Notes under the pieces: model-generated | What the model saw: the letters and a program-made list of their open reading frames with translations, nothing else | What the model was told of the DNA's origin: nothing | Databases searched by the model: none | IMG/VR virus record: IMGVR_UViG_3300025121_000011 | Span: 186,001-250,000 of that record | Strand: one strand, 5' to 3' | Length of the DNA stretch: 64,000 nucleotides | Shown: positions 1-64,000 of the stretch, in pieces | Numbering within the stretch: the stretch's first letter is position 1 | Layout: each line of letters starts with the position of its first letter | Made by a program: the position numbers and the translations under genes

Positions 1-21
1 AAAGAAATAACGGAGTATAAG

Positions 22-807
22 ATGAAAATAGGATTAATTGGTATTGGATTTGTTGGTGGAGCTATTAGGGATTTTTTTATTAAAACAGATGAGACGCTTT
101 TATTATATGACAAATATAATGATAATTATAATGATAAAGAATCCATATTGGAAGCGGATATGATTTTTATATGCGTTCCAACTCCACATATGGAAAATAA
201 TGGATATGATATTTCTGCTATAGAAGATTCGTTGTCTTTTCTAGATTCTCATAAATATAACGGACTAGTAATAATTAAAAGCACTGTTCTTCCTGGAACA
301 ATAGATTCGTTTTCGAAAAAATTTAAATTGAAAATTATACATAATCCGGAATTTCTAACCGCAAGAACGGCGTCTAAAGATTTTGAAAATCAAAAGGTAA
401 TTATTATCGGGGCGAAAGATTCAGATATAATATGCGAATTAGTAGAGTTATATACAAAACATTTTCCGGATTCTATTATTAATATTGTTAAACCGTCTGA
501 ATCAGAATCAATAAAGATTATGGCGAACAGCTTTTACTCTACGAAAATTCAAATTCTAAATGAATTCTATGGCTTATGTCAGGCTCTTGGTATAGACTAT
601 GAAGTTGTTAAAAATAATATAGTAGGTCTTGGCTGGGTAAATAATATGCACACCTCTGTGCCTGGCCATGATGGAAAACTAAGTTATGGCGGAGCATGCT
701 TTATAAAAGATACTCGTGCTCTTTTAGACCAAATGAAGAAAGCACATGTTAATCATCAGGTTTTAGAAGGAGTTGTTAATGAGAGAAATATCATGCGAGA
801 TGATTAA
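22..807 (+). CDS. ugd: UDP-glucose/GDP-mannose 6-dehydrogenase family protein (short form lacking the C-terminal UDP-binding domain)
   Basis: GIGFVGG Rossmann motif, CVPTP, KSTVLPGT, NPEFL, ESIKIMANSF, YGGACFIKD catalytic-Cys motif; only 261 aa. Confidence 0.85.
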   Translation: MKIGLIGIGFVGGAIRDFFIKTDETLLLYDKYNDNYNDKESILEADMIFICVPTPHMENNGYDISAIEDSLSFLDSHKYNGLVIIKSTVLPGTIDSFSKKFKLKIIHNPEFLTARTASKDFENQKVIIIGAKDSDIICELVELYTKHFPDSIINIVKPSESESIKIMANSFYSTKIQILNEFYGLCQALGIDYEVVKNNIVGLGWVNNMHTSVPGHDGKLSYGGACFIKDTRALLDQMKKAHVNHQVLEGVVNERNIMRDD

Positions 808-825
808 TAATTTAGGATTTTTATC

Positions 826-1770
826 ATGAGTATTAATCGAGTTAAAGAAGGGTTTTATTATACAGATGGAAATATAACCGGAAAGGCACATAAAAGTTGG
901 TATCGTGGAAAGACATGTAATTTTAATCCAAATATTAAAAATATTTTAGAAGTAGATAGTGTAGATAAATATATTTTAGCTGGATGGTTACCAGATGCCC
1001 CATTTATTGATAAAACAACTGTAATAACAACATTTGGCAGTTGTTTTGCTTTGTATATATCTGAATACCTTGATAAAAAAGGCTATAACGCTTCTCTTAA
1101 GGATGGAAATAATCTAATTGATTTTAAAGCAGGGGTAAATAATACATTTGCGATTAGACAACTGATAGAGTGGGTGTACAATGGGAAAAGCTTTGCAGAG
1201 GAAACATGGCATAGAGATGATAAAAGTATAATTGAAAAGAGTGAATCTCTTAGAAGTAAAACCTTAGAAAGATTTTTAAAAACTGATGTTTTTATAATTA
1301 CATTAGGTCTTAGCGAAATTTGGTATAATAAAGAGACTAATGATGTCTTTTGGAGGGCAATACCAGAAGATCAATTCGACCATAATAAGCACGGATTTAG
1401 AGTCTCTACCTTTCAGGAAAATAAAGATAATATTCGTTATATTTACAACACTATTATATCATTTAATAAGAATGCTAAAGTAATTTTTACAATATCTCCT
1501 GTTCCATTGGTTGCAACATTTCGCCCAGTGTCATGTCTATCTGCAAATTCAGTCTCAAAAGCTATTCTAAGAGCGGCAATAGATGAGTTTTATCGAGAGG
1601 AAAATGGAGATAATATTGACAATATATTTTATTGGCCTTCTTATGAGATTGTAGAAAAGATATTTAATTATAAATTTAATGGTGGGGCTTATGACTTCGA
1701 CTATCGACATATTAAAAAAGAATGTGTAACAGAGATTATGAGATTATTTGGTCAGTATTATACGATTTAA
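826..1770 (+). CDS. GSCFA-domain protein (SGNH-like, polysaccharide-locus associated)
   Basis: TFGSCFA signature, FIITLGLSEIW, IFTISPVPL, SVSKAILRAA, YWPSYE. Confidence 0.8.
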   Translation: MSINRVKEGFYYTDGNITGKAHKSWYRGKTCNFNPNIKNILEVDSVDKYILAGWLPDAPFIDKTTVITTFGSCFALYISEYLDKKGYNASLKDGNNLIDFKAGVNNTFAIRQLIEWVYNGKSFAEETWHRDDKSIIEKSESLRSKTLERFLKTDVFIITLGLSEIWYNKETNDVFWRAIPEDQFDHNKHGFRVSTFQENKDNIRYIYNTIISFNKNAKVIFTISPVPLVATFRPVSCLSANSVSKAILRAAIDEFYREENGDNIDNIFYWPSYEIVEKIFNYKFNGGAYDFDYRHIKKECVTEIMRLFGQYYTI

Positions 1771-1902
1771 CATAAATCTTTTGTAATGATTTGATATTAA
1801 TCATTTAAAATATTAAGAAAATTGCATTGATGGAATAACATTTACACGGTAAATTATATATTGCGCTGCCGATTCTGGCAATAGAATTACAAAGGATACT
1901 AT

Positions 1903-2862
1903 ATGAATGCATTGGTAACTGGTGGGGCAGGCTTTATTGGAAGTCATTTGGTTGATGCGTTAGTAGCGGATCAACATTTTGATAAAATACTTGTGATAGA
2001 CAATTATAGTACCGGATTAAAAAAGAATTTAGAACACTTAGAAGATAAGATTGTCATCACGCATGATAGTGTATCAAAGCCTCATGCTGTATATCAAATG
2101 GCAGATTTATTTCATGCTTCTCAAATTGATGTCGTGTTTCATTTAGCTGCGGCTCCAGGCGTTCCCTTCTCAATGAAAGAACCGGCTCTTTCTCATATGG
2201 AAAATGTCAACGGTACTTTTAATGTATTGGAAGCAGCCAGACAAGCTAAAGTAAAGAGAGTTGTTTTCTCATCTTCATCTTCTATTTATGGGGGAAAAGC
2301 AAATTTTCCAACTTATGAAGCCGATTTTCCAATGATTGAATATAGACCGCAATCTCCATACGCACAATTTAAAGCAGTTGGAGAACAGTATTGTAAAATG
2401 TATTCTTCTATGTTTGGATTAGATACAGTTTGTTTAAGATATTTTAATGTTATGGGCCCCCGACAAAGAGCAGATTCTGCATATGCCGCTGTTGTTGCTG
2501 CATTTATAGACTGCGCAGTTAATAATAAAATTCCAAAAATTCATGGAGATGGATTAGCTTTTCGCGATTTTACCTTTGTAGATAATGTAGTTAGTGCTAA
2601 TATTTTAGCTGCCACTTATCCTAATCTTTTAAGAGGTGAATCTTTTAACGTAGGAACCGGAAGAAAAATTACCGTTAATGACGTACACAAGGTTAGTGGT
2701 GCTTTGCCCGCTATTTATAGTGAAAATAGAATTGGAGATGTAAATGGATCTCAGGCATCAATAGAAAAAATTTCTAAAGTTTTAGGATATAAAGTATTGG
2801 TCAATTTCGAAGATGGTATGAAATTAACTAAAGAATGGCATTTAGCTCAAAAAGGAGTATAA
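1903..2862 (+). CDS. NAD-dependent nucleotide-sugar epimerase/dehydratase (GalE/WbpP-like extended SDR)
   Basis: TGGAGFIGSH, VFHLAA, SSSSIYG, YAQFK (YxxxK), LRYFNVMGPRQ, RDFTFVDNVV. Confidence 0.9.
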   Translation: MNALVTGGAGFIGSHLVDALVADQHFDKILVIDNYSTGLKKNLEHLEDKIVITHDSVSKPHAVYQMADLFHASQIDVVFHLAAAPGVPFSMKEPALSHMENVNGTFNVLEAARQAKVKRVVFSSSSSIYGGKANFPTYEADFPMIEYRPQSPYAQFKAVGEQYCKMYSSMFGLDTVCLRYFNVMGPRQRADSAYAAVVAAFIDCAVNNKIPKIHGDGLAFRDFTFVDNVVSANILAATYPNLLRGESFNVGTGRKITVNDVHKVSGALPAIYSENRIGDVNGSQASIEKISKVLGYKVLVNFEDGMKLTKEWHLAQKGV

Positions 2863-2864
2863 TA

Positions 2865-3308
2865 ATGGCAGATTCAAGACCTACCGTAGCAGTATCAGGA
2901 GGATTAGATCCTGTACATATGGGCCATATAAAATTAATTCAAGAGGCATATAGATATGGAGATGTAATTGTTATTTTAAATAGTGATCATTGGCTTTTTG
3001 AAAAGAAAGGTTTTTGTTTTATGTCTTTTGACGAACGAGCTACAATTTTAGCAGCAATCAAAGGTGTGGTCAAGGTTGTGGAAGTAGATGACAGTGATGG
3101 AACAGTTTGTGAAGCCTTAGAAAGGTTACATCCAGATTACTTTGCCAATGGTGGTGATAGAAAAGAGTATAATGTACCAGAAGTTGAATTATGTAAAAAA
3201 TTAGGAATTAAACTATTATGGAATATTGGCGGGGACAAGATGCAGAGTAGTAGTGATTTAGTTTCTAGACTTGTAAAAAAGAGTAATATCAAAATAAGTG
3301 AAAGATGA
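2865..3308 (+). CDS. Cytidylyltransferase-like nucleotidyltransferase (TagD/RfaE/RibL-like)
   Basis: SGGLDPVHMGH (HxGH), VILNSD, FANGGDR, SSSDL; start moved from 2835 to ATG 2865 behind an AGGAG RBS. Confidence 0.8.
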   Translation: MADSRPTVAVSGGLDPVHMGHIKLIQEAYRYGDVIVILNSDHWLFEKKGFCFMSFDERATILAAIKGVVKVVEVDDSDGTVCEALERLHPDYFANGGDRKEYNVPEVELCKKLGIKLLWNIGGDKMQSSSDLVSRLVKKSNIKISER

Positions 3309-3700
3309 AAGTATTAACCAAGGAACAAATTGAGATAAACAGACAAGAGCGTTTGTCTAAAGTTGCGCCAAAAAAAGCAATTAGACGGAATATATGGGGA
3401 ATTGAAAAATCATTACAATCTCACGAATATATTATTCCGGAGCCTAATGCTGATTATCTTGGATTAACACGAGATGATCTTGAGGAGCATACAGTTAAAA
3501 GAGCGATAGAAGCTATGCGTGCAATTCGAAAACAGATAGAGTCACTGGGAGCCCTGCTTAAAAATATAGATCCTGAAAAAATTCCGATTTTATGTAAAGA
3601 GCTTGGAATGGAAGGTGAATTGAATGCGATATTATCAAGTCCAAATATATCAGAGAATTTAAAATGGCAAATTATTTATAATTTGGATAAAGTAGTTTAA
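3305..3700 (+). CDS. Hypothetical protein
   Basis: 131-aa ORF coupled by ATGA overlap to the upstream gene; no recognised motif. Confidence 0.6.
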   Translation: MKVLTKEQIEINRQERLSKVAPKKAIRRNIWGIEKSLQSHEYIIPEPNADYLGLTRDDLEEHTVKRAIEAMRAIRKQIESLGALLKNIDPEKIPILCKELGMEGELNAILSSPNISENLKWQIIYNLDKVV

Positions 3701-3722
3701 TGAATTAAGGTTGGAGATATGA

Positions 3723-5867
3723 ATGGAAAATGAAAAATACCTCAGAGCTGTTTTGACTGGCGTAGCGGGTCAGGATGGTTCGTATCTGTCAGAACATTTA
3801 CTTGGTTTAAATTATACGGTAATAGGAATATCTAGGCGAAAATCTGTAGAACAGGGTCTTACAAATATACAACATCTTATATCCAATCCGAATTTTCATC
3901 TTTTGATTGGCGATATTACAGACTCTACATTTATTAGTCGCACATTGCATGATTGGCAGCCGCATGAATATTATGGATTAGCCGCAATGTCTAATGTGGG
4001 GCAATCTTTTAAAGAACCTCTTAATACATTTAGAACTAATGCAGAAGCTGTAATTATGCAATTAGAAATGATTAGACAATTATCACCATCTACTAGATAT
4101 TATCAAGCATCTACTTCGGAACTTTTTGGAGGCATCAATTGCCCCGAAGAGGGTTATGATGAATCATCTCCAATTTATCCTAGATCTCCATATGCAGTTG
4201 CCAAAGCTGCGGCTTATTATGCTGTAATTAATTACAGAGAAGCCTATGGGATTCATGCTTCCAACGGAATATTATTCAACCACAGTTGTATTGCTCCAAA
4301 TACGGCGGTAATAATAAAAAGAAATAAAAATATAGAAATAGTAAATCCAACCGATATTCTTCGGCCTTCTGTTTTAGAGGTCGGTCTTAATTTAAGTGAT
4401 GAAAATATAGATATATGGGATGGAGAAGAATGGGTTAAATTAAAATCCATAACTGCAAAACCCGTTAAGGATAGTGATTTAGATATGGTTGGGCAAATTA
4501 CAAATACGAGAAGTGGTGTTGTCTTTACGACAAAAAATCATAATTTACTTGATAAAAACAGTAAAAAGGTTCGGGCAGATTCTGTAGGTATTGGAACCAA
4601 TCTTTTGCATGGTAAATACCCAATGATAAATAGAAATTTAAATGAATTTAGTGTTGATGAGGCGGAATTAATCGGATTAATTGTTGGAGACGGTTGGATT
4701 CATAAAGAAAAGACGATATGTCATATAGGAAATAATTCTGACGATATAGTTGAAAGAATAAGGGTACTATGGTCACAGATAAATAATTCAACAATCACCA
4801 TAGGAAAGTTTTATAACAAAAAGGGGTCTTTTGGAAAAAGTAGAAATATAAAAATTAATAACTTCTCAGATTGGCATTATGCGGGATATCTCAGAGATAT
4901 GATATATAATTTTGATAATAAGAAAAAAATACCAATTGGTATTTTAAATTCCTCTGTTGATGTTCAATTAGCTTTTCTCAATGGATATAATATGGCAGAT
5001 GGATTGAAAAAGAATAAATGCAGATATAAGTTTAAAAATTTCAAGACCAACAGTCAGGAATTAGCTGCGGGGCTTCTTTTGTTAATTCATAATACAACAA
5101 AGCAGACTTACAATCTAAATATAGAATATAGAAATAATAAATATTATTACAGTATTAATTTATTATCAGATAAGCAAACCTCAAATGAAAAACAATCAGA
5201 AATAAAGCACCTGCTATCTCTCGGCCTTTCTCAAAGAGAAATAAACAGAAGAACTGGAATATCAAGAGTTTTTATTAGAAAGGTTCAAAATAATGAACAA
5301 ATAATAACCAAACATTATAGATTTTTAAACAGAGCAGAAGTTAAAAAGATTTTAAATACAAAATATAATTGTGTTTATGATATCGAAACAGAATCTGGAA
5401 AGTTTATGGCAGGAGCGGGAAGCATTGTAATCGCAAACTCTCCTCGCAGGGGATTTGACTTCGCAACCAGAAAGATAACCAGTGGAATAGCTAAAATCAA
5501 ATTAGGCTTAGAGCCTAATCTTAAAATGGGAAACCTTGATGTGTTTAGAGACGAGGGGCATGTCAAGGATCATATGAAAGCAATGCATTTAATATTGCAA
5601 CAAGAGACTCCAGATGATTATGTAATATGTACAGAAACAGGTGCAACGATTAAAGAAATGTTAGAATATGTTTGTGAATTAGCAGAATTGGATTTTGAGA
5701 ATGTATATGAAATGGACCAAGATTTTATGCGCCCATCAGATGTTAAATTTTTAAAAGGAAACGCAACAAAGGCTAGGTTAGTTTTGGGATGGGCACCAGA
5801 ATATACTTGGAAAGAAACGTTAAAAGAAATGTATGAAAATGATCTTAAAATATTGCAGAAATTATAG
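3723..5867 (+). CDS. gmd: GDP-mannose 4,6-dehydratase, intein-containing
   Basis: TGVAGQDGSYL, YQASTSELFG, PRSPYAVAK, GILFNH...SPRRG split by an intein, FATRKIT, LKMGNLD, FMRPSDV. Confidence 0.92.
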   Translation: MENEKYLRAVLTGVAGQDGSYLSEHLLGLNYTVIGISRRKSVEQGLTNIQHLISNPNFHLLIGDITDSTFISRTLHDWQPHEYYGLAAMSNVGQSFKEPLNTFRTNAEAVIMQLEMIRQLSPSTRYYQASTSELFGGINCPEEGYDESSPIYPRSPYAVAKAAAYYAVINYREAYGIHASNGILFNHSCIAPNTAVIIKRNKNIEIVNPTDILRPSVLEVGLNLSDENIDIWDGEEWVKLKSITAKPVKDSDLDMVGQITNTRSGVVFTTKNHNLLDKNSKKVRADSVGIGTNLLHGKYPMINRNLNEFSVDEAELIGLIVGDGWIHKEKTICHIGNNSDDIVERIRVLWSQINNSTITIGKFYNKKGSFGKSRNIKINNFSDWHYAGYLRDMIYNFDNKKKIPIGILNSSVDVQLAFLNGYNMADGLKKNKCRYKFKNFKTNSQELAAGLLLLIHNTTKQTYNLNIEYRNNKYYYSINLLSDKQTSNEKQSEIKHLLSLGLSQREINRRTGISRVFIRKVQNNEQIITKHYRFLNRAEVKKILNTKYNCVYDIETESGKFMAGAGSIVIANSPRRGFDFATRKITSGIAKIKLGLEPNLKMGNLDVFRDEGHVKDHMKAMHLILQQETPDDYVICTETGATIKEMLEYVCELAELDFENVYEMDQDFMRPSDVKFLKGNATKARLVLGWAPEYTWKETLKEMYENDLKILQKL
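4287..5438 (+). mobile_element. Intein (384 aa) with LAGLIDADG endonuclease in gmd
   Basis: Begins CIAPNT, ends VYDIETESGKFMAGAGSIVIAN followed by Ser; LIGLIVGDG and FLNGYNMADG motifs; removal restores FNHS|SPRRG. Confidence 0.9.
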
Positions 5868-5877
5868 AACGATAAGC

Positions 5878-5884
5878 TATTAAT
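5878..5884 (+). promoter_or_regulatory. TAYTAAT element (putative late promoter)
   Basis: TATTAAT 25 nt upstream of ATG 5910; the same heptamer lies 17-30 nt upstream of several other operon starts. Confidence 0.45.
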
Positions 5885-5909
5885 TCAGTTAATTAAGATA
5901 GGGGATGCG

Positions 5910-6659
5910 ATGTATCAATTAACTGAATTATTAAATATTCTGAAGAGATCACACTCTGATTCTAGTGAGATTCGAAATATAATTCATAAGATAGCAACTC
6001 GACCATTACCTATACCATCCAAAGAGGAACTTCAGCCAACAGCAGATAAGATAATAGAATATATAGAGCATCAATTAAAAACTGTTCCAATATATTCTAG
6101 CATAATGCGCAATACTCAAAAGAAGCATTATAAAAGTTCTATTCCAATTGAAACATTAAAATTAAAAAATGTTAAAGATGATGAAATTAAAATAGATATT
6201 TTTTGGGCTTATACATCTGAAGACATGAAGGGATTTTTGGAAGAAATTTCTGATGAATATAAAAAAATATATATCTTTATAAGATCTGATATCCCAAAAA
6301 TAGAAGCCTTTAAAGATTTACGTAAACATATTATTGTTTCATTGGAACACGAAATAACTCATGCACTTGATATTCTTTCGCTATCAGATGAATATCTTTC
6401 TCTGGATGGTAAGCAAGATTTTATAGCATATGTAAATGATTCTGGAGAGATCAAAGCATTTATACGTACATTATATTCCGAAATACAAGAAGAGGTAAGA
6501 GAAAGAATAGATAATGGTGGATCATTGGGTTCGGCCATTATGCATGCGTTAAGTACAAACCTTGACTGGAAGCAAATTAAAAAATATGTGTCTGATAAAA
6601 ACAAAGCAGTTTTGTTAAAAGGATTAGTAACAGCCTTTCAAGATGAAGGTTTAATGTAG
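5910..6659 (+). CDS. HExxH zincin-like metallopeptidase-domain protein with loose match to the shared leader
   Basis: SLEHEITHALD followed by YVNDSGEIKAF (downstream Glu ligand); N-terminus QLTELLNILKRSH. Confidence 0.6.
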   Translation: MYQLTELLNILKRSHSDSSEIRNIIHKIATRPLPIPSKEELQPTADKIIEYIEHQLKTVPIYSSIMRNTQKKHYKSSIPIETLKLKNVKDDEIKIDIFWAYTSEDMKGFLEEISDEYKKIYIFIRSDIPKIEAFKDLRKHIIVSLEHEITHALDILSLSDEYLSLDGKQDFIAYVNDSGEIKAFIRTLYSEIQEEVRERIDNGGSLGSAIMHALSTNLDWKQIKKYVSDKNKAVLLKGLVTAFQDEGLM

Positions 6660-6668
6660 GAGATAATT

Positions 6669-6863
6669 ATGTCATTTAAAAAAACTGGAGAGATTAAAGT
6701 TTATCGAAAAGATAAAGAAGGCATATCTAAGAAAGCCGGAAAAGAGAGTCCTGCGAGATATACCGTAGATGATTTGGTAGATGAATCTGAAGCTGGATAC
6801 GATCCTTATGAGGAAGAAGATTGGGATCTGGAAATATCACCAAAAGAACAAGCAGAATCATAA
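6669..6863 (+). CDS. Small hypothetical protein (basic N-terminus, acidic C-terminus)
   Basis: 64-aa ORF with a GGAG RBS, in operon context. Confidence 0.55.
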   Translation: MSFKKTGEIKVYRKDKEGISKKAGKESPARYTVDDLVDESEAGYDPYEEEDWDLEISPKEQAES

Positions 6864-6900
6864 TTTCATCCAACCTTTAAGAATGTGATTGGAGAATATA

Positions 6901-7311
6901 ATGTGGGATAAAATAAAAATACTTTCTAATGTTTTAAAACGTTTTGGATTAGCCAAAGATGTAGATGCACTATTAGAATCTGAAGGATTTTCTGAAGATA
7001 TACATATTTTATTTTTAAAACAGGGAGGAAAAAAAGATCATCTTTTATCCTTATTTCATCATTTACATCATTCAATAAGTGATAGAAAAATAGAACACGA
7101 AGTTCATCATTGTGGTGGGAAACATAAAGGTAAAGATATAAATTATACTATATCTCATTGTTCTCATAATAAACATAGAATAGATAAAGAAGATGCCATC
7201 GGACATGGCACAACACACGGAGATGATCTTTTAGCAGTTAAAATTCATTTTACGGAAAAATGTTCTGATGGTGGTTGGCACATAGAAAGCGGAAAAATAA
7301 AAGATGATTAA
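6901..7311 (+). CDS. His-rich hypothetical protein with the shared leader motif
   Basis: ATG 6901 behind GGAG; KIKILSNVLKRFGLAKDVDALL; many His and several Cys in the C-terminal half. Confidence 0.6.
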   Translation: MWDKIKILSNVLKRFGLAKDVDALLESEGFSEDIHILFLKQGGKKDHLLSLFHHLHHSISDRKIEHEVHHCGGKHKGKDINYTISHCSHNKHRIDKEDAIGHGTTHGDDLLAVKIHFTEKCSDGGWHIESGKIKDD

Positions 7312-8080
7312 TGAATATGAAGCTATTTGCAGTAAAATAAACAACTATGATTGGCATCCAAGTTATGATTCTTTTGAGAATAAAGTATATTCATTAAATA
7401 TTGCTATTACTCAAGATCTTGATAAAATTGTTAATAAAATAACTGTAAATAAACAAGAAATTCATTTAGCTTATTCGGGTGGAGTAGATTCTACAATTAT
7501 TTTATTTAAGCTTTTAAAATATAATATTCCAATTTTTGCTCATACAATTGCTTCGAGTGAAAATCATTTTGATTTTATATATGCAAAAAAAGTGTTATCT
7601 TCTTCTAATATATTATCAAGCGTTAAACATATACCTCATATTTTATCTGTGAAAGAAGATGATCTTATAGAGTCTAACAATATTTTAGAATCAAATGATA
7701 AAAGACCAGATAATTATTATTATTTAATGCGATCTATATTGCATTATACTCAATCAGTTATTAATTGCGATATAATAGATGAACTACTTGGTGGATATTA
7801 TTTGCATTATGGACCGAATATTCCAATGTTTTATGATTGTTTAAATAAGTTAATAAAAGATCATTTATATATTTTAAATAAGATTTCTACACATTTTAAT
7901 ATAGAAGTGTTTCTTCCATATGGTGGAGATAATTTTATGCATAAATGTGAATCTTTTTCTTTTGATGAATTGGTCGGAATAAATCAGCGAAAAAAGCCTG
8001 TATATGAAATCGCAAAATTATGTAATATTCCAGAATATATAATGGAGCGCAAAAAAATGGGATTAGTTTCTGCTTTATAA
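7304..8080 (+). CDS. Asparagine synthetase C-terminal-like PP-loop ATPase (no glutaminase domain)
   Basis: LAYSGGVDST PP-loop, DELLGGY, RKKPVYE, ERKKMG. Confidence 0.7.
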   Translation: MINEYEAICSKINNYDWHPSYDSFENKVYSLNIAITQDLDKIVNKITVNKQEIHLAYSGGVDSTIILFKLLKYNIPIFAHTIASSENHFDFIYAKKVLSSSNILSSVKHIPHILSVKEDDLIESNNILESNDKRPDNYYYLMRSILHYTQSVINCDIIDELLGGYYLHYGPNIPMFYDCLNKLIKDHLYILNKISTHFNIEVFLPYGGDNFMHKCESFSFDELVGINQRKKPVYEIAKLCNIPEYIMERKKMGLVSAL

Positions 8081-8099
8081 AATAGAGGTATATAAGTTT

Positions 8100-8606
8100 A
8101 TGTTAAATAAACTACAAAATTTAGAATATGCTCTTTTGTCTTATGGTCTTGCAAAAGAGGCACGTTTTGTGAATTTATTAAATAGAAATATATCCACCGC
8201 TTCTTCTATTGCCGATTCAACGGAGCGTGCAATTCACACGCCATTTAATTCAGAAAAACTAATAGCAACAGATGGCATAAGAATACCTTTTGGTGATTTT
8301 AATGAACCATGGGAAGTGTTTATATTAGAAGGCGACAACTATTCTGGAGTCAGAGCGGGCAGAATACTATTGGGATATCAAGATGAACCAGCTGGAGGAA
8401 TCAAGTGGTTTGAGGAGGATGGTAGACCAGTAATAACTCATTATTTTCTTGATGAAGATTTAAGAGGCAAAAAAGTTATTTCTCAATTGCTAGAAATTTA
8501 TAAAAAGTATGTTTCGGATCGTATTATTATAACTGGTCCATTTTCAGAGCAGGGAAAAGCGGTGGCGGATAAAAAGGCAGATGAAATTGTAGATTATAAA
8601 TATTAA
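8100..8606 (+). CDS. GNAT-like acetyltransferase-domain protein with the shared leader motif
   Basis: ITHYFLDEDLRGKKVISQLL resembles GNAT motif A; N-terminus KLQNLEYALLSYGLAKEARFVNLL. Confidence 0.5.
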   Translation: MLNKLQNLEYALLSYGLAKEARFVNLLNRNISTASSIADSTERAIHTPFNSEKLIATDGIRIPFGDFNEPWEVFILEGDNYSGVRAGRILLGYQDEPAGGIKWFEEDGRPVITHYFLDEDLRGKKVISQLLEIYKKYVSDRIIITGPFSEQGKAVADKKADEIVDYKY

Positions 8607-8615
8607 TGAGGTCAA

Positions 8616-9563
8616 ATGAAGATTGCCATTTTAACATTTAATTATGGATATGCTGGGAAAGTTGTTAATGGTCCTGGCATGTGCTTGGCTAACTTTGTCA
8701 AATTTTTAAACCAAGTAATACCCAGTATAGAAGTAGAAGTTTTTACGCAACTAACACCAATCAAACCGATACCAAATGTGCATTCTATAAGTAATAATAA
8801 GCTCTTATCTAAGACTATTAAATATGTAGACCTCGTACATCATTGGAGCGGAATTACACCGGAGTTAGTTCGAGCAGTTATATATGCAAATCAATTGCAA
8901 AAGAAAGTCATCATCGGTCCAAATGTTTTAGATACTGTAGAGTTTGAAAAAGAAAAAGGATTTCTAAGGAAAGTAGCTTTTGAAAAAATATTAACAGCAA
9001 ATAATCGATTATCTTTTAAGATTTCCAAAGAACATAATATTCCGATAAATAAAGTAATTTCATTTCAAGTTGGACCAGATTTAGACTTATGGACTCCCTC
9101 GGCAGAAAGAGATGGCACAATTCTCTGGAAGGGAAATAGTAAACAATTTGTAAAAGATGTAGATTTTGCTAAAAGAATAGAAAGTAAAATAGGAAATAAA
9201 TATACTTTTAAATTTATTGGATATCCTAATCCTTATGATTATTATAATCATATTGCCGAAGCTCGATTATCTAAGATGACTATAACAACATCACTTAGTG
9301 AAACCATGAATCTTTCTCAGTTAGAATCTTGGAGTTCTGGAATACCATCAGTAAGTCATCCAAAAATTTATATGCATGGAAAAAATTATCAAACAGGCAT
9401 TATAACTAATAAAACTATTGATGAATATATAGATGCAATTAATGAAATTATGCAAAATGAACAACTCTATCAATATTTATCTTTAGGTTGTAGACAATAT
9501 ATTTTAGATGAATTTTCTGCAAGTAAAACTGTAGAGAAGTATTTACAAATTATTAGCAATTAA
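8616..9563 (+). CDS. Glycosyltransferase, GT-B fold (GT4-like)
   Basis: VIIGPN, GPDLDLWTP, TSLSETMNLSQLESWSSGIPSVS (Ex7E-type motif), C-terminal EFSASKTVEKY. Confidence 0.75.
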   Translation: MKIAILTFNYGYAGKVVNGPGMCLANFVKFLNQVIPSIEVEVFTQLTPIKPIPNVHSISNNKLLSKTIKYVDLVHHWSGITPELVRAVIYANQLQKKVIIGPNVLDTVEFEKEKGFLRKVAFEKILTANNRLSFKISKEHNIPINKVISFQVGPDLDLWTPSAERDGTILWKGNSKQFVKDVDFAKRIESKIGNKYTFKFIGYPNPYDYYNHIAEARLSKMTITTSLSETMNLSQLESWSSGIPSVSHPKIYMHGKNYQTGIITNKTIDEYIDAINEIMQNEQLYQYLSLGCRQYILDEFSASKTVEKYLQIISN

Positions 9564-11599
9564 TGAGAAAGCCAATGAAAAATATTTTTGGAAAATTGAC
9601 TAAATTAGCAAATGTTTTGTATAAACTTGGTCAAAAAAAAGAAAGTATATATGTTATACTTTTAAGATCATCATTTTTTAAAAGTGCCGTTACTTTATAT
9701 CATGGTGGTTTAGTAGAAAATAAAGATAGTATACAACATAGTGGATTAATACCACAAGTTGGTCCATGGGTAGAAGAGGTTTTAAGTGGTGCAACTGATC
9801 AAGATATTGATTTTGATGAACATGGTTTAGTTTTTGCAGCAGATAAGCATAGATTTGATATGGCGGTATATGCTATGTTATGGCATATAGCAAATAAACT
9901 TGGTAAAAGTGCAAATAATATTACACCAGAAGAAATCATTAAATATGGATTATTAGTTATAATTAAAGAAGGTGAATCTTCATTTGTAAAGCGACCAAAA
10001 GATGATATGCAATGGTATAAAATGCAAGAGGAAATTAGTTATGATACAGGCAACCCCTTGTGGGCAGTTGAACCAGAAGATTGGTTCTCTACGGAAGGAT
10101 CTGATGCGGATATTTTATTAACTGGAAATAAATTATTAAGTTATATCACAAGAAGAGGAGCCTATCCACTCAAGGGATCTATGACTGCCGGTTATGATAA
10201 ATGGTTGCGACAAGAATATATTAAACAAAAAAAGAAGGATCCTCAGCAACATTTGTTTCCTGAATCCACAGAAGATTTACAAAAGAGATTATCTGATATG
10301 TCAGAATCAGAAATCAAAAAAGAGTTGGATGCAATCAAAGCATCTATAAAGTGTACATCAGCCTATGATACTCCATTTTTAAAACAACTCGATGATTCTG
10401 GGCGTTATGATATAGAGTTAGATCCTGATAATACTATTGAACACTTGGAAACCTATCGCTATAAGCCAAAAGGTATTGAACACTGGAATGAAGATAGTAG
10501 GCATCTTACAGATCCCAATTCAGGAAAAACCTTTAAAAGCCGTCCCATTAGATGGGATCCTGAAATTACAGATGTAACAACAATTGAAGATGAGTGGGGT
10601 AAAGATTTTAAGGATCAGTTAAAAGAGGGCTGGTTAGACAAATTGCCTCAAAATCCAAATTTAATATATCGTGGAATGTCATGGGAGGAATATCAATTTA
10701 TACTTAAAACAAATAATATTCAATCATTGGGAGATTATAATTTAGGTGATGAACAAATTGGATTAACTTATTTTAGTACAGATCCAAATAGTGCAGCTTA
10801 TTATGCTCATAGTTTTGCCCCAACTCAATATAAAGCTACACCAGAAAAACCCGCCTATGTAGTTGCTGTTCCCAAAAGAGATGGAGTACCTGTAGCTGGA
10901 ACTGGAGAGCATGAGGTTGGTGTGCGAGGACCGATACCCGCTAATGAAGTTGTTGAAGTTTGGGAAGGGATGCCGTATTATATGACCGCCGGTGGTTCAT
11001 TGGATATTATTAATGACTGGGGCGGTCGTAGAGAAGGGTCTAGAGTATCTCCATTGATAAGTGTGGCATGGAGAAAAATAATTCCTTCTTTAAAAACTAA
11101 AGCTTCTATTCTAAAAACTTTTAATAAACATGAAATAGAAGATGAAGATTTATTAGAATCTAAATCCACAGAAACATCTTCAAAAACTATATTAGAGAGA
11201 GCCATAGAGTATTTTGGACTAACTTATAGCGCAAGAGCAGCTGGTTACATTCTGCCGGATGGCAGGCTTTTGGATTTCTCGGAAAAGACTGGAGAAAGAA
11301 TCTCAGATCATCGAGAGGTAGGATTTTTAGTAGAGGAATATGGACCTTTTGAATATGAATCTGATGCTATGGATAGATTTATGAAGGAAACAGGTTGTAT
11401 AAGATTAGGAGTTTATAATAGATATATGCAGATAGATGCTCAAACAGTACCAACTGAAAAACAAATGAAGACAATACAGTCTATTATAAAAAGATATAAT
11501 ATAGAAGGAGCATCTGTTATAAAGCCCGGCAGAATTTCAGATGAAGAAATAGATTTTCCAACGGCTAATCAAATTTTTAAAATTTTAACAAGTAATTAA
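9563..11599 (+). CDS. Multidomain protein: shared leader, two ADP-ribosyltransferase-like domains and a C-terminal GYILPDG domain
   Basis: TLYHGG...GLIP...VFAA; LIYRGMS...YFSTD...AYYA...EHEVGVRGPIP (R-S-E-type ART pattern); AGYILPDGRLLDFS...DHREV. Confidence 0.55.
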   Translation: MRKPMKNIFGKLTKLANVLYKLGQKKESIYVILLRSSFFKSAVTLYHGGLVENKDSIQHSGLIPQVGPWVEEVLSGATDQDIDFDEHGLVFAADKHRFDMAVYAMLWHIANKLGKSANNITPEEIIKYGLLVIIKEGESSFVKRPKDDMQWYKMQEEISYDTGNPLWAVEPEDWFSTEGSDADILLTGNKLLSYITRRGAYPLKGSMTAGYDKWLRQEYIKQKKKDPQQHLFPESTEDLQKRLSDMSESEIKKELDAIKASIKCTSAYDTPFLKQLDDSGRYDIELDPDNTIEHLETYRYKPKGIEHWNEDSRHLTDPNSGKTFKSRPIRWDPEITDVTTIEDEWGKDFKDQLKEGWLDKLPQNPNLIYRGMSWEEYQFILKTNNIQSLGDYNLGDEQIGLTYFSTDPNSAAYYAHSFAPTQYKATPEKPAYVVAVPKRDGVPVAGTGEHEVGVRGPIPANEVVEVWEGMPYYMTAGGSLDIINDWGGRREGSRVSPLISVAWRKIIPSLKTKASILKTFNKHEIEDEDLLESKSTETSSKTILERAIEYFGLTYSARAAGYILPDGRLLDFSEKTGERISDHREVGFLVEEYGPFEYESDAMDRFMKETGCIRLGVYNRYMQIDAQTVPTEKQMKTIQSIIKRYNIEGASVIKPGRISDEEIDFPTANQIFKILTSN

Positions 11600-11609
11600 T
11601 TGAGGATAA

Positions 11610-12359
11610 ATGAAGGTTGATATAATAATACCAGCTTATAATCCGGGTTCATACTTAAAAGATGCTTTAGATAGCTGTTTGGCTCAAACATATAAAAATT
11701 ATCAGATTTATGTAATTGATGATTGCTCTACAGAAAATATTAAAAGTGTAACAAACGACTACCCTAATATTTGTTATATTAGAACGCCACATCATCTAGG
11801 ACCGGGAGGTACCAGAAATTATGGTATCGCCAATGGAAGTGGAGAATTACTTAGCTTCTTAGATGCAGATGATATGTGGGAACCAAAGAAGCTAGAATGG
11901 AGCGTAACGGAGTTTGAAAAAGATAAATCTATAGCGATGACCTGTGGGAATTATCGTAGACTAGAAGATAGAAAAAGACTTTGTAATCCATTTTATCGTC
12001 ATCCGCCCATTATAACCTGGCAGAATTTGATGAGGGTGAACCTTGTTGCATGTGGAAGTGTTACTCTGCTTAGAAGTATATTTGAAAAAATAGGAGGATT
12101 TTCAGAAAAAATCTGGATTTGTGAAGATTATAACTTATGGCTAAAAGTTTCTGAACAATATAAAATTAAGTATGTTGATCAGGTATTATATCTCTACAGT
12201 GTAATTAAAGATGGAAAATCTTTAACGAATCAGCAATCACTTCAGATTGCTCATAAAGGTGTTGGTGATATAATTAGAAGAGAGTCAATGGAGAGAGTAA
12301 ATGCACTTAAGCAACTTGAAGCCAAATCAAACAATTTTAATAAAAACATATTTACATGA
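11610..12359 (+). CDS. Glycosyltransferase family 2 (GT-A)
   Basis: IIIPAYN, VIDDCST, GGTRNYG, FLDADD (DxD), EDYNLWLKV. Confidence 0.9.
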   Translation: MKVDIIIPAYNPGSYLKDALDSCLAQTYKNYQIYVIDDCSTENIKSVTNDYPNICYIRTPHHLGPGGTRNYGIANGSGELLSFLDADDMWEPKKLEWSVTEFEKDKSIAMTCGNYRRLEDRKRLCNPFYRHPPIITWQNLMRVNLVACGSVTLLRSIFEKIGGFSEKIWICEDYNLWLKVSEQYKIKYVDQVLYLYSVIKDGKSLTNQQSLQIAHKGVGDIIRRESMERVNALKQLEAKSNNFNKNIFT

Positions 12360-13344
12360 GTCTGGTCTTTTTTATCTTGCAAAAAGTCTTGGGGATAGAT
12401 TAAAATCTGAGGGTCATCATGTTATTTATGTTCCTAAATCTAAATATTTACTTCAAGGTTCTATATTTCAAAGAGATTATTTAACTCCCACTGATAATAA
12501 ATTATTAGATAATGAAACAGTTCATTGGTTTGATAAACGGTATCCAATAGAAAATCAAATATCTGAGATGATTATTAAATATAAAGTTGATCTTTTGATT
12601 TCATTTGAAACTTTAATGGAGAAATCTCAGTGGGTTTCACGAGTAAAGCAAAGAACTGGGATCAAAGTTATTGACATTCCAATGGTTGAATGGGTAAATG
12701 ATAAACTTTTAAATGGTCGCTCTTATTCTATTTTTGATGAGATTTGGTGTTTAACCGAACAATGTTATTCATATTTTAAAATTTATCCAGATGCAAAAAA
12801 AATTATTTGGAATTGGGTTGATCCGTTTTTGTTTCATACAGTAGAAAAGCAAGATGGTATTGTGCGTTTTTATCACGCCGGAAGCTTAAATTCGGAATAT
12901 TCTAGTAAAAATACGGAATTAGTTATTCAAGCTTTTGACCTCTTTTTAAGAGAGAGTCCTGATGCTATATTAATTGTTTCGGGAAATATAACAGATAAGA
13001 CAAGTCTTCGACTTATTAAAAAGCATGAAAATATTTTTATTACAAATGGTGTTTTAGATAGAAAAGATATTGCAAAATTATATCAAGACAGCCACTGTGT
13101 AATAGCACCCTCCTCAAGAGAGGGTTTGGGCTTGAGTCTTTATGAGGCCAAAGCATGTGACTGTTTGGTAATAACAACAGATATGCCACCAATGAACGAA
13201 TGTGATACTAAATACTTATGTAAAGTTAAAAATCTTAAAAGAGATCATAAATTAACACCACTTGGAATTATAGATGTTAAAGAAATATATGAGCAAATTA
13301 AACAAGTTTATGGAGATATAAATGTCAGATGTAAAGATAAGTAA
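12301..13344 (+). CDS. Glycosyltransferase, GT-B fold (GT4-like)
   Basis: FYHAG, KNTELVIQAF, VIAPSSREGLGLSLYEAKACDCLVITTDMPPMNE. Confidence 0.82.
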   Translation: MHLSNLKPNQTILIKTYLHESGLFYLAKSLGDRLKSEGHHVIYVPKSKYLLQGSIFQRDYLTPTDNKLLDNETVHWFDKRYPIENQISEMIIKYKVDLLISFETLMEKSQWVSRVKQRTGIKVIDIPMVEWVNDKLLNGRSYSIFDEIWCLTEQCYSYFKIYPDAKKIIWNWVDPFLFHTVEKQDGIVRFYHAGSLNSEYSSKNTELVIQAFDLFLRESPDAILIVSGNITDKTSLRLIKKHENIFITNGVLDRKDIAKLYQDSHCVIAPSSREGLGLSLYEAKACDCLVITTDMPPMNECDTKYLCKVKNLKRDHKLTPLGIIDVKEIYEQIKQVYGDINVRCKDK

Positions 13345-14773
13345 GGAAATACTTAATAGCTCTAAAACTACGGCAATAATTACTAAAGAAAATGAAGAAC
13401 TTTTAGCGGCTTTTATGAGCGCAGAAAAAATTTCAAAGGAGAAGTCACAAATGGATCAAGAAACATTAGATAAACTTAAGGCTAGAAAATTAGAGAAGCA
13501 AGCTTTAGAAGTAAAGTCAGAAGAAGTAACTTCAGAAGGAGAGGTAGATATGATGGATGTAATAACTAATCAAGAAGTTAGTATTAATATTGGGGTGGTT
13601 GGTATTGGTCAAGCTGGTTCTAGAATTGCCGAGGAGTTTCATAAGTGCGGATATGATGTTGGCGTTATCAACACTTCTGCTCAAGATCTAAAATTCATTG
13701 ATGTGATGCCACATCAAAAGTTATTATTGGAAGGTAGTTTGGGTGGAACTGGAAAAAATCTGGTATTGGGTCGAGAAATTTTTGAAGTAAATGAATCTTT
13801 GGTTAGAAGTTTTATAGAAGATATAGCAGAAGGAAATACTATGATCTTTTTAGCTGTTTCTGGAGGTGGTGGCACGGGTGCTTCATCAGTATCTTCTGTT
13901 ATTCCAATGATGTTTGAATTGGGTATTCCGGTTGGTGTAATTTATGTATTGCCTAAAGCTACAGAGGACGCCCAATCTAAGAAGAATGCTGTAGAAACTC
14001 TTGCGAAGTTGGCTCGTCAAACTACTGATAATTTAATCTCATCTTTAATTGTAGTGGATAATGCAAGAATAGAAAATATTTACGGCGGATTAGGTCAAGC
14101 TCAATTCTGGAAAACAGCCAATGCTGCTATTGTAGAACCATTACATTTGTTTAATACCAAAACAGCTCAGCCATCTAGATTTACTTCTTTAGATCCTTCA
14201 GATTTTGGAAGAATCATCTCTTGTGGCGATTGCTCAATATATGGTGTTATTGAAGTAGAAAATTATCTTGATGAAACAGCATTAGCAGAAGCAGTAATGG
14301 ATAGTTTAAGTGGAAACATGCTAGCTGAAGGGTTTGATTTAAAACAAACTAGAGCTGGTGGAGTAATTATTGTAGGTTCAGAATCTGCTTTGGAACAACT
14401 TCCATCTGTAAATATTGATTATTGTTTTCATATAATTTCAGATGAAACAAATGGTGCAAATATTTTCCAAGGAATTTATTCTGATAATAAGATGGCTGAA
14501 GATAAAATAAAAATATATAGTTGGTTTTCGGGATTAGGTCTTCCTCAGGATAGAATAGAAAATTTAAGAAAAGAAAGCAAATTAGCATCTTCCGTGGCCG
14601 CTGAAAAAGAGAAGGCTAGGAATTCTCAAATGACGTTAGATTTAGAAGAAGATAAAATAGCTAGCGCTGCTGATAAGATCCATAATAAAATAAGAGAAAA
14701 AAATTCTGGATTTAATCGGTTACAGGGCGGCGCTCGAAAGTCTATTCTTGACAAACGTAAGCATAGCAGATAA
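13322..14773 (+). CDS. Tubulin/FtsZ-family GTPase (PhuZ/TubZ-like) with a charged N-terminal extension
   Basis: VGIGQAGSRIA, VINTS, GGTGKN, SGGGGTGASS tubulin signature, IVVDN, T7-loop-like SLDPSDF; charged C-terminal tail. Confidence 0.88.
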   Translation: MSDVKISKEILNSSKTTAIITKENEELLAAFMSAEKISKEKSQMDQETLDKLKARKLEKQALEVKSEEVTSEGEVDMMDVITNQEVSINIGVVGIGQAGSRIAEEFHKCGYDVGVINTSAQDLKFIDVMPHQKLLLEGSLGGTGKNLVLGREIFEVNESLVRSFIEDIAEGNTMIFLAVSGGGGTGASSVSSVIPMMFELGIPVGVIYVLPKATEDAQSKKNAVETLAKLARQTTDNLISSLIVVDNARIENIYGGLGQAQFWKTANAAIVEPLHLFNTKTAQPSRFTSLDPSDFGRIISCGDCSIYGVIEVENYLDETALAEAVMDSLSGNMLAEGFDLKQTRAGGVIIVGSESALEQLPSVNIDYCFHIISDETNGANIFQGIYSDNKMAEDKIKIYSWFSGLGLPQDRIENLRKESKLASSVAAEKEKARNSQMTLDLEEDKIASAADKIHNKIREKNSGFNRLQGGARKSILDKRKHSR

Positions 14774-14787
14774 TGTTTGAAATTGTA

Positions 14788-14794
14788 TATTAAT
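14788..14794 (+). promoter_or_regulatory. TAYTAAT element (putative late promoter)
   Basis: TATTAAT 17 nt upstream of ATG 14812. Confidence 0.35.
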
Positions 14795-14811
14795 TATTTA
14801 ATAATTGATAT

Positions 14812-17800
14812 ATGATGGAATCATATTCAAATCTCACTAAGAGTTTGTTCCATTTGGAGAATAAGATGGATAGAGAAGAGAGGCAAAAGAAACTCATAAA
14901 TATTTTAAAAAGTTCTATTGATAATAATCTCAATCTTCCAGAAGACCAAATTAGAGAAAGTTTTAGTAATACTGCTTTTGCCTTTCCCTATAAATTAGAC
15001 ACCTTAGAAAATCCCGGTTTTATTGATGAATATATAGTTACTTCAGAAGAGATTGAGAGTTATATTGAGCAATATCAAAAAGTTGCTAATATTCTTGAAA
15101 ATGGACTTGCTAAATTTTTAAGATTGCAAGAAAAAGTTAAAGCTTTTATGGCCACAAATTCTTTAACAAAAGATATAGAACCAGAGAGACTTTTCAAAAG
15201 AATTTATAGATTAGATAATTATGCTAAAAATTTATTTATGATGTTTATGCTGCCGACAGGAGGTTCTTATGGATATAATAAATATCTTGAGCGAAGTATA
15301 AATAAATCATCTACTTCCCGCGAGGATTATCTTCAAAAAATAGAGCGCATAGAAATGGATGCCATTGAAATAGTTAGGAGTATTCCAAGTGATATAGATG
15401 ACTTAGTTAAAATATATGATTTAAATTCTGAAGATGAATTAGCAGAGGCAATATTTTATTTAAGTAAATCTCCTAAACTTATTGGTGTAAATAGATATAT
15501 AAATCAGAATACTCCAGAATCTTTTTCTCCTATTGCATTTGAAATTCATCCACAACAGATGTTAGAAGCTGGTAGAAAGTATAAGACATTATCACTTTAT
15601 GGGTATGAACCACAAGGACCACAAGGATTTCCAGAATTCCAGTCACATACTAAAAAAGAAAAGCAATATAAATATAATCCAGATTTAGAATTACCAGAAT
15701 CTGATTATAGAGGTAAGGGATTTTTAATAAATAAATTTATTGATGAACAAATTTCTAATTACTTTGAAAGATATTATGAAAAAACAGATAAAGAGATTAT
15801 TAATGCCACTAGAGATGAATTGCAACAAAGATTAGTTAAATCTCTAAATGAAAGAGTAAGTAGTCTTGAGGAAATGATTCAGGTGTATGGTTTTCCTGAA
15901 TTTCTTATTAAAGATATAAAATCAAGAATTTATTCTAATGATTTTGGAAAACTTATGTCTTCTGGAATTAATACTGAAAAAGAATATAGTGACAATTCTA
16001 ATGAGATTTTAATACATAGCCTTATAACGAATGGAAATTTTTCAGCTCTTCGGTATATAATTAAATTATCAGAATCAAAAAATGATAATCAAGCAAAGGA
16101 TTTTTTTAAAAAAGCCATAAAAGAACAAGTATCTGATATAGATTTTCGATCTGAAGAAAATGCTAAAGTTGATATTTTAGATATCATAACAGAAATTGAT
16201 AGAAAATATGGTGAGAAAATTAGACAACAGGGCTTGCAAGCTGTTTTCCCCTATGCTTGGAAAGCTATATTTCAAATACCAACTATGTATGGGCTAAATT
16301 TTGATATAGATACATATGCAGTTAGCAGTAGAAGCGGTATTTTGGGTATTATTTCAAAAATATATAAAGAAAAAATAAGAACAGCTTTAGAGGAGCAAGC
16401 CTATGGAAATGGTAAAAAATTAAAAGATACTTCAACTTTTAAAGAAATAATATTTCTTAGCAGAATTAAACACCTAGGATTTTCTGGTTACAGGAAAATG
16501 AATCAATACATGGATGAGGAAAAAGAAAATTACGAGCCATTTGATAAAGTTTCCGAAGAACCAAATCCAAAAGAGCGGGCGCGCATACTTAATACATTAA
16601 AAGATACAGTAAAAGATCCTGAAAATATTTCAGAAATATATGAAGCATACGATGAATATATTAAAAGATATAAAGATTTATCAGTTCCAGGATTGCAAGA
16701 AAAGAAAGACATTTGGAATCATTTCTTATTAAAAGTAATTGGGAAATTATACCGTCAGGAAGAAGCTTATATAACCGGAAAGACAAATCAATTATTTGAT
16801 AAATTTCCAGATATCATTGTGCCAGATCTCCCAGCTATATCTTGGGATAAATTTTTAATTTCTTCGGCATCATTTGGATGCGCATCTACTCCGATTACAA
16901 TTCTTAAAACATTACAAGATGGTATAAAAACGGGATTAATTCCACTTTTTGTAAAATTATCATCTGTTGATGAATTTAACTCCATTGAAAGAATGGAAGG
17001 TTTTTTATTAAAATTAGTTCAAATATATAATCTTTATAAAAATAACCGAGACATTTTTAATTTAAGACTCGTACAACCTTTTCCAGATTTATATAAAAAA
17101 ATTACCGGAACAAAAGAAGAGCGAATAGAGAAAATTTTACAAATTGCCAATTTATTAGATAATTATCAATTTAAAGAAGAAATTGTTGCATCAAAATATA
17201 TTGATAAAATTAATCTTGATATTATTAAAAAAGCAATAAAAACATATGCAGAATATAAAAGAGCTATTAAATCTATTGAAACAGAAAATAAAGACAGATC
17301 AAGTGATGAAAATGAAGAAGAGGGCGAGTGGGTACATGATGTATGGGTTCCACATGAGTCAAGCGAGTCAAGCAATTTAAAGAATACTGATTTTATAAAT
17401 GTATTAATTAAAAATATACAAGATATTAGAGAAAAAACAAAATCATCAGAAGATATTTTTCCGAAGGATATGGAAAACATATTACTATCTTTGCCAGCAG
17501 ATATTAGTTTGGATAAGTTTATAGATTATTTTGAAATTAATATTGGAGAATTATCAGGATCTCAAGCTCAATTGGCAAGGGCAAAACTTGCTAGATTATC
17601 ATATGGCCTATCCATTTATGGGCAGATTTCAACTGTGATGGAATATTATAATGAAGCTGAGAAAAAAAATTCTCATTTATTTGATGCAGAATTTAGTGGG
17701 AAAAACTTTAGATTTCGTGTTTTAAGGGATCTGGATCCATATCATTTCCAGGTTGGAGCTGACACTGATTGTTGTCAAATGGTTGGCGGAGCGGGTGAAC

Positions 17801-18429
17801 AAGCTGCTGTCGATTCTTTTGTAAATAGTTTAGCGGGAGTAATTGTTTTAGAGGTTATGATTGATGGAGAATGGCAACTTGTATCTCAATCTTACTTCCA
17901 TTATGTTCCAAGGCAAAATATTTTTATTCTTGATAATATTGAAGCCGGAAAATGGTCTGAAAAGAATTCAACTTTAAAAAGTATAACTGGTTATAATTTT
18001 CCTGAAATTTATGCATTATTAGGGCAGCATTTAAAAGAAAAAGGATATCAAGATGTTCTGGTTGGAATAAATTATACAAAAGTTATTACAAGATCTGAAT
18101 TTAAAAGAGATAAGAGAGATACGGATCTACGAAGATTTAAAGTAGATGATCCATATACAGATTATGAACCAGAAGACTCTATTTCGCTTTCTAATCCTAA
18201 ATTTAAAATTGTACAAAGTAAGATAAAGAATTTTATTATAGATTGGGAAATTAATAAAACAGCGCAAATCAGTCGAGAACTTATACCTTGTTTATTCCCA
18301 AGTCAAAGAATTCAAAAAATTACGCAAATAAAAATTACACCACTTAAGAAGGCTCTTTTGTCTCTTGGGCTAAAGGCTGAGGTGCGGCAAATTAACAAAC
18401 TAATTGGTCTTTCACTATCTTCTAAATAA
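14812..18429 (+). CDS. Large (1205 aa) hypothetical protein; C-terminal GNAT/PcfJ-like domain and a C-terminal copy of the shared leader motif
   Basis: Mostly helical; VGADTDCCQMVGG...SQSYFHY...ILDNIEAG domain; ends KITPLKKALLSLGLKAEVRQINKL. Confidence 0.5.
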   Translation: MMESYSNLTKSLFHLENKMDREERQKKLINILKSSIDNNLNLPEDQIRESFSNTAFAFPYKLDTLENPGFIDEYIVTSEEIESYIEQYQKVANILENGLAKFLRLQEKVKAFMATNSLTKDIEPERLFKRIYRLDNYAKNLFMMFMLPTGGSYGYNKYLERSINKSSTSREDYLQKIERIEMDAIEIVRSIPSDIDDLVKIYDLNSEDELAEAIFYLSKSPKLIGVNRYINQNTPESFSPIAFEIHPQQMLEAGRKYKTLSLYGYEPQGPQGFPEFQSHTKKEKQYKYNPDLELPESDYRGKGFLINKFIDEQISNYFERYYEKTDKEIINATRDELQQRLVKSLNERVSSLEEMIQVYGFPEFLIKDIKSRIYSNDFGKLMSSGINTEKEYSDNSNEILIHSLITNGNFSALRYIIKLSESKNDNQAKDFFKKAIKEQVSDIDFRSEENAKVDILDIITEIDRKYGEKIRQQGLQAVFPYAWKAIFQIPTMYGLNFDIDTYAVSSRSGILGIISKIYKEKIRTALEEQAYGNGKKLKDTSTFKEIIFLSRIKHLGFSGYRKMNQYMDEEKENYEPFDKVSEEPNPKERARILNTLKDTVKDPENISEIYEAYDEYIKRYKDLSVPGLQEKKDIWNHFLLKVIGKLYRQEEAYITGKTNQLFDKFPDIIVPDLPAISWDKFLISSASFGCASTPITILKTLQDGIKTGLIPLFVKLSSVDEFNSIERMEGFLLKLVQIYNLYKNNRDIFNLRLVQPFPDLYKKITGTKEERIEKILQIANLLDNYQFKEEIVASKYIDKINLDIIKKAIKTYAEYKRAIKSIETENKDRSSDENEEEGEWVHDVWVPHESSESSNLKNTDFINVLIKNIQDIREKTKSSEDIFPKDMENILLSLPADISLDKFIDYFEINIGELSGSQAQLARAKLARLSYGLSIYGQISTVMEYYNEAEKKNSHLFDAEFSGKNFRFRVLRDLDPYHFQVGADTDCCQMVGGAGEQAAVDSFVNSLAGVIVLEVMIDGEWQLVSQSYFHYVPRQNIFILDNIEAGKWSEKNSTLKSITGYNFPEIYALLGQHLKEKGYQDVLVGINYTKVITRSEFKRDKRDTDLRRFKVDDPYTDYEPEDSISLSNPKFKIVQSKIKNFIIDWEINKTAQISRELIPCLFPSQRIQKITQIKITPLKKALLSLGLKAEVRQINKLIGLSLSSK

Positions 18430-18478
18430 AGTTACAAAAATTTAATAATTTTAGTAAAATCTAGCCATGGAGTAATTC

Positions 18479-19921
18479 ATGGTTACAATATATATTGAAA
18501 ATACTAAATGTAAATTAAATGGCTTAAATGATGATAAGATTGCTAATGAAATAGATAATTTACTAAGTTATAATGTTCAGAGTTATCAATTTATGAGAAA
18601 GCAAACCGGATGGGATGGTAGATATCGTTTATTTAATAAAAAAAGTGGAGTATTCCCTGTTGGTTTGCTAACCATGTTAGAAAACGTTTTAAAAGCCCAT
18701 CAGATACCCTACAATCTATCTGATAATCGTACCTCACCAGTATATGGGGAATCAATTAAAGCCGAATCTAATAGCGTTTATGAGGCTAGAGATTATCAAA
18801 CAAAGGCTATAGGTTTAGCTATACAAGCCGGTAGTGGAATCTTACGAGCAGCGACAGGTTCTGGTAAGACATATATAATTGCTATGATTGCTGGGCATTA
18901 TAATGTTAATACAGTTATTTATGTGATTGGAAAAGAATTACTTTATCAAATGAAAACCACAATAGAAAATTCTCTCGGTGTAGAGTGTGGTGTGATAGGG
19001 GATGGAATATGTAATATCGTAAAAGGCATTAACGTTTGCACCATTTGGTCCGCTGCCGCAGCATTTAATAAAAAAATCACCCTTTTAGACTCAGATTTCA
19101 CTAAAGGAAAAGCATTATCTCAAGATAAAAAACAAGCGGTTAGAAATTTAGTGAATAATGCGGAATTGTTTTTTTTAGATGAATGCCAATACGGTTCTAC
19201 AATTTCAATGCAATTTATTCACAAAGAATCATCATCTGCTAGACACAGATTCTTATTATCTGGGACTCCATGGAGAGAGGGTGGTGATGATATTTTAATT
19301 GAAGCAATAAGTGGTCCTAAATTTTGTGATATTACTGCAACAGAATTGATTGAAAAAGGATGGTTAGTAAAGCCATATATTACATTTGTTGATATTCCAA
19401 CGATTAGAGGTGTTGGGAAAACTTATCAGGAAGTATATGATAACTTTATAGTTAATAATGATTATCGTAATTTTAAAATTGCGGAATCTGCTAAAATAAT
19501 GGCAGAGGCCGGAAGAAAGGTTTTAATTCTCGTCACTAAAGTTAGTCATGGAGATGTTATTCAAGAATTTTTAGATCCAAATTTGAAAGTGAATAGTCTC
19601 AACGGTATGAACTCTACACGGGACCGGATGCAATCCATTCAGCAAATGAAAAATGGAGAGTTAGATGTTATGATAGCATCTAGAATTTTTGATCAAGGAA
19701 TTGATATTCCCGAACTGGATGCTTTAATTTTAGCGGGATCCGGCAAATCAACAGCACGCGCCCTTCAGAGGATTGGCAGAGTTATTAGAAGGAAAAAAGG
19801 CAAGTCTAATGCGGTAGTAGTTGATTTTTTTGATAACTGTAAATATTTGAGAGAACATAGTCAAGCTAGGTATAGAATTTATTCTACAGAGCCTGCATTT
19901 AAAATCAAGAGGAATAGCTAA
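18479..19921 (+). CDS. Superfamily 2 DNA helicase (UvsW/XPB/ResIII-like)
   Basis: ARDYQ Q-motif, ATGSGKT, FLDECQ, LSGTP, DQGIDIPELD, QRIGRVIR. Confidence 0.9.
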   Translation: MVTIYIENTKCKLNGLNDDKIANEIDNLLSYNVQSYQFMRKQTGWDGRYRLFNKKSGVFPVGLLTMLENVLKAHQIPYNLSDNRTSPVYGESIKAESNSVYEARDYQTKAIGLAIQAGSGILRAATGSGKTYIIAMIAGHYNVNTVIYVIGKELLYQMKTTIENSLGVECGVIGDGICNIVKGINVCTIWSAAAAFNKKITLLDSDFTKGKALSQDKKQAVRNLVNNAELFFLDECQYGSTISMQFIHKESSSARHRFLLSGTPWREGGDDILIEAISGPKFCDITATELIEKGWLVKPYITFVDIPTIRGVGKTYQEVYDNFIVNNDYRNFKIAESAKIMAEAGRKVLILVTKVSHGDVIQEFLDPNLKVNSLNGMNSTRDRMQSIQQMKNGELDVMIASRIFDQGIDIPELDALILAGSGKSTARALQRIGRVIRRKKGKSNAVVVDFFDNCKYLREHSQARYRIYSTEPAFKIKRNS

Positions 19922-20238
19922 TGTATAGTAGAAAAAAAGCACAAATTCATAAACCAACCTCTACTTCAGTACAAAAAATAATCGAAAGTTCTGGACAGTT
20001 AAAATATTTAAGAGATATATTAGTTGGACGCGGAGCAAAAACTACTTGGAGACATAGATATAAAACAGTAGATGATAAATATTATTGGTACCTTATGCGT
20101 GACGACTCGTTGAGATACCAACGGGGAAAGGGTGGGCCATTTTTGAGTCCCGAAGAAATGGCTTCTGAAGCCTCAGGAGAGTTGCTAGAGGTACTTGAAT
20201 CCTTAGGTGTAAGAATATCAAAGCCCACTAAAGAATAA
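19921..20238 (+). CDS. Hypothetical protein
   Basis: 105-aa ORF coupled to the helicase stop codon. Confidence 0.55.
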   Translation: MYSRKKAQIHKPTSTSVQKIIESSGQLKYLRDILVGRGAKTTWRHRYKTVDDKYYWYLMRDDSLRYQRGKGGPFLSPEEMASEASGELLEVLESLGVRISKPTKE

Positions 20239-20241
20239 ATT

Positions 20242-20529
20242 ATGGATCAATATATTTGTACAAAAGGTGAGCCTAATCTGGAACGTTTACAGCTTTTGGA
20301 TCTCTTAGAAGAAGTACCTCGATTATATACAATAATAAAAGGTCACGAGCAAACTGCTCAATATAATATAATTTCTGAAAATGGCCGTATTACTACCAAT
20401 AGAATTTTTGTCGATATGTCTGGAAGGATAATTTTTGATACTTCTTCAGAATATGATAAAGATTATTTATTTAACATTATGCCTAAACATATTCAGGAAC
20501 AATTTATTTATTATTTAGACAGATTATGA
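20242..20529 (+). CDS. Hypothetical protein with C-terminal IYYLD motif
   Basis: Ends LFNIMPKHIQEQFIYYLDRL. Confidence 0.55.
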   Translation: MDQYICTKGEPNLERLQLLDLLEEVPRLYTIIKGHEQTAQYNIISENGRITTNRIFVDMSGRIIFDTSSEYDKDYLFNIMPKHIQEQFIYYLDRL

Positions 20530-20538
20530 GACTAAAAG

Positions 20539-20570
20539 TTATATTATATATAGATTATATTATATATAGA
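20539..20570. repeat. Perfect 16-bp tandem duplication, nearly all A/T
   Basis: TTATATTATATATAGA x2 in the gap between convergent genes. Confidence 0.8.
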
Positions 20571-20613
20571 TATTAAACATAAAGAAGTACAAGATATAAA
20601 TTAATATTATATT

Positions 20614-22011
20614 TTATTCGACATTTTCCGGTTTGTTTGTAGATACTTCTGGGAATAATTCATCTATTTTAGGGCCAAAATCAAAAACTATAGCTTCTGC
20701 CTCAGCAGCGTCAACATCAAAGCGGGATGCCTGTTCTATCAACCATTTCTTTATTCTATCTCCAACACCAGGAGATGGACCCTTTCCTTTAAGAAAACCA
20801 TTAAAACCGTTTAGTAAAGATTTTTCTAGGTATTCAATAAACATATTTCTTTTGGTTTGTTCATCATCCATAGAACGCCTATCATCAAAATTTATAGATT
20901 TTGGTAAATCGATTGATGGAGGGACTTTAAGAAGTGGCCCAGCCTCTAGTTTGCGTCTGATAATACTAACATTAACCTGTGTAATATCATAATTAAGAGC
21001 TTTGGATAAATAATCGGCAATTAAAGTATCACTTAACCCATCTTTATATAGTTTCATAATAACATTTGCTATGTAAATTTTTAGATGTTTTTTAAGATCA
21101 GAAAGAGCTGCCATAAAAACTGTTTTTTTATTTTTTAGAGTAGAGTTGGGATATTTTTTGTCAAATATTTTCTCAATATCAGAAGCAGTTAAGGTGCCCT
21201 TACCAGTGGGACTGGTCAACTCTTTCATAATTAATTCAACAATAATTAGATTATAATCATTAGAGCTTTCCGCTTCAAATACCGATGCAGCTCTAATTGC
21301 GTTTGCAGGATCGAGTGGATTATGGGGATATTTCCTTTTAAAAACATTGATAATGTCTAGCGCTTTTACGACTTTGCCAGGATTAAGATTTTTGATATCT
21401 CTAGCGATTTGTAGGCATACAATTTCAATGTCCTCCTCGGATTTATTTTCCGCGTCAATAATATTTTTGTAATCTGGAGACATTTTTATAAATCTTATTG
21501 ATGTGGTTGATTTATAAAAGAATCCCCTTTCTTTTAATTTTAATAATATTTCTTGGTTAGAAATTTCTGGTTCTTCAGAAACCCAGTCCTTAACTATTTT
21601 CATAATTATGCTGCCAATTGCAGCGGTAATAATTTGACTGTTATGCTTTATTTTTTTAACTGTTTCGCTGAATACGGGGTTTTGTTTTAGTAGATGTGCA
21701 ATATATACAATTTGATTGGCATGAAAACCTTTAGGGCTAAAGTCATATCCGCTTATTGTAGAATAGTTTTTATTAAAATGCTTAAATATTAAATTAATAA
21801 TATTTTCTATATCATTTCTTGTTTCATCTGACATAGATTGTCTTCCCTCGCCAGATCTACGAGCTTTATCAGCCCCCTCGTCAGGACCATATTCAGATAA
21901 TAGTTTTGAGATATTAGCAGCGTGTGCCAACAATGTATCAACTTCATTGGCCTCTTTAATATACCCATGTTTCATTAAGGTTTCAGATAAAATTCTTAAA
22001 TCTATATACAT
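20614..22011 (-). CDS. Hypothetical protein with the shared leader motif
   Basis: 465 aa; starts MYIDLRILSETLMKHGYIKEANEVDTLL; internally repeated F.KKYP helical units. Confidence 0.65.
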   Translation of the reverse strand: MYIDLRILSETLMKHGYIKEANEVDTLLAHAANISKLLSEYGPDEGADKARRSGEGRQSMSDETRNDIENIINLIFKHFNKNYSTISGYDFSPKGFHANQIVYIAHLLKQNPVFSETVKKIKHNSQIITAAIGSIIMKIVKDWVSEEPEISNQEILLKLKERGFFYKSTTSIRFIKMSPDYKNIIDAENKSEEDIEIVCLQIARDIKNLNPGKVVKALDIINVFKRKYPHNPLDPANAIRAASVFEAESSNDYNLIIVELIMKELTSPTGKGTLTASDIEKIFDKKYPNSTLKNKKTVFMAALSDLKKHLKIYIANVIMKLYKDGLSDTLIADYLSKALNYDITQVNVSIIRRKLEAGPLLKVPPSIDLPKSINFDDRRSMDDEQTKRNMFIEYLEKSLLNGFNGFLKGKGPSPGVGDRIKKWLIEQASRFDVDAAEAEAIVFDFGPKIDELFPEVSTNKPENVE

Positions 22012-22041
22012 AAATATTCCTCGGTCTATTTACTTTTCAAT

Positions 22042-22048
22042 ATTAGTA
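22042..22048 (-). promoter_or_regulatory. TAYTAAT element (putative late promoter)
   Basis: ATTAGTA on + (TACTAAT on -), 30 nt upstream of the start at 22011. Confidence 0.45.
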
Positions 22049-22058
22049 AGGAGGTCAT

Positions 22059-22658
22059 ATGACTCGCACAGAATTTTATCAACAGATTGATACTTGGATA
22101 GAACAAGATAAATCTCGTTGGAATCATTTGACATTAATGGCTTATTTTTATCACAAATATAATAAAAGAACTGGAGTTAATTTTATACCAGCAAGTTGGA
22201 AGAGCAATCCAGCTTTAACAAAAGAGAGCAGAGATTTTGCTAAGCTTTTTAAATTATTTGCTCCAGAATATTATGAGTCTATGTCTGGTGAATTAAAAAC
22301 TCAAACTAAACATAAAATTAATCAGAAAATATATAATTATATTAATTGGTTATTTGATTTCAAGATGAGATATGGTAGCAAAACGGTAACTGGTACAGGA
22401 ATATTTTTGAATAATAATATGTTAAATGAATTTGAAGTTATGTATAATGCACAACTCAAAAAACGAGAGGAGTCTAGTAGTATTGAAGATCTTAAGAAGT
22501 GGGCGCAAAAACTTATTCCAATGGTTTTAGAATCTCATCAATTGGAAAGAGTTGAAGATCTAAATATGATATTAAGATACATAGAAATGTATAGCCTGGA
22601 TGATTCATCTCCAGAGAAGCAACTTATAAAGAAAGCACAGGAAATGAAATTAATATGA
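22059..22658 (+). CDS. Hypothetical protein heading the replication operon
   Basis: Strong AAGGAGG RBS; first of the coupled genes leading to the loader and DnaB. Confidence 0.65.
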   Translation: MTRTEFYQQIDTWIEQDKSRWNHLTLMAYFYHKYNKRTGVNFIPASWKSNPALTKESRDFAKLFKLFAPEYYESMSGELKTQTKHKINQKIYNYINWLFDFKMRYGSKTVTGTGIFLNNNMLNEFEVMYNAQLKKREESSSIEDLKKWAQKLIPMVLESHQLERVEDLNMILRYIEMYSLDDSSPEKQLIKKAQEMKLI

Positions 22659-23101
22659 AACAAAATTTAGAAAAAAAATATATTACAGTCTTTACTGATG
22701 GAGGCTGGTGTGTAACAGGACTTGTAGAATTAGATCAAGATGATCGAATAGGATTACTTAGTGATGATGGTGATGCTATTTTAATTTTAAAATCTAAAAT
22801 ATCTATAATTAAAATGTCCGCAGTAGTTAGAAAAAAAGAAGTGCATATAGATCCAAAAGAATCGGGCCGGTACAATCTTCCTAAGGATAGAGAGCTAGAT
22901 GGTCTTAAAATAGAAAATAACATTTATTCACCAACGGAGGAAAATTCAATCGGCATAAATAATCAATATGGAAGTATTCTTCCAAGTGATTTATTAGAAG
23001 GCGAATCTGATAATGATTCGGCAAATGAGTTTGCCATATCATGGGGTCCTCCAAACAAAGGTAAAATAGAGGTATTATTTGATCCCACAAAAAAAGATTG
23101 A
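22655..23101 (+). CDS. Hypothetical protein, possible N-terminal Sm-like beta fold
   Basis: ATGA overlap; N-terminal YITVFTDGG..VTGLV...ILILKSKISII pattern; acidic tail. Confidence 0.5.
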   Translation: MKQNLEKKYITVFTDGGWCVTGLVELDQDDRIGLLSDDGDAILILKSKISIIKMSAVVRKKEVHIDPKESGRYNLPKDRELDGLKIENNIYSPTEENSIGINNQYGSILPSDLLEGESDNDSANEFAISWGPPNKGKIEVLFDPTKKD

Positions 23102-23744
23102 TTTTATAAAGACTAAGATTAAAGAACGATGCGAGTGTGTCGGAGCAGGATGTAAAAAATGTCGCTCAATAATAAGTAGGATTGGAACATATGCTGAAGC
23201 CGGAATACCAATAGATTATTGGTTATTATCATTTAAAGATTTTGAAGGCGATGCAAATCTAAAGATATTTGTTTCCAGTTTGTTAAAAACTATTGATGAA
23301 ATTTATGAAGAAGGCAAATCATATGCATTTGTAGGAAATTTAGGAACAGGGAAAACTTATGCAGCAACATCTATATTAAAAAAAGCTATTGTCAGCGGAT
23401 TTACAGCCAAATATTATCACATGGATCAAGTAATTAGATTAAGTATTGGAAACGATAGTACAAGTTTTTTTAATGAAATTACTGGTGCAGATTTTATTTG
23501 CATAGATGAATATGATTCTAGATTTGTCTTTCCATCTGAAAAGTCTGAAATTCTATTTGGACAAACCATGGAATCTGTGTTGAGATACAGGTTTCAAAAT
23601 AAAATGCCAACCATTATATGTTCTAATACTTCAGATGTAACAAAGGTATTAGCTGGAGATTTTTCTAGAACTACAGATTCCTTATTTTCTAAATATGTAA
23701 AGATTATTTATGTTGCTGGAAAAGATTTTAGAAAGAAAAAATAA
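23079..23744 (+). CDS. DnaC/IstB-like AAA+ helicase loader
   Basis: N-terminal CEC...CKKC, GNLGTGKT Walker A, ICIDE Walker B, RFQNKMPTIICSN; upstream of DnaB. Confidence 0.8.
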   Translation: MIPQKKIDFIKTKIKERCECVGAGCKKCRSIISRIGTYAEAGIPIDYWLLSFKDFEGDANLKIFVSSLLKTIDEIYEEGKSYAFVGNLGTGKTYAATSILKKAIVSGFTAKYYHMDQVIRLSIGNDSTSFFNEITGADFICIDEYDSRFVFPSEKSEILFGQTMESVLRYRFQNKMPTIICSNTSDVTKVLAGDFSRTTDSLFSKYVKIIYVAGKDFRKKK

Positions 23745-23756
23745 AGAGAGGTTGTT

Positions 23757-24092
23757 ATGGGAGGAATTCCGATATCCTATTTTCACGATATGGTTACAGA
23801 ACTTAAAATGAGTTTGGAATATACTTATGATGATTCTTGGTATGGTAATGTGGTATACAGAGGGTATTCTTATAGATTTCCAGAAGGAAATGTTACTTTA
23901 GCGGTGGTTCCATATCACTCATATTATTTTATGCCACCAAGTTATATTAACTTTTTTTCTGGTGGTCGATTTTACAGACCAGGTCCTATATCTCCAAGAG
24001 AGGCGGCAGAAATTTTGTTAGATCATAAGATCCCAATTTATAATTATTTGGATTTTTTTAATTCTGATGTTTATGTTGATGGAGATATTTAA
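23757..24092 (+). CDS. Hypothetical protein with C-terminal IYNYLDFF motif
   Basis: GAGG RBS; ISPREAAEILLDHKIPIYNYLDFFN. Confidence 0.55.
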   Translation: MGGIPISYFHDMVTELKMSLEYTYDDSWYGNVVYRGYSYRFPEGNVTLAVVPYHSYYFMPPSYINFFSGGRFYRPGPISPREAAEILLDHKIPIYNYLDFFNSDVYVDGDI

Positions 24093-24094
24093 AT

Positions 24095-24379
24095 ATGATT
24101 GGAGCAACTTTTCGCGAGATGGAAAGATGTCGAATCTTAAAATTTAATAAAATTGATAATAGAACAATATATTATTACTTTATTAATTTACCTACTTTTG
24201 GACTTTTTTATAATTATAGAGATGGTGGAATTTTATTTTTCAGTGGGTACTTTACACCTGATGTTATATCTAATTATAGTCAAAATGATTCAACAGCAGA
24301 AGTGTTAATCAAAGTTGATCCAAGAATAATTTATTATTTAGAAATTTTTAATCCTAGTTATCGAGTTGGAGATTATTAA
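24095..24379 (+). CDS. Hypothetical protein with C-terminal IIYYLEIF motif
   Basis: TAEVLIKVDPRIIYYLEIFNP; coupled to dnaB. Confidence 0.55.
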   Translation: MIGATFREMERCRILKFNKIDNRTIYYYFINLPTFGLFYNYRDGGILFFSGYFTPDVISNYSQNDSTAEVLIKVDPRIIYYLEIFNPSYRVGDY

Positions 24380-25737
24380 TGTCTATAAGAGAAAGAAAGG
24401 TCCTCAAATATATGATGCAAGGACCAATTCAATATAATCAAGTAGGGAGATTTATAGATATTAATCTATTGATCGAAGCCATGTTGCCAGAATATAAAAC
24501 AACGGCTAGAGCAATTAGAGATTATTTTAAAAGATATAAATCTCCTCCCACACCAGAGTTATTACAAGATAATTTATTAGAAGATTTAGATGATATTGAA
24601 ATTGCTATGGCAATTCAAGAAGTAGAGTGTCAAGAAGGTGAATATGCTTTTCACATTGATGCTATCAAAAAAAGATATCAGGCTTATTTAGCTAAGAACT
24701 TAGCAGAGTCAATTATATCTGAACAAGATGAATTAGATCTAGAAGAGTTTTCTTCTAATCTTTCTAAAATTAATTCTAAAATAGACAGAATGAATAGAAG
24801 CGTGGTTTTTGCAGAAGGAAATTTTGCAGATTCTGCACAAGATAGGCTAACAACATATAAACATGTAGAAGCAAATCCAGGAGAGGTATCCGGTATTTTA
24901 ACCGGTTTTCGAGAAATCGATAATTATATTTGGGGAATCAAAAAGCAAGAATTGATGATTATTGCTGGGCCATCATCTTCTGGAAAGTCTATGTTGATGA
25001 TGAATATGGCAGTAAATGCTTGGTTAGGAACAAACGATCCATTACAAGGATTTCCGACAAAAACAGATGGGGCAAATGTCCTTTATTTTACTTTAGAAAT
25101 GTCTAAATCTCAGACTGAGTTAAGATTGGATGCATGTACCGCCGGCATTCTGCATATGCACTTAACAAGAGGCATGCTAACTGATCAAGAAAAAGAGAGA
25201 TGGAGTAAGGTTCTTAAGTTTCAGTCCAAATATGACAAAAAATTATATATTTGTGATATGCCTCGTGGCTCTAAGATGTCAGATATAGAGGCAAGATATG
25301 AAACTATTATTGCAGAGTTTAATCCAGATTTGGTTTGTATCGATTATTTGGGAATTATGCAGCCGAATAGTACCAATAATTCTGACTGGTTAGATTTAGG
25401 ATATATAGCTGAGAATATGGCAGAATTCGCTAGAGCAAAAGATGTTCCGGTAGCTACAGCTTCTCAGCGAAAGGCCAAAGTTAAAACCTCCAAAGATGAT
25501 AGCAATGACCTTGAGGATCTGGCTAGGTCTAAGATGATTGGTGATAATGCTAATATTGTTTTATTAATTGAGAAGAGAGCTGACGAGCATCTCATGGAGG
25601 ATATGATTGTGCATATAGCTAAGAACAGAGATGGCGCCTTAGGAAAGGTGAAATTATTGAAAGAATTTCCAAAATCTAGAATATCAAACATACCTGATGA
25701 CTGGGCTGAGACATTGGGTGCTGAAAATGAAGTATAA
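24379..25737 (+). CDS. dnaB: Replicative DNA helicase, DnaB/SF4 family
   Basis: LTGFREID, IAGPSSSGKS, YFTLEM, CIDYLG, TASQ, ARSKMIGDNA, IAKNRDG. Confidence 0.9.
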   Translation: MSIRERKVLKYMMQGPIQYNQVGRFIDINLLIEAMLPEYKTTARAIRDYFKRYKSPPTPELLQDNLLEDLDDIEIAMAIQEVECQEGEYAFHIDAIKKRYQAYLAKNLAESIISEQDELDLEEFSSNLSKINSKIDRMNRSVVFAEGNFADSAQDRLTTYKHVEANPGEVSGILTGFREIDNYIWGIKKQELMIIAGPSSSGKSMLMMNMAVNAWLGTNDPLQGFPTKTDGANVLYFTLEMSKSQTELRLDACTAGILHMHLTRGMLTDQEKERWSKVLKFQSKYDKKLYICDMPRGSKMSDIEARYETIIAEFNPDLVCIDYLGIMQPNSTNNSDWLDLGYIAENMAEFARAKDVPVATASQRKAKVKTSKDDSNDLEDLARSKMIGDNANIVLLIEKRADEHLMEDMIVHIAKNRDGALGKVKLLKEFPKSRISNIPDDWAETLGAENEV

Positions 25738-27304
25738 AGACAAAGAGTTTTTAATTGAGGAATATATAGTTAAAAATAAAAGTGCAACTCAAATAGCGAT
25801 AGAATTAAATATACACTCTAGTTCAATTTATAGATTTCTTAAGAAATTTGGAATTGAAAAAGATAAAACAATTATACAAACTGATAGATGCTTAAAACAG
25901 CAACAATCTTTATTAGATAAATATGGGATTAATAATCCCATTTTAATTCCAGGTGCAACGGAAAAAGCTAAAGCTACAAATATAGAAAAATACGGTGTTT
26001 CGACATATTTAAATAGTAAAGATGGTAAAGAAAGATCAAGGGTTACTTCTTTAGTTAAGTACGGAACGGAGCACCCATTTTCATCTAAAGAAATTCAAGA
26101 TAAACAAAAAGATACTATGTTATTTCGTTATAATGTAGAAAAGCCTCTTCAAAAGGAAGAGTTTAAAGATGCTTTTAAAGAAACTATGAAAGAAAAATAT
26201 GGTTATGATAGTGTTTTGGGTAATCCAGAAATGATGGAAACGCATAATGCTGTTATGTTAAAACGATATGGTGTACATAGTATTGCTCAAACATCAGAAG
26301 GTATTTCGAAAATACTTAATACCAAAGTGGAAAAAGGACAAATTAAATTAGTTAATGGACAACTTAAAACGACATTTGCAAAAGATAATGACATACCTTA
26401 TTCTACATTAACTCATCTTATGCGAAGTACTAATATAACGGCAGAAGAAATATTAAAACAAGAATTTGACAATCAAACATCTTTAGAACATTTTTCATCT
26501 AAAGTTTTTAAACTAGATAAATATAATAAATATTTTGATTTAGAAAAATATCAAGAGTTACGATATAAACCAGATTTTAAACTTTCAGAAAAAGCGGCTT
26601 TTAATGTAGATGGATTATATTGGCATTCTGAAATCAATAAAGATAAAAATTATCATTTTGATATGCGCAGGATGTATGAACAACTTGGGTTGAGAGTATT
26701 TCAGTTTCGTGAAGATGAAGTTATGGAAAAGCATGAGATTATACAATCCATATTGAATAATTTTCTTGGACATTCACATAAAATTGGAGCAAGAAAAACT
26801 AAAATATTAAAACTTAGTATTTCAGAATCTAAAAATTTTTATGAGAAAAATCATATTAAAGGTTGGAGAAGGGCCTCTAAACATTATGGTTTAAAATTTC
26901 AAGACGAGATAGTTTTTGCTGCATCTGTAATAAAAACAGGAAATATATTAAAAATAGAAAGGCTGTGTAGTAAAATAGGATACACAATCATAGGCGGATG
27001 GAGTAAAATTCTGAAACAAATATTAAAAGAATATTCCTCAGTAGATAGAGTAGAGTATTGGGTTGATTTACGATATGGAACCGGAAATTTTTTAGATAAA
27101 TTTGGATTTAAAATTGAAAGAGATATTCTTGGTTGGGAATGGACGGACAAGAAAAAAACATATAATCGTCTACAGTGCAAAGCTAATATGGATCAGCGTA
27201 AGCTATCTCAACAAGAGTACGCCGCAGAACTTGGATGGATTAAGATTTATGATGCGGGACAGAGACTTTGGTCTCTAAACTTAAAGGATAAATCTTATGC
27301 CTAG
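25727..27304 (+). mobile_element. Hef-like free-standing putative homing endonuclease (HTH, xxKYG repeats, PD-(D/E)xK-like core, Mom/GNAT-like C-terminus), copy 1
   Basis: YKPDF...NVDGLYWHS...FREDE; NHIKG...IERLCS...YWVDLRYG...IYDAGQ; ATG 25727 overlaps the dnaB stop. Confidence 0.75.
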
Positions 27305-27602
27305 ACTAAAGAAATTTGATTTTGTAGAGATCGAAACAGATTCATCCATAATTATAGCAATTTTATTAACCAAAAGAAGAGATGCATTTGAAATTCTTCC
27401 AATTTTTAAATTTGATACACCAGAAGATATATCAGATATAATTTGTAAAATAACTTTATTACGTTCATCTGTTAAAAAAATAAACAGATTAAGTAAAAAG
27501 CATATAGATCAAATCATTTATTTGCTGGGAATCAATAATAATATTATTAAACGAGCAACAGAAAGAGTATTAGATGAGAGAACAAGTAATAGGAAAAATT
27601 AA
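27297..27602 (+). CDS. Hypothetical protein
   Basis: 101-aa coupled ORF. Confidence 0.5.
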   Translation: MPRLKKFDFVEIETDSSIIIAILLTKRRDAFEILPIFKFDTPEDISDIICKITLLRSSVKKINRLSKKHIDQIIYLLGINNNIIKRATERVLDERTSNRKN

Positions 27603-27762
27603 AAATTTAATTGTTTCTTCTGAAAATAATGATTTAGAAATTACAATTTTAATAACAGATGCTAAGTTTAAAAAAAAACTTCTTAGAGATTTATCTTTAT
27701 CAGGTAATCTAAAAGTAAATGGAACTGATGTTGTTTTCATAGATAAGGAACAAGATGCCTAA
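27574..27762 (+). CDS. Hypothetical protein
   Basis: 62-aa coupled ORF. Confidence 0.45.
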   Translation: MREQVIGKIKNLIVSSENNDLEITILITDAKFKKKLLRDLSLSGNLKVNGTDVVFIDKEQDA

Positions 27763-28045
27763 ATATACTTTTGAATGTGATAAATGTGATTTTAATGATA
27801 TTAAGACTTTTAGTATTTCTGATTTTTTGATATATAAAGAAGAGAAAAAAGAATGTCCAGAATGTAATGCTGGCGTATTATCTCATAAGCTGGGGAAAAT
27901 TAGAAATGAAGTTGATAAAAGTTCTTTAGAAATAATGGATGATATAAGAATAGATGTACAGAAGACAATTAAAAAGATAGAAGCTGGAGATCAAAGGACT
28001 ATTGAGTCCATCTATGGCGATAAACCTAACCCATATAAGGAGTGA
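27755..28045 (+). CDS. FmdB-like zinc-ribbon protein
   Basis: MPKYTFECDKCD...CPEC. Confidence 0.7.
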   Translation: MPKYTFECDKCDFNDIKTFSISDFLIYKEEKKECPECNAGVLSHKLGKIRNEVDKSSLEIMDDIRIDVQKTIKKIEAGDQRTIESIYGDKPNPYKE

Positions 28046-29952
28046 ATATGGCGGATACCAACCTAATGGACTTGCTTCAAAGTCATATTGAAAAGAAATC
28101 AGAGTTGTCTTGGACTGGAACCTTAAAAGAGTACGTCCAAATGGTAGTTGAAAATCCCGGATTATATAAAAATGCTCATCAAAGAGTTTTAGAAATGATT
28201 GAGTCTCATGGCATAGAAAAAGATGCAGATGGTAATATAACTGGATATACTTTTTTCAAAGATGATTTATTTGGTATTGACACTCCTATTGAACAGATAA
28301 TGTCTTATTTGCGTGCTGCCGCAGCCGGAAGCGAAGTAGGAAGAAGAATTCTGTTATTATTTGGTCCAACATCTTCTGGAAAATCACAATTAGCAATTTT
28401 ATTAAAGAGAGGACTGGAACAATATTCTAAAACAGATGCTGGAGCAATTTATGAACTAGTAGATTCTCCAATGCACGAAGAACCATTAATAGCAGTTCCA
28501 CAAGAATTAAGACCAATGTTTAAAGAACGTTATGGAATAAATATACAAGGCGAATTAAGTCCATTAACAGCTCTTCTTCTTAAAGAAAAATATAATGGTG
28601 ATTTTCTAAAGATGCCGGTTAGAAGAACGACAATCTCCGAACGAGATAGAACTTGTATAGGAACTTTTGTCCCATCTGATAAGAAAAGTCAAGATATTTC
28701 AGAATTAGTTGGTTCACTAGACTTGAGCACTATAGGAACTTATGGATGCGAATCTGACCCAAGAGCTTATAGATTTGATGGAGAGTTGAATGTTGCGAAT
28801 CGTGGTATCATGGAATTCGTAGAAATGTTAAAGGTAGATCAAAAGTTCTTATATGTTTTGTTGACATTGGCACAAGAGAAAAATATTAAGACTGGAAGAT
28901 TTCCACTGATATATGCAGATGAATTTATTCTATCGCACAGTAATGAGACGGAATACAATAGATTCTTAGCTAAAGATGAAATGGAAGCACTTCACGATAG
29001 AACAATTGTTGTTAGAGTTCCATATAATCTGCAAGTAGAAGAAGAAATTAAAATTTATCAAAAGTTGATAGATCAAGCAGACTTCAAGAAATGTCATATT
29101 GCACCACACACTTTACGCTGTGCGGCTATGTTAGCTGTTTTATCTAGACTAAAGAACTCCAATAATCAGAGTTTATCTCCACTTAAAAAGATGCATCTTT
29201 ATAACGGAGAAGATGTAGAAGGATTTACTGCCGCAGAAGCTAGCAAATTTAAGAGTGAATTTCCATCAGAAGGTATGACCGGACTTTCTCCGCGATATGT
29301 TATCAATCGATTATCTGCGGAATTAGCAAATGGAAAAGAGTTTGTTACTCCTATTGATATTATTAGGTCATTACGTGACGGATTAGAATCCAATCCTAAA
29401 GTTAATGCTCAGGAGACTGCTCGATTAGAAGATCTTTTAACATTGATCATTGAAGAATATAATAAAATGGCAAGAAATGATGTGCAAAAGGCATTCTTTG
29501 TAAACTTTGATTCTGAAATAGGTGCTTTGCTTAAGAATTATTTAGATCAAGTTGAAGCCTTTTTAGATGGAGCAAAATTAGAAGATGCCTGGGGTAAAAA
29601 GGTTCCTCCTGACGAAAGATTAATGCGATCCATCGAAGAGAAGGTTCAGATCTCCGAAAGCGGGAAAACGTCCTTTAGACAAGAAATTTATAGAAAGATG
29701 TTAAAATCTCAAAAAGATCATGGAGAATATCGTTATCAAGATCATCCAAGACTTAAAGAGGCTTTAGAGAAGCAGCTTTTCGAGGAGCGTAAGGACACTA
29801 TTAGACTTACAATAAGTTCTCGCAACCCAGACAAAGAAGAGCTGAAGAGAATTAATGGTGTTATAAGTATTCTATGTGAAAGGCATGGATATATTGTTGA
29901 ATCTGCTAATCAGCTACTTAGGTATGTAGGCTCATTAATGGCTCGCAACTAA
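28042..29952 (+). CDS. prkA: PrkA/YeaG family AAA+ ATPase (annotated serine protein kinase)
   Basis: DLFGID, LLLFGPTSSGKS, SPMHEEPL, QDISELVGS, DPRAYRFDGELNVANRGIMEFVEMLK, EALHDR, GLSPRY, DERLMRSIEE, HGY. Confidence 0.93.
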   Translation: MNMADTNLMDLLQSHIEKKSELSWTGTLKEYVQMVVENPGLYKNAHQRVLEMIESHGIEKDADGNITGYTFFKDDLFGIDTPIEQIMSYLRAAAAGSEVGRRILLLFGPTSSGKSQLAILLKRGLEQYSKTDAGAIYELVDSPMHEEPLIAVPQELRPMFKERYGINIQGELSPLTALLLKEKYNGDFLKMPVRRTTISERDRTCIGTFVPSDKKSQDISELVGSLDLSTIGTYGCESDPRAYRFDGELNVANRGIMEFVEMLKVDQKFLYVLLTLAQEKNIKTGRFPLIYADEFILSHSNETEYNRFLAKDEMEALHDRTIVVRVPYNLQVEEEIKIYQKLIDQADFKKCHIAPHTLRCAAMLAVLSRLKNSNNQSLSPLKKMHLYNGEDVEGFTAAEASKFKSEFPSEGMTGLSPRYVINRLSAELANGKEFVTPIDIIRSLRDGLESNPKVNAQETARLEDLLTLIIEEYNKMARNDVQKAFFVNFDSEIGALLKNYLDQVEAFLDGAKLEDAWGKKVPPDERLMRSIEEKVQISESGKTSFRQEIYRKMLKSQKDHGEYRYQDHPRLKEALEKQLFEERKDTIRLTISSRNPDKEELKRINGVISILCERHGYIVESANQLLRYVGSLMARN

Positions 29953-29963
29953 GGGAGTGGCTT

Positions 29964-31913
29964 TTGGATAAAAAATACAAAGATGCGCTATGGTTGAGTA
30001 AAACCTATTTAGATGATAGACAATCTGCGGAGACTATAGCGCATTTCTGCGGAGTCTCAAGCCAGACTATAAGATATTTTATTAATAAATATAATTTACG
30101 TGATGAAAGAGTTAAAATAGATAACGACTTAAAGGAAAAGTTTTTATTTAAACTTAAAAGTCTCTATATAGATGAGAATCTCTCTGTAAGAGAGATCTCC
30201 TGCTTGTTAGAACAAAATGAAGGCACCATAATGTCTATTTTGGCTAAAAACAATATTCAAAAAAGCTTGAATATTCGTCACGAAAAAGCTAAAGAAGCTA
30301 GGGCAAAAACACTTATTAAAAAGTATGGAGTAAATCACGTTAGTAAGATTCCTGGTATAAAAGAGAAAATTGAAGCTACTAACTTAGCAAGATATGGTCA
30401 TTCTAATGTATTAAAATCCTTGGAAATTAGAGAAAAGATTAAAGCTACAAATCTTGAAAGGTATGGTGTAGAAACCCCACTTGAATTGAAAGAATTTCGT
30501 GACAAGTCTAATAAAACGTGTCTAGAAAAATATGGAGAAATATATCCTCAACGGCTTAGTTGCATAAAAGATAAAACATCCAAAACTAATTTAGAACGAT
30601 ATGGTTTTGATAATCCAATGAAAGTTGAAGAATTTGCAAATAAGCAGAAAGAGTCAGTATTTAAAAATTATGGAGTGGATCATCCGCTTCAAAGTATGGA
30701 GATCTATTCGAAGTTATGTGAATATAATCTTGAAAAGTTTGGAGTGGACAACGTTTTAAAGTTAAAAGAAACAAGAGATAAATCTAATGCAACTAAACTA
30801 TCCAGGTACGGAACAATACATCCGTTACAAAATGAGAATATTCTAAATAAAGTAAAGAATACTAATTTAGAACGTTATGGTACAAAATGGTCGATTCAAA
30901 ATAAAGAGATTCGTTCAAAAGGAAGAGAAGCTTCTATTTCAAATGGATTATTTACAATCTATCATGGGAAAACTGCTCATGAATGGGCGAACGAGTATGA
31001 CATACCAATGGTTGGCTTCTATAAGTGGATTGGCAATAATCCATTGTCATCGAGAGAGCAGATTATCTCGTATCTGGAAGGATTCGAAAGACATAAAACA
31101 GATATAGAGAATATTATAGAAGAGAAATTTGGTTTTGATAAGTTTAATAAAATTTTTGACAAGTCTATGAATTATAGACCAGATTTTAAATTAACTAACT
31201 CAATAGCTCTTAATGTGGATGGCCTGTATTGGCATTCAGAGCTAACTAAAGATAAATCATATCACTTTGAAATGAGGTCTAAGTATGAAGCTGCTGGTCT
31301 TAGAATTTTACAATTCAGAGAAGATGAAATTTATCAGAAGCTAGATATAGTTGAGTCAATGATTAATAACGTGCTGCACAAAAACACATCTAAAATAGGT
31401 GCTAGAAAATGTTCTATACAGCTTGTCAAAAATTCAGAAGCTTCAAAATTCTTAGAAAAAAATCACATAAAGGGAGCAAAACACGCTAAGCATATTGGTT
31501 TGTATTATAATGATGAATTGTTATCGGTAATGTCCTATAAAACAAATTCAAATTTAACATGCAAGATCGAGAGATTTTGCACAAAATTAGGAACTGTGGT
31601 GTCTGGCTCATTCTCTAGACTTCTTGGTTTTTTGATTAAGAATAACGAAATAGCAATTATTCATTACTGGGTTGATCTGCGATATGGAAGTGGAAAGTTT
31701 TTGCAGCAATTTGGATTTGTACATGCCAAGGACACGCTTGGTTGGAACTGGACAGATAAAGTAAATACCTATAATAGACTAAGGTGTAGAGCTAATATGG
31801 ATAAGAGAGGGTTATCTCAAGCAAAACATGCTGAAGAATTAAAATGGTTTAAAATATATGATGCAGGACAACGTTTATATATTTTAAATAATAAAACAAA
31901 TTTAGGAGATTGA
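29964..31913 (+). mobile_element. Hef-like putative homing endonuclease, copy 2
   Basis: TTG start behind AAGGGAG; about 10 TNL(E/A)(R/K)YG-type repeats; YRPDF...NVDGLYWHSE...FREDE; YWVDLRYG...IYDAGQRLY. Confidence 0.75.
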
Positions 31914-31919
31914 CATAAA

Positions 31920-32918
31920 ATGAAAATTACTAGAATAAGTGAAAATGAGAAACAATTTACTGATAATAGCCCTATGAATGAGCTTGATCAGCCTTTCCCT
32001 ACAAAAGTAGTGGAAGAAGATGAGGAGATTAATAATGCCCCGTTATTATACAATAGTTTTAAAGTATCTCCACTAAAAGTAAATAGAGTGCAAGCTTCTA
32101 GGATTGTTGATGGAGAGATTATAGATTATAAAGATTTCAAACCCCAAGCTAAGCTTATCATGGGAGTTTTATATAATCCGAATATTGTTCCTGTAGCTTC
32201 AGGAAGTATGTTTCAAATTTTGGGAGTTGAAAGCAAAGAATGCCAAGCTAAAGTTCCGCTTCTTTTATCATTTGATGTACTTGAAAAAAGCAAACCAATT
32301 GCGATTCAATCAGTTGAATTTGCTGTTCAAACGGAACCAAATTTTCTGGAAGAAATTTCACGTACATATTTTGGTACATATTTTGGATCTAAATCTATTA
32401 TATGTGCCGCAGATATTGTTTCCGATATGTTTCATATTGCTTTTAAGTCATCATTTAATTTTGCCATATATGAATTGGAAAAAAGTTACGTAAATCATTT
32501 TGGCCGATATCCATCGGCAATAATGTTAATTTCGCGAAATACGGACCCGCCATTCTTTTTTCTTGACACTATAAGTATGATTAAAGGGGGGACCTCTTAT
32601 GAAAGATCATATGGATTTGATGGATTTATAGTTGCTCTTGATGAAGAAGGTGAAGAGTTAATAACTCAATATTTATTGAAAGATAGCATTTGCAAAACTA
32701 GAGCATTTGCGACAAGTGAGTCAATAAAAGACTTTGCTACTCCAATTGAAAAAAATATGTTTCATGAAGACTATAATTCTGTTGAGTCCATATATAAGAT
32801 TATGGATAGTAAGCTAAATATTGAAATTCTTAAAGAAAAGAAAGAAAAGTTAAATGATATTTTTAATCCTAGCAAAGTGATAATAGCTGGAAAAAACGAA
32901 ACATTGTTTTCTGACTGA
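31920..32918 (+). CDS. Hypothetical protein
   Basis: 332-aa ORF with AGGAG RBS inside the prkA-yeaH interval. Confidence 0.6.
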   Translation: MKITRISENEKQFTDNSPMNELDQPFPTKVVEEDEEINNAPLLYNSFKVSPLKVNRVQASRIVDGEIIDYKDFKPQAKLIMGVLYNPNIVPVASGSMFQILGVESKECQAKVPLLLSFDVLEKSKPIAIQSVEFAVQTEPNFLEEISRTYFGTYFGSKSIICAADIVSDMFHIAFKSSFNFAIYELEKSYVNHFGRYPSAIMLISRNTDPPFFFLDTISMIKGGTSYERSYGFDGFIVALDEEGEELITQYLLKDSICKTRAFATSESIKDFATPIEKNMFHEDYNSVESIYKIMDSKLNIEILKEKKEKLNDIFNPSKVIIAGKNETLFSD

Positions 32919-32928
32919 CGAAGAAATA

Positions 32929-33000
32929 ATGTCACAACAGCATGATGCTGGTCAACGATTATATATATATATATTTTTGATTAATAATGCTAAACAATAA
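32929..33000 (+). pseudogene. Chimeric 23-codon remnant (yeaH start fused to a Hef-like endonuclease C-terminus)
   Basis: MSQQHDAGQRLYIYIFLINNAKQ*; first 18 nt match the yeaH start 17/18, followed by DAGQRLY as at the end of endonuclease copy 2. Confidence 0.6.
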
Positions 33001-33020
33001 ATATAAAGTAGAGGTTTAAA

Positions 33021-33140
33021 ATGAGTAAAACAATCAAAGTTGATTTTGAAAACTCTAGGTTAACTAATATTATTAGATATCAATCTAAATCGGTCAATCA
33101 ACTTCTAGGATACGTTAGCTCTTTAACGGTTAGAGACTAA
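33021..33140 (+). CDS. Small hypothetical protein (39 aa), not in the ORF track
   Basis: AGAGGT RBS, ATG 33021, TAA abutting the next ATG at 33141. Confidence 0.45.
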   Translation: MSKTIKVDFENSRLTNIIRYQSKSVNQLLGYVSSLTVRD

Positions 33141-33434
33141 ATGAATTATAATAACACCGTACAATGTGCTTCTTGGGAAGAATTTATATCAGAAATTAAA
33201 AATAGGCGAGCATTAAAACATAGTTTGGATTTTCAAGATTTTCCAATGCGACTTTCATTTGGATTTGAAGATGAAGAATTGGGAGAACTGGTTATGGCAA
33301 GCATTAGAGCTATTTCTCCTATAATGGCCTCTATGTCTGGTAAAGAAAAAAATATCTTTACATCTCAAATCGAAGACTTTAGTACCGGTGAAAATATCTT
33401 GCATATTTTATATCCTGAATTATGTGAAGATTAA
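33141..33434 (+). CDS. Hypothetical protein
   Basis: 97-aa coupled ORF. Confidence 0.5.
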   Translation: MNYNNTVQCASWEEFISEIKNRRALKHSLDFQDFPMRLSFGFEDEELGELVMASIRAISPIMASMSGKEKNIFTSQIEDFSTGENILHILYPELCED

Positions 33435-33435
33435 A

Positions 33436-33828
33436 ATGGCAAATAATTTTTTTAAAATAATAAAGATATGTACATTAGTTGGGAAAAAGTATCCAGAATT
33501 TGCTGATACTTTCCACATTATTAAAGATGAAGTACCCGATGAATATAGTATTCCATTTCATTACTTAGAAACAGATAAGTTTGCTAAAATAGAAGATGAA
33601 GAAAATATTATATTTAACACTGGTGACACAAAATTAGATGTTAAAACTCCATTTTTATTATCGGATAACCCCAAGATTCTCATTAGAGAGGTTTCAGAAA
33701 AAATTATATTTTTAATCGAAGAATATGTTAAGTATTATAATCATCTGCCATATCAAATAGCAATTTCTGTGCAAAATAATATGTATGGAGTTTTTGCAGT
33801 AGGTGATTTTAATTTAAAGAGAATATAA
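33436..33828 (+). CDS. Hypothetical protein
   Basis: In-frame ATG 33436 just after the upstream stop (track start 33388). Confidence 0.5.
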   Translation: MANNFFKIIKICTLVGKKYPEFADTFHIIKDEVPDEYSIPFHYLETDKFAKIEDEENIIFNTGDTKLDVKTPFLLSDNPKILIREVSEKIIFLIEEYVKYYNHLPYQIAISVQNNMYGVFAVGDFNLKRI

Positions 33829-33839
33829 ATGGAGTAATT

Positions 33840-35036
33840 ATGTCACAACAGTATGATAGCTTATCTGATATTTGGAAGCTTAAGGGTCGTGGGAAACGCG
33901 ATTCTGAGCGACACAAAGAATTGGTTAAACGTGCCATTCGAGAAAATGGAAGGGACCTGATCACAGAATACAATATCATACGTTCTGATGGAAGTAAAAA
34001 AGTAAAAGTCCCAATTCGCTTTTTAGATAAATATCATTTTAAATATGGAAAATTAAAAGATGATAAAGGAGTTGGACAAGGATTAGATGGTAAGCCTGGA
34101 GATAAATATAAAGTTGGAAGCCCAGCACCCGCCGGAGGCTCTGGACAAGCAGGCAATGGAGATGGAGAACGTTATTATGACGCAGAGGTTTCAATTGATG
34201 AAATTGTCGATATTCTGATGCAAGAACTTAATCTTCCTTGGCTTGAACCAAAAGGTACAGCACAGATAGAATCAGAAGAAGAGCAGTTTGACTCTATTGA
34301 AAAGAAAGGCATTATGCCCAACTTAGATATTAAACGATCTTTGATTCAAAATATTATTCGACACGCTGCAAAAGGTGACCCAAAAGTTGGTCAATTTCAT
34401 AAAAATGATCTTCGTTTTAAAGAATGGGAAAATGTAAAAGAGTATCATTCTAATGCAGCCATTTACCTCTTAATGGATCGCTCTGGTTCTATGACTCTCG
34501 AAAAGACTCATATTGCTAAAAGTTTTTTCTTTTGGATGGTTCAATTTTTAAAGAAGCGATATAAAAAAATAGATATCATTTTTATAGCGCACGACACTAA
34601 GGCTTGGATTGAAACAGAGGAAAACTTCTTTGCTATAAATTCCGGAGGCGGCACTCAATGCAGTTCAGCATTTGCGTTGGCGCACGACCATATAATCACA
34701 CACCATCCTGCGGACCGATGGAATAATTATGTTATTGAATTCAGCGATGGAGATAACTGGGGTAACGATAATCTATTGTGTCTAGATTATGTTAAGAAAC
34801 TATTGCCATTATGCCGGGCCATCGGTTATGGAGAAATTATTCCAGATTCAGATAAGGAAAATGCTTGGTTTAATAAATCTAATTTATTATCTACTGTATT
34901 AGAAAAAAATATTAAACGAACAAGATATGTAACATTAAGATTGCAAAAACGAGATGATGTTTTTGATGCACTAAAGAAATTCTTTAATATTGATGGAGCA
35001 TCAGATAAAAATCTAAGAGATGAGAATGGAAAATGA
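33840..35036 (+). CDS. yhbH: YeaH/YhbH (DUF444) vWA-domain protein
   Basis: DSERHKELV, Gly-rich GQGLDGKPGD linker, ELNLPWLEPK, LMDRSGSM MIDAS, KSFFFWMVQFL, GGGTQCSSA, FSDGDNW. Confidence 0.92.
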   Translation: MSQQYDSLSDIWKLKGRGKRDSERHKELVKRAIRENGRDLITEYNIIRSDGSKKVKVPIRFLDKYHFKYGKLKDDKGVGQGLDGKPGDKYKVGSPAPAGGSGQAGNGDGERYYDAEVSIDEIVDILMQELNLPWLEPKGTAQIESEEEQFDSIEKKGIMPNLDIKRSLIQNIIRHAAKGDPKVGQFHKNDLRFKEWENVKEYHSNAAIYLLMDRSGSMTLEKTHIAKSFFFWMVQFLKKRYKKIDIIFIAHDTKAWIETEENFFAINSGGGTQCSSAFALAHDHIITHHPADRWNNYVIEFSDGDNWGNDNLLCLDYVKKLLPLCRAIGYGEIIPDSDKENAWFNKSNLLSTVLEKNIKRTRYVTLRLQKRDDVFDALKKFFNIDGASDKNLRDENGK

Positions 35037-36630
35037 AAAACCAAAATATCAAGATGAAATTTGGCTTAAAACTGAGATTTTAATATCTAAAAAAACTGCT
35101 ACAAAAATAGCAAAAGAAAACGGATGGTCTGCTTCTACGGTTTTAAAATGGCAAAGGCATTTTGGAATTATAGAAGAATATAAGAATCACAAATGGCTCC
35201 AACATCAGTTTTTAGATCTTAATAAAACAGCTTTAGAGATTTCAAGAGAACAACATTGTTCTTCAATCACAATAAATAAATACCTCTGTAAGTTTAATAT
35301 TAAAAAATCTTATGACGCAGCAATACAGGCTAAGATTCTTTCAACAAAAAGAACTTGTATCGATAGATATCAAGTAGATAATCCTATGAAGTTGGCAAAT
35401 ATCAAACAAAGAGTAAAGATAACTTCTAAAGATAAATATGGTGAAGAACATTTTTTAAAAACAAATACAGGCAGAGAGAAACTAAAAGAATCTATTAAAC
35501 AAAAATATGGTTGTGATTATATAACTCAAACACCAGAAGTAAAATTAAAAATCAAAGAAACAGTAATGAATAAGTACGGTGTTTGTAATGTTTCTATGGT
35601 GCCTGAGATCGCAAAAAAGAAAAGACAGACGCTTATCTGTTTGCATGGATTTAATCCGGCAACAGAACAGACGGGACTCTGTAGAGTTATTAATGGTCTT
35701 ACAACCAAAGAATTAGCTGAGAAGCATAATGTACCATATTCTTCTTTGAATTATATTTTTAGAACATTTCATATAGAAACTGAAGAATCTTTAGAAGCAT
35801 TCTTATCAGATTACAAGATTGGACCTAATAATTTAGAAAAGTATTTAGAAGATTTAATAGATCTTCCACATTGGAATATTGCGCCTGAAAATGTTAAATT
35901 ATCATATAGACCAGATTTTAGATTAAGTAATTCTATTTATTTAAATGTTGATGGGTTATATTGGCACTCTGATAAATTTAAAGATAAAAATTATCATTAT
36001 AAAATGAGAGAAGAGTTTGAATCCGCAGGCTTGCAAATCGTACAATTTAGGGCAGACGAGATACATGCAAAGCCAAAAATCATTAAATCTATTATAAATA
36101 ATAAGGCAGGAAAGTCGCAAAAGATCTCCGCTAGAAAAACCATCATTAAAAAAGTGTCTCATGAAAATGCTATGATTTTTCTAAATGAGAGTCACATAAA
36201 AGGATATAAAGCTGCAAAACATATTGGATTATATTTTGAAAATATTTTGGTCATGATTTGTTCTTATAAGATTATAAATAAAATTTTGAAAATTGAAAGA
36301 CTTGCAACATTACTTGATCATTTAGTTGTTGGAGGAGCATCTAAATTGTTTAAATTCCTTGAACGTAATTTAAAATTTGATATGATTCATTATTGGGTTG
36401 ATTTACGATACGGAAAAGGAGATTTTTTAAGTTCTATGGGGTTCTCTAAGAACAAAGATGTTCTTGGATGGGAGTGGACTGACTATGTTAAAACATATAA
36501 TCGTTTACAATGTAGAGCCAATATGGATGATAGAGGTTTATCACAATCAGAACACGCTTGTGAGTTGGGATGGGTCAAAATTTACGATGCAGGACAAAGA
36601 TTATGGATCAAACAAAACAATCTTCGATGA
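35026..36630 (+). mobile_element. Hef-like putative homing endonuclease, copy 3
   Basis: Tandem N-terminal HTH, xxKYG repeats, YRPDF...NVDGLYWHS...FRADE, YWVDLRYG...IYDAGQRLW; start overlaps the yeaH stop. Confidence 0.75.
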
Positions 36631-37043
36631 TTGATAAGATATATACCACTGGATTATTCACCCCAATATCATTAGACAAAGGAGAGTTTTCGCTTAATGG
36701 AACTGATTATATTGCAGTTGCAAGAGGAGATCATGTTAATTGGATTGTGAAGAAAGTTATTCATGTTCGGCCCGAAATCTCACATGGAAGCTTCGCCAGA
36801 GCAGATAGTAATGCATCAAGGGTTAAAATTCGATATGTCTCAGTTTCCTTTGAAGAAGTATTTGATAATTGTTCAGATCGAATTAAAAAAGAATTGATTT
36901 ATCATTTTGATATTTTTAATGATAATAAAAAGAACAATTATTTAGAAACACCTGTTTTTGAAATACAATCAAATCCACAAATTCATCTATCGGATATTAA
37001 AATACGTAGATTCAAAATGTTAGAATATATTTGGAGAAAATAA
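36627..37043 (+). CDS. Hypothetical protein with FEEVF...LIYHFDIF motif
   Basis: ATG 36627 overlaps the endonuclease stop (ATGA); VSFEEVFDNCSDRIKKELIYHFDIFN. Confidence 0.55.
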   Translation: MIDKIYTTGLFTPISLDKGEFSLNGTDYIAVARGDHVNWIVKKVIHVRPEISHGSFARADSNASRVKIRYVSVSFEEVFDNCSDRIKKELIYHFDIFNDNKKNNYLETPVFEIQSNPQIHLSDIKIRRFKMLEYIWRK

Positions 37044-37044
37044 T

Positions 37045-39699
37045 ATGAATGATGTTCTGGAAAGAAGAATTAAAATGTTAGAAGAGTTAGCAACTAAAGA
37101 ATTAGGATTAGACTTCTTTCCAATTATGTGGGAAATAGTTCCTGAAGAGGTAATGTTAGAAGTGATGTGCTATGGACTACCTTCAAGAATTAGGCATTGG
37201 TCTTATGGGCAAAGTTATGAGTATCAAAAGACGCAGGGAGAAATGGGAGCATCTAAAGTTTATGAATTGGTTTTAAATAATGATCCCGCATTCGCCTTTT
37301 TGTTAGATTCTAACAGTAATATTGCAAATTCAATGGTCGCGGCACATGTTTTGGGTCATGTGCATTTCTTTAAGAATAATTATTTATTTAAACAAACCGA
37401 CCGTAAAATGGTTTATCATGCTGCTGAGCGAGCATCAAGAGTAGAGGAGTATATTACTCAATTCGGATTAGAAGAAGTAGAAAAAACCATGAATATTGCT
37501 TTAGCTATGGATAAGAATATTAATTGGAAAAGAGGAATAAATAGAACACAATATGGTGATAGGAAAAGTGTCTGGCAAAAGAGAAAGGTACAAGAGTTTG
37601 ATGATATGTTTGGACTAAATAAAAAACCCGAATTAGAGCGAGTCATTGAAAATGATATATTTCCACCAAGTCCAGAGGAGGATTTGCTGTGGTTCTTCGC
37701 TAATTATGCGCGTTTAGAGCCCTGGCAAAAAGATATTTTTGAAATTATTAGAGAAGAGTCATTTTACTTCTATCCGCAATATAATACACAAATAATAAAC
37801 GAAGGTTTTGCCTGTGTTTCCGGAGATACGCTTGTTCCAACTGAACAAGGTATTCTACAGATTAAGGATATAGTTTTAGGTGATGCATTATATGTTGATG
37901 ATAATGAAAAGAGGAGGCAGATTGTTGGAAAAAAGATAATTGGAGAGAAAGAGTGCAAAAAGATTATAACTAAACGAGGCTATGAGTTATGTGGTGCAAA
38001 TAATCATCGTGTATTATGTGATAATAAGTGGAGGCAGCTAGATGAGTTAGAAGTAGGGCAAAGAATAGATATATCTTTAAATAACGAGATTTGGTCAAAT
38101 AATTACGTACAAGTTGATTATAAACCCAAAAGAGCGAAGAAAACTTTACTAGATATATCAAGACTCGCAGGAGTTGCTCCAGTCACTATTGCTAGAAGGA
38201 GGATGGGTTTAAATGTTAAAAATCTAAATCATATAGATTCTTTAATTAAGATTTATGAGGCTGAACAAAATGATTTAACTTTATGCAGCTCATATAGCTT
38301 TGATAGGCGAAAAATATTTTTAATTCCAGATCATATTGATGAGAAATTTGGAAGGTTTTTGGGCTTATTGATTGGTGATGGACATATATCCAGAGCAAGC
38401 AGATCTTTTGGATTTACATCTGGTGATTTAGAATTAGCTGAAGAATTTAGGACCTTAATTTGTGATTTATTTGCAACAAAGTCTGTGCTCAAGAAGGATG
38501 AAAATCGATATAGAATCATCTGTCATTCAGAGGGAATATCTGATTTTTTAATAAATTATATAGGATGCAAGCAAGGAGTTTCTGCGAGAAAAAAAGATGT
38601 GCCATCGATAATTTTACAATCTCCAAAGTCCGTTATGTCATCGTTTATTAGTGGATTATTCGATGCAGATGGATGTGCTCATAAAAATGGAATTACATTC
38701 GTAACTGCTAGTAAGCAGATGGCGAAATTAATTCAAACTATTTTAGTTAATTATAATATTCTTTCTAGTAAATATTACAGACAAGATGAGACATATGCTA
38801 TTAATATATTTGGATTATCAGCAAAGAAATTTTCTGAACAAATTGGATTCGGATTAAACAGAAAACAAAATATTTTAAATGCTTTTATACAGAATAAAAA
38901 ATGGTTTAAGAAAGAAAAATCATATGATGAGATTAAACATATAGAATCGCTTACTGAAATAGTTTATGATATTTCTGTTGAAGAGTCTAATAGATATGTG
39001 GCAAATGGATTAATTAATCACAACTCATTTTTTCACGCAGAATTAATGTATTTGCTTTCGGAAAAAGAACTTAGTTCAACTGAATATTTAGAATTTGTTA
39101 AGATTCATGAGCGCGTTATTCAACCAGGAAATAATAAGTTAAATATCAATCCATATTTTTTGGGATTTACGATTTTAAATGATATTAGAGCAAAATGGGA
39201 TAAGAAGCATAAAGATGGAGAATCGGAACTTACCGGAATACAAAAAATTCTAAAAGTAGTAGAATTAGAGGATGATATTTCATTTTTAAGAAATTATCTG
39301 ACACAGGAAATTGTTGATAAACTTAAAATGTTCGTCTATATTGAAGAATTTGATCACGCAAAAAATAAATTTATCGAAATTAAAAGTACCCGAGTAGAGG
39401 ACGTAGTAGAATATATAGCGAAGGATATTTACAACTATAGGGCCCCAATTATTTCTATTAATGCAGCCACTCCAACTGGAATTGAATTAGTACATCAAAG
39501 TAGAGAAGTTGGAACACTAGACCCAAAGCATTTAGAAAAGGTAATGGGATACATATATGAAATATGGCCAGGAATTGTAGATTTGGAAACGATAGATAAT
39601 CATGGTGAAATAATTAATTTTACTTTTGATGAATTTGGAATGAGTTTCCAAGACGATGAAAAAACGGGAAAACATCGTATAACTTTTAAAAAGAAATAA
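37045..39699 (+). CDS. spoVR: SpoVR/YcgB family protein, intein-containing
   Basis: GLPSRIRHWSYG, YELVLN, AHVLGHVHFFKNN, EDLLWF, IIREESFYFYPQ, INEGFA|SFFH, NPYFLG, DISFLRNYLT. Confidence 0.92.
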   Translation: MNDVLERRIKMLEELATKELGLDFFPIMWEIVPEEVMLEVMCYGLPSRIRHWSYGQSYEYQKTQGEMGASKVYELVLNNDPAFAFLLDSNSNIANSMVAAHVLGHVHFFKNNYLFKQTDRKMVYHAAERASRVEEYITQFGLEEVEKTMNIALAMDKNINWKRGINRTQYGDRKSVWQKRKVQEFDDMFGLNKKPELERVIENDIFPPSPEEDLLWFFANYARLEPWQKDIFEIIREESFYFYPQYNTQIINEGFACVSGDTLVPTEQGILQIKDIVLGDALYVDDNEKRRQIVGKKIIGEKECKKIITKRGYELCGANNHRVLCDNKWRQLDELEVGQRIDISLNNEIWSNNYVQVDYKPKRAKKTLLDISRLAGVAPVTIARRRMGLNVKNLNHIDSLIKIYEAEQNDLTLCSSYSFDRRKIFLIPDHIDEKFGRFLGLLIGDGHISRASRSFGFTSGDLELAEEFRTLICDLFATKSVLKKDENRYRIICHSEGISDFLINYIGCKQGVSARKKDVPSIILQSPKSVMSSFISGLFDADGCAHKNGITFVTASKQMAKLIQTILVNYNILSSKYYRQDETYAINIFGLSAKKFSEQIGFGLNRKQNILNAFIQNKKWFKKEKSYDEIKHIESLTEIVYDISVEESNRYVANGLINHNSFFHAELMYLLSEKELSSTEYLEFVKIHERVIQPGNNKLNINPYFLGFTILNDIRAKWDKKHKDGESELTGIQKILKVVELEDDISFLRNYLTQEIVDKLKMFVYIEEFDHAKNKFIEIKSTRVEDVVEYIAKDIYNYRAPIISINAATPTGIELVHQSREVGTLDPKHLEKVMGYIYEIWPGIVDLETIDNHGEIINFTFDEFGMSFQDDEKTGKHRITFKKK
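37813..39024 (+). mobile_element. Intein (404 aa) with LAGLIDADG endonuclease in spoVR
   Basis: Begins CVSGDT, ends VYDISVEESNRYVANGLINHN followed by Ser; FLGLLIGDG and FISGLFDADG motifs. Confidence 0.92.
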
Positions 39700-39709
39700 G
39701 GGAGTTGCG

Positions 39710-40264
39710 ATGAATACTGAAGTTACAGAAGGACAAGTATCTGTTAAAAAAGAGCCGTACATCGATTATTCTTTTCAATTTAATTTAGCAAGAGAAAGAA
39801 CGGAAAAGAAAATTTTTAGTTATATGTGCGATCTTGCTAAGAAGTTATTAGAAACCAAAAGAAAATTAGGGCTCTTAGTTGTTTTAGGGACATTCGATAG
39901 GTATTCGGATTATTCTGTTCCTGGTATGCGTCAATTGGGAAAGAATACTATTCAGAAGTATATAAATGTTGCTTTTGGTCAATTCGAAACAGATATAGAG
40001 AAAATATTCGAATCAAAAGAAGACGGAGCTATTATTATAAATCATAATGGTCAGATTTTGGGCACCGGAATTTATCTTACAGTAGATCACCCCTCTTTGG
40101 AGATACCAGAGGGCGCCGGAACAAGACATATTTCTGCTGCTTCTTTTTCTACTAGAGATGATGTAATATCTACATTTACTCTCTCAGAAGAGACCCTGAC
40201 TGTTCGATTATGGAAAGATGGAGCCTTTACGGAACAATATGGGCCAGAAGAAGATGCAGTCTGA
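39710..40264 (+). CDS. Stand-alone diadenylate cyclase (DisA_N/DAC domain)
   Basis: EDGAIII (DGA), GAGTRHISAA (RHR-like), TLSEE; no DisA linker/HhH domain and no transmembrane segment. Confidence 0.8.
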   Translation: MNTEVTEGQVSVKKEPYIDYSFQFNLARERTEKKIFSYMCDLAKKLLETKRKLGLLVVLGTFDRYSDYSVPGMRQLGKNTIQKYINVAFGQFETDIEKIFESKEDGAIIINHNGQILGTGIYLTVDHPSLEIPEGAGTRHISAASFSTRDDVISTFTLSEETLTVRLWKDGAFTEQYGPEEDAV

Positions 40265-40800
40265 TGTCCTTGCTTAGTAATGAAGAAATTCATAAGATTT
40301 TCTTAGATAATCAAGACTCTTTTAATAATCATTGGAGGCAAGATTTATTTATAAATCTCTGTCCTTTGGTTATTAGTAGAATAAAAAAATTTAAAACTTT
40401 TTCTTATGTTCAAGATCTAGAGCAAGAGTTCAAATTAGCTTTATGGTCTGCAATTAAAAGTTTTGACCACCATAAACATTTTGACTTTTACCGTTGGGTG
40501 AATTGGTACTTTGCCAATTCCAGTAGAAATTTTCAAAAAAATTATAATAAGATTAACTCTATTAATCTTGATGGTAATGATATAAAAATGCCAGATGATT
40601 TATTATTCGCAGAAGAGATGTTGAATTGTCAACAGCTTTCGTTAAGAGAAAAGTATATCATCCAAAAAATATTTTTTGAAGACCAATCATTAGAAGTAAT
40701 TAGTAAAGAATTAAATCTCTCAATAGAGAGAGTATGGATACTTAAAAATAAAGCAATTAAAAAAATGAAAAATATGGAGTATGATTATAATGAATGTTAA
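40264..40800 (+). CDS. RNA polymerase sigma factor (sigma70 family, regions 2 and 4 only)
   Basis: DLEQEFKLALWSAIKSFD...FYRW; LSLREKYII...SLEVISKELNLSIERV..LKNKAIKKMK; ATG 40264 overlaps the DAC stop (TGATG). Confidence 0.8.
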   Translation: MSLLSNEEIHKIFLDNQDSFNNHWRQDLFINLCPLVISRIKKFKTFSYVQDLEQEFKLALWSAIKSFDHHKHFDFYRWVNWYFANSSRNFQKNYNKINSINLDGNDIKMPDDLLFAEEMLNCQQLSLREKYIIQKIFFEDQSLEVISKELNLSIERVWILKNKAIKKMKNMEYDYNEC

Positions 40801-43546
40801 TGGAAGTATTCTGAGTGATATTATTATGCATAATAAATATGCTAGATGGAATGAGAATTTACTCAGAAGAGAGACTTACTCAGAATGTGTTGATAGAAAT
40901 AAACTGATGCATTTAGAAAAATTTCCAGAGCTTAAAGATGAAATAGAGGCGGCGTATACCTTTGTGTATGATAAAGTTGTGTTGCCATCTATGAGAAGCA
41001 TGCAATTTGCTGGTAAGCCTATTAAGATAGCCCCAAATCGTATGTTTAATTGTTTTGCGAAAGAGACAAAATTTGTTACATCTAAAGGGACTAAATCTTT
41101 TGAAGAATTTTCTGATGGTGATCATGTAGAAGTTGTAACGCATACAGGTACATTTAAACAAGCAGTTGTTAGATCTTATGGAGAACAAGAACTGTTTGAA
41201 ACAATTTTAATCAGAGGTCGTAATTCTCAAACGGTATATGCTACAAAAGATCATAGATGGATTAAATATGATGGAGAGCAAACAACTAGATTACAAAAAA
41301 AGGATGTTTTATATCCAACTCCAAAGCTTGAGTTATTTAATTATGCTACTTCAGAACCATTAGAAAAGTTATATTGGTGTTATGGCTATGCCTATGGGAA
41401 TGGCACCATTATAGAAAATGAAACTTCTCAACATTATATTGTTAATTTGCATAGTGTAAATTCTAAGAAATACGCCTCTCGATTTCAAGAAATGGGATTT
41501 GAAACAAGTAATCTTAAGTCACATAATGATTTTTTAGCTTGCATTGGAAATTATCATAAGCTTATATCAAATATAGATGCCAATTCTAAAGACTTAATAA
41601 AAGCATTTTTTACCGGATATTTAAATTCATCTGGAATTAGAAATACAGATTTTAATAACAATGATTCTGTGTCTAAATATAAACAAATTTCAACCACTGA
41701 TTTGGAGCATGCGCAGTTTATAGAAAAGTGTGCAGAAATTTCTGGATATTTTATATTATCTAAGAAAAAAATCATTAAGAATAAAATTATAACTTATCGT
41801 TATACTTTAACAAATAATATTGGAAGCAGTATATCGACAGCTTATTCTGTAAAAAATATTAAAAAAACTGATAGAAAAGAAGAAGTATGGTGTTTAGAGG
41901 TTGAAGAAGATCATAGTTTTATATTGTCTGGTGGAATAGTTACTGGAAATTGCGTTTTTGCTCCAGTTGATGATTATCGTATTTTTGGTGAGGTTATGTT
42001 TTTGCTTCTTGGAGGAAGTGGAGTCGGTTATAGTGTTCAAAATCATCATATAGATAATCTTCCTGAAATTAGAAAGCCTATTAAAACCAGAAGATATTTA
42101 GTAGGTGACTCCATTGAGGGGTGGGCTGAGTCGGTTAAACTTCTCATTAAATCATATTTTCTTAATAGCTCTAAACCTGATTTTGATTTTTCTGATATTA
42201 GATCAAAGGGTGCAAGGTTGATTACATCAGGTGGTAAGGCTCCAGGTCCAGCTCCATTGCAAAAGTGTTTATTTTTAATTGAGCAATTATTAAATTCCAA
42301 AACAGATGGCGATAAGCTTAAGCCAATAGATGCTCATGATATAATGTGTTATATAGCTGACGCTGTGCTCGCCGGAGGGATTAGGCGATCTGCAATGATT
42401 GCGTTATTCTCTATCGATGATATAGAAATGTTAACTTGTAAATCCGGAAATTGGTTTGAAAAGCATCCTCATCGTGGAAGAGCAAACAACTCTGCTGTAG
42501 TTTTACGTTCTAGAGTTACAAAAGAATCTTTTGGAAAACTATTTGAATTCATGAAAGAAAACAAAACTGGAGAGCCTGCTATATTTTTAACAAATGATAA
42601 AGACATGGGTCTTAATCCATGTGGAGAGGCTTCGCTTAGAGCATTTTCTGGTTGTAATTTAACAGAGATAAATGCTTCTTTAATTAACTCTCAAGAGGAA
42701 TTAAATGCTGCGGCAAAAGCGGCTTCATTTATAGGAACTCTTCAAGCTTCTTATACGAGATTTCATTATTTACGTCCAATTTGGGAACGAGGATTTAAAA
42801 AAGATTCTTTAATTGGAGTAGGTATTACTGGTTTAGCAAATGAAAATTTCTTAAAATTAGATTTAACTAATGCTGCTAAAATTGTAGTAAATGAAAATAA
42901 AAAGATATCAGAAACAATAGGAATTAAACAAGCTGCTCGAACAACTTTAGTTAAGCCTAGTGGGACGACAGCTCTTTTACTTGGAACAAGTTCTGGTATA
43001 CATGATTGGTATGCAAAATATTATATACGTCGTATTAAGTTATTAAAAAATGAAGAGATATATCATTATCTTGCTAGAGAATTACCGGAACTAATGGAAG
43101 ATGATTGGGAGAAGCCACACATACAAGCCATATTATCTATTCCTATGAAAGCACCAGAAGGCGCCATTTTAAGAGAAGATACAACACCAATCGCTCTTTT
43201 GGAAAGAGTTAAAGATGTTTATAAGCGTTGGATATTTCCTGGACATATTACTGGTAGCAATACTCATGCAATTAGCTGCACCGTTAATGTTAAAGATAAT
43301 GAATGGGATGAAGTAGAAAATTGGATGTGGACTAATAAAGATAGTTATAACTGCATTTCTGTTTTTCCACATTTTGGTGGTTCATATAAACAACTTCCAT
43401 TTGAAGAAATTACTGAAGAATGCTACTACAAAATGAGTACTAATATACACAGGATTGATTTAACAAAGATATTGGAAATGGCAGACGATACAAATCTTAC
43501 CGGAGAAGCAGCATGTGCTGGTGGTGCATGTGAACTAACATTTTAA
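40781..43546 (+). CDS. nrdJ: Class II (adenosylcobalamin-dependent) ribonucleotide reductase, intein-containing
   Basis: PSMRSMQFAG, RMFN|C, LLGGSGVGYSV, DSIEGWA, SGGKAPGP, AGGIRRSA, NPCGE, VKPSGT, C-terminal ACAGGAC. Confidence 0.9.
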   Translation: MIIMNVNGSILSDIIMHNKYARWNENLLRRETYSECVDRNKLMHLEKFPELKDEIEAAYTFVYDKVVLPSMRSMQFAGKPIKIAPNRMFNCFAKETKFVTSKGTKSFEEFSDGDHVEVVTHTGTFKQAVVRSYGEQELFETILIRGRNSQTVYATKDHRWIKYDGEQTTRLQKKDVLYPTPKLELFNYATSEPLEKLYWCYGYAYGNGTIIENETSQHYIVNLHSVNSKKYASRFQEMGFETSNLKSHNDFLACIGNYHKLISNIDANSKDLIKAFFTGYLNSSGIRNTDFNNNDSVSKYKQISTTDLEHAQFIEKCAEISGYFILSKKKIIKNKIITYRYTLTNNIGSSISTAYSVKNIKKTDRKEEVWCLEVEEDHSFILSGGIVTGNCVFAPVDDYRIFGEVMFLLLGGSGVGYSVQNHHIDNLPEIRKPIKTRRYLVGDSIEGWAESVKLLIKSYFLNSSKPDFDFSDIRSKGARLITSGGKAPGPAPLQKCLFLIEQLLNSKTDGDKLKPIDAHDIMCYIADAVLAGGIRRSAMIALFSIDDIEMLTCKSGNWFEKHPHRGRANNSAVVLRSRVTKESFGKLFEFMKENKTGEPAIFLTNDKDMGLNPCGEASLRAFSGCNLTEINASLINSQEELNAAAKAASFIGTLQASYTRFHYLRPIWERGFKKDSLIGVGITGLANENFLKLDLTNAAKIVVNENKKISETIGIKQAARTTLVKPSGTTALLLGTSSGIHDWYAKYYIRRIKLLKNEEIYHYLARELPELMEDDWEKPHIQAILSIPMKAPEGAILREDTTPIALLERVKDVYKRWIFPGHITGSNTHAISCTVNVKDNEWDEVENWMWTNKDSYNCISVFPHFGGSYKQLPFEEITEECYYKMSTNIHRIDLTKILEMADDTNLTGEAACAGGACELTF
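41051..41950 (+). mobile_element. Intein (300 aa) in nrdJ with an apparently degenerate endonuclease
   Basis: Begins CFAKET, ends VWCLEVEEDHSFILSGGIVTGN followed by Cys; LAGLIDADG-position blocks read YGYAYGNG and FTGYLNSSG (acidic residues absent). Confidence 0.88.
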
Positions 43547-43887
43547 TGATTACAATACGCTCAAACAAAACTAATTATTTAGAAAAAATAGAAAAGGCCA
43601 AAATAGATTGGATTAATCTATTGTTAGATTATGTTGGTGTTGATTTAGATGTATTACATTCATATGATTTACCTCGACAAGTAGAGGCTTTGTTGGAGCA
43701 ATATAAAATAGAAATTATAACCAAACCGGGCATTGGAGCTTTACGTATTATAATGGAGGGAGAGGTAATTGGTACGTGGGGAAGCCCAAGTTTTTTGTTG
43801 AAAACAAATCTAGAAGCAGGCTATAAATATTATGAAATCACAGTAGAGACCTGGACTTTAATGGATGAAGAAATTGCAATGAATTAG
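43546..43887 (+). CDS. Hypothetical protein
   Basis: 113-aa coupled ORF. Confidence 0.55.
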   Translation: MITIRSNKTNYLEKIEKAKIDWINLLLDYVGVDLDVLHSYDLPRQVEALLEQYKIEIITKPGIGALRIIMEGEVIGTWGSPSFLLKTNLEAGYKYYEITVETWTLMDEEIAMN

Positions 43888-43941
43888 TTTAGTCAAAGTA
43901 CACAAAACATAAAGCAACGGAACATTCCAGGAGATTCACTT

Positions 43942-45264
43942 ATGAGCATTAACTCATTACTTGAAAGAAAAATTTTAGTTTTAGATACATCATCATTAAT
44001 TGCGTTCCCTGAAATATTAGACACCATTATGGATTCTACTGTTTTAATTCCTTTGGAAGTTTTAGAAGAGCTTGATAATATAAAGACTTATAAAGATCAA
44101 GCAGGAATGATGGCACGACAGGTAAATCGCAAACTTGACTCAATGAGACAGTTTGGATGTTTATTCAATGGTATAGATAATCAAGCCAATTCTAAGGTTT
44201 ACGTAGTTTCTAATTCTTCAATGGCGTGTCTGCCAAGTAGTTTGGCAGACACAGTTGATAATAAAATAATTTCTATAGCCAAACAAGCCAAAAGTATTTT
44301 TGACGATGTCACCCTGATTAGTGAAGATATTGCTCTAAGAGTTAAATGTGATTCTTTAAATATTGCATGTCATGGCGCGAAAGTATTTGCCAAATCTGTA
44401 AAAGATGATTCATATTTAGGGTTTCAACATCTTGATATTTCTCAAGAAATCATGGATATGTTTTACCAAGAAGGAGAAATTGTACCAAAAGAATTCGGTA
44501 TTACTGAGTCTTATTATCCAAATGAGTTCTTAATTTTAAAATCTGGACAAAGTAGCGCTCTAGCTAGAGTACGACATGATGGACTATGGAGGAAATTAGA
44601 CTTTGTTGGAAATGCTAAGAAAATTAAAGTAAGCAATATTTCTCCAAGAAACAAAGAACAAACATTAGCCTTGGAATTGCTTTTGGATCCAGCTGTTGCA
44701 ATGGTTACGCTTACAGGTATGGCTGGCAGTGGTAAGACTATTATGGCGATTTCAGCGGCTCTTCAAGAATTACAAGCAAAGAATTATAGTAAAATTGTAA
44801 TTTCTCGACCTGCGGAAAGCACTTCAAAAGAAATAGGATTTTTACCAGGATCTTTAGAAGATAAGATGATGCCATGGATGCAGCCGATTATGGATAATTT
44901 AAAAATATTATTAGGAAAAAATGGTTCCAACTATATATCTATGATGTTTGAACATGGAGAAATTGAGGTAGAATCTTTATCATATATTCGAGGAAGAAGC
45001 TTTCAAGATACATATCTTATTATAGATGAAGCGCAAAATATCAGTGCAAGTGAAGCCAAAGCTTTGATTACAAGAATGGGCAATAAATCCAAGATTGTTT
45101 TAATAGGAGACTTAGAACAGATAGATTCCTGTAGGGTGACTCAAAAAACGTCTGGTCTCGGAATTGTAGTAGAAAAGTTTAAAGATTTTGAAGCTTCTGG
45201 ACATATTACACTCTTAAAAGGTGAAAGAAGTAAGCTCGCTACATATGCTGCAAAGATAATGTAA
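43942..45264 (+). CDS. phoH: PIN domain-PhoH family ATPase (PhoH2/YlaK-like)
   Basis: VLDTSSL PIN motif, VLEELD, ISEDIALRVK; PRNKEQ, GMAGSGKT, IGFLPG, YIRGRS, IDEAQN, GDLEQID. Confidence 0.9.
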   Translation: MSINSLLERKILVLDTSSLIAFPEILDTIMDSTVLIPLEVLEELDNIKTYKDQAGMMARQVNRKLDSMRQFGCLFNGIDNQANSKVYVVSNSSMACLPSSLADTVDNKIISIAKQAKSIFDDVTLISEDIALRVKCDSLNIACHGAKVFAKSVKDDSYLGFQHLDISQEIMDMFYQEGEIVPKEFGITESYYPNEFLILKSGQSSALARVRHDGLWRKLDFVGNAKKIKVSNISPRNKEQTLALELLLDPAVAMVTLTGMAGSGKTIMAISAALQELQAKNYSKIVISRPAESTSKEIGFLPGSLEDKMMPWMQPIMDNLKILLGKNGSNYISMMFEHGEIEVESLSYIRGRSFQDTYLIIDEAQNISASEAKALITRMGNKSKIVLIGDLEQIDSCRVTQKTSGLGIVVEKFKDFEASGHITLLKGERSKLATYAAKIM

Positions 45265-45266
45265 CT

Positions 45267-45273
45267 TACTAAT
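45267..45273 (+). promoter_or_regulatory. TAYTAAT element (putative late promoter)
   Basis: TACTAAT 26 nt upstream of ATG 45300. Confidence 0.45.
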
Positions 45274-45299
45274 TTATTATATCTCAGTGAGAGGTAATA

Positions 45300-46118
45300 A
45301 TGGATAAACTTGCTGACTTATGTGAATATTTAAAAGAACATAAATATTATGAAGAAGCAGAATTCTTATTAAAATATATTAAGAAAGCAGGTTTATCTTT
45401 TGATATTATTAAAGAAGCAAAAAAATATCAGATTAAAAGTGGAGACACACCTTACACTTTATCCAAGGGAAATTATCAATATCAAAAAGCAATAGAAAAT
45501 GCTAATAAACAGATTAAAGATTGGTCAAAAATTCAAATAGATCAAGTAATTGAATTGCCTCCGATTGCTAAATCAGAAAATCCAAATAATGATGTAGTAT
45601 ATACTATTAAAGCAATAGCTTTAATTAAAAAAGTAGAAACAGAAGTTTTGTATACTTATCCAGACTTTGGATATAGAGCTTATGGATATGGTCACAGATA
45701 TGGTAAAATGGATGCTGGAGAAATAACTAGGTACAAACAAACTTTAACTAAACGAAATAAAATAGGTACTTCTGGATTTTTGACTGCTCGGGAATGTAAG
45801 TTTATTTTTGGAAAGAATTTTAAACAAATAGACTCTGGAACGGCAAATAAACTATTGCTTCAAGATATAAATATAGCATTGGGATGCATCAAGCGAAACA
45901 TAAAACATAAGCTTAACCAAAATCAAGTGGATGCATTAATTAGTATTATTTATAATACAGGTTGTGGAACTTTTGCTCAGTCTTCTTTATTAGATACTAT
46001 TAATGCGGGAAAATTAAACACAGCTGCTAAACTAATTCCTACAAGTTTTATTTTATCTGAAACTCATAAAGAAAGAAGAAAGTTTGAAGCAGAGTTATTT
46101 AGAACGGAACTTATATGA
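45300..46118 (+). CDS. LysM domain plus GH24 (T4-type) lysozyme with the shared leader motif
   Basis: YQIKSGDTPYTL...IQIDQVIELP (LysM); KVE...YPD...YGYGH, LNQNQVDALISIIYNTG, RRKFEAELF. Confidence 0.75.
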   Translation: MDKLADLCEYLKEHKYYEEAEFLLKYIKKAGLSFDIIKEAKKYQIKSGDTPYTLSKGNYQYQKAIENANKQIKDWSKIQIDQVIELPPIAKSENPNNDVVYTIKAIALIKKVETEVLYTYPDFGYRAYGYGHRYGKMDAGEITRYKQTLTKRNKIGTSGFLTARECKFIFGKNFKQIDSGTANKLLLQDINIALGCIKRNIKHKLNQNQVDALISIIYNTGCGTFAQSSLLDTINAGKLNTAAKLIPTSFILSETHKERRKFEAELFRTELI

Positions 46119-46309
46119 AAATAATACTCAATTCTGATAGTTATATGATAGTAGAAAAAGATGAGGATGTTGTTATCCTTGGTATTAAAACTAAGCAAGG
46201 AAAGGAAAGTTATACTATAACTGCAACTTTACAAAAAGATCATCTTGATTTATTAATTACACAACTAGTATCTATGCGCGCAAGGATAAGTTATGTCGAA
46301 CAAGAATGA
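46115..46309 (+). CDS. Hypothetical protein
   Basis: 64-aa coupled ORF. Confidence 0.5.
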   Translation: MKIILNSDSYMIVEKDEDVVILGIKTKQGKESYTITATLQKDHLDLLITQLVSMRARISYVEQE

Positions 46310-46580
46310 CGAAATTAAAATAGATACTTCGGCTTTTAATATTCTAGATGATATTAAGAAAAAAGAAGCATCTGGAGAAGAAATAGATGAATACACTAAA
46401 GAGGCACTTAAAACTATAGAATTTGCTAGCGCATTAATGGATTCAATTCTATCGGGTAGACATATAGATTTAGCCTTTTATAAAGCTTATACTAGAAATG
46501 CTATTACAAATATACGTCGAATAGATAAACGTAATGGTATAAAAAGAGTTATTAAAACAAGAATAGAAAATGAAGATTAA
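46293..46580 (+). CDS. Hypothetical protein
   Basis: 95-aa coupled ORF. Confidence 0.5.
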   Translation: MSNKNDEIKIDTSAFNILDDIKKKEASGEEIDEYTKEALKTIEFASALMDSILSGRHIDLAFYKAYTRNAITNIRRIDKRNGIKRVIKTRIENED

Positions 46581-47332
46581 TTTGTATGATAATCCACACC
46601 CAAATTATCAAGCCATTTAGTTATATCTTTTGATTGAATAGCTAAGCCACCAAAAGTTGTTGCTGTGGTGGCAAATATAATTCCAACCACATTTCCTTTT
46701 TTATTAAACAAAGGACTGCCTGAGCTTCCAGGAAGTATTATTCCGCTAAGAAATAAATAATCAGTTCCACTATTTTCCATAATAGGAAATAGAGCATCTG
46801 AGCGTGAAATGACACTAGAAACATATGTATCTGTTACAATTGGAAACGCGCCCTCTGGGGCACCGACAGTAGTTACTGGAATGGGTAAAATAAGGTCTGA
46901 TGTATCGAATACAACAGCTGAAAGATATTGTTCAGTTTCTAATAAACATAAGTCCGCTTCCGGATCAGTGTATATTACAGAAGCCATACCAGTGGGTTTA
47001 TATGAATAACTTATTTGGTCTATACCGCTATTATAAGTAATTATAGTGGGTATTAATGGATTTAAATTAATTTCCAATTCTTTAGAACAAAAATGATCAT
47101 TAGCTAAAATATAACTAATATTATCTTCTTTATAACTTGCTACTACAAATCCGGTAGCGTTAGAGTGTCGTATGGGTCCAAATCCAATATCTTTAAATAA
47201 ATTTAATGAAATTATTGGAGTTAAATAAGTTTCATATATTGGAGTAGGTTTTAGTAAATTTGTAAAGAAAAATATTGAAAGAAAAATTAAAATAGATAAA
47301 TAAACTAGTTTTTGTGAATTAATTTTTTTCAA
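46577..47332 (-). CDS. Membrane-anchored trypsin-like serine protease
   Basis: N-terminal hydrophobic helix; ATGFVV, ANDHFC (His), DLCLL (Asp), PGSSGSPL (Ser); TTG start behind AAGGAG. Confidence 0.82.
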   Translation of the reverse strand: MKKINSQKLVYLSILIFLSIFFFTNLLKPTPIYETYLTPIISLNLFKDIGFGPIRHSNATGFVVASYKEDNISYILANDHFCSKELEINLNPLIPTIITYNSGIDQISYSYKPTGMASVIYTDPEADLCLLETEQYLSAVVFDTSDLILPIPVTTVGAPEGAFPIVTDTYVSSVISRSDALFPIMENSGTDYLFLSGIILPGSSGSPLFNKKGNVVGIIFATTATTFGGLAIQSKDITKWLDNLGVDYHTN

Positions 47333-47443
47333 ATTATTCTCCTTGGTTTTGAGAGTAAAAAGCTCTCAATTTTAACTTAATATATTAATACGATTTGAAA
47401 GAGAATGCTAATATTACAAATAACTTTATGAGGAAGAATTTAT

Positions 47444-47590
47444 ATGGGATGTGGTTGTAATAAAAAAAAGAAAAAAAACAAAGAAGCTGTACCACTTGGT
47501 AGCACTGTTCATAAGCCTATGGTTGGTAATAAAAAACCAAAAGTTATAATAAGTAGTATAGTAAGATTTAAAAAAAAGAAGTCAAAATAA
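47444..47590 (+). CDS. Small basic peptide MGCGC-K-rich (48 aa), not in the ORF track
   Basis: MGCGCNKKKKKNKE...RFKKKKSK*; GAGG-like RBS upstream. Confidence 0.5.
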   Translation: MGCGCNKKKKKNKEAVPLGSTVHKPMVGNKKPKVIISSIVRFKKKKSK

Positions 47591-47659
47591 ATAGATTTTA
47601 AAATTCTTTAATGTTTCATTTGTTACGAACCGGTAAAAATATTTGGGAGGGCTCTGTGG

Positions 47660-48070
47660 ATGCCATGGAAATCATACTTACAGGTTATAGTTTTGTGGGC
47701 AGAGGAACATGATTACATTGTAGATTTAGATGGAATAGATAATTGTATATGTTTAGAATCTAAAATTATTGAATTAAATGCAAACATTAATGATTTAGAA
47801 GTAAAGACTTATATTGCTCTACATGAAGCAGGACATATACTAGTCAGACAGTCACCTGGATTATTGAAGCTTTTATCTCCAAAAAAAAGAGAAGAAAAGG
47901 AGCTTACAGTAGAAGAAAAAGTAAGTGTTATTTTAGAAGAAACAGAAGCTTGGAAAAGAGGATATAAATTGGGTATTAGATTAAAAATTCCTATTAATTT
48001 AATAAAATGGGAAACAGAACAGGCTGTGGCTTTAAATAAATATATGAAGTGGGTTCTTAAGGAGTATTAA
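47660..48070 (+). CDS. HExxH metallopeptidase-like protein (ImmA/IrrE-like)
   Basis: IALHEAGH...EETEAWKRG. Confidence 0.55.
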   Translation: MPWKSYLQVIVLWAEEHDYIVDLDGIDNCICLESKIIELNANINDLEVKTYIALHEAGHILVRQSPGLLKLLSPKKREEKELTVEEKVSVILEETEAWKRGYKLGIRLKIPINLIKWETEQAVALNKYMKWVLKEY

Positions 48071-48072
48071 TA

Positions 48073-48597
48073 ATGATTAAAATGTCTACTGAAATAAAAC
48101 TGTTAAATGAAAAAGCTGTAATTCCAAAGAGAGCGCACGAAACAGATTCTGGCTATGATTTAACTTTTATAGGATTTGATAAAATTATAGGAGATGTTAT
48201 TATATTTAAAACAGGCATAGCTTTATCTCCACCAAGTGGTTATTATTGGGAGATTGTTCCTTGTAGCAGAATTGTAAAGCAGGGATTATCTTTGGCAAAC
48301 TCTATTGCTATTATAGACGAAGATTATCGTGGAGAATTACTGGTGGCTCTAAGAGTTCATCATTCTTATGCTGGTGATGGAATTAGCAAAAGTCAGCAAT
48401 TTGCAAGTGGAATTATAGATTTTGAAGGTAATAGGTTTAGAACTTTATCTTCCTTAGCAGAAGCTATAATTGAACAAAAACCTGTATTAACACAAATTAT
48501 TTTAAGAAAGAGATATAGTTCTAAATTTGAGATAGTAGAAAATTTATCTGAGACACATAGAGGTGATGGAGGCTTTGGTTCTACCGAGCTATCTTAA
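48073..48597 (+). CDS. dut: Trimeric dUTPase
   Basis: RAHETDSGYDL, FKTGIA, NSIAIIDEDYRGEL, RGDGGFGST. Confidence 0.88.
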   Translation: MIKMSTEIKLLNEKAVIPKRAHETDSGYDLTFIGFDKIIGDVIIFKTGIALSPPSGYYWEIVPCSRIVKQGLSLANSIAIIDEDYRGELLVALRVHHSYAGDGISKSQQFASGIIDFEGNRFRTLSSLAEAIIEQKPVLTQIILRKRYSSKFEIVENLSETHRGDGGFGSTELS

Positions 48598-48648
48598 TAT
48601 TTATATATTTGAGTTGAATAAATAAGTTTACATTAAACCTAAATAAAA

Positions 48649-48655
48649 TACTAAT
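48649..48655 (+). promoter_or_regulatory. TAYTAAT element (putative late promoter)
   Basis: TACTAAT 27 nt upstream of ATG 48683. Confidence 0.45.
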
Positions 48656-48682
48656 TATCGTTCTCTTTTTTAGAGGTTATAT

Positions 48683-51600
48683 ATGTCTGATTATAGTATT
48701 TATCCAAACGCAATTGATGGTTATTCTCAGCTACCAACAATAGTTGATGGAATTACTCAAGTTAATGCCAGAAGTGTAAATACTTTGCGTTCTGCTATAA
48801 TAAATATTGAAACAGAATTGGGAATTGCACCATCTGGTAGTTTTTATAGTGTTTCTGCGCGTATGGATAATATATCTTCATCACAATCAGATATACAATC
48901 TGATGTTCAAGATTTAACATCAAACCTTGGAGAACTAACATTAAAAGTAGATGAACATATTATTAATGAAGAAAACCCACATCAAATTGGATTTAATAAT
49001 TTAATCGGTGGAACTTTAGGAAGTTTAAACAGCTTAATTACTGATGCTACATTAGATAATTCTACTGATTCAAGAACGCCATTATCTCATCATACAAGCC
49101 ATGAAGCAGGTTCTTCTGATACAATAGATGGTGATATCTTGGGAATATCTTTTGTTCCAACAAATTATACACCGGATACAACTCCTACAGAGGTCACCTC
49201 CACATCTCAATTAACAGCCCATTTAAAAGGAATAGATAACAAATGCGTTCCATTGGCTCAAGTAATTACAGTTGCAAAAAGCGGAGGAGATTATACCACT
49301 ATTGAAGATGGACTTGCTGAAGCTGCACTTATAATAGCTGGTGGTAATAGATGTCTAATTGAGATTTATCCAGGAGATTATTATGAAAATAATCCATTAA
49401 TAGTCCCAAATACATGCTCAATTAATTGTCATGGTCGACACGAAACTACTCAAATGTTTTGTTTGAATACTGGTGCAGGTGTACATGGAATTATTTGCGC
49501 TATTGATTCAGAAATAATTGGATTGAAAGTTCAAAATGCTTCCGGAAGTAATGCCTCAGGATTTTATATTGGTCCAACTATTTATAATTGTATGCTACAT
49601 GATACAAAAATTAAAGATTGTTATATTGGATGGTTATCTGAATCAACAGTTTTTTCTCCGGGAATTATTATTCGAGAACCATATGTTAATGAGGGTACTT
49701 GTACAAGTATTTTTAAAACTATAAATGGTGGGCAAATGAATATTGAAAATGCCCGAGTACTCGCCTCTGTAAGTTGTAATAATGCGTGGCATGTTGATGG
49801 ATTAAATTCTACAATGCGAGTACTTTCTTCCAGGCTTAATGGTACAGGAGCTGTTTATGCTATAAGATCGGAAAATCTTGGAACAATAGAGGCAACTAGT
49901 GTAACAATAAATTATTCTCAAAATGGCATCATTATTCCTGCATCTGGTGGGGTTGTTTCTATGCAGGCTTGTGCAATTTATTCTGATACATTAGATTTAA
50001 CTTTGGCTGATACGGCTAATGTTATATGTGAACTTTTTGGATGTGTATTAGATTCTGGAAAATTTAGTATTGGCGCATCAGCTCAAATATCTGGATATGG
50101 ACAAGATATTAATTCGTTAAGTCCAGGACCAATGATTCTGGGAGAATTATGGCTTGGAGCAGATTCCACAGAAAGAGTACCTTTAAGTAGTTATTCAAGA
50201 GGTACGTTTTTAACCGGACTTATTAGTGGAGGAGAAGTTGAGTTTTCAGCACTTGGTGGACCATTAGATTTAGATATAAATACGGGAAGTGGATTTATAA
50301 ATACAGGTACAGGTGTTAAAAAAATAATTTGGGATTTGACAACAATTCCAACATCAATAAATACTGATTTTTATATTTACGTTAATTCAAGTGGAGTTGT
50401 TTCTAACTCATCTACACCAGCATCTACAAATACAAATATTACTCTTGCATCTGGTCGTTCTGGGGCTTCTGGAGTTTTATATATTTCTAAAGATGTTATT
50501 ATTCTTAGTCATTCACATCTTAATATACATAATTGGATTTCAATAAATGTTGGATTATTATGGTTATCTGGTTTGGAAACAACTGTTTTTGCAGGATTAC
50601 AAGTTGCGGTAAGTAGCGGATCTTTTTCTCGTCCTGATGAAACAGTAACAATAGTTGGCGGAAGTCCAATAACAATGCTTAGATGGTATAGAGATCCAAT
50701 AGTTGGTTGGAAACACACAATCGGCGATGTTGATGATGGATTTTATGATGATGGAAGTGGTACATTAGCTGCAATACCGGGAGGTACTCCTTGGAAGAAA
50801 GATGCAATCTATGTAACAAAAAATGGTTCTGAAATATTTCATTATTTTTATTCTCAAAGTACTTATATAGATCAAGTAACAGCAGAGGCAGCGTCTCTTC
50901 CGATTCCACCTAATCAATTTCAAACAGGATCTTTAGCTTTTTTATTATCTGGGTCTGTAGTAAATTTAAATGCCGGAACTATTGCCACATTTACTGATGA
51001 ATTAAGAACGTTGGGAGTATCTGGAGTGGGTTCTGGATCTCCAGCCACAGATCATGGAAGTCTTGCGGGTCTTGGTGATGATGATCATAATAGATATGTG
51101 GATCTTTCTGGTAATGCAGGAAGAAATTCATTTACAGGAACCTTAGATGCATCAAATGGTTCTATTATATTACCAGCTAACGCAACCCCATCTCAAACAA
51201 CTGAAGGATCTGTGGTTTGGGATAATAATGATGATTTATTGACAATTGGAACGGGCGTTTCTCGCAAAATTATGGTCGATACAAACTCTAATCAGAATTT
51301 GGCGGGAAAAACACTTACAACTCCAGTAATATCATCTTATATAGATTTTATACCTATAGCACCAATTACTTCATCTGAGGGGCGAACATATTATGATTCT
51401 TCAGATCATTGCTTAGCTTATGGAACAAGTGATGGGTCAACCATTCAAGTTAATCAAGAAGAAATAATTAGATGCCTTAATAATTCTGGAGTACAAATTA
51501 ATGATGGTCAGGCTGTTTATATTTCTGGATCATCATCAAGCCGTCCAGAAATTTCTTTAGCAAATGCTTCTTCAAGTTTAACATCAGATTCTGTAATTGG

Positions 51601-52432
51601 TTTGGCTACACAAAATATTGGAGATACGCTTCAAGGTTTTGTAACATCACATGGTTTGGTACGTAATATCGATACTACTGGTGGGCTTGAATCTTGGATA
51701 GCGGGAGATGTTCTTTGGCTCAGTACAACATCTGGTGGATTAACAAATGTGCGTCCAATATCTCCAAATCATGTAATTAGAATCGGATATGCTTTATTAA
51801 TCAATGCAACATTGGGAGTTATTTTTGTAGATATAGATGTATATCCACATTTAACTGAACTTTGTGATGTTAAAATTTCAGCAGTACTCGATGGAGATGT
51901 GCTTACTTATGAAAATGCAACATCCTTATGGAAAAATATTGCACCACCAATAGCTTCTGAAATTCTAGCTGGAAAGATTGAAATAGCCACCCAAATTGAG
52001 GTAACAACAGGAACAGATGATACTAAGGCAATAACACCATTAAAACTTGCATCTAAATTATCATCTATTGCTGGTTTAGTAAATTCTCATGTTATCTCGT
52101 TATCAGCATCATTTAATATTAATAGTGTAACACCCACAACGGTATTTGGTATGTTTTGGACTCCAACGGTTGGAACATGGGATATAAGATGGGAAGGAGA
52201 AGTATATTCCAATGGCAATGCCATATCTTCTTGCCAATTTTATAAAGATGCTGTTGCTATTGGCTCAATTAGACGCAGAAATCGTAGTAATAATACATAT
52301 GGATATTCTGAAAATTTTGTACAAGTAACAGTTACTGGTACAGAGATTATTTCCTTACGTATGGCTATAACCTCATCTAATATCAATGTTTATGGGCGCT
52401 CTTTATCTTTTACAAAAGTAAATGTGGTATAA
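48683..52432 (+). CDS. Large modular virion protein, tail fibre/tailspike-like
   Basis: VITVAKSGGDYTTI followed by a beta-helix-like region; DHGSLAGLGDDDH; GQAVYISG...GLVRNIDT module; AGKIEIATQIEVTTGTDDTKAITPLKL tail-fibre repeat; Gly/Ser/Thr-rich. Confidence 0.7.
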   Translation: MSDYSIYPNAIDGYSQLPTIVDGITQVNARSVNTLRSAIINIETELGIAPSGSFYSVSARMDNISSSQSDIQSDVQDLTSNLGELTLKVDEHIINEENPHQIGFNNLIGGTLGSLNSLITDATLDNSTDSRTPLSHHTSHEAGSSDTIDGDILGISFVPTNYTPDTTPTEVTSTSQLTAHLKGIDNKCVPLAQVITVAKSGGDYTTIEDGLAEAALIIAGGNRCLIEIYPGDYYENNPLIVPNTCSINCHGRHETTQMFCLNTGAGVHGIICAIDSEIIGLKVQNASGSNASGFYIGPTIYNCMLHDTKIKDCYIGWLSESTVFSPGIIIREPYVNEGTCTSIFKTINGGQMNIENARVLASVSCNNAWHVDGLNSTMRVLSSRLNGTGAVYAIRSENLGTIEATSVTINYSQNGIIIPASGGVVSMQACAIYSDTLDLTLADTANVICELFGCVLDSGKFSIGASAQISGYGQDINSLSPGPMILGELWLGADSTERVPLSSYSRGTFLTGLISGGEVEFSALGGPLDLDINTGSGFINTGTGVKKIIWDLTTIPTSINTDFYIYVNSSGVVSNSSTPASTNTNITLASGRSGASGVLYISKDVIILSHSHLNIHNWISINVGLLWLSGLETTVFAGLQVAVSSGSFSRPDETVTIVGGSPITMLRWYRDPIVGWKHTIGDVDDGFYDDGSGTLAAIPGGTPWKKDAIYVTKNGSEIFHYFYSQSTYIDQVTAEAASLPIPPNQFQTGSLAFLLSGSVVNLNAGTIATFTDELRTLGVSGVGSGSPATDHGSLAGLGDDDHNRYVDLSGNAGRNSFTGTLDASNGSIILPANATPSQTTEGSVVWDNNDDLLTIGTGVSRKIMVDTNSNQNLAGKTLTTPVISSYIDFIPIAPITSSEGRTYYDSSDHCLAYGTSDGSTIQVNQEEIIRCLNNSGVQINDGQAVYISGSSSSRPEISLANASSSLTSDSVIGLATQNIGDTLQGFVTSHGLVRNIDTTGGLESWIAGDVLWLSTTSGGLTNVRPISPNHVIRIGYALLINATLGVIFVDIDVYPHLTELCDVKISAVLDGDVLTYENATSLWKNIAPPIASEILAGKIEIATQIEVTTGTDDTKAITPLKLASKLSSIAGLVNSHVISLSASFNINSVTPTTVFGMFWTPTVGTWDIRWEGEVYSNGNAISSCQFYKDAVAIGSIRRRNRSNNTYGYSENFVQVTVTGTEIISLRMAITSSNINVYGRSLSFTKVNVV

Positions 52433-52476
52433 GTTTCATTATAATTAGTTTTAAAAATAAAATATTATACTGGTAA

Positions 52477-52483
52477 TATTAAT
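52477..52483 (+). promoter_or_regulatory. TAYTAAT element (putative late promoter)
   Basis: TATTAAT 23 nt upstream of ATG 52507. Confidence 0.4.
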
Positions 52484-52506
52484 TTATAGAATGTGGAGAT
52501 TTATCT

Positions 52507-52866
52507 ATGCGAGAATCAATTTTAACTAAAGAATGGACAGTTTCAGCTGTTAATGGTGGCTCAATTGTAGTTGAAAATATATTTGGTACGCAATTTTCGT
52601 TTAATGGATATATTGATCAAATTATTGTAAGAGCTAGTGCTGGTGGTGGTGCTAATTTTGATATGCAAATACGACGAGATGATACCTCTTCTAATATAGA
52701 AGATTTAATTTATAGTACGGCAGCTGAACCATTTCCAATGACAGATTCGGCTATTAATGCACCATTTGATACCGCACGAGCAGAAGATAAAGATTTGAGT
52801 ATTTGGATGGATCCTGCCGTTAATGGTACAGTTGTAATTAGAATCGATTTTAGATTGCTTGGATAA
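52507..52866 (+). CDS. Hypothetical beta-rich protein, probably structural
   Basis: 119 aa with GGAG RBS, in the structural cluster. Confidence 0.55.
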   Translation: MRESILTKEWTVSAVNGGSIVVENIFGTQFSFNGYIDQIIVRASAGGGANFDMQIRRDDTSSNIEDLIYSTAAEPFPMTDSAINAPFDTARAEDKDLSIWMDPAVNGTVVIRIDFRLLG

Positions 52867-52874
52867 GGTGTCAT

Positions 52875-53111
52875 ATGATTAATAGATTAATTAAAATTGC
52901 AGATTTTTTAGACCGTTCTGGGCGCCAAGAAGATGCGGATTTTATGACTGGACTTCTCATAGCTTATAAAAAGGCGCAATCCGGTATAGATGGTATTAAT
53001 ATAGAATCAGATTACATACCTGAAAGTTTAGAAATTCCAGATGATGAATACGATCTTTTAATGGATGTATTTTCTTCTTTAGGTAAAAGTCTAAATAAGG
53101 ATGTTAAATAA
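52875..53111 (+). CDS. Small protein consisting of the shared leader motif plus an acidic tail
   Basis: MINRLIKIADFLDRSGRQEDADFMTGLLIAYKKAQ. Confidence 0.6.
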   Translation: MINRLIKIADFLDRSGRQEDADFMTGLLIAYKKAQSGIDGINIESDYIPESLEIPDDEYDLLMDVFSSLGKSLNKDVK

Positions 53112-54334
53112 TGCCAAGAACAATTCCTTCTATCACTGCGACATCTAGAACTATACCTTCACCATCAAGTACTACATCTGCACCAATTCCATCTGGTTCT
53201 ATTGGAGAAGATAGTACACAAAATAATTTAACAGCAATAGATTGTGATGCTAGCTTGCTTTCAGATGCAACATCTTGGTCGTGGACTATAGTAGTAGATG
53301 AAGATGGTACATATACTTCTGTTGCTACTTTTAGTAATAATACTGCTGAACAAACAACAATTACTCCGGATGGTCCAGGAGTTTATACTATTACATGTGC
53401 AGCCACTAATGATTCTGAAACTATATATTTCACACGCAGAATTATTGTCACAATAACCAAACCAGTTGCCTCATTATCTGTGTCTGTATCTCAAGTTGAT
53501 TTTTCTCCAATAACATTTAATGGAAGTGGTTCAACTGGTACTGGAATTACTTATAATCATACATTGATCAAACCATTAGCATCATCTTCTGTACTAAGTG
53601 CCAATGATGTTGCTTCTCCAACTGTTATTCCTGATAGAATTGGTTTATATTCATCCAGTTTAACTATAACAGATGTATATGGTAGAACATCAACAACTGT
53701 GGCTACTACTGAAGTTGGTAGAGCTAGTCCATCTGGCTCAATTGGCATTGATAGTACACAAAATGATTTATCACCAATAACATGTAATGCAGCCCCCCTT
53801 TCAGATGCTATATCTTGGCTGTGGACTATATCAGTAGATGAAGATGGTACATATGCTTCTACAGCTACCTTCAGTAACAATACGGCGGAACAAACTACAA
53901 TAACTCCGGATGGTCCAGGGATTTGGATTGTTACTTGCGCAGCTTCTAATAATTCCGGAACCACGTATTTTAGACGTAAAATAGTTGTTGCAATTGTCAA
54001 ACCAATAGCGACAGTGGATCCTATAACAGCTCAATATACTTTAGCACAGATTACACTTAATAGTTCGACATCTACCGGAATAAGCATCACACAGGTTTGG
54101 ACTCTTTATGAAAACAGCAGAGAGGATGGAGTTGTGGATGTATCCTCGCGTTTGTCATCATTATCAGATGTATCTCCAACTTTTTATCCAAGGCGTCGTG
54201 AGGCTACTTATATTGCGATATGTACTATTACAGATATGTGGGGAAACACAGATGTTGCCAGTACTGCGATAATTATTTCACCTCGTCCTTCTTCTGTTAC
54301 TGTTGATACATCTACTGTCGCAATCGCAATATAG
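53111..54334 (+). CDS. PKD/Ig-like repeat protein (virion decoration or adhesion)
   Basis: Two near-identical units PSGSIG.DSTQN.L...SW.WT..VDEDGTY...TFSNNTAEQTTITPDGPG; Thr/Ser-rich. Confidence 0.7.
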   Translation: MPRTIPSITATSRTIPSPSSTTSAPIPSGSIGEDSTQNNLTAIDCDASLLSDATSWSWTIVVDEDGTYTSVATFSNNTAEQTTITPDGPGVYTITCAATNDSETIYFTRRIIVTITKPVASLSVSVSQVDFSPITFNGSGSTGTGITYNHTLIKPLASSSVLSANDVASPTVIPDRIGLYSSSLTITDVYGRTSTTVATTEVGRASPSGSIGIDSTQNDLSPITCNAAPLSDAISWLWTISVDEDGTYASTATFSNNTAEQTTITPDGPGIWIVTCAASNNSGTTYFRRKIVVAIVKPIATVDPITAQYTLAQITLNSSTSTGISITQVWTLYENSREDGVVDVSSRLSSLSDVSPTFYPRRREATYIAICTITDMWGNTDVASTAIIISPRPSSVTVDTSTVAIAI

Positions 54335-54337
54335 GAG

Positions 54338-55312
54338 TTGTTAATGTCTTATTTTTTACCTGATCTCGGAGAAACTCGTCGTATAGTTGGATTTGCTACC
54401 CCAACAGGAAACAATGTTGAAGATGCAATTGCTACATTAAAAGTTTTGGCTGCACTAACTACTTATCTTGCTGCCGATGCGCGTACACCGGGGGCTGATG
54501 TTGCGTGGTCATTAATCGCAGGTACTTCTGAGTGTGCTCATATGCGCAGGCCAAGTGGAAGTCCTGCAAATTGCGACGTGTTGATTGCCGGAAAAAATGG
54601 GGCTGCTACCCCTCTAATGGCACCGGGTGCTTATCAAAGTAATACACTTCTTGCTGGAGTAGCGGCTACAATTACTGGTACGCTTGACACTTGGAATCAT
54701 GCAACGCTTCCTTTGGGTGCAGGTTCTCGATTTGGAGGGTATGGTTGTACTTCTGTTGCTCTAGGAGGTCCTCCCGGCATTTGTTGGATGCTGGAAAGTG
54801 CAGAGGATATGATTTTCTGTGGAACATTAAATAATCAAAAATTTGCTGTAGCATTAGGCGCTTGTATTGACCCACAGACCGATGAAGCACTTGATGCAGA
54901 AGCTGATGGGCGACTTTATTCTGTTTTTACAACTGGACGTTCTGCGTTTCGAACTGTTACTTGGAGTTCTGATCGTGGATGGGCAAAGGATGGAAACAGT
55001 TTATCTGATGAATCCGCTTGGCATGTGACAATTGGGGCTACAGCTCCTACGTGGATTTCTGCGGAACCACGAGAATATGTGCATTCTGCTGCGACTACAC
55101 ATAAACAGCGCTCTGGCCTATATAATTGGATTCCAATTACGATGCGAACTGGAAACTATATAACCGCTGGTAATGGCATTGGTGTATTGCGCGGATTCTT
55201 CCGTGGTCCCATGGGTGGGATGGGGGAAACGCGATCATCTGATGGTCATACTTATTTCTGTTTATCCGGCGGCACTCCGGGTGAAGCAGTCTGGGTCAAA
55301 TGTTTGGCTTAA
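54338..55312 (+). CDS. Hypothetical Gly/Ala-rich protein, possibly a fibre tip; elevated GC
   Basis: 324 aa; spot counts of 28-33 G+C per 60 nt versus about 13 per 60 in a typical line elsewhere. Confidence 0.55.
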   Translation: MLMSYFLPDLGETRRIVGFATPTGNNVEDAIATLKVLAALTTYLAADARTPGADVAWSLIAGTSECAHMRRPSGSPANCDVLIAGKNGAATPLMAPGAYQSNTLLAGVAATITGTLDTWNHATLPLGAGSRFGGYGCTSVALGGPPGICWMLESAEDMIFCGTLNNQKFAVALGACIDPQTDEALDAEADGRLYSVFTTGRSAFRTVTWSSDRGWAKDGNSLSDESAWHVTIGATAPTWISAEPREYVHSAATTHKQRSGLYNWIPITMRTGNYITAGNGIGVLRGFFRGPMGGMGETRSSDGHTYFCLSGGTPGEAVWVKCLA

Positions 55313-55450
55313 TTAGCCTTATAAACCATTATTACATTTAACTGTAAAGAGAAAAATATATTTTCAAGTCGTGCAAATATTTGCTCAGTACAATATTATT
55401 GGAGCGATAATGTACATGCTTTATAAAAATATAATATATTTTGGTGCCCA

Positions 55451-58400
55451 ATGAAATTAGTAATTGTAGAGTCTCCCAACAAATGTTCCAAGATAAAAAA
55501 AATCTTGGGAAGTAATTATCTTGTCATGGCCTCTGTTGGTCATATCATGGATTTATCAAAAGAAAAGAAAGATAAAACTTCAAGATTTTGGAACGGAATA
55601 GATTTGAGTACTTGGGATGTGAATTATAGTGTTAGTCCTGGAAAAAAAGATGTAGTAAGTAATTTAAAAGACGCTGCAAAAAAATGTGAAGAAATCTATA
55701 TCGCAACAGATGATGATCGCGAAGGAGAAGCTATAGCTTTTAATATATTAGATATTCTTCCTAAAAAAGGTATCAAAATACATCGAGTTATATTTAAGAC
55801 TATTACACAAAAGGATATTTTAGATGGTATTAAAAATCCTATTCCATTTAATGATAATCTATATGCAGCTCAACAAGCTAGACGAATCACAGATAGATTG
55901 GTAGGATTTAAAGTTAGTCCAATCATGTGGACAAAAGGTTTAAGAAAAACAAGCGCAGGAAGGGTGCAATCTGCCGCTCTTAAGTTTATTGTAGATAGAG
56001 AACGAGAGATTAGAGGTTTTAAACCAGAAGAATATTGGACTATTAAAGCCAAAACTGATTTAAAATTTGATGCTAGTTTTTATGGAATAGATTCTAAGAA
56101 ATATATTCCAAAAACAAAAAAGAAAGTAGATGAAATTTTAAAAGATTTATCAAAAGATATAACTGTTGCTTCTTATGTAACAAAACAAAGAGAGAGATCT
56201 CCAGAGCCGCCTTTTATTACAGCATCTATGCAAAAAGATGCTGGTAATAAATTTGGATGGACTGGTAAAAAAGTTATGGATATAGCACAGAATTTATTTT
56301 CAAGTGGGTTGATTACGTATCACCGTTGTTTCCCTGGGTATGTAAGAATATCTACATCTAAAGGTCTAATTCCTATTAGAGATATTAAGATAGGTGAAGG
56401 AGTTCATACTATCAATGGAATTAAAAACGTAACCGATATAGTTAAAAATAAGAATCGAGATATATTTAAACTAAACACCAAACACGGATATCAAATTTTC
56501 GGATCTAATAATGAACCATTTATGATTTATGATTGTGAGAATAGAGTGCCGGTTTGGAAAAGATTAGATAAATTGAGAGCCGGTGATCTAATAGCTCTTA
56601 GTGGGCAAGAAGGCTTTTCTGAGGTTAAAAATAATATCTTTGAATACACTTGTCCATTTGAATCAGAAATGGATTCAAATAACCTATTAACATGTAATAT
56701 TTGCAATAAAAAATTCAAGTCTTTGTCACCACATATCAAAAGATATCATAAGTTAACGGGCAAAGAATATGTTAAAAAATTCGGAAAAACAAACTTACAC
56801 ACAAACTCTGTAGAAAAATTTAATATTCCTAAAATAATGACTCCGGATTTGGCAAAAATATTAGGATATATATTATCCGAAGGGTGTATATCTAAGAACG
56901 GAAGAAATATTTTATTTTATAATAATTCCAGAGAGGTTTTGAATGATTTTGCGGTCTCTTTTAATAAAATATTTGGTACACAATACAGTCCAATGTATAA
57001 TTCTAATAAATTCGAAGTTAACTCAAAAAGAATAGTTTGCTTTTTGAGTTATTTGGGAATGAATAGTAAACTTTCAATAGAAAAAGAGATTCCACATATA
57101 ATATTTAAATCTGATTTAGAATCTAAAACTGCCTTTATTAAAGCATTTTGGGAAGGAGACGGAAGTTATGATTCAATCATTACTAATTCCGAAAAACTTA
57201 AAAATGATCTAAAATTATTACTTCTTTCTATCGGAATACCTACTGGATGCCATATTAATAGGGAGTACACTGGTTTTTCGATTGGAAATTCATCATATAA
57301 GGTTCAGCTTTCTGGATTTTATATTCAAAAGTTTTTTAATTTAATCGGAGAGCCGATTTCTAAGCACAGAATGGAGCAAAAAGAGAAATTACTAGAAAGA
57401 ACACCAAATGGACAGCATTGGTCAAATAATAAGTTAACAACCGATAATGTTATTTGGGATAAAGTTATTGATAGCTCCTATTCACATAAAGAGGATACCT
57501 GGGATCTTACTGTTGAAGAGCAGCATCATTATATTGCAGAAGGATTTATTGCTCACAATACTGATAGTATTCGGTCAGATCCAGCAAAAATAATTGATAT
57601 TAGAGATAGAATTGAAAAATTACATGGAAAACAATATTTATCTCCACAAACCAGAAAATATGCTTCAGGCGGAAATTCTCAAGATGCGCATGAAAGTATT
57701 AGACCTACTTTTGATACGGTTTCTGTATCATTAGGAACAGATGAACGAAAATTATTAGAATTAATTACTAATAGATTTATGTCCTCGCAAATGGCAGATG
57801 CCATATTTGACCAGGCTGCTGTTAGATTGGAAACAACGGGAAAAGATCACACATACGAGTTTCGCGCCAATGGATCAGTCCAAAGATTTGATGGTTTTTT
57901 AAAGGTATATGGAGCAGCATCAAAAGACAACGTTCTACCAGCATTAAAGAATGGACAAAAGATTGGGGTTGATAAGTATGAATCAAGTCAGCATCACACA
58001 GAAGCCCCCGCCAGATATACGGATCCCGGAACATTTACAGATAAGATGGAAAAGGAGGGTATCGGACGACCAGCTACTTATGCTTCTACAATGGATACTT
58101 TAATTGATCGCAACTATGTTGAGAGAGAAAAACAGAAAATTAAAGCTACAGAAGTAGGTATCATGGTTTCTGATTATTTAACGCATTTCTTTAAAAATGT
58201 TACTAGTTCTGCCTTTACAGCTACAATGGAAACAGAGCTTGATGAAATCGCTGAAGGCAAAAGACAATTTAAAACATCTATGGATACATTTTTTAATCAA
58301 TTAACATTAGAAGTAGACGCAGCCAAAACATCTAAAGTTCAAATATTTAAAACAGATATAGATTGTAGTAGTTGCAATGATGGAACTAAAATGATTAAAA

Positions 58401-58951
58401 AGATTTCTGATTTAGGTGTATTCTTAGGATGCGATAATTGGCCTAAGTGTGGACACACAGTTAATTTTGATACTGATGGAAATATGGTAAATGAAGAGGT
58501 GGATACAGGCTATGAATGTCCAATTTGTGGAAATATATTAGAAAAAAGAAAGGGACCATATGGAGAATACTATCGCTGTAAGGGCTCTGCTTGTAGTTTT
58601 ACAGGAAAAGAAAAAGATGGATCCGTAGTTGCTTCCGGAAAGTCTGCTTCTGTAGATCTGGGCGTTCCCTGTCCTAAATGTAAAAAAGGAACTTTGCTTA
58701 AAAGAGAAAGTGCGAAAGGCCCTTGGGTTGGATGTAGCGAGTTTAAAAATGGTTGTAAATTTACAGGTTCTATTGATGATTCTGGTAGTATTGTAGTTAA
58801 AAAGACACAGACAAAAACTTCTAGTGGGAAAACAACAAACGAATCATGCCCACTTTGTAAAACTGGAAAATTAATTGAAAGAAAATCTAAATTTGGTGCC
58901 GGAACTTGGTTAAGTTGTGATGGTTTCCCAAAGTGCAGATATAAGAAATAG
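55451..58951 (+). CDS. topA: DNA topoisomerase IA with C-terminal Zn-ribbon repeats, intein-containing
   Basis: LVIVESPNK, ASVGHIMDL, ATDDDREGEAI, ARRITDRLVG, SAGRVQS, ITYHR|TDS, HESIRPT, EGIGRPATY; four C4 ribbons. Confidence 0.93.
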   Translation: MKLVIVESPNKCSKIKKILGSNYLVMASVGHIMDLSKEKKDKTSRFWNGIDLSTWDVNYSVSPGKKDVVSNLKDAAKKCEEIYIATDDDREGEAIAFNILDILPKKGIKIHRVIFKTITQKDILDGIKNPIPFNDNLYAAQQARRITDRLVGFKVSPIMWTKGLRKTSAGRVQSAALKFIVDREREIRGFKPEEYWTIKAKTDLKFDASFYGIDSKKYIPKTKKKVDEILKDLSKDITVASYVTKQRERSPEPPFITASMQKDAGNKFGWTGKKVMDIAQNLFSSGLITYHRCFPGYVRISTSKGLIPIRDIKIGEGVHTINGIKNVTDIVKNKNRDIFKLNTKHGYQIFGSNNEPFMIYDCENRVPVWKRLDKLRAGDLIALSGQEGFSEVKNNIFEYTCPFESEMDSNNLLTCNICNKKFKSLSPHIKRYHKLTGKEYVKKFGKTNLHTNSVEKFNIPKIMTPDLAKILGYILSEGCISKNGRNILFYNNSREVLNDFAVSFNKIFGTQYSPMYNSNKFEVNSKRIVCFLSYLGMNSKLSIEKEIPHIIFKSDLESKTAFIKAFWEGDGSYDSIITNSEKLKNDLKLLLLSIGIPTGCHINREYTGFSIGNSSYKVQLSGFYIQKFFNLIGEPISKHRMEQKEKLLERTPNGQHWSNNKLTTDNVIWDKVIDSSYSHKEDTWDLTVEEQHHYIAEGFIAHNTDSIRSDPAKIIDIRDRIEKLHGKQYLSPQTRKYASGGNSQDAHESIRPTFDTVSVSLGTDERKLLELITNRFMSSQMADAIFDQAAVRLETTGKDHTYEFRANGSVQRFDGFLKVYGAASKDNVLPALKNGQKIGVDKYESSQHHTEAPARYTDPGTFTDKMEKEGIGRPATYASTMDTLIDRNYVEREKQKIKATEVGIMVSDYLTHFFKNVTSSAFTATMETELDEIAEGKRQFKTSMDTFFNQLTLEVDAAKTSKVQIFKTDIDCSSCNDGTKMIKKISDLGVFLGCDNWPKCGHTVNFDTDGNMVNEEVDTGYECPICGNILEKRKGPYGEYYRCKGSACSFTGKEKDGSVVASGKSASVDLGVPCPKCKKGTLLKRESAKGPWVGCSEFKNGCKFTGSIDDSGSIVVKKTQTKTSSGKTTNESCPLCKTGKLIERKSKFGAGTWLSCDGFPKCRYKK
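56327..57559 (+). mobile_element. Intein (411 aa) with LAGLIDADG endonuclease and a C2H2 zinc-finger insert in topA
   Basis: Begins CFPGYV, ends TWDLTVEEQHHYIAEGFIAHN followed by Thr; ILGYILSEG and FIKAFWEGDG; CNICNKKFKSLSPHIKRYH. Confidence 0.92.
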
Positions 58952-58969
58952 AATTTAAACGGAGTATAT

Positions 58970-59542
58970 ATGGCGCGGTTCGTTTTGTATGTAGGTCCAA
59001 TGTTTTCTGGTAAGACTACCAGATTGTTAGCAGAATTAGATAGATATAAATATAAAAATAAAAGAATCCTCCTTTTAAAACCAGATATGGATAGACGTTA
59101 TTTTCACTCAAAAATTTGCACACATTCAGGTTCTGTAGCGGATGGCGTAGGAGTAAATAATATAACAGAAATTGCTTCTTTAAATCCTTTTGATTATGAT
59201 GTGATTGCTATTGATGAAGCTTTTATGATTCCAAATATCGATCAAATGGCTATTAGCTTATATTCGCAAGGTAAGATTGTTTTAATATCTTCACTGGATT
59301 TGTCTTCTTCTTTGTTGCCATTTCCTGAAATATCTCGAATGATGCCTTATGCTACAGAAATTTGTAAATGTAATGCTGTTTGTGGTGTAAAAAATTGTTA
59401 TCAAAATGCTTTTTTAACGTATAAAATAGAGGGAGTTGGCAAAAAGGATTCTGGAGAAATTGAAATAGGTGGAGCAGAAATGTATGAACCAAGATGTTGT
59501 TTGCATCATCCAATTTTGGCATCTTTTAAACACTTAAGTTAA
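58970..59542 (+). CDS. tdk: Thymidine kinase
   Basis: GPMFSGKTT, IAIDEAF, C..C...GGAEMYEPRC. Confidence 0.9.
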   Translation: MARFVLYVGPMFSGKTTRLLAELDRYKYKNKRILLLKPDMDRRYFHSKICTHSGSVADGVGVNNITEIASLNPFDYDVIAIDEAFMIPNIDQMAISLYSQGKIVLISSLDLSSSLLPFPEISRMMPYATEICKCNAVCGVKNCYQNAFLTYKIEGVGKKDSGEIEIGGAEMYEPRCCLHHPILASFKHLS

Positions 59543-59560
59543 TATTTTATTGGAGTAAAA

Positions 59561-60094
59561 ATGTATGAATTAGCTTCAGAATTTAAAAATGAATTGATTC
59601 ATATTATTAGTCAAAAAAGACATGCCAATAAAGAAGATGTAGATTATATTGTTAAAGTATTGGTTTGTTATTTAAAATCAGAAGACCTATGGCCTAAGGG
59701 TAAAATATATTTAGTTGATTTATATCTTGAGGCAAACAAAACAAATAACAAATTTATTCGAATACAAAAATTTCGTACTCTTGGCGATTATTCTTTAGTT
59801 ATGTCTGGTTTTTTTCCAGAAAGTATATCAAACCCTTCTTATTATATAGATATGGGATCTGCTGCATATTATGAGGTATCAATGTTAAAGAATCAATCAG
59901 AGCTATATAGGCGATTAGCTTTTGAATATTTACATTATGTTAATGCATTAAATCATGTTTCAATGGCAAGTAGATTATCGGGTGTAGAGCAAATTGGGTT
60001 AATATATCAGAAATATATAGAAACTCATAGTCCGATGCTTAAAAATAAATTACATGCTCTGGGGCTTTTGGATTTAAATGAGATAATGAGTTAA
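59561..60094 (+). CDS. Conserved hypothetical protein of a bacterial-type family
   Basis: RTLGDYSLVMSGFFPES...YYIDMGSAAY pattern recalled from an uncharacterised cellular family. Confidence 0.5.
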   Translation: MYELASEFKNELIHIISQKRHANKEDVDYIVKVLVCYLKSEDLWPKGKIYLVDLYLEANKTNNKFIRIQKFRTLGDYSLVMSGFFPESISNPSYYIDMGSAAYYEVSMLKNQSELYRRLAFEYLHYVNALNHVSMASRLSGVEQIGLIYQKYIETHSPMLKNKLHALGLLDLNEIMS

Positions 60095-60118
60095 TAAAAT
60101 AAATAAAAATATGATTTA

Positions 60119-60451
60119 ATGGAGGAGATAGTGTCTAAAGAGTTTACATTAGAAGAAGTACAAATTTTAATTGCCAAGGAATGCGACAATATAAAATTTC
60201 TATTATTAGAAAAAAATAAATCATATGGTAATTCTGTAATTAGTCCTAAACGAATCTTTTCTAAAGCTTCACCAATAGAACAAATTAAAGTCAGAATTGA
60301 TGATAAACTTTCGAGATTGGAAAACTTAAAATCATCAAACAGTGATTTAACAGAAGATCCAGCTTATCGTAGAAACCAAGAAGATACAGAACAAGATATG
60401 ATAGGTTATTTAATTTTATTAAGAGTGGCCAAACAATTATATGGAGATTAA
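60119..60451 (+). CDS. DUF1599-like (nucleotide-modification-associated, dNTP pyrophosphatase-like) protein
   Basis: LLEKNKSYGNS, VRIDDKLSRL, EDTEQDMIGYLILL. Confidence 0.65.
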   Translation: MEEIVSKEFTLEEVQILIAKECDNIKFLLLEKNKSYGNSVISPKRIFSKASPIEQIKVRIDDKLSRLENLKSSNSDLTEDPAYRRNQEDTEQDMIGYLILLRVAKQLYGD

Positions 60452-60453
60452 AA

Positions 60454-60867
60454 ATGATTACTATTGAAGAAATTTATGATATTATGAATTATGAAGAACC
60501 TATTTATTTCGCTGAAAATAGAGAATTGGAAAATTTACGTAAAATCAAACAAGGAGAAGTCCCTGTTCGAGAAGTTTTTAGACGCACAGGTCGTTCTACA
60601 TTTTTAATTGCTTCAGCTATTTTTTTAGCTTCAATTGGTAAAAGTGTAGCAATTAAAACAGAAACTTTTAAACAAGCATTATATTTAAATCATGTAATGG
60701 AATTTATAACTAAAAACATTAACTGTGCTATGGAAACTGAAGTTAAATATGATAATATTTATTTTTATACTAATCCCATACATTTAATGGGCATCAAAGT
60801 AGATGTTTATTTAGAAGATTCGGTTTTGATAGACTTACGAATTAATCAAACTGGATTTTACGCATGA
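60454..60867 (+). CDS. Hypothetical protein with a P-loop-like RRTGRST
   Basis: 137 aa; only a Walker-A-like segment is recognisable. Confidence 0.45.
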   Translation: MITIEEIYDIMNYEEPIYFAENRELENLRKIKQGEVPVREVFRRTGRSTFLIASAIFLASIGKSVAIKTETFKQALYLNHVMEFITKNINCAMETEVKYDNIYFYTNPIHLMGIKVDVYLEDSVLIDLRINQTGFYA

Positions 60868-61202
60868 TAGTAGCTACAGAAAGGGCAATTCAAGAAATGG
60901 TTTCTTTGCGTAAAGAGCTACAAATGCCTGATGGTTATTTGCGAATAGGGATAAGTGGAGGAAGTAGCTGTCAAGGATTCATATATAAACTATCTTTTGA
61001 AGAAGATATCTTAGATGATGAATTGATAGTTATTTCAGAAAAACACGAAGAATGCGTTTTACTTTGTCCATTAGCAAAAGAATATATTAAAAATTTAGAA
61101 ATTGATTATTCTGATGATATAGAAAATGAAGGATTTGTGTTAAGTATTCCGGGCATACATGGTTGTCAATGCGGCGAAGGAACTTGCTCTAAAAAAAAAT
61201 AA
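60864..61202 (+). CDS. HesB/IscA/ErpA-like Fe-S carrier protein
   Basis: IVATERAI, LRIGISGGSSCQGFIYKLSF, IDY...EGF, GCQCGEG. Confidence 0.72.
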   Translation: MIVATERAIQEMVSLRKELQMPDGYLRIGISGGSSCQGFIYKLSFEEDILDDELIVISEKHEECVLLCPLAKEYIKNLEIDYSDDIENEGFVLSIPGIHGCQCGEGTCSKKK

Positions 61203-61208
61203 TATAAT

Positions 61209-61703
61209 TTAAGATAAAAAGCTATATGAACCCCAAGGAAGGATTTCTATTTTCTCATTCGGAAGTCTTGTCAGTTTTTCCGAAAAATACTTTAAAATTT
61301 CTGTTCTTAATGACAAGATTATATTTTGCATAGAATCTGAAGCGAGATTTCCTTCTACAAGGAGAATCATTGTGCCCGAAAGATTCTCTTTAGGTATATA
61401 CCAATAGATACTAACCTGAAAGTGAGCACCTTTTTGAATTGGAGTTTTATGTAAATTAATAAGACAACGAATATTGGAGGGGCTTGGTAAAACTTCTGAT
61501 GTTAATACCTCGGGAGTTAATACTTCTGGAATTAATACTTCTGGAATTAATACTTCTGGAATTAATACTTCTGGAATTAATACTTCGGGAATTTCAAGTT
61601 CTACTTCTTGATTTATATTTTCTTGGTTGATTTTATGTAAAGATTTAATAATGGTAAATGGTTCTGATTTTATAAATGGGTTGATTTTGTTAATTTTCCT
61701 CAT
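61209..61703 (-). CDS. Hypothetical protein with a (PEVLI)n low-complexity tract
   Basis: IPEVLIPEVLIPEVLIPEVLIPEVLTPEVLTSEVLP. Confidence 0.6.
   Translation of the reverse strand: MRKINKINPFIKSEPFTIIKSLHKINQENINQEVELEIPEVLIPEVLIPEVLIPEVLIPEVLTPEVLTSEVLPSPSNIRCLINLHKTPIQKGAHFQVSIYWYIPKENLSGTMILLVEGNLASDSMQNIILSLRTEILKYFSEKLTRLPNEKIEILPWGSYSFLS
61487..61593 (-). repeat. 15-bp coding tandem repeat (about 7 units)
   Basis: TTAATACTTCTGGAA units on the + strand, degenerate at both ends. Confidence 0.8.
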
Positions 61704-61724
61704 ATTAAATTGTCCTATAAATTA

Positions 61725-62849
61725 TTAAATTTTAAACACTCCAACATCTACCAGTTTTATCTCTCGATCTTTTTTTCCAATCATAATATTTTCTTCGTGT
61801 ACATCTTTCCATTTAATACCATAATCTTCTAAAATTCGCAAAAAATCCAGAAAAGATTGAAACTCTGAACTCGGATTATCTTCCGGTTCATTATAATGTA
61901 TTGGAAAAGGAGAAGAATATAAATCATAAAGGTCAAAATTATCATCTATATATATAATTATTTCTCTATATATTTTATCTGGAATATTTCCTTGATATAT
62001 TCCAGAATAGCTTAAGTAATTTTTAAGAAAAGAACGAAGCAAAGAATATGTCATTTCAAATGTATTTTTAGCATCAGTTAAACGTTTTAAAACTTCTCGT
62101 CTGGTGGGAACAACGATTTGTTTAGATAAACTTATTAATTGTTCATCTTTTGAATCTATTAAGATTTTCTGAATTTGGCGCTTAAATTCTTCTGGATGAT
62201 ATATAAGATTAACCATATCTGTTAAATTTCCTTTAAGCTCCCCAAAGCTAAAAGCCTTTTTTATAGAACTTGGAACGGGATCTAATTCTTCCATTAAGAT
62301 AATATAATATCGAATAGTGGTATTATATTTTTTAGATTCTACAGAACCGGTAAATGTACCATATATATTTGGAATATGTTTTTGTAATTCTGGAGCAATG
62401 TTTTGTGAAGCTTGTTGAATCGCCCTCCATACTTCTACATCTTGAGCTTCTCCCCACTCTAATTGTTTGCCATAAAACCCTATTTTTGCAGATACGGGTT
62501 TTCCTTCATATACAGCGGAATATACTGTAGCATATTTTCCAACTCCTAAAAATCCAGAATTATCTCCTCTGGTAACCGGAGTAATTCCATGTTGATGTAG
62601 AGCGGTAAGTTCTTCATCCTTCATAGACTCTGGAGGAATAGTTACATTTTTTAATAACTCTTCTTCAGATTCATATTTTTCAGGAAATTCTTTTACCGCT
62701 TCTTCATGCCAAGGCTCATCATATTCATCGGGTTCATCGGGTTCATTAGGTTCATCATATTCTGAAGCTAATGAATCAACTTCATTAGCATAAGATTTAA
62801 GATGCAATCGACTTAAAATACTAGATAATTTTAATAACCTATTTTTCAT
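61725..62849 (-). CDS. Ser/Thr protein kinase-like protein with the shared leader motif
   Basis: LGVGKYATVY Gly-loop, VSAKIG, IILMEEL, WKDVHEENIM catalytic loop, KLVDVG; N-terminus RLLKLSSILSRLHLKSYANEVDSL. Confidence 0.8.
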   Translation of the reverse strand: MKNRLLKLSSILSRLHLKSYANEVDSLASEYDEPNEPDEPDEYDEPWHEEAVKEFPEKYESEEELLKNVTIPPESMKDEELTALHQHGITPVTRGDNSGFLGVGKYATVYSAVYEGKPVSAKIGFYGKQLEWGEAQDVEVWRAIQQASQNIAPELQKHIPNIYGTFTGSVESKKYNTTIRYYIILMEELDPVPSSIKKAFSFGELKGNLTDMVNLIYHPEEFKRQIQKILIDSKDEQLISLSKQIVVPTRREVLKRLTDAKNTFEMTYSLLRSFLKNYLSYSGIYQGNIPDKIYREIIIYIDDNFDLYDLYSSPFPIHYNEPEDNPSSEFQSFLDFLRILEDYGIKWKDVHEENIMIGKKDREIKLVDVGVFKI

Positions 62850-62875
62850 TGTTCACCTTAAATATTTAATTTTAT

Positions 62876-62882
62876 ATTAATA
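62876..62882 (-). promoter_or_regulatory. TAYTAAT element (putative late promoter)
   Basis: ATTAATA on + (TATTAAT on -), 26 nt upstream of the start at 62849. Confidence 0.45.
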
Positions 62883-62897
62883 GTTATCAAGATTAGC

Positions 62898-62928
62898 AAA
62901 AAGGCAGTTCTCAAGAGCTGCCTTTTTT
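62898..62928 (-). terminator. Intrinsic terminator, potentially bidirectional
   Basis: AAAAA-GGCAGTTC-TCAA-GAGCTGCC-TTTTTT, immediately after the stop of 62935..63423(-). Confidence 0.8.
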
Positions 62929-62934
62929 AATTGA

Positions 62935-63423
62935 TTAACGGCATACTTTATCTGCTACTCCTGATGCGCACCAAGCTTCTGGTTTAATAGAGCATTCATA
63001 ACCTTGACTAGCAACAAGGCCAATTAACTCTACTTTAAAAGCAGATGTTTTAGACAGCTTTGGATTTGGTCCAATATCTAAGTGAATATGAATTGTCTTT
63101 TTAAAATCTGGTTCAATCTCCATAGCTGCTTCTAAAGAGCGATAAGCTTCTAGCATCATTCTCATCCTAAGATTAGGATAATCCTTTTTAAGTATTTTTT
63201 CTTTAACATAAAAAACCCGACCAGAACAATCTGATCCATACCTAGAGTTTCTTCTAACAAAAGCTATGCAGGTGGCGATATAGATTTTATTTTTAATTAC
63301 TTGAGAATCAGTGCCTATATAGGCATCATATCCTTCTGAATCATATTGTTTTAATATTTTAATAAATTCTTCATATGAATATTCAACTTGATTTAGATTT
63401 TTAATTTTTTGCTCTTTTAGCAT
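62935..63423 (-). CDS. RNase H-like (DUF458/YkuK-type) protein
   Basis: AYIGTDSQ, EAYRSL, IHLDIG, IKPEAWCASGVADK. Confidence 0.7.
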   Translation of the reverse strand: MLKEQKIKNLNQVEYSYEEFIKILKQYDSEGYDAYIGTDSQVIKNKIYIATCIAFVRRNSRYGSDCSGRVFYVKEKILKKDYPNLRMRMMLEAYRSLEAAMEIEPDFKKTIHIHLDIGPNPKLSKTSAFKVELIGLVASQGYECSIKPEAWCASGVADKVCR

Positions 63424-63527
63424 ATAAATTTGCCTCTGAATTTGCTATTAATATTTTATAGCAAGATAGACAGTATAATCACAGAAATATTTCATGAATC
63501 CACAACAATCTATGGGTGAATTGTTGA

Positions 63528-63809
63528 ATGAAAACCCCACACAACATACGATACCCAATCAATAATTCAGAAGCAATTCATTTTATACATATAACAAATA
63601 TACATTGGCTGAAGAGTCTTTCAATACCTGATAAAAGAAAACGTTGCAAAGAAACGCTACATATAATTAAAGAAGTACAATTTATATTAAATGAACTTAA
63701 AAAAGAGTTAGATAAATTAAAAAGAGAAAATAAAATAGATTTAGATATTTCAGAAGCATATTTAGTTATTTTAAAGTGGTATGCTACACATTGGAGACTT
63801 AAAAAGTGA
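63528..63809 (+). CDS. Hypothetical protein
   Basis: 93-aa ORF. Confidence 0.4.
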   Translation: MKTPHNIRYPINNSEAIHFIHITNIHWLKSLSIPDKRKRCKETLHIIKEVQFILNELKKELDKLKRENKIDLDISEAYLVILKWYATHWRLKK

Positions 63810-63865
63810 AACTAAATTCTGCTAAAAGATTGTATAAACTCGGAATTTATTTATTCGATCAAGCT

Positions 63866-64000
63866 ATGAATCAAGAACTTTTATCTTTAGTTAAAATTGC
63901 AAAAGAAAGTTCTGGAGAAATGCCGGGTTTAGAATTAATTGAAGCATCTACTGAAATCAAAACTTATTTAAGTAACTATGTTAATAATTTTGATGATCCT
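63866..64000 (+). CDS. Partial ORF running off the window, with a leader-like N-terminus
   Basis: MNQELLSLVKIAKESSGEMPGLELIEASTEIKTLLSNYVNNFDDP..., open to the window end. Confidence 0.5.
   Translation, partial: MNQELLSLVKIAKESSGEMPGLELIEASTEIKTYLSNYVNNFDDP

Follow-up and report, generated by a model that had tools for sequence, protein, structure and literature searches.

Sequence comparisons revealed a protein module of ~28 to 30 residues that is confined to viruses and had not been annotated before. Segments in the window of uncultured huge-phage DNA analyzed here (the whole 64,000-nt stretch at positions 186,001 to 250,000 of IMG/VR virus record IMGVR_UViG_3300025121_000011) represent divergent copies of it. 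The analysis established the existence of the family, its portability, its preference for the N terminus, selection at the protein level, the occurrence of multicopy carriers, its absence from cellular genomes, and a predicted helical hairpin. We favor, at a probability of roughly 55%, the reading that the module serves as a portable tag for docking or co-assembly, bringing unrelated phage proteins to a common partner or place.

A first-pass annotation of the window had listed eight peptides as gap-free copies of one motif, attached to unrelated cargos. All eight were present at the positions and on the strands assigned to them, and no BLASTP similarity was detected between the window carriers, in agreement with the claim of unrelated cargos. 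The alignment was not entirely free of gaps, since MAFFT had to open a gap of 2 residues close to the end in carriers 6889 and 45300. The copies, with the names used below for their carriers, are as follows:

52881..52967, + strand: hairpin tag, best member of the canonical family in the window; residues 3-31 of a 78-aa protein, 52875-53111 (52875)
21919..22005, - strand: hairpin tag; residues 3-31 of a 465-aa ORFan, 20614-22011(-) (22011-)
9590..9673, + strand: hairpin tag; residues 10-37 of a 678-aa multidomain protein, 9563-11599 (9563), or residues 6-33 if the start is at 9575
8106..8189, + strand: hairpin tag; residues 3-30 of a 168-aa protein with a weak GNAT-like body, 8100-8606 (8100)
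62757..62843, - strand: hairpin tag, then an acidic linker; residues 3-31 of a 374-aa kinase-like protein, 61725-62849(-) (62849-)
6907..6987, + strand: probable hairpin tag on a His-rich body; residues 7-33 of 6889-7311 (6889), or residues 3-29 when counted from 6901, the start chosen by gene callers
45303..45383, + strand: possible degenerate hairpin; residues 2-28 of a LysM-lysozyme, 45300-46118 (45300)
18328..18414, + strand: motif-like segment, C-terminal; residues 1173-1201 of a 1,205-aa protein, 14812-18429

The seven N-terminal copies start 2 to 6 residues past the likely initiator Met. Gene callers choose an internal Met for two carriers (6901 and 9575), and when called starts are used, the tag begins at residue 2 or 3 in six of the seven. 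Shine-Dalgarno sites were found upstream of the window carrier genes.

To score the copies, we used profile hidden Markov models (HMMs) with different training sets. A model of all eight copies run against the six-frame translation recovered just those eight (30 to 40 bits; next best, 6.8), but this test is circular. With an HMM trained on external family members only, three copies stood above residue shuffles of the translation (12.7 to 20.2 versus 2 to 10 bits): 52875 (20.2 bits; E = 7 × 10−6), 22011- (13.9 bits; E = 7 × 10−4), and 9563 (12.7 bits; E = 1.4 × 10−3); 6889, 45300, 62849-, and the C-terminal segment of 14812-18429 did not. Leave-one-out models ranked five copies first, namely 6889, 8100, and 22011- at E ≤ 4 × 10−4, 9563 at 0.06, and 62849- at 0.17, but missed 45300, 52875, and the C-terminal copy. 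The 52875 tag had BLASTP matches to dozens of canonical tags and is kept in orthologs P0002, P0003, P0068, P0090, and P0092. The 22011- tag reached 14.7 bits in the leave-one-out test, while a search of 5.8 billion clusters found no homolog of the protein's body. For 9563, BLASTP matched the tag of P0088 (E = 0.004), and in its L011 homolog the domain order is permuted with the tag still N-terminal. The 8100 tag scored 18.4 bits when left out (E = 4 × 10−5), and that of its ortholog P0006 scored 26.3 bits with the external HMM. The 62849- tag scored 14.7 bits with an HMM built without it (E = 1 × 10−3) and matched two canonical tags by BLASTP (P0068 and P0095; E = 0.002 to 0.003).

The remaining copies fared less well. 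The 6889 tag reached 15.8 bits when left out (E = 3.6 × 10−4), but this fell to 5.7 bits with a stricter training set, and the external HMM did not score it. The 45300 copy was recovered by neither the leave-one-out nor the external HMM; its ortholog in L039, a syntenic 420-kb phage, begins MKKLEGLYQYLREEGLHKEARLLFSFL and keeps the canonical GLHKEA core (6.3 bits; E = 0.16), and it is this ortholog that makes 45300 a possible tag. The C-terminal segment of 14812-18429 scored 2.6 bits when left out (rank 15) and at noise level with the external HMM; it is at most a candidate member of the family. The claim that all eight are one motif was thus partly confirmed: 52875, 22011-, 9563, 8100 (via its ortholog), and 62849- are supported and 6889 moderately so, whereas 45300 and the C-terminal segment match in pattern only. 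Two looser matches proposed earlier did not hold up, that at 5910 scoring ~2 to 3.6 bits (E = 3 to 5) and that at 63866 being absent among the best 50 HMM matches. The window copies are far more divergent than the canonical family; given this divergence and the two unsupported copies, some may be decaying or serve otherwise.

Scanning beyond the window with the motif profile, as the first-pass annotation had proposed, uncovered a large external family of carriers, all of them from uncultured metagenomic phages. Against 1.84 billion proteins, the profile gave 93 matches at E ≤ 1 × 10−3, in most of which the match lies at residue 3. Approximately 58 metagenomic proteins (79 instances) form a gap-free family with consensus KKLIKLANHLDSKGLKKEADYLDSIIKKAA; this consensus is sharp (M-I-x-E-LIKLANxLDxxGLxKEADyLDxIIKKA, with residue 3 the usual start). 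A DNA-pattern search located 19 IMG/VR viral contigs or loci, the largest of 332 kb, while two DNA patterns had 0 matches in bacterial and archaeal genomes of 185,579 species. On these searches, the tag family is restricted to viruses and absent from cellular genomes. Carriers can be dense, with 13 genes in the 13.7-kb locus L014, ~12 in L033/L034, and 6 in L029, and their neighbors include genes for gpA-type terminase, RecA, primase, GroEL, and DnaJ. The tag itself matched no Pfam family, had no significant PHROG match and no PDB relative, and a literature search with the consensus string returned no paper on it.

The earlier description of a portable, mostly N-terminal helix-turn-helix on unrelated proteins of both strands was borne out and extends far beyond the window. 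When the tag was masked, 62 carriers fell into 56 BLAST clusters, i.e., their sequences outside the tag are unrelated. The tag starts within the first 12 residues, an N-terminal position of the T4 type, for 7 of the 8 window copies and in 102/119 external carriers (exactly at residue 3 in 79/119). Internal or C-terminal copies account for 55/157 (35%; C-terminal, 13/157). Most carriers have one copy (88/119), but 31/119 have more (two in 24, three in 7), often far apart; some of these are tag-linker-tag proteins, and tag-only open reading frames of 33 to 51 aa also occur. Third codon positions of the tag are free, with Leu encoded by all six codons, which indicates selection on the protein rather than on the DNA. 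Tags from the same genome resemble one another little more than tags from different genomes do (0.575 versus 0.54), pointing to one conserved partner or self-pairing and not to gene conversion.

The predicted structure of the module is a helix-turn-helix hairpin, with a basic hydrophobic helix A (LIKLANxLD) and an acidic helix B (KEADxLDxhI) joined at a Gly turn. AlphaFold2 modeled the two-tag mini-protein P0027, from a 7-sequence alignment, as an intramolecular bundle of four helices (residues 2-14, 18-30, 35-48, and 52-66; pLDDT 87.8, pTM 0.72). The nearest folds found by Foldseek were designed helical bundles (TM 0.62 to 0.66) and TPR proteins (~0.4 to 0.5), none of them significant. A low-confidence AlphaFold2 model of 8100 likewise placed helices at residues 2-14 and 18-33.

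The LysM-lysozyme of 45300 was upheld as a lysozyme (Pfam Phage_lysozyme, 2 × 10−17), but its LysM match was weak (E = 0.006). The Ser/Thr kinase (Pkinase, E = 0.0024) and GNAT-like (E = 0.034) assignments fell below threshold, the ART-like one found no database support, and the HExxH peptidase is the protein at 5910, which is not a carrier. Nearly all cargos are functionally unassigned and therefore point to no shared pathway. Carriers 6889, 8100, and 9563 are located within a sugar-modification gene cluster. A tagged Fe-SOD is encoded just outside the window, an untagged MPTase-PolyVal (polyvalent-type metallopeptidase) gene lies nearby in the same genome, and a Trypsin_2 protease gene is present in the window.

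How might such a tag act? We infer that a small helical bundle would arise when a hairpin pairs with another of its kind or with a conserved surface on a single partner. Clients carrying one tag, and proteins whose two or three tags make them bridges, could then be gathered in one complex or place during infection; this may be the prohead core, a site near the membrane, or a zone of replication or assembly. Against this reading, the Met+2 register is strict, which suggests a role for a free N terminus beyond what a plain oligomerization module requires. In the 8100 pair, the tag is ~33% identical and the whole protein 61 to 63%; this faster evolution of the tag than of the body was counted against docking, as were the divergence of the window copies, the functionally unassigned cargos, and the intramolecular nature of the P0027 bundle.

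The first-pass annotation had proposed a capsid-targeting leader, in which the hairpin binds the prohead scaffold, core, portal, or inner shell so that enzymes bearing it enter the head and are later injected together with the DNA. The tag's N-terminal position and portability on unrelated, enzyme-like cargos (the lysozyme, the kinase-like protein, and the Fe-SOD outside the window) fit this proposal, as does the nearby MPTase-PolyVal gene, although that gene is untagged. Huge phages package many proteins, and in T4 the capsid-targeting sequences (CTS), likewise short N-terminal tags, are enough to bring foreign proteins into the head (PMC5694885). A network of hairpins would also suit a scaffolding core, with multi-tag proteins as possible scaffold. 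However, Pfam and PHROG scans of 89 carriers matched no head, virion, scaffold, or ejection family. One carrier had a T7-scaffold match below the Pfam cutoff, which its genomic context did not confirm, as no portal- or capsid-annotated gene is adjacent at its locus; nor are structural genes adjacent to the 52875 ortholog in the syntenic relative L039. The three carriers in the sugar-modification cluster, and a membrane-type helix directly behind the tag in ~12 carriers, also speak against packaging. Downstream of the tag, no cleavage motif was conserved: [ASG]xE occurred in 30/97 cases (21 ± 3.7 in shuffled sequences) and [LI]xE in 5/97, although the proteases of carrier phages may have other specificities. 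The non-N-terminal copies and multi-tag carriers fit a simple cleaved leader poorly, and the T4 internal protein leaders score nothing with the motif HMMs. We consider a capsid leader unlikely, although the capsid may be one destination of a docking tag. A broader version, in which the tag acts as the common address of a large clade of uncultured huge phages and, by forming tag-tag or tag-scaffold bundles, directs dozens of different enzymes and small proteins from each genome to the prohead core to be co-injected with the DNA, seems equally doubtful to us.

The membrane-type helices raise another explanation, namely, that the hairpin keeps its proteins on the inner membrane, at the cytoplasmic face, or on a phage complex bound to the membrane. 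In the ~12 carriers concerned, the hydrophobic helix starts within ~20 residues past the tag with Lys/Arg between, and carriers include the lysozyme and a LysM protein. Nevertheless, ~105/119 carriers have no membrane-type segment, many cargos resemble soluble enzymes, and the hairpin is highly charged rather than an in-plane amphipathic membrane helix, making this anchor very improbable. We give slightly less credence still to an N-terminal control element, i.e., a degron or timing signal read by a protease, chaperone, or translation factor for class-wide stabilization or removal. The Met+2 register is compatible with it, as are the DnaJ and GroEL encoded by carrier phages and the Trypsin_2 gene; however, such an element does not readily account for tags at internal or C-terminal positions or for tag-linker-tag proteins, and degrons are usually unstructured, whereas the tag is predicted to be a stable hairpin. 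Finally, chance likeness of amphipathic N-terminal helices, or a DNA/RNA element at gene 5′ ends, would account for the two window copies and both looser matches that are indistinguishable from noise, but for the core set it is ruled out by the database family (93 matches, mostly at residue 3), the external-only HMM (E down to 7 × 10−6; shuffle maxima of 2 to 10 bits), and the free synonymous sites, leaving it a negligible probability overall.

If the docking tag does gather unrelated proteins, it would make a large part of viral dark matter more accessible, since dozens of genes per genome that now defy annotation could be sorted by common destination or partner. It may also reflect an as yet unseen organizing principle of huge-phage infection, such as an assembly hub, a compartment, or a set of packaged effectors. 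The sharp consensus means that carriers in metagenomes can be cataloged at once, and a small hairpin that stands on its own and accepts any cargo would serve well as a fusion tag. Were the prohead-core label true, it would be a natural modular protein-delivery tag with a cargo range far beyond that of the T4 CTS.

Among known systems, the T4 CTS (IPI, IPII, IPIII, and Alt) resembles the hairpin in being a short portable N-terminal tag common to unrelated proteins of one phage. However, the CTS is 10 to 20 residues long and is cut off by the prohead protease gp21, whereas the tag described here is a 28- to 30-residue two-helix hairpin that also occurs internally and in multiple copies and has no conserved cleavage site after it. 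The sequences also differ (MKTYQEFIAE in IPII and IPIII), and the N termini of T4 IPI, IPII, and IPIII (AF158101) matched none of three motif HMMs.

The TPR unit (Pfam TPR_10/TPR_12) shares the helix-turn-helix and the pattern L-x-x-L-A-N-x-L-x-x-x-G-x-x-x-E-A. The motif profile cross-matches ~33 TPR_10/12 proteins at profile positions 3-19, from helix A through the turn into the beginning of helix B, and TPR proteins were prominent in the Foldseek list for P0027. In contrast to TPR arrays, the tag occurs as one to three isolated units with a different helix B, and the P0027 model is nearer to compact designed bundles than to TPR proteins. In Pfam scans, no TPR family was matched by the 89 carriers at E ≤ 1 × 10−3 or by window carriers at E ≤ 10. 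The eukaryotic LisH motif (PF08513) is a usually N-terminal helix-turn-helix of ~30 residues, two of which form a four-helix bundle; it resembles the tag in length, position, hydrophobic pattern, and a Gly turn followed by an aromatic or aliphatic residue. LisH was absent from all Pfam scans of window and external carriers at a reporting limit of E = 10, at which HMMER filters drop most weak matches.

Bacterial microcompartment (BMC) encapsulation peptides and encapsulin cargo-loading peptides are short terminal tags, joined by linkers to diverse enzymes in cellular systems, that bring these enzymes into a protein shell, and the coat-binding domain of the P22 scaffolding protein is a C-terminal helix-turn-helix hairpin that can load fused cargo. 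These elements are single helices, C-terminal peptides, or a C-terminal scaffold domain unrelated in sequence to the hairpin tag, for which shell binding is hypothetical. Nevertheless, they share with it a short, terminal, helical design, and the P22 element is itself a hairpin.

The first-pass annotation had proposed a shared leader on eight proteins of the window, and all eight peptides (8/8) were found where it had placed them. We refer to this ~28- to 30-residue module, a predicted helix-turn-helix, as the tag and to proteins bearing it as carriers. The genes concerned, by start, and the standing of their annotated cargos are as follows.

6889 (called start 6901): N-terminal copy
8100: N-terminal copy; GNAT by a weak Pfam match (E 0.034)
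9563 (called start 9575): N-terminal copy; no database support for the suggested ART domain
22011, minus strand: N-terminal copy; ORFan in homologue searches
45300: N-terminal copy; solid lysozyme (Pfam 2e-17), weak LysM Pfam match (E 0.006)
52875: N-terminal copy
62849, minus strand: N-terminal copy; weak kinase match (E 0.0024) confined to the catalytic-loop region
14812-18429: 1205-aa protein with a candidate C-terminal copy
5910 and 63866: looser matches

An HMM built from the eight copies scored those eight alone in the window's six-frame translation; since this test is circular, three independent tests were applied. Leave-one-out searches placed five copies at rank 1: 6889, 8100, and 22011 (all E ≤ 4e-4), 9563 (E 0.06), and 62849 (E 0.17); 45300, 52875, and the C-terminal copy were missed. 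An HMM trained solely on family members from elsewhere and then run on the window scored 52875 at 20.2 bits (E 7e-6), 22011 at 13.9 bits (7e-4), and 9563 at 12.7 bits (1.4e-3), above the peaks of 2 to 10 bits reached in 20 residue shuffles. With an HMM trained without it, 62849 reached 14.7 bits (E 1e-3), and BLASTP matched it to two canonical tags. Dozens of canonical tags were matched by 52875 in plain BLASTP, and an iterative HMM search (E ≤ 1e-3) recruited it as the sole window protein. The tag of P0006, an 8100 orthologue (61% identical), scored 26.3 bits. The lysozyme orthologue of 45300 in L039, a syntenic 420-kb phage, starts MKKLEGLYQYLREEGLHKEARLLFSFL; it is below significance and keeps the canonical GLHKEA core, so 45300 is plausibly a degenerate copy, itself below significance. 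The C-terminal copy of 14812-18429 is a pattern match alone, with no further support, and the looser matches at 5910 and 63866 fail HMM scoring. An HExxH peptidase had been listed among the cargos; its HExxH lies in 5910, which is not a carrier. Two further motif-like stretches were seen, both below significance: ERIEKILQIANLLDNYQFKEE, at residues ~770 to 800 of the 1205-aa protein, and a ~30-aa tag-only ORF (MEKLSHLASFLKKAHYPSYIELVKLL; L039 17610-17906), approximately where the window has its kinase-like carrier. Using the gene callers' starts 6901 and 9575, the tag begins at residue 2 or 3 in 6 of the 7 N-terminal window copies, the same register that the wider family shows.

That family emerged from a search of 1.84 billion representative proteins with a 12-sequence profile (A2), which returned 93 proteins at E ≤ 1e-3 in two groups. 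About 33 were cellular multi-repeat TPR_10/TPR_12/TPR_1 proteins, matched at profile positions 3 to 19 alone; ~58 were metagenomic proteins of 33 to 597 aa matching the whole profile, mostly at residues 3 to 31. The 79 motif instances of the latter align gap-free (consensus KKLIKLANHLDSKGLKKEADYLDSIIKKAA). Back-translated, the core pattern matched 19 loci in IMG/VR, the longest contig being 332 kb; in 185,579 species genomes of bacteria and archaea, neither it nor a looser second pattern had a match. On the fetched loci, the external HMM found 94 significant copies, with 13 carrier genes in one 13.7-kb locus (L014), ~12 in L033/L034, and 6 in L029. Neighboring genes include gpA-type terminase, RecA, DnaG-type primase, GroEL, DnaJ, Fe-SOD, tRNA synthetase, and poly(A)-polymerase-like genes; the phages with carrier loci are large tailed phages. 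A tblastn search of 50,697 cultured phage genomes with the window tags and one canonical tag found nothing, which is weak evidence of absence because short queries are insensitive. Searches for related loci from single window carriers returned the same phage alone, and 52875 and 8100 have few close orthologues. At 4.5 to 6.9 kb beyond the window end, the same phage encodes an Fe-SOD with a canonical-type hairpin at its N terminus (L008 14503-15201), followed by a 408-aa acidic protein with an internal canonical copy (L008 15210-16436; 37 bits). Given these two copies, the window phage belongs to the carrier group, most of its copies being just more divergent.

Position and copy number were counted in 119 distinct carriers with 157 copies (102 N-terminal, 42 internal, and 13 C-terminal). 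A copy lies within the first 12 residues in 102/119 carriers and starts exactly at residue 3 in 79; 31/119 contain more than one copy (two or three), arranged in some cases in tandem or on either side of a linker (tag-linker-tag), and ORFs of the tag alone (33 to 51 aa) exist. The attached proteins differ, as first claimed. The window carriers have no detectable similarity to each other, and with the tag masked, 62 carriers fell into 56 BLAST clusters; carrier arrays contained no related pairs, with one exception. In the L011 homologue of 9563-11599 (2069-3577), the two large domains occur in reverse order and the tag is still first; an in-frame stop interrupts this copy at 3194-3196. Nearly all cargos defy annotation; single carriers have methyltransferase, PilZ, DUF5872, DUF5591, LysM, and dockerin/EF-hand-like segments. 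No significant PDB match was obtained with 9563, 62849, or 8100. A membrane-type helix directly follows the tag in ~12 carriers.

Across tag copies, codon positions one and two are conserved and the third is free, with all six Leu codons in use and a pairwise third-position identity of 0.41 versus 0.55 for amino acids. Constraint therefore acts on the protein, which rules out a DNA-level element. Tags of one genome are 0.575 identical versus 0.54 between genomes, a very small effect with synonymous sites equally diverged, on which grounds concerted evolution or gene conversion within genomes is rejected. All the carrier phages share the constraint.

The window source is an uncultured huge bacteriophage. 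Proteins identical to its own were found on 305- to 352-kb metagenomic contigs and one 335-kb IMG/VR contig, and no cultured phage is close (top match, 64% identity across 24% of a 6.5-kb probe). The window's G+C content is 31%, and its genes lie almost entirely on the plus strand, with GGAG-type Shine-Dalgarno sites upstream of many (GGAG itself in 22/66). It encodes PIN-PhoH, thymidine kinase, dUTPase, class II ribonucleotide reductase, topoisomerase IA, a DnaB-like helicase, prkA-DUF444-spoVR, and a sugar-modification cluster. Further features of the window and related loci were as follows.

Window 1-13344 and L006 1-10000: large glycan/sugar-modification cluster with several GT1 and GT2 glycosyltransferases, methyltransferases, sulfatase, sulfotransferase, NTP-transferase, UDP-glucose dehydrogenase, and GDP-mannose dehydratase
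Window 3723-5867, 37045-39699, 40781-43546, and 55451-58951: GDP-mannose dehydratase, SpoVR, ribonucleotide reductase, and topoisomerase IA, split by LAGLIDADG-signature inteins
L039 306-2684 and 10343-12580: PhoH with a LAGLIDADG insert (792 versus 440 aa) and topoisomerase without intein (745 aa)
Window 25697-27304, 29964-31913, and 35020-36630: three DUF7487 paralogues (37 to 40% identical), alternating with the phage prkA/DUF444 (yeaH-like)/spoVR trio (28042-29952, 33840-35036, and 37045-39699)
Window 23838-23927: tRNA-Ile (anticodon TAT) predicted by ARAGORN entirely within ORF 23757-24092; either the tRNA or the ORF may be miscalled
Window 61209-61703, minus strand: 164-aa product in which PEVLI is repeated perfectly five times in tandem close to the N terminus
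Window 48683-52432 and 53111-55312: 1249-aa tail-fibre-like protein and two more ORFs, G+C 0.34 to 0.37 versus ~0.31
L038 11989-12252 and 14748-14990 (same genome, downstream): two small Ribosomal_L12-like ORFs without hairpin
L038 17559-18431: 290-aa ArdcN plus MPTase-PolyVal (polyvalent-protein metallopeptidase) gene without hairpin

The tail-fibre-like stretch, which adjoins 52875, looks like an inserted block, given its higher G+C and its absence from the otherwise syntenic L039.

An AlphaFold2 model of P0027, a 67-aa two-copy protein, built on a 7-sequence alignment, has four helices (2-14, 18-30, 35-48, and 52-66; mean pLDDT 87.8, pTM 0.72), suggesting that each tag is a helix-turn-helix hairpin; the pTM is consistent with the two predicted hairpins packing together. 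The 8100 model has the same two N-terminal helices at low confidence (pLDDT 48). Foldseek of the P0027 model against PDB and BFVD found nothing below E 0.39, the best superpositions being designed helical bundles (TM 0.62 to 0.66) and then many TPR proteins. Because the tag is conserved across phages, cargo-independent, sometimes multi-copy, and expected from the model to pack against another copy, we favor a portable docking or co-assembly module. The small hairpin is charge-complementary, with a basic helix A and an acidic helix B, and would pair with a second copy or a putative common partner; single-tag proteins would be clients, and those with several tags bridges or scaffolds. Simple oligomerization leaves the strict Met+2 register unexplained, a hint that a free N terminus or co-translational recognition matters.

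The first-pass annotation had instead read the tag as a capsid-targeting leader that loads injected effectors. In T4, capsid-targeting sequences are N-terminal propeptides of 10 to 20 residues; they bind the core, and gp21 removes them (PMC5694885). The T4 IP leaders compared here do not resemble the tag, many tag copies lie away from the N terminus, and no conserved cleavage site was seen after it: conservation tails off after K-K-A-[AS]-E, downstream of which no motif of protease type shows clear enrichment. In Pfam/PHROG scans, no carrier resembled a known virion protein and none matched a structural PHROG; one weak hint that P0066 was T7-scaffold-like did not hold up in the gene context of its contig. 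Three window carriers sit in the sugar-modification cluster, and the apparently inserted tail-fibre-like genes are missing beside 52875 in L039. The capsid is an unlikely specific destination, at perhaps one chance in five.

Full-text literature searches with six consensus strings and related concepts found no description of the tag, and its profile matched no PDB sequence below E 0.49. Pfam and PHROG scans of the window carriers and 89 external carriers gave it no family, the sole trace being a weak match to phrog_27110. Although the tag would act like known terminal targeting or docking tags, it forms a separate family and has an architecture of its own.

Follow-up and report, generated by a model that had tools for sequence, protein, structure and literature searches.

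Alt of phage T4 is an ADP-ribosyltransferase (ART) of the R-S-E type from the Alt/VIP2 clade, which is packaged, injected, and matured by the prohead protease gp21. Another group of phage effectors is represented by polyvalent proteins, which are encoded by phages or conjugative elements and carry 2 to 15 effector-type domains per polypeptide (Iyer et al. 2017, PMC5512222). Among the modifying enzymes of polyvalent proteins, ARTs are the most frequent, and more than 40% of jumbo phages have them (PMC5512222, PMC9503650); the 2017 survey of polyvalent proteins contained ARTs of the H-Y-D type only (PMC5512222). The portal, terminase, and MuF genes that surround the genes of polyvalent proteins imply that these proteins are encapsidated (PMC5512222). 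The giant-phage prohead proteases that have been mapped cut after A-X-E (PMC10052503).

A stretch of 64,000 nucleotides (positions 186,001 to 250,000 of the IMG/VR record IMGVR_UViG_3300025121_000011; hereafter, the window) from an uncultured jumbo phage was analyzed. The record is complete, and this 335-kb phage is known from metagenomic assembly alone. The original prediction described the gene at 9563..11599 as coding for a double ART-like protein that is cut after K-x-A motifs into separate effectors. This region was found to be a single unbroken ORF encoding a full-length 78-kDa protein of 678 aa (P0001), and every string that the prediction quoted for it was located in P0001: FFKSA/VTLYHGG (proposed cut, marked by the slash, at A42/V43), IKCTSA/YDT (A267/Y268), LIYRG (R370), FSTD (S405-T406), EHEV (E449-H-E451), LKTKA/SIL (A514/S515), and GYILPDGRLLDFS (aa 561-573). 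The cluster representative, P0002, is 100% identical to P0001 and starts at M5. Because the identical protein was found on 11 contigs, misassembly of modules 1 to 3 into a chimera is unlikely. The features of the gene are as follows (positions are those of the window):

9563..11599, plus strand: whole gene of the three-module protein P0001; the ATG of the ORF overlaps the stop codon of the upstream GT1 gene (TAATG).
9563..9679, plus strand: N-terminal extension, aa 1-39; two predicted helices (5-21 and 25-38), pLDDT 62-82.
9680..10147, plus strand: core of module 1, aa 40-195; predicted ART-like fold, probably of the H type.
10148..10363, plus strand: C-terminal helical region of module 1, aa 196-267; conserved in the module-1 family, ends at A267/Y268.
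10364..10651, plus strand: N-terminal beta-rich subdomain of module 2, aa 268-363; begins with the conserved edge YD[TV]P.LK.L..S.RYDI.
10652..11083, plus strand: ART core of module 2, R-S-E type, aa 364-507; Y-R370-G, E376, S388, T402-Y-F-S405-T406-D, Y414, and G-E449-H-E451-V.
11084..11182, plus strand: linker between modules 2 and 3, aa 508-540; reads PSLKTKA/SILKTFNKHEIEDEDLLESKSTETSS..., is acidic and rich in Ser/Thr, and holds A514/S515.
11183..11596, plus strand: module 3, aa 541-678, an unnamed polyvalent-protein-associated domain; motif G.T...AGYILPDG..LDFS.....R..DHR...G.IR...PT..Q.

P0001 is probably a compact three-module, double-ART effector of the polyvalent type, built from uncurated domain families. 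Searches of Pfam, PHROGs, and NCBIfam with the whole protein gave no usable match, phmmer and profile searches against PDB sequences with the whole protein, module 2, or module 3 returned noise only, and the model of P0001 in the ESM Atlas itself had a pLDDT of 0.44. The modules were delimited by their relatives: standalone relatives of module 1 begin at query residue 38, 28 standalone relatives of module 2 end precisely at residue 507, and a standalone module 3 begins at residue 541. The matches of P0001 in tblastn fell within phage polyvalent proteins of 2,772 aa and more than 2,600 aa, and each module was found in giant phage ORFs together with ART-PolyVal, ddrB-ParB, LPD3, LPD38, PBECR5, InPase, and PcfJ domains. 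P0001 is thus a phage-encoded protein with three effector-type modules from a shared domain pool. No paralogues of these modules were found in the genome.

Structure prediction and two independent structure-comparison methods assigned both ART-like regions to the ART fold, and the YHG and YRG...STD...ExE strings that had drawn attention to these regions turned out to be conserved catalytic-site positions of two families. The predicted model of module 1 had a pLDDT of 87.2. ARTs were the top class of structural neighbors of its core (aa 40-195), and every non-helical structure match was an ART (Foldseek-PDB, VIA-wide, and BFVD), while the helical region at aa 196-267 matched generic helical hairpins only. 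The core contains T44-L-Y-H47-G48 on strand 1 (H47 lies on the predicted strand 45-50), F91-A-A-D94-K95 on the next core strand (F91 lies on 89-93), and V-E170-P-x-D173 ahead of the later strands. These residues form a putative active site and are conserved in the family: H47-G48 in 28 of 28 members, F91 in 26 of 28 (Y in the other 2), and E170 and D173 in 27 of 27. Module 1 appears to be a divergent domain of the ART fold whose putative active site follows the pattern H...[F/Y]...E. It is a candidate for the H-Y-[EDQ] clade, in which His lies on strand 1 (H-G-[ST]), an aromatic residue on strand 2, and an acidic residue on strand 5. Other large phages usually encode it as a separate protein of approximately 200-250 aa. 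The Pfam model of ART-PolyVal (PF18760, threshold 31.2 bits) matched neither P0001, even at E<=10, nor anything else in the genome. In hhalign, comparison of the module-1 family with true ART-PolyVal sequences yielded a probability of 1-8%, which is not significant, and neither module 1 nor module 3 was significantly similar to module 2. Single-sequence scans of viral contigs with modules 1 and 3 gave no confirmed relatives, whereas alignment-based scans succeeded.

The split beta-sheet ART fold was the top class of structural neighbors of the module 2 core (aa 364-507), and its closest solved neighbors were two bacterial Rhs toxins, TreX and TreTu, together with the cholera/pertussis group. 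The pattern of the R-[S/T]-E clade (Arg on strand 1, Ser/Thr on strand 2, and the catalytic Glu on strand 5) is present: R370 is conserved in 70 of 70 relatives, [S/T]405 in 63 of 70, E451 in 70 of 70, and E449 in 42 of 68, as judged from sequence and predicted strands. In the numbering of the model, R370 lies on strand 105-110, S405 is the last residue of strand 139-143, and E451 is the first residue of strand 189-193. The structure alignment to LT-A begins at residue 4, which corresponds to residue 105 of the model, and R370 is thus predicted to lie opposite R7 of LT. Module 2 appears in the model as a beta-rich subdomain, which is carried by approximately one-third of its relatives, followed by an R-[S/T]-E (ExE) ART core. 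The family comprises 1,459 relatives, many of them within giant proteins of 2-4.7 k aa, and 16 retrieved relatives join an H-type ART to module 2.

Module 3 had no relative by sequence in Pfam, NCBIfam, or PDB. It was found in 94 viral loci, nearly all within ORFs of more than 2,000 aa, and approximately 19 of its polar and glycine residues are nearly invariant. Its usual place in giant polyvalent proteins is directly beside an ART-PolyVal domain (81-98 bits with the Pfam model). Module 3 may assist the ART cassette, either as an accessory enzyme or by binding the target. Each of the two ART domains would transfer ADP-ribose from NAD+ onto a host macromolecule during infection, and one polypeptide would thus deliver two different modifications. 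Proteins of transcription, translation, or division are the likely targets, and nucleic acid is a possible one. P0001 may be packaged in the virion. Most likely, it either works in one piece, as a multidomain enzyme, or comes apart at its flexible linkers.

The TAATG overlap couples translation of the gene to that of the GT1 glycosyltransferase gene upstream of it. GDP-mannose dehydratase, AsnB-like, and GT1 genes lie on one side of it and GT2 and GT1 genes on the other; TubZ is also a neighbor. The gene is therefore placed in a sugar-modification cluster with three glycosyltransferases and no head module, and a terminase-like ORF is located approximately 25 kb downstream. This setting differs from the portal, MuF, and head context of packaged polyvalent proteins and speaks against the effector reading. 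Genes of an NAD+/ADP-ribose network (Alt/VIP2, macro, NADAR, and NadV) were sought in the genome, and none were detected, which also speaks against it. A scan for sigma-70 promoters was uninformative (64 sites against 63 expected).

The N-terminal extension (aa 1-39) is missing from the standalone relatives of module 1. When N-termini were aligned by eye, a leader common to several ORFs looked convincing; in leave-one-out HMMs, support was limited to ORF 52875 and one internal segment of P0158, and the test failed for ORFs 45300, 5910, and 8100. The match of the P0001 leader itself to the two-helix motif of these few proteins was marginal (10.2 bits against 9.7 or less in controls). The motif had no match in Pfam, and blastp-short searches with the leader and linkers against the proteome of the phage gave no match.

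The original prediction held that P0001 is a virion-packaged polyprotein with an N-terminal leader, which a prohead protease cuts after K-x-A into three effectors, as gp21 does with T4 Alt. Each of the three suggested cuts does coincide with a genuine module boundary, as the ends of the standalone relatives (residues 38, 507, and 541) indicate; all three modules are also known as independent proteins elsewhere, the extension of approximately 39 aa could be a leader, and processing and packaging of effectors have precedents in T4 Alt and P1 DdrB (PMC5512222). The division into domains and the broader comparison with phage ART effectors that are modular and possibly delivered likewise fit the literature on polyvalent proteins (PMC5512222, PMC9503650). 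However, K-x-A itself was confirmed at one boundary of three: FFK40-S-A42 fits, but IK263-C-T-S-A267 reads K-x-x-x-A and K511-T-K513-A514 reads K-x-K-A. ORFs 45300, 52875, and 5910 do have the quoted K-x-A strings near their N-termini, but 24% of all ORFs of this phage have K-x-A within the first 60 residues. P0001 contains 4 strict K-x-A triplets (aa 14, 40, 115, and 429) against 3.0 expected; over the 383 ORFs of the phage, the density was 4.39 per 1000 aa against 4.33 expected from the K and A frequencies, and the N-terminal enrichment was 1.17-fold (rank 100 of 373 gapped dipeptides). Therefore, the motif occurs at no more than chance frequency. Nor is it conserved at any junction: Ala is found at position 42 in only 6 of 28 module-1 relatives, the residues ahead of module 2 vary among close relatives, and in 67 fused relatives, the linkers that follow module 2 proved hypervariable and of low complexity, with no fixed motif. 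Moreover, K-x-[A/S] precedes TLYHG even in relatives that have their own Met start, so there is no leader available for cleavage in these proteins. Prohead protease genes of the S77 (PF03420), S78 (PF04586), and ClpP (PF00574) families were absent from the complete genome, although a divergent phiKZ-type protease that has no Pfam model could escape such a search; the known giant-phage enzymes use A-X-E, leave-one-out tests showed no common leader with ORFs 45300, 5910, or 8100, and the gene lies outside any head module. Thus, we found no evidence for a K-x-A-specific prohead protease, and the polyprotein scheme is highly improbable. Short motifs such as K-x-A need a frequency control before they are read as protease sites. 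Separation of a packaged or expressed P0001 at its linkers (aa 508-540 and approximately 262-268) by another protease of the phage or the host, whether this precedes or follows delivery, would be consistent with the acidic, Ser/Thr-rich composition of the first of these linkers, where the pLDDT falls to 59 at the end of the module 2 model, with the low-complexity linkers of the fused relatives, and with the autoproteolytic domain release proposed for polyvalent proteins (PMC5512222). But P0001 has no peptidase domain according to the Pfam search, no prohead protease was recognized in the genome, and the polyvalent proteins N4 vRNAP, ArdC, and TraC1 are transferred unprocessed (PMC5512222), and such separation is considered clearly unlikely.

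The remaining alternatives concern the role of the ART modules. Together with the flanking sugar-nucleotide and glycosyltransferase genes, they could serve self-modification of the phage and not an attack on the host, with phage DNA, virion proteins, or a cell-envelope polymer as the substrate. The translational coupling to GT1 and the position among the GDP-mannose dehydratase, AsnB-like, GT1, and GT2 genes suggest such a role, but relatives of the modules occur in polyvalent proteins that lack a sugar context, and adjacency is weak evidence in tightly packed jumbo-phage genomes; this explanation is improbable. A particular form of it, in which an ADP-ribose (or ribose-phosphate) handle is put on phage DNA or virion proteins and elaborated by the neighboring glycosyltransferases, module 3 being a new enzyme of the pathway, is quite improbable. 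It is unlikely that one of the ART-like modules lacks catalytic activity and has a binding or scaffold role instead, with module 1 as the likelier candidate. P0001 is the sole member of 28 with G at position 49 of the H-G-T motif, where the 27 others have T, and module 1 could therefore be weakened or inactive in this protein, as far as its sequence suggests. The second position of the triad is F instead of Y in most of the family, and there is no sequence-profile link from module 1 to any characterized ART. However, H47, G48, E170, D173, and D183 are intact in P0001 and invariant or nearly so in the module-1 family, which indicates selection on an active site.

Of the macromolecule-modifying enzymes that large phages direct against their hosts, ARTs are the most common, and very few of them have known targets. 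With its three modules, P0001 is a small and tractable counterpart of the otherwise unwieldy polyvalent proteins of 2,000-4,700 aa. It exposes three domain families that curated libraries leave unnamed: an R-S-E ART that has over 1,400 relatives and is often fused to ARTs of the H type; a distinct H-type ART-like domain found mainly as small jumbo-phage proteins; and a strongly conserved ART-adjacent module. Knowing what these modules do and what they act on would annotate thousands of proteins from phages and mobile elements and could explain the frequent joint delivery of two chemically different ARTs.

Compared with known systems, P0001 resembles the ejection and head proteins that are processed by prohead proteases in giant phages (SPN3US gp245, phiKZ type) in its jumbo-phage origin and its N-terminal extension, which could in principle be a propeptide. 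The SPN3US and phiKZ-type proteases remove N-terminal propeptides by A-X-E cuts (PMC10052503), whereas here no protease gene was recognized, the proposed scheme has no A-X-E-type logic, and K-x-A is statistically empty. Like T4 Alt, P0001 contains a phage ART of the R-S-E/ExE type, and by analogy, early reprogramming of host proteins is plausible. Unlike T4 Alt, it has a second ART and a third module, neither P0001 nor the genome matches the Alt/VIP2 model (Pfam PF03496, ADPrib_exo_Tox), and the genome has no gp21-type protease. Among the Rhs/T6SS ART toxins TreX and TreTu (PDB 8s2m and 7zhl; PMC9825190), TreTu has NAD-contacting residues R6, E12, and S25, whose spacing is matched by R, E, and S in module 2. 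This resemblance is structural only, with no significant sequence match for P0001 itself: the Pfam model TreTu_C (PF24691) did not match P0001 and was marginal in 3 of 70 module-2 relatives (best E 0.064). Unlike these toxins, module 2 keeps a canonical strand-5 Glu (E451) and an ExE motif and has an extra N-terminal beta subdomain, and neither an Rhs cage nor an adjacent immunity gene was recognized at P0001. In contrast to the polyvalent proteins with ART-PolyVal domains, P0001 has just 678 aa and three modules, without an MPTase, ParB, methylase, or RNAP module; its module 2 is of the R-S-E and not the H-Y-D type, neither of its ARTs matches the Pfam ART-PolyVal model, and its gene lies in a glycosyltransferase cluster instead of a portal/MuF neighborhood. 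It shares with them the multi-module effector layout, in which several ARTs per polypeptide are already a known theme (PMC5512222), and an internal part of one of them, the 2,772-aa 'large polyvalent protein' of Planktothrix phage Pag-Yong1, has 40% identity to its module 2.

The ORF at 9563..11599 (+) was open throughout and coded for the 678-residue protein P0001; an identical protein, called from Met5, was recorded on 11 contigs. The original prediction described P0001 as a possible ADP-ribosyltransferase (ART) polyprotein cut after K-x-A by a prohead protease into separate effectors. All of the strings that it quoted were found in P0001, and the corrected positions of its three cut points were A42/V43, A267/Y268 and A514/S515. 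Whole P0001 had no match in Pfam, PHROGs or NCBIfam. By tblastn against isolated phages, residues 367-528 aligned inside a "large polyvalent protein" (2,772 aa) from Planktothrix phage Pag-Yong1, and residues 552-643 aligned inside a Rhodobacteraceae phage ORF longer than 2,600 aa. An exhaustive HMMER search gave 1,459 relatives at E<=1e-3, almost all through residues ~270-506, and local mapping of relatives onto P0001 yielded three independent modules.

Modules of P0001
Module 1, residues ~38-262: predicted His-type ART-like fold; among the matches listed, five small or mid-size proteins and the giants P0031 (two copies), P0123 and P0034
Module 2, residues 268-507: beta-rich front and R-S-E ART core; 147 proteins among the matches listed, with the front half (268-365) in ~1/3
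Module 3, residues 541-678: unnamed conserved domain; none among the best 150 of the 1,459 relatives

The module boundaries were defined by the natural termini of relatives: standalone module 1 began at residue 38, 28 module-2 proteins ended exactly at residue 507, and standalone module 3 began at residue 541. Therefore, the domain parse proposed originally was right. Module 1 was present at 26 viral loci; most were ORFs 190-250 aa long, carried by contigs of 100-460 kb. A word search, combined with a scan of viral contigs that used an alignment, located module 3 at 94 viral loci and in two small proteins; at nearly every viral locus the ORF ran off both 3-kb flanks and thus exceeded 2,000 aa.

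Module 2 is an R-S-E ART. Its AlphaFold2 model (70-sequence alignment) had a pLDDT of 94.2 and a pTM of 0.89. A Foldseek search of the PDB with this model returned nothing at E<=0.001; the best rows were ARTs with probabilities of 0.96-1.00 (TreX/TreTu, PltA, pertussis S1, CC0527, Tpt1 and a guanine-specific ART). In the list of structural neighbours, too, ARTs accounted for almost all of the first 33 rows, and an ESM-Atlas search led to viral clusters and DUF952.

Structural neighbours of module 2, with scores
TreX: 9.2 (108/128 residues aligned)
KptA: 8.7
Mouse Tpt1: 8.3
LT-A: 7.8 (19% identity)
Pertussis S1: 7.4
PltA, CC0527 and Scabin: 7.1

R370, S388, T402, Y414 and E451 were invariant in the 70 sequences, while S or T occupied position 405 in 63/70 and E449 was found in 42/68. 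In the predicted model, the R, S and E triad strands carried R370, S405 and E451, respectively. The NAD-contacting residues R6, E12 and S25 of TreTu (PMC9825190) have the same spacing as R370, E376 and S388. Together, these observations confirm the earlier reading of LIYRG...FSTD...EHEV as an ART. Module 2 is not a member of the Alt/VIP2 group; it belongs to an R-S-E-type ART family that is common in polyvalent proteins.

Module 1 is predicted to adopt a His-type ART-like fold. Its model (28-sequence alignment) had a pLDDT of 87.2 and a pTM of 0.71. Foldseek scores were weak (E>=0.1), yet almost all of the 40 best rows were ARTs. In an exhaustive structure search, all matches to residues 40-195 were ART-superfamily proteins, including, at lower Z, PARP13, MbcT, DarT, LT, tankyrase and PARP16; the other rows were generic helical hairpins over residues 208-270. 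Matches in BFVD were Bacillus phage G proteins, a phage 2'-phosphotransferase, DarT and polyvalent ParB/PcfJ proteins. H47-G48 and F/Y91 were conserved in 28/28 sequences, and E170 and D173 in 27/27; position 49 was G in P0001 only and T otherwise in the family. No link from the module-1 family to Pfam ART-PolyVal or module 2 emerged from sequence profiles; it is therefore a separate family, assigned to the ART superfamily only through its predicted fold and its active-site pattern.

Module 3 had ~19 invariant or near-invariant positions in a 53-sequence alignment (G552, T554, A560-G-Y562, D566-G567, L570-D-F-S573, R579, D582-H-R584, G611, R614, P630-T631 and Q634) and matched neither a Pfam family nor a PDB sequence. 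In giant ORFs it lay 10-20 residues after, or ~50 residues before, ART-PolyVal domains scoring 81-98 bits (cut-off, 31 bits). These giants also carried ddrB-ParB, LPD3 and InPase, with up to two or three copies of module 3 per protein. Module 3 is an unnamed polyvalent-protein-associated domain, syntactically tied to ART domains. Its signature, AGYILPDG..LDFS...R..DHR...G.IR...PT..Q, was widespread in giant phage ORFs, often immediately next to ART-PolyVal (viral loci L003-L082; for example, L008 aa 1001-1108 and L042 aa 1003-1137).

The source record is a complete jumbo phage, 335,169 bp long and bounded by direct terminal repeats. The window, which spans bases 186,001-250,000 of this record, had a G+C content of ~31%, carried nearly all genes on the + strand, and contained a TubZ-like tubulin, several intein/homing-endonuclease insertions, a terminase-like gene, a tail-fibre gene and a lysozyme. 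The double-ART gene lay in a tightly packed cluster (3723..13344, +) in the order GDP-mannose dehydratase, AsnB-like gene, GT1, double-ART gene, GT2 and GT1, and its ATG overlapped the stop codon of the upstream GT1 gene (TAATG). It was flanked by sugar-modification genes, not head genes; ADP-ribosylation and glycosylation may be functionally linked in this cluster.

Other features of the window
3723..5867 (+): GDP-mannose 4,6-dehydratase gene, split by a LAGLIDADG-type intein-like insert (two matching stretches; LAGLIDADG_3 at aa 313-364)
13322..14773 (+): TubZ-like tubulin (Pfam Tubulin and TubZ-like_C), three genes downstream of the double-ART gene
14812..18429 (+): 1,205-aa ORF, no match in Pfam, PHROG or NCBIfam
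37045..39699 (+): terminase-like ORF (phrog_35217 / phrog_17415); aa 213-661 resemble intein inserts of Staphylococcus phage DNA polymerases, and the insert is probably another intein
45300..46118 (+): lysozyme ORF, Pfam Phage_lysozyme at aa 175-244 after an N-terminal extension of ~170 aa; Pfam gave no hit (E<=0.001) for the LysM-like stretch suggested earlier
52875..53111 (+): 78-aa ORF with the two-helix motif L.RLAD.LDK.G..KEAD..D.I at its N-terminus

Cleavage of P0001 after K-x-A found no support in the sequence. The motif had been placed at all three boundaries, and only FFK-S-A fitted it (1/3 sites). In the phage proteome (103,123 residues), K-x-A occurred 453 times, or 4.39 per 1000 aa vs 4.33 expected, and in P0001 4 times vs 3.0 expected; it was present within the first 60 residues of 24% of the phage ORFs, with an N-terminal enrichment of 1.17-fold (rank 100/373). 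The junctions were not conserved either. Position 42 was Ala in 6/28 and Glu in 14/28 module-1 relatives, and in the close subfamily K-x-[A/S] preceded TLYHG even where the protein began there (MNKKAYTLYHGT, MIKISYTLYHGT). The residues ahead of module 2 in three close relatives were KCTSA, SMASDI and NAMSE, and the 67 linkers after module 2 in fused relatives were hypervariable, rich in Pro, Ala, Gly and Thr, and without a fixed motif. No S77, S78 or ClpP-type protease was found in the complete genome; mapped giant-phage proteases cleave after A-X-E (PMC10052503). The chance-level motif, these junctions, the negative search for such a protease and the non-head gene setting make prohead-protease cleavage after K-x-A unlikely.

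A leader shared with other ORFs seemed plausible by eye. Leave-one-out tests recognised just two sequences, ORF 52875 at 14.5 bits and, at 16-21 bits, an internal segment of a protein encoded outside the window. P0001 was marginal (10.2 bits vs controls up to 9.7), and ORFs 45300, 5910 and 8100 failed. The two-helix motif of ORF 52875, which no Pfam family matched, was of the same type as one inside the acidic 408-aa protein P0158 (aa 242-270; genome 254737..255963, L109) and recurred in P0003, P0004 and P0013, relatives from other phages, either at the N-terminus or in a linker between modules.

A different linker motif, [WY]DE..HPR...G.F or DQPRD..GRW, lay between modules of polyvalent proteins in 27/158 retrieved proteins (53 sites; P0019, P0072, P0083, P0091, P0107 and others). 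It was absent from P0001 and the proteome of its phage, and no discussion of it was found in PMC5512222.

P0001 can best be regarded as a compact effector of the polyvalent type that joins two different ART domains to a third, ART-associated module. The analysis established its module boundaries, predicted folds, conserved active sites and evolutionary setting. By inference, it modifies host targets in an NAD+-dependent manner; what module 3 contributes and any delivery in the virion are likewise inferred. Sixteen of the retrieved proteins combined module 2 with an H-type ART (ART-PolyVal or module 1) in a single chain, with either domain first; thus, the double ART is a recurrent design. In P0003 module 2 preceded module 1, and the tail of module 2 in P0001 (AWRKIIPSLKTKA) aligned to the P0003 junction (AWKKIFPEENLSKTA directly before YTLYHG). 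In P0034 (4,023 aa), module 2 was nested in module 1 at aa 3434-3851, between its first strand and the rest of the module. This recurrence fits the multi-ART polyvalent proteins, giant multi-domain phage effectors, described by Iyer et al. (2017, PMC5512222).

Follow-up and report, generated by a model that had tools for sequence, protein, structure and literature searches.

A five-gene block on a 335 kb IMG/VR contig, encoding a PrkA/YeaG-family AAA+ protein, a DUF444 (YeaH/YhbH) protein, a SpoVR/YcgB-family protein, a diadenylate-cyclase-domain protein (DAC) and a small sigma factor, is perhaps best read as a conserved section of the array of genes for replication and nucleotide metabolism in a lineage of uncultured marine jumbo phages. 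In this reading, to which we assign a probability of about 0.5, the block would supply three separable host-takeover functions that are inherited side by side and do not form an obligate machine. The stretch analysed here (the window; 64 kb) is 100% identical to part of the contig.

Organization of the block

The genes prkA, DUF444/yeaH, spoVR, DAC and sigma lie in this order on the plus strand (Table 1). The DAC start is 10 nt past the spoVR stop codon and the likely ATG of the sigma gene has one base in common with the DAC stop codon, as had been described in an earlier note made from the sequence of this DNA. No terminator-like sites were found across all of the intergenic spaces of the block and, with the 10-nt gap and the 1-nt overlap, its packing is operon-like. 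The sole sizeable intergenic gap (32919-33140) contains two promoter-like matches (10/12 each). The block is broken up by two homing endonucleases, four extra ORFs and one LAGLIDADG intein.

A gene for an FmdB-like zinc-ribbon protein (22.7 bits against NCBIfam TIGR02605, for which the cut-off is 31.3) overlaps the prkA start. Every relative has this gene immediately before prkA, with the same overlap, and it can be counted as a conserved partner on the upstream side of the block. The zinc-ribbon gene, orf157, orf332, orf97 and orf146 were absent from the earlier note. The downstream ribonucleotide reductase (RNR) weakly matches both the RNR barrel domain and the insertion domain of class II RNRs.

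Table 1. Features of the block and its flanks (window coordinates)
Feature	Coordinates	Strand	Size	Matches and remarks
FmdB-like zinc-ribbon protein	27755..28045	+	96 aa	CxxC…CxxC; Pfam Zn_ribbon_8, E 3.4e-4
PrkA/YeaG-family AAA+ protein	28042..29952	+	636 aa	GTG start; AAA_PrkA and PrkA_C domains
Homing endonuclease 1, free-standing	29964..31913	+	649 aa	Pfam DUF7487; phrog_3339, phrog_559
orf332, orphan	31920..32918	+		prkA-DUF444 insertion; no family match
orf97, small orphan	33141-33434	+		prkA-DUF444 insertion; no family match
orf146, small orphan	33388-33828	+		prkA-DUF444 insertion; no family match
DUF444 (YeaH/YhbH) vWA protein	33840..35036	+	398 aa	Pfam DUF444, E 7.3e-86, 289 bits
Homing endonuclease 2, free-standing	35020..36630	+	536 aa	Pfam, HTH plus DUF7487; phrog_3339
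orf157	36570..37043	+		No credible family match
SpoVR/YcgB-family protein	37045..39699	+	480-aa extein	Intein-split; Pfam SpoVR, E 1.6e-95
LAGLIDADG intein	37813..39024	+	404 aa	SpoVR residues 257-660; Intein_splicing, LAGLIDADG_3 domains
Minimal soluble DAC-domain protein	39710..40264	+	184 aa	Pfam DAC (PF02457), 50 bits, cut-off 27
Small sigma-70-family factor	40264..40800	+	178 aa	From ATG 40264; Sigma70_r4, r2
Ribonucleotide reductase, with intein	40781..43546	+	921 aa	Conserved downstream
PhoH2	43942..45264	+		PIN plus PhoH; conserved downstream

The PrkA, DUF444 and SpoVR proteins

Domain and motif matches bear out the earlier description of full-length prkA, yeaH and spoVR genes with an intact Walker A and MIDAS. 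PrkA matches AAA_PrkA (PF08298; E 1.7e-115, 386 bits) and PrkA_C (PF06798; E 2.9e-65, 221 bits), each nearly over the full length of the profile and against Pfam cut-offs of 25 bits, and also matches phrog_22605. Its Walker A motif is GPTSSGKS (residues 108-115), in which Lys114 shows no variation in an alignment of 16 PrkAs. The Walker A lysine of Bacillus subtilis PrkA (Lys108) is required for both ATPase and protease activity (PMC9512850), and the invariance of its counterpart, Lys114, supports function of the phage protein by analogy. The score of 280.5 bits against NCBIfam PRK15455 (cut-off 576) is that of a divergent family member, and the phage protein is, judged from its sequence, not an equivalog. 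The DUF444 protein contains the MIDAS motif DxSxS as DRSGS (residues 213-217), with GGGT and SDGD further downstream; among NCBIfam models it comes closest to spore_yhbH (356.6 bits; cut-off, 468), and it also matches phrog_19072. The Pfam match of SpoVR (320.7 bits) falls in two stretches. When the intein is removed and the protein is aligned with intein-free relatives and a Klebsiella YcgB-type protein, the signatures AHVxGHxxFFKNN and NEG[FW]A[ST]xxH are invariant in phage and cellular sequences.

The same three families are represented by YeaG (SpdA)–YeaH and YcgB in Escherichia coli and by PrkA–YhbH and SpoVR in B. subtilis, and the Walker A lysine, the MIDAS motif and the SpoVR signatures are shared with these proteins. 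Identity between the phage and the cellular copies is 29-55%; every phage protein scores below the NCBIfam equivalog cut-offs, so that functional equality with the cellular proteins is an assumption. The phage triad is also contiguous, with the zinc-ribbon gene before it and the DAC gene after it. Work on the cellular proteins connects them with bulk proteolysis, sporulation and survival under starvation (PMC13684143; PMC9512850).

Triads on phage genomes are already known: PrkA, DUF444 and SpoVR are encoded close together in Thermus phages phiYS40 and TMA, in Ralstonia phage RsoM2USA and in the huge phages LR756511, LR756502, LR745206 and LR756504, where they are annotated as 'serine kinase', 'conserved bacterial protein' and 'SpoVR'. 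Their PrkAs are 28-36% identical to that of the window, the gene order in phiYS40 differs (DUF444–SpoVR–hypothetical–PrkA), and in the two genomes with examined flanks (phiYS40_Isch and LR756511) neither a DAC nor a sigma gene adjoins the triad. In the PrkA tree the window protein and its relatives form one clade (support 99) deep in the YeaG/PrkA branch, which suggests that PrkA was acquired once in this lineage, and the GenBank phage triads fall on this tree as different acquisitions. The earlier note had looked to phylogeny for the donor; the tree yields the single clade, but no donor is identifiable from it.

The triad is under purifying selection of a strength like that on DnaB and RNR. 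Where dS is estimable, dN/dS is 0.04-0.05 (DUF444, 0.046; SpoVR, 0.038), compared with 0.031 for DnaB and 0.053 for RNR; for PrkA and DAC synonymous sites are saturated, and dN is 0.076 and 0.129, respectively. The selection that had been presumed from the intactness of the ORFs is thus upheld.

Insertions within the block

The two endonucleases and the intein that had been recognized earlier are borne out by family matches; phrog_3339 is annotated 'homing endonuclease', and phrog_3339 and phrog_559 together are homing/HNH endonuclease families. Five relatives (L005-L009) have no copy of homing endonuclease 1 at this site, and copies occur at other sites in relatives. A paralogue of homing endonuclease 2 occupies the same DUF444/SpoVR junction in L007/L158 and in L147, and is missing from L005, L006, L008 and L009. 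The product of orf332 has no match in Pfam, PHROG or NCBIfam and, among 5.8 billion protein clusters, matches only itself; the ORF is not in any relative. Both orf97 and orf146 were seen only in the identical contigs L003/L004, and L005 alone has a counterpart of orf157 (43% identity).

The insert in SpoVR has the features of a LAGLIDADG intein and is predicted to splice. It begins with Cys257, ends with HN660 and is followed by Ser661, and its insertion site separates NEG[FW]A from S.xH in the conserved motif of SpoVR. Two LAGLIDADG motifs are present (LGLLIGDGH and GLFDADGC), and inteins occupy the identical site in L158 and in four loci labelled Chloroflexota. The homing endonucleases, orphan ORFs and intein are best seen as selfish insertions, and the genes that host them stay intact.

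Conservation and separability of the block

The order DnaB…Zn-ribbon–PrkA–DUF444–SpoVR–DAC–(sigma)–RNR…PhoH2 was found at each of the 19 IMG/VR loci that encode this DAC and, from DnaB to PhoH2, recurs at additional loci in other assemblies. These genomes, recovered from marine metagenomes, those of Tara Oceans among them, are represented by contigs of roughly 200–420 kb that recur in many samples. Wherever a genome of the lineage carries both triad and DAC, the two are adjacent, across two deep sub-lineages and down to 42-43% DAC identity, with two other ORFs between SpoVR and DAC in the L161/L163 sub-lineage. A search of the gene neighbourhoods within 10 kb of prkA found no DAC, either at 80 cellular loci or at some 45 further viral loci with the triad, in agreement with the earlier remark that the linkage is unfamiliar from cellular genomes.

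Such a pattern might be taken to favour an integrated machine, as the earlier note proposed, in which the DAC product regulates PrkA–YeaH–SpoVR or vice versa and the sigma factor completes a single starvation-physiology switch. A functional link would equally give rise to a tight and long-lived adjacency of triad and DAC, the packing of the genes is tight, and the 80 cellular loci lack the linkage. The family also recurs near protein-remodelling genes in unrelated phage-like contigs that have no triad (L160, L162 and L164): in L160 and L164 the DAC is one gene (RNase H) from a DUF2201 vWA-like/metallopeptidase protein, which in L160 is followed by an AAA_5 MoxR-type ATPase, and ClpB-like AAA+ genes are nearby in L160 and L162. 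Nevertheless, DnaB, RNR and PhoH2 are equally syntenic, so the co-conservation of the block may be just inherited gene order and the adjacency historical. The parts are, moreover, separable. At one locus (L165) the order is Zn-ribbon–orf175–DAC–sigma–RNR–PhoH2 with the triad missing at that site, although this locus is one 26 kb contig and the triad could be elsewhere in its genome; the triad-less DAC contigs argue in the same direction. Triads without a linked DAC occur in about 45 IMG/VR loci, in GenBank phages and in all 80 of the sampled cellular loci. With the repeated loss of sigma and the two intervening ORFs in L161/L163 also counting against it, we regard an integrated machine as unlikely. 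Of the co-conservation that had been suggested, the lineage-wide adjacency of triad and DAC stands; it is not distinguishable from general synteny, and the sigma gene is optional.

The putative diadenylate cyclase

The DGA, GTRH(I) and SEE motifs of the DAC protein are invariant among 32 family members. The canonical RHR reads RHI, with the isoleucine invariant across the marine clade; across the short-DAC family at large the third residue is R, K, L, I, M or H, and an active PanS, a minimal DAC, also deviates from RHR (2026 preprints). In an AlphaFold2 model (pLDDT 80, pTM 0.76) the best 50 PDB fold matches are all to CdaA, CdaM or DisA (E about 4e-7 to 1e-5), with about 23-26% identity to solved CdaA structures. 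The N-terminus is hydrophilic, with a single helix at residues 21-48. The fold and the DGA, (T)RH and SEE catalytic motifs are shared with CdaA/DacA, CdaM, DacZ and DisA, whereas the phage protein has neither the transmembrane helices of CdaA (three) and CdaM, nor the linker and DNA-binding HhH domain of DisA, nor the N-terminal domain of DacZ. Membership of these classes was rejected, as the class-specific domains are missing and the best NCBIfam scores are far below the cut-offs (DacZ, 40.5/430; CdaM, 25.9/225; DisA, 15.9/201). No relatives were found in PHROGs, or by tblastn in 50,697 GenBank phage records, and the protein appears to be a type of synthase that is new for phages.

PanS is likewise a stand-alone, sensor-free DAC (about 150-200 aa) from a setting of phage–host conflict, but it is encoded by the host, in an operon of two genes of which the other specifies a 2TM-beta effector, whereas the present gene is phage-encoded beside SpoVR and sigma. 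Identification as the PanS of PanDA/Panoptoo was rejected on account of these neighbours, the phage contig and the low similarity (E 0.057). A role in counter-defence is a separate matter. PanDA/Panoptoo and Panoptes-like guards fire on depletion of a constitutive decoy dinucleotide, and the phage DAC could silence them by keeping a c-di-AMP-like dinucleotide up while the phage interferes with nucleotide signalling. PanS constitutively makes 3'3'-c-di-AMP or cUA, which represses the effector PanE, and phage sponges that sequester the signal trigger PanS-PanE (two 2026 preprints); the phage DAC is also minimal, soluble and sensor-free, and it occurs in unrelated phage-like contigs apart from the triad, as would a free-standing anti-defence gene. 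On the other hand, a broad DAC profile places it closer to CdaA (E 1e-15) than to PanS, no sponge gene stood out among the genes identified in the window, and the DAC gene is stably syntenic and not within a variable anti-defence island. We consider this role improbable.

The sigma factor

Sigma region 4 scores 33.4 bits (cut-off 24.1), region 2 scores 20.4 bits, short of the cut-off of 24, and the protein matches the sigma-factor families phrog_351/1740 (E 1.8e-9). A start at the upstream ATG 40210 is less likely, as relatives align only from residue 19 on. In its small size, its sigma-70 region 4 and putative region 2 and its PHROG matches the protein resembles other phage-encoded sigma factors, but it fits none of the curated subfamilies (38.1 bits against the ECF-superfamily model, cut-off 42.9). 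The gene is intact in about nine of some 15 distinct genomes and lost in about six, with a remnant in L010 and none in L006, L007 and others; it is thus optional within the lineage and has repeatedly been lost.

Sporulation-like sigma factors are encoded by some phages, and the block could accordingly be imagined to manipulate entry into sporulation or persistence, with its sigma factor as a mimic of a sporulation sigma. The names of the families stem from Bacillus sporulation genetics, the nearest model of the DUF444 protein is a spore protein and the nearest relatives of the UvsW-like helicase on the contig are in Bacillus phages. However, a sporulation-type identity (SigF/SigG/SigE) was rejected, since the scores against curated subfamilies are far short of the cut-offs (SigB/F/G, 33.8 bits against 234; SigG, 30.8-33.7 against 372-457; SigF, 16.2 against 321). 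The relatives are marine, the triad is widespread among non-sporulating phyla and the sigma factor is dispensable. Steering of dormancy, a further proposal of the earlier note, is thus very unlikely, and nothing else ties the block to it.

Probable viral origin of the contig

The contig looks viral, as had been supposed, because it is an IMG/VR entry with genes of phage type: 1108 phage records have a match to its UvsW-like helicase, and the window encodes TubZ, a phage lysozyme and a tail-fibre-like ORF with a collar motif, contains four inteins and three homing endonucleases in its 64 kb and has nearly all of its genes on one strand. That it is instead a cellular or megaplasmid contig miscalled as viral, carrying ordinary host genes, is scarcely credible against these features, the recurrence of large related contigs and the absence of ribosomal or housekeeping operons among the genes seen, even though no capsid, portal or terminase gene was found in the window or 10 kb beyond and several relatives were deposited within MAG assemblies.

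Possible roles in host takeover

The earlier interpretation is partly supported: the genes, their linkage and their selection stand, and the single machine is weakened. If the block is instead a stretch of inherited array with separable functions, its small sigma-70-family protein would act as an accessory transcription factor that several members of the lineage have lost. The DAC would amount to a catalytic domain of the CdaA kind that lacks both a membrane anchor and a sensor domain and, as its motifs and predicted fold suggest, is expected to synthesize c-di-AMP, or a cyclic dinucleotide like it, in an unregulated manner; this product may override host c-di-AMP signalling or top up the host dinucleotide pool.

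The zinc-ribbon–PrkA–DUF444–SpoVR segment would represent a captured bacterial YeaG/YeaH/YcgB (PrkA/YhbH/SpoVR) starvation module. Starvation-induced global protein degradation requires YeaG and yields amino acids and ATP, a link that comes from deletion of yeaG and not of the genes for YeaH or SpoVR (PMC13684143). If the triad acts as E. coli YeaG/SpdA and B. subtilis PrkA do, its most likely role would be to turn over the cytoplasmic proteins of the host in bulk at the expense of ATP, and this turnover would feed amino acids and energy to phage synthesis in nutrient-poor cells.

Source contig and viral status

The window matches a stretch of the 335,169 bp contig IMGVR_UViG_3300025121_000011 at 100% identity; the window has a GC content of ~31%, and one strand holds nearly all of its genes. 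Elsewhere in the window, replication and metabolism genes encode a TubZ-like tubulin, a UvsW-like helicase (with matches in 1108 GenBank phage records), DnaB with a loader-like ATPase, ribonucleotide reductase (RNR), topoisomerase and PhoH2. Thymidine kinase, dUTPase, a phage lysozyme, a 1249-residue protein with a tail-fibre collar motif and sugar-nucleotide and glycosyltransferase genes are also encoded. Relatives of roughly 200-420 kb recur across many samples, Tara Oceans and other marine water metagenomes among them. Neither the 64-kb window nor the next 10 kb yielded a capsid, portal or terminase gene; based on the IMG/VR membership and the phage-type features, the contig is very likely to be viral. 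The only near-identical DNA in GenBank phages is a single 52-nt match, which is at chance level. The glycosyltransferase and tubulin ORFs, separate and overlapping in the window, are called as one 837-residue fusion in the related contig L058 (1-39).

Organization of the block

All of the genes described in the earlier note are present on the + strand, and its reading of an intact Walker A in prkA and an intact MIDAS in yeaH is borne out by the motifs themselves. An alignment of 16 PrkAs shows no variation at the Walker A lysine, and the SpoVR intein is inserted exactly within the invariant motif NEG[FW]A/S.xH (slash, insertion point). The coordinates also confirm the described spacing, with the diadenylate cyclase (DAC) gene starting 10 nt after SpoVR and the start ATG of the sigma gene overlapping the DAC stop codon by one base. 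The sigma factor falls in none of the sporulation subfamilies with which it was compared. The 332-, 97- and 146-residue ORFs that accompany the homing endonuclease between prkA and DUF444 have homologues only in identical contigs. The PADLOC defence models matched only the intein endonuclease among the block proteins, apart from two marginal matches. A promoter scan gave 91 sites compared with 91.7 expected and is uninformative given the AT-rich DNA; the terminator-like sites all lie within genes.

Features of the window (positions in nt; a slash marks an intein boundary)
Feature	Position	Strand	Remarks
GDP-mannose dehydratase gene	3723-5867		intein-bearing
Glycosyltransferase	12301-13344		group-1
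TubZ-like tubulin	13322-14773		
Large ORF	14812-18429		no match among GenBank phages
Mechanical ORF	23757-24092		contains the tRNA-Ile call, hence probably not a gene
tRNA-Ile	23838-23927		ARAGORN; unusual anticodon TAT; 90 nt, long for its class
DUF7487 homing endonuclease	25697-27304		paralogue of the two below
FmdB-like zinc-ribbon gene	27755-28045	+	overlaps prkA start; conserved
PrkA	28042-29952	+	both family domains; Walker A GPTSSGKS
DUF7487 homing endonuclease	29964-31913	+	phrog_3339; between block genes
orf332	31920-32918	+	332 aa; no counterpart in any relative; only itself among 5.8 billion protein clusters
Intergenic gap	32919-33140		the only sizeable one in the block; precedes the next two ORFs
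ORF	33141-33434	+	97 aa; no counterpart in any relative
ORF	33388-33828	+	146 aa; no counterpart in any relative
DUF444/YeaH	33840-35036	+	MIDAS motif DRSGS
DUF7487 homing endonuclease	35020-36630	+	phrog_3339; between block genes
SpoVR	37045-39699	+	split by a 404-aa LAGLIDADG intein
SpoVR intein	37813-39024	+	residues 257-660; Cys-1 and HN/S boundaries
DAC-domain gene	39710-40264	+	184 aa
Sigma-70-family gene	40264-40800	+	small
RNR gene	40781-43546		intein-bearing
PhoH2	43942-45264		
Topoisomerase gene	55451-58951		intein-bearing
orf157		+	additional ORF between block genes

Conservation and selection

Conservation was surveyed by tblastn and by iterative HMM searches, with consistent results. 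The 19 IMG/VR loci that carry this DAC share the gene order DnaB...Zn-ribbon–PrkA–DUF444–SpoVR–DAC–(sigma)–RNR–orf113–PhoH2, two contig-end fragments showing it only in part. The order is kept in the most distant of these loci (L159, 43% DAC identity), is found again in additional loci of Tara, NCBI assemblies and Logan, and extends to a deeper sister sub-lineage (L161 and L163; 56% identity for PrkA and 42% for DAC), in which two small ORFs separate SpoVR and DAC. The endonucleases, the orphan ORFs and the intein are absent from most relatives and are thus recent selfish insertions; the six genes occupy ~6.2 kb in the relative L005 compared with 12.8 kb in the window.

The earlier note took the intactness of the triad (PrkA, DUF444 and SpoVR) as a sign of selection, and substitution rates agree. 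For a moderately diverged pair of relatives (L150 and L058), dN/dS is 0.046 for DUF444 and 0.038 for SpoVR, compared with 0.031 for DnaB, 0.053 for RNR and 0.044 for PhoH2; the triad is therefore as constrained as core replication genes. The sigma (0.144) and Zn-ribbon (0.245) genes evolve faster. Synonymous sites are saturated for PrkA (dN 0.076) and DAC (dN 0.129). Between the window and its closest relative (L005/L143) they are likewise saturated, so only dN is usable.

All members of the lineage fall into one clade of the PrkA tree (support 99). The earlier note proposed a phylogeny as a means of naming the donor or host; in this tree, the phage clade branches off at a deep, unresolved fork of the YeaG/PrkA half, where neither can be named. 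The tree as a whole consists of two clades separated by an internal branch of 4.85: one contains E. coli-type YeaG (represented by a Klebsiella locus), Bacillota, Acidobacteriota and Chloroflexota, and the other alpha- and gammaproteobacterial sequences and most other IMG/VR triads. The cellular PrkAs nearest to the phage protein (50-55%) are from MAG contigs in unnamed 'bacterium' bins (L062, of 620 kb, L061 and L116), which might be huge phages binned as bacteria.

Selfish elements

The density of selfish elements in the window is very high, with four intein-bearing genes and three paralogous DUF7487 homing endonucleases in 64 kb; the intergenic sites of the latter differ between relatives. 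SpoVR and PrkA are intein hot-spots. The SpoVR site NEGxA/C holds an insertion not only in the window but also in phage L158 and in four Chloroflexota-labelled MAG loci (L072, L098, L103 and L110), and the phage relatives L152 and L154 have intein-size SpoVR insertions upstream of the NEGxA motif. The PrkAs of L152, L098 and L110 carry intein-sized insertions at three sites, after window residues 215, 264 and 300, with clear Cys...HN boundaries in two of the three.

The diadenylate cyclase

The 184-residue protein matches the Pfam DAC family with 50 bits (threshold 27). The 32 family members compared all keep the DGA, GTRH and SEE motifs unchanged and have RHI in place of the canonical RHR, a motif whose third position varies freely across the wider short-DAC family. 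An AlphaFold2 model (pLDDT 80, pTM 0.76) has DAC enzymes (CdaA, CdaM/DacM and DisA) as all of its top 50 PDB matches. The protein has a single N-terminal helix, lacks a membrane anchor, sensor or DNA-binding domain and fits none of the curated DAC classes. A HMMER scan of 1.84 billion representatives recovered only 404 proteins at E ≤ 0.001, the best full-length matches being mostly short soluble proteins of 170-215 residues, followed by CdaA-like proteins. No PHROG family matches the DAC, tblastn with the window DAC against 50,697 GenBank phage records returned nothing and no report of a phage-encoded diadenylate cyclase was found in the literature searched; on these grounds, the gene appears to represent the first phage-encoded diadenylate cyclase family.

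Linkage and separability

GTDB genomes were scanned with a PrkA alignment and the best 80 loci were kept with flanks of up to 10 kb. DUF444 and SpoVR adjoin prkA in about 60 of these. Neither iterative searching with the phage DAC as the starting query nor a broad DAC profile (E ≤ 1) detected a DAC in the flanks of the 80 loci. A control profile, similar to the latter but built separately, finds CdaA (1e-15), CdaM, CdaS and DisA (5e-7 to 1e-5) in the PDB, so a narrow profile is probably not the cause of this negative. There is also no DAC near the triad in ~45 other IMG/VR triad loci or in the GenBank phage loci read (phiYS40_Isch and the huge phage LR756511). The earlier note did not recognise the linkage from cellular genomes, and this holds for the 80 cellular prkA loci. 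In a second, unrelated IMG/VR triad group (L042, L043, L048 and L049), with a PrkA from the other major clade, PhoH lies ~1 kb after SpoVR; PhoH is found within 10 kb of prkA in none of the 80 cellular loci. This proximity may be chance, PhoH being common in marine phages.

The earlier note proposed that the triad, DAC and sigma factor form one coupled machine. Conservation of the triad–DAC order throughout the lineage agrees with this. Against it, the sigma gene proves to be optional: an intact copy is present in only about nine of about 15 distinct genomes, L010 keeps a degraded remnant, and L006, L007, L147, L151 and L154 have none. The shared order may, however, be mere inherited gene order, since DnaB, RNR and PhoH2 on both sides are equally conserved, in the same order and the same genomes. 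Moreover, contig L165 has the same backbone (DnaB...Zn-ribbon–orf175–DAC–sigma–RNR(intein)...PhoH2) with no triad between the Zn-ribbon gene and orf175, the latter being homologous to the ORF upstream of DAC in L161 and L163.

Unrelated phage-like contigs that lack the triad also encode short DACs belonging to this family, with 27-38% identity to the window DAC in alignments or tblastn, and several unrelated phages carry the triad without DAC. The contexts of three single distant DACs, which had no match in IMG/VR, were obtained via the protein collection. L160 and L164 share the arrangement DAC–RNase H–DUF2201 vWA/metallopeptidase (L160:9001-12555 and L164:7585-9998), followed in L160 by an AAA_5 MoxR-type ATPase with a ClpB-like gene nearby, and in L162 the DAC is accompanied by an M16 peptidase, PhoH2, a ClpB-like AAA+ protein and a DHH/DHHA1 protein. 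The recurrence of AAA+, vWA and peptidase genes near phage DACs is intriguing, if anecdotal, and would favour coupling. Nevertheless, L165, the sigma losses, the triad-less DAC contigs and the DAC-less triads indicate that each part is able to exist without the others, and we do not accept a single integrated machine as the best reading. The DHH/DHHA1 protein of L162 (338 residues, 10727-11743; weak Pfam hits) lies ~8 kb from the DAC (2474-3046) and belongs to the fold family of c-di-AMP and pApA phosphodiesterases; the two could be a phage-borne synthesis/degradation pair.

Functional implications

To our knowledge, the phage PrkA–YeaH–SpoVR triad, annotated since 2006, has never been explained. 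It is already annotated in phiYS40 (2006), TMA, phiLo, MN1, Lalka phages, RsoM2USA and huge phages, and occurs commonly in IMG/VR contigs, which reach 578 kb. What is new is a marine jumbo-phage lineage in which a Zn-ribbon gene and a DAC–sigma pair flank the triad, the natural variants without the triad or without the sigma gene and, as predicted from sequence, a phage-encoded minimal diadenylate cyclase family present on at least three phage-like genome backgrounds that are unrelated to one another.

The block is best classed with the auxiliary or host-takeover genes of phages. The sequence analysis establishes family membership, catalytic signatures, purifying selection, conservation across the lineage and separability of the parts, and how the block works is inferred from published studies. 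In E. coli, the largely nonspecific breakdown of cytoplasmic proteins that starvation induces depends on YeaG (renamed SpdA) and provides the amino acids and ATP with which new proteins are made; this 2026 finding (PMC13684143) would explain, in a concrete way that can be tested, why phages infecting nutrient-starved ocean bacteria carry the triad. A phage in nutrient-limited marine cells would gain by switching on the starvation-proteolysis programme at will, and the programme may act alongside the nucleotide-salvage genes and PhoH2 of the same array. The sigma factor would serve as an accessory transcription factor.

In bacteria, c-di-AMP controls potassium and osmolyte transport and central metabolism. 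A soluble DAC without a sensor is predicted to raise c-di-AMP regardless of host regulation, which could alter these processes or could stop guard systems based on decoy nucleotides from firing. As shown in two preprints of August 2026, host minimal DACs (PanS) make c-di-AMP or cUA and thereby restrain the effector PanE, which is freed when a phage sponge removes the PanS signal. We tentatively propose, with a probability of about one in four, that phages possess their own family of minimal soluble DACs, used to flood or top up the host cyclic-dinucleotide pool and so perhaps to silence PanDA-, Panoptoo- or Panoptes-type guards or to take over physiology governed by c-di-AMP, and that in the marine jumbo lineage this enzyme would act together with a captured starvation-proteolysis machine. 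The interest of the block rests mostly on the DAC, and on a triad role that can now be tested. Bacteria have only just been shown to use c-di-AMP as an immune decoy signal; a phage producing c-di-AMP of its own would, if the proposal is true, represent a new move in the arms race or a new route to reprogramming host physiology.
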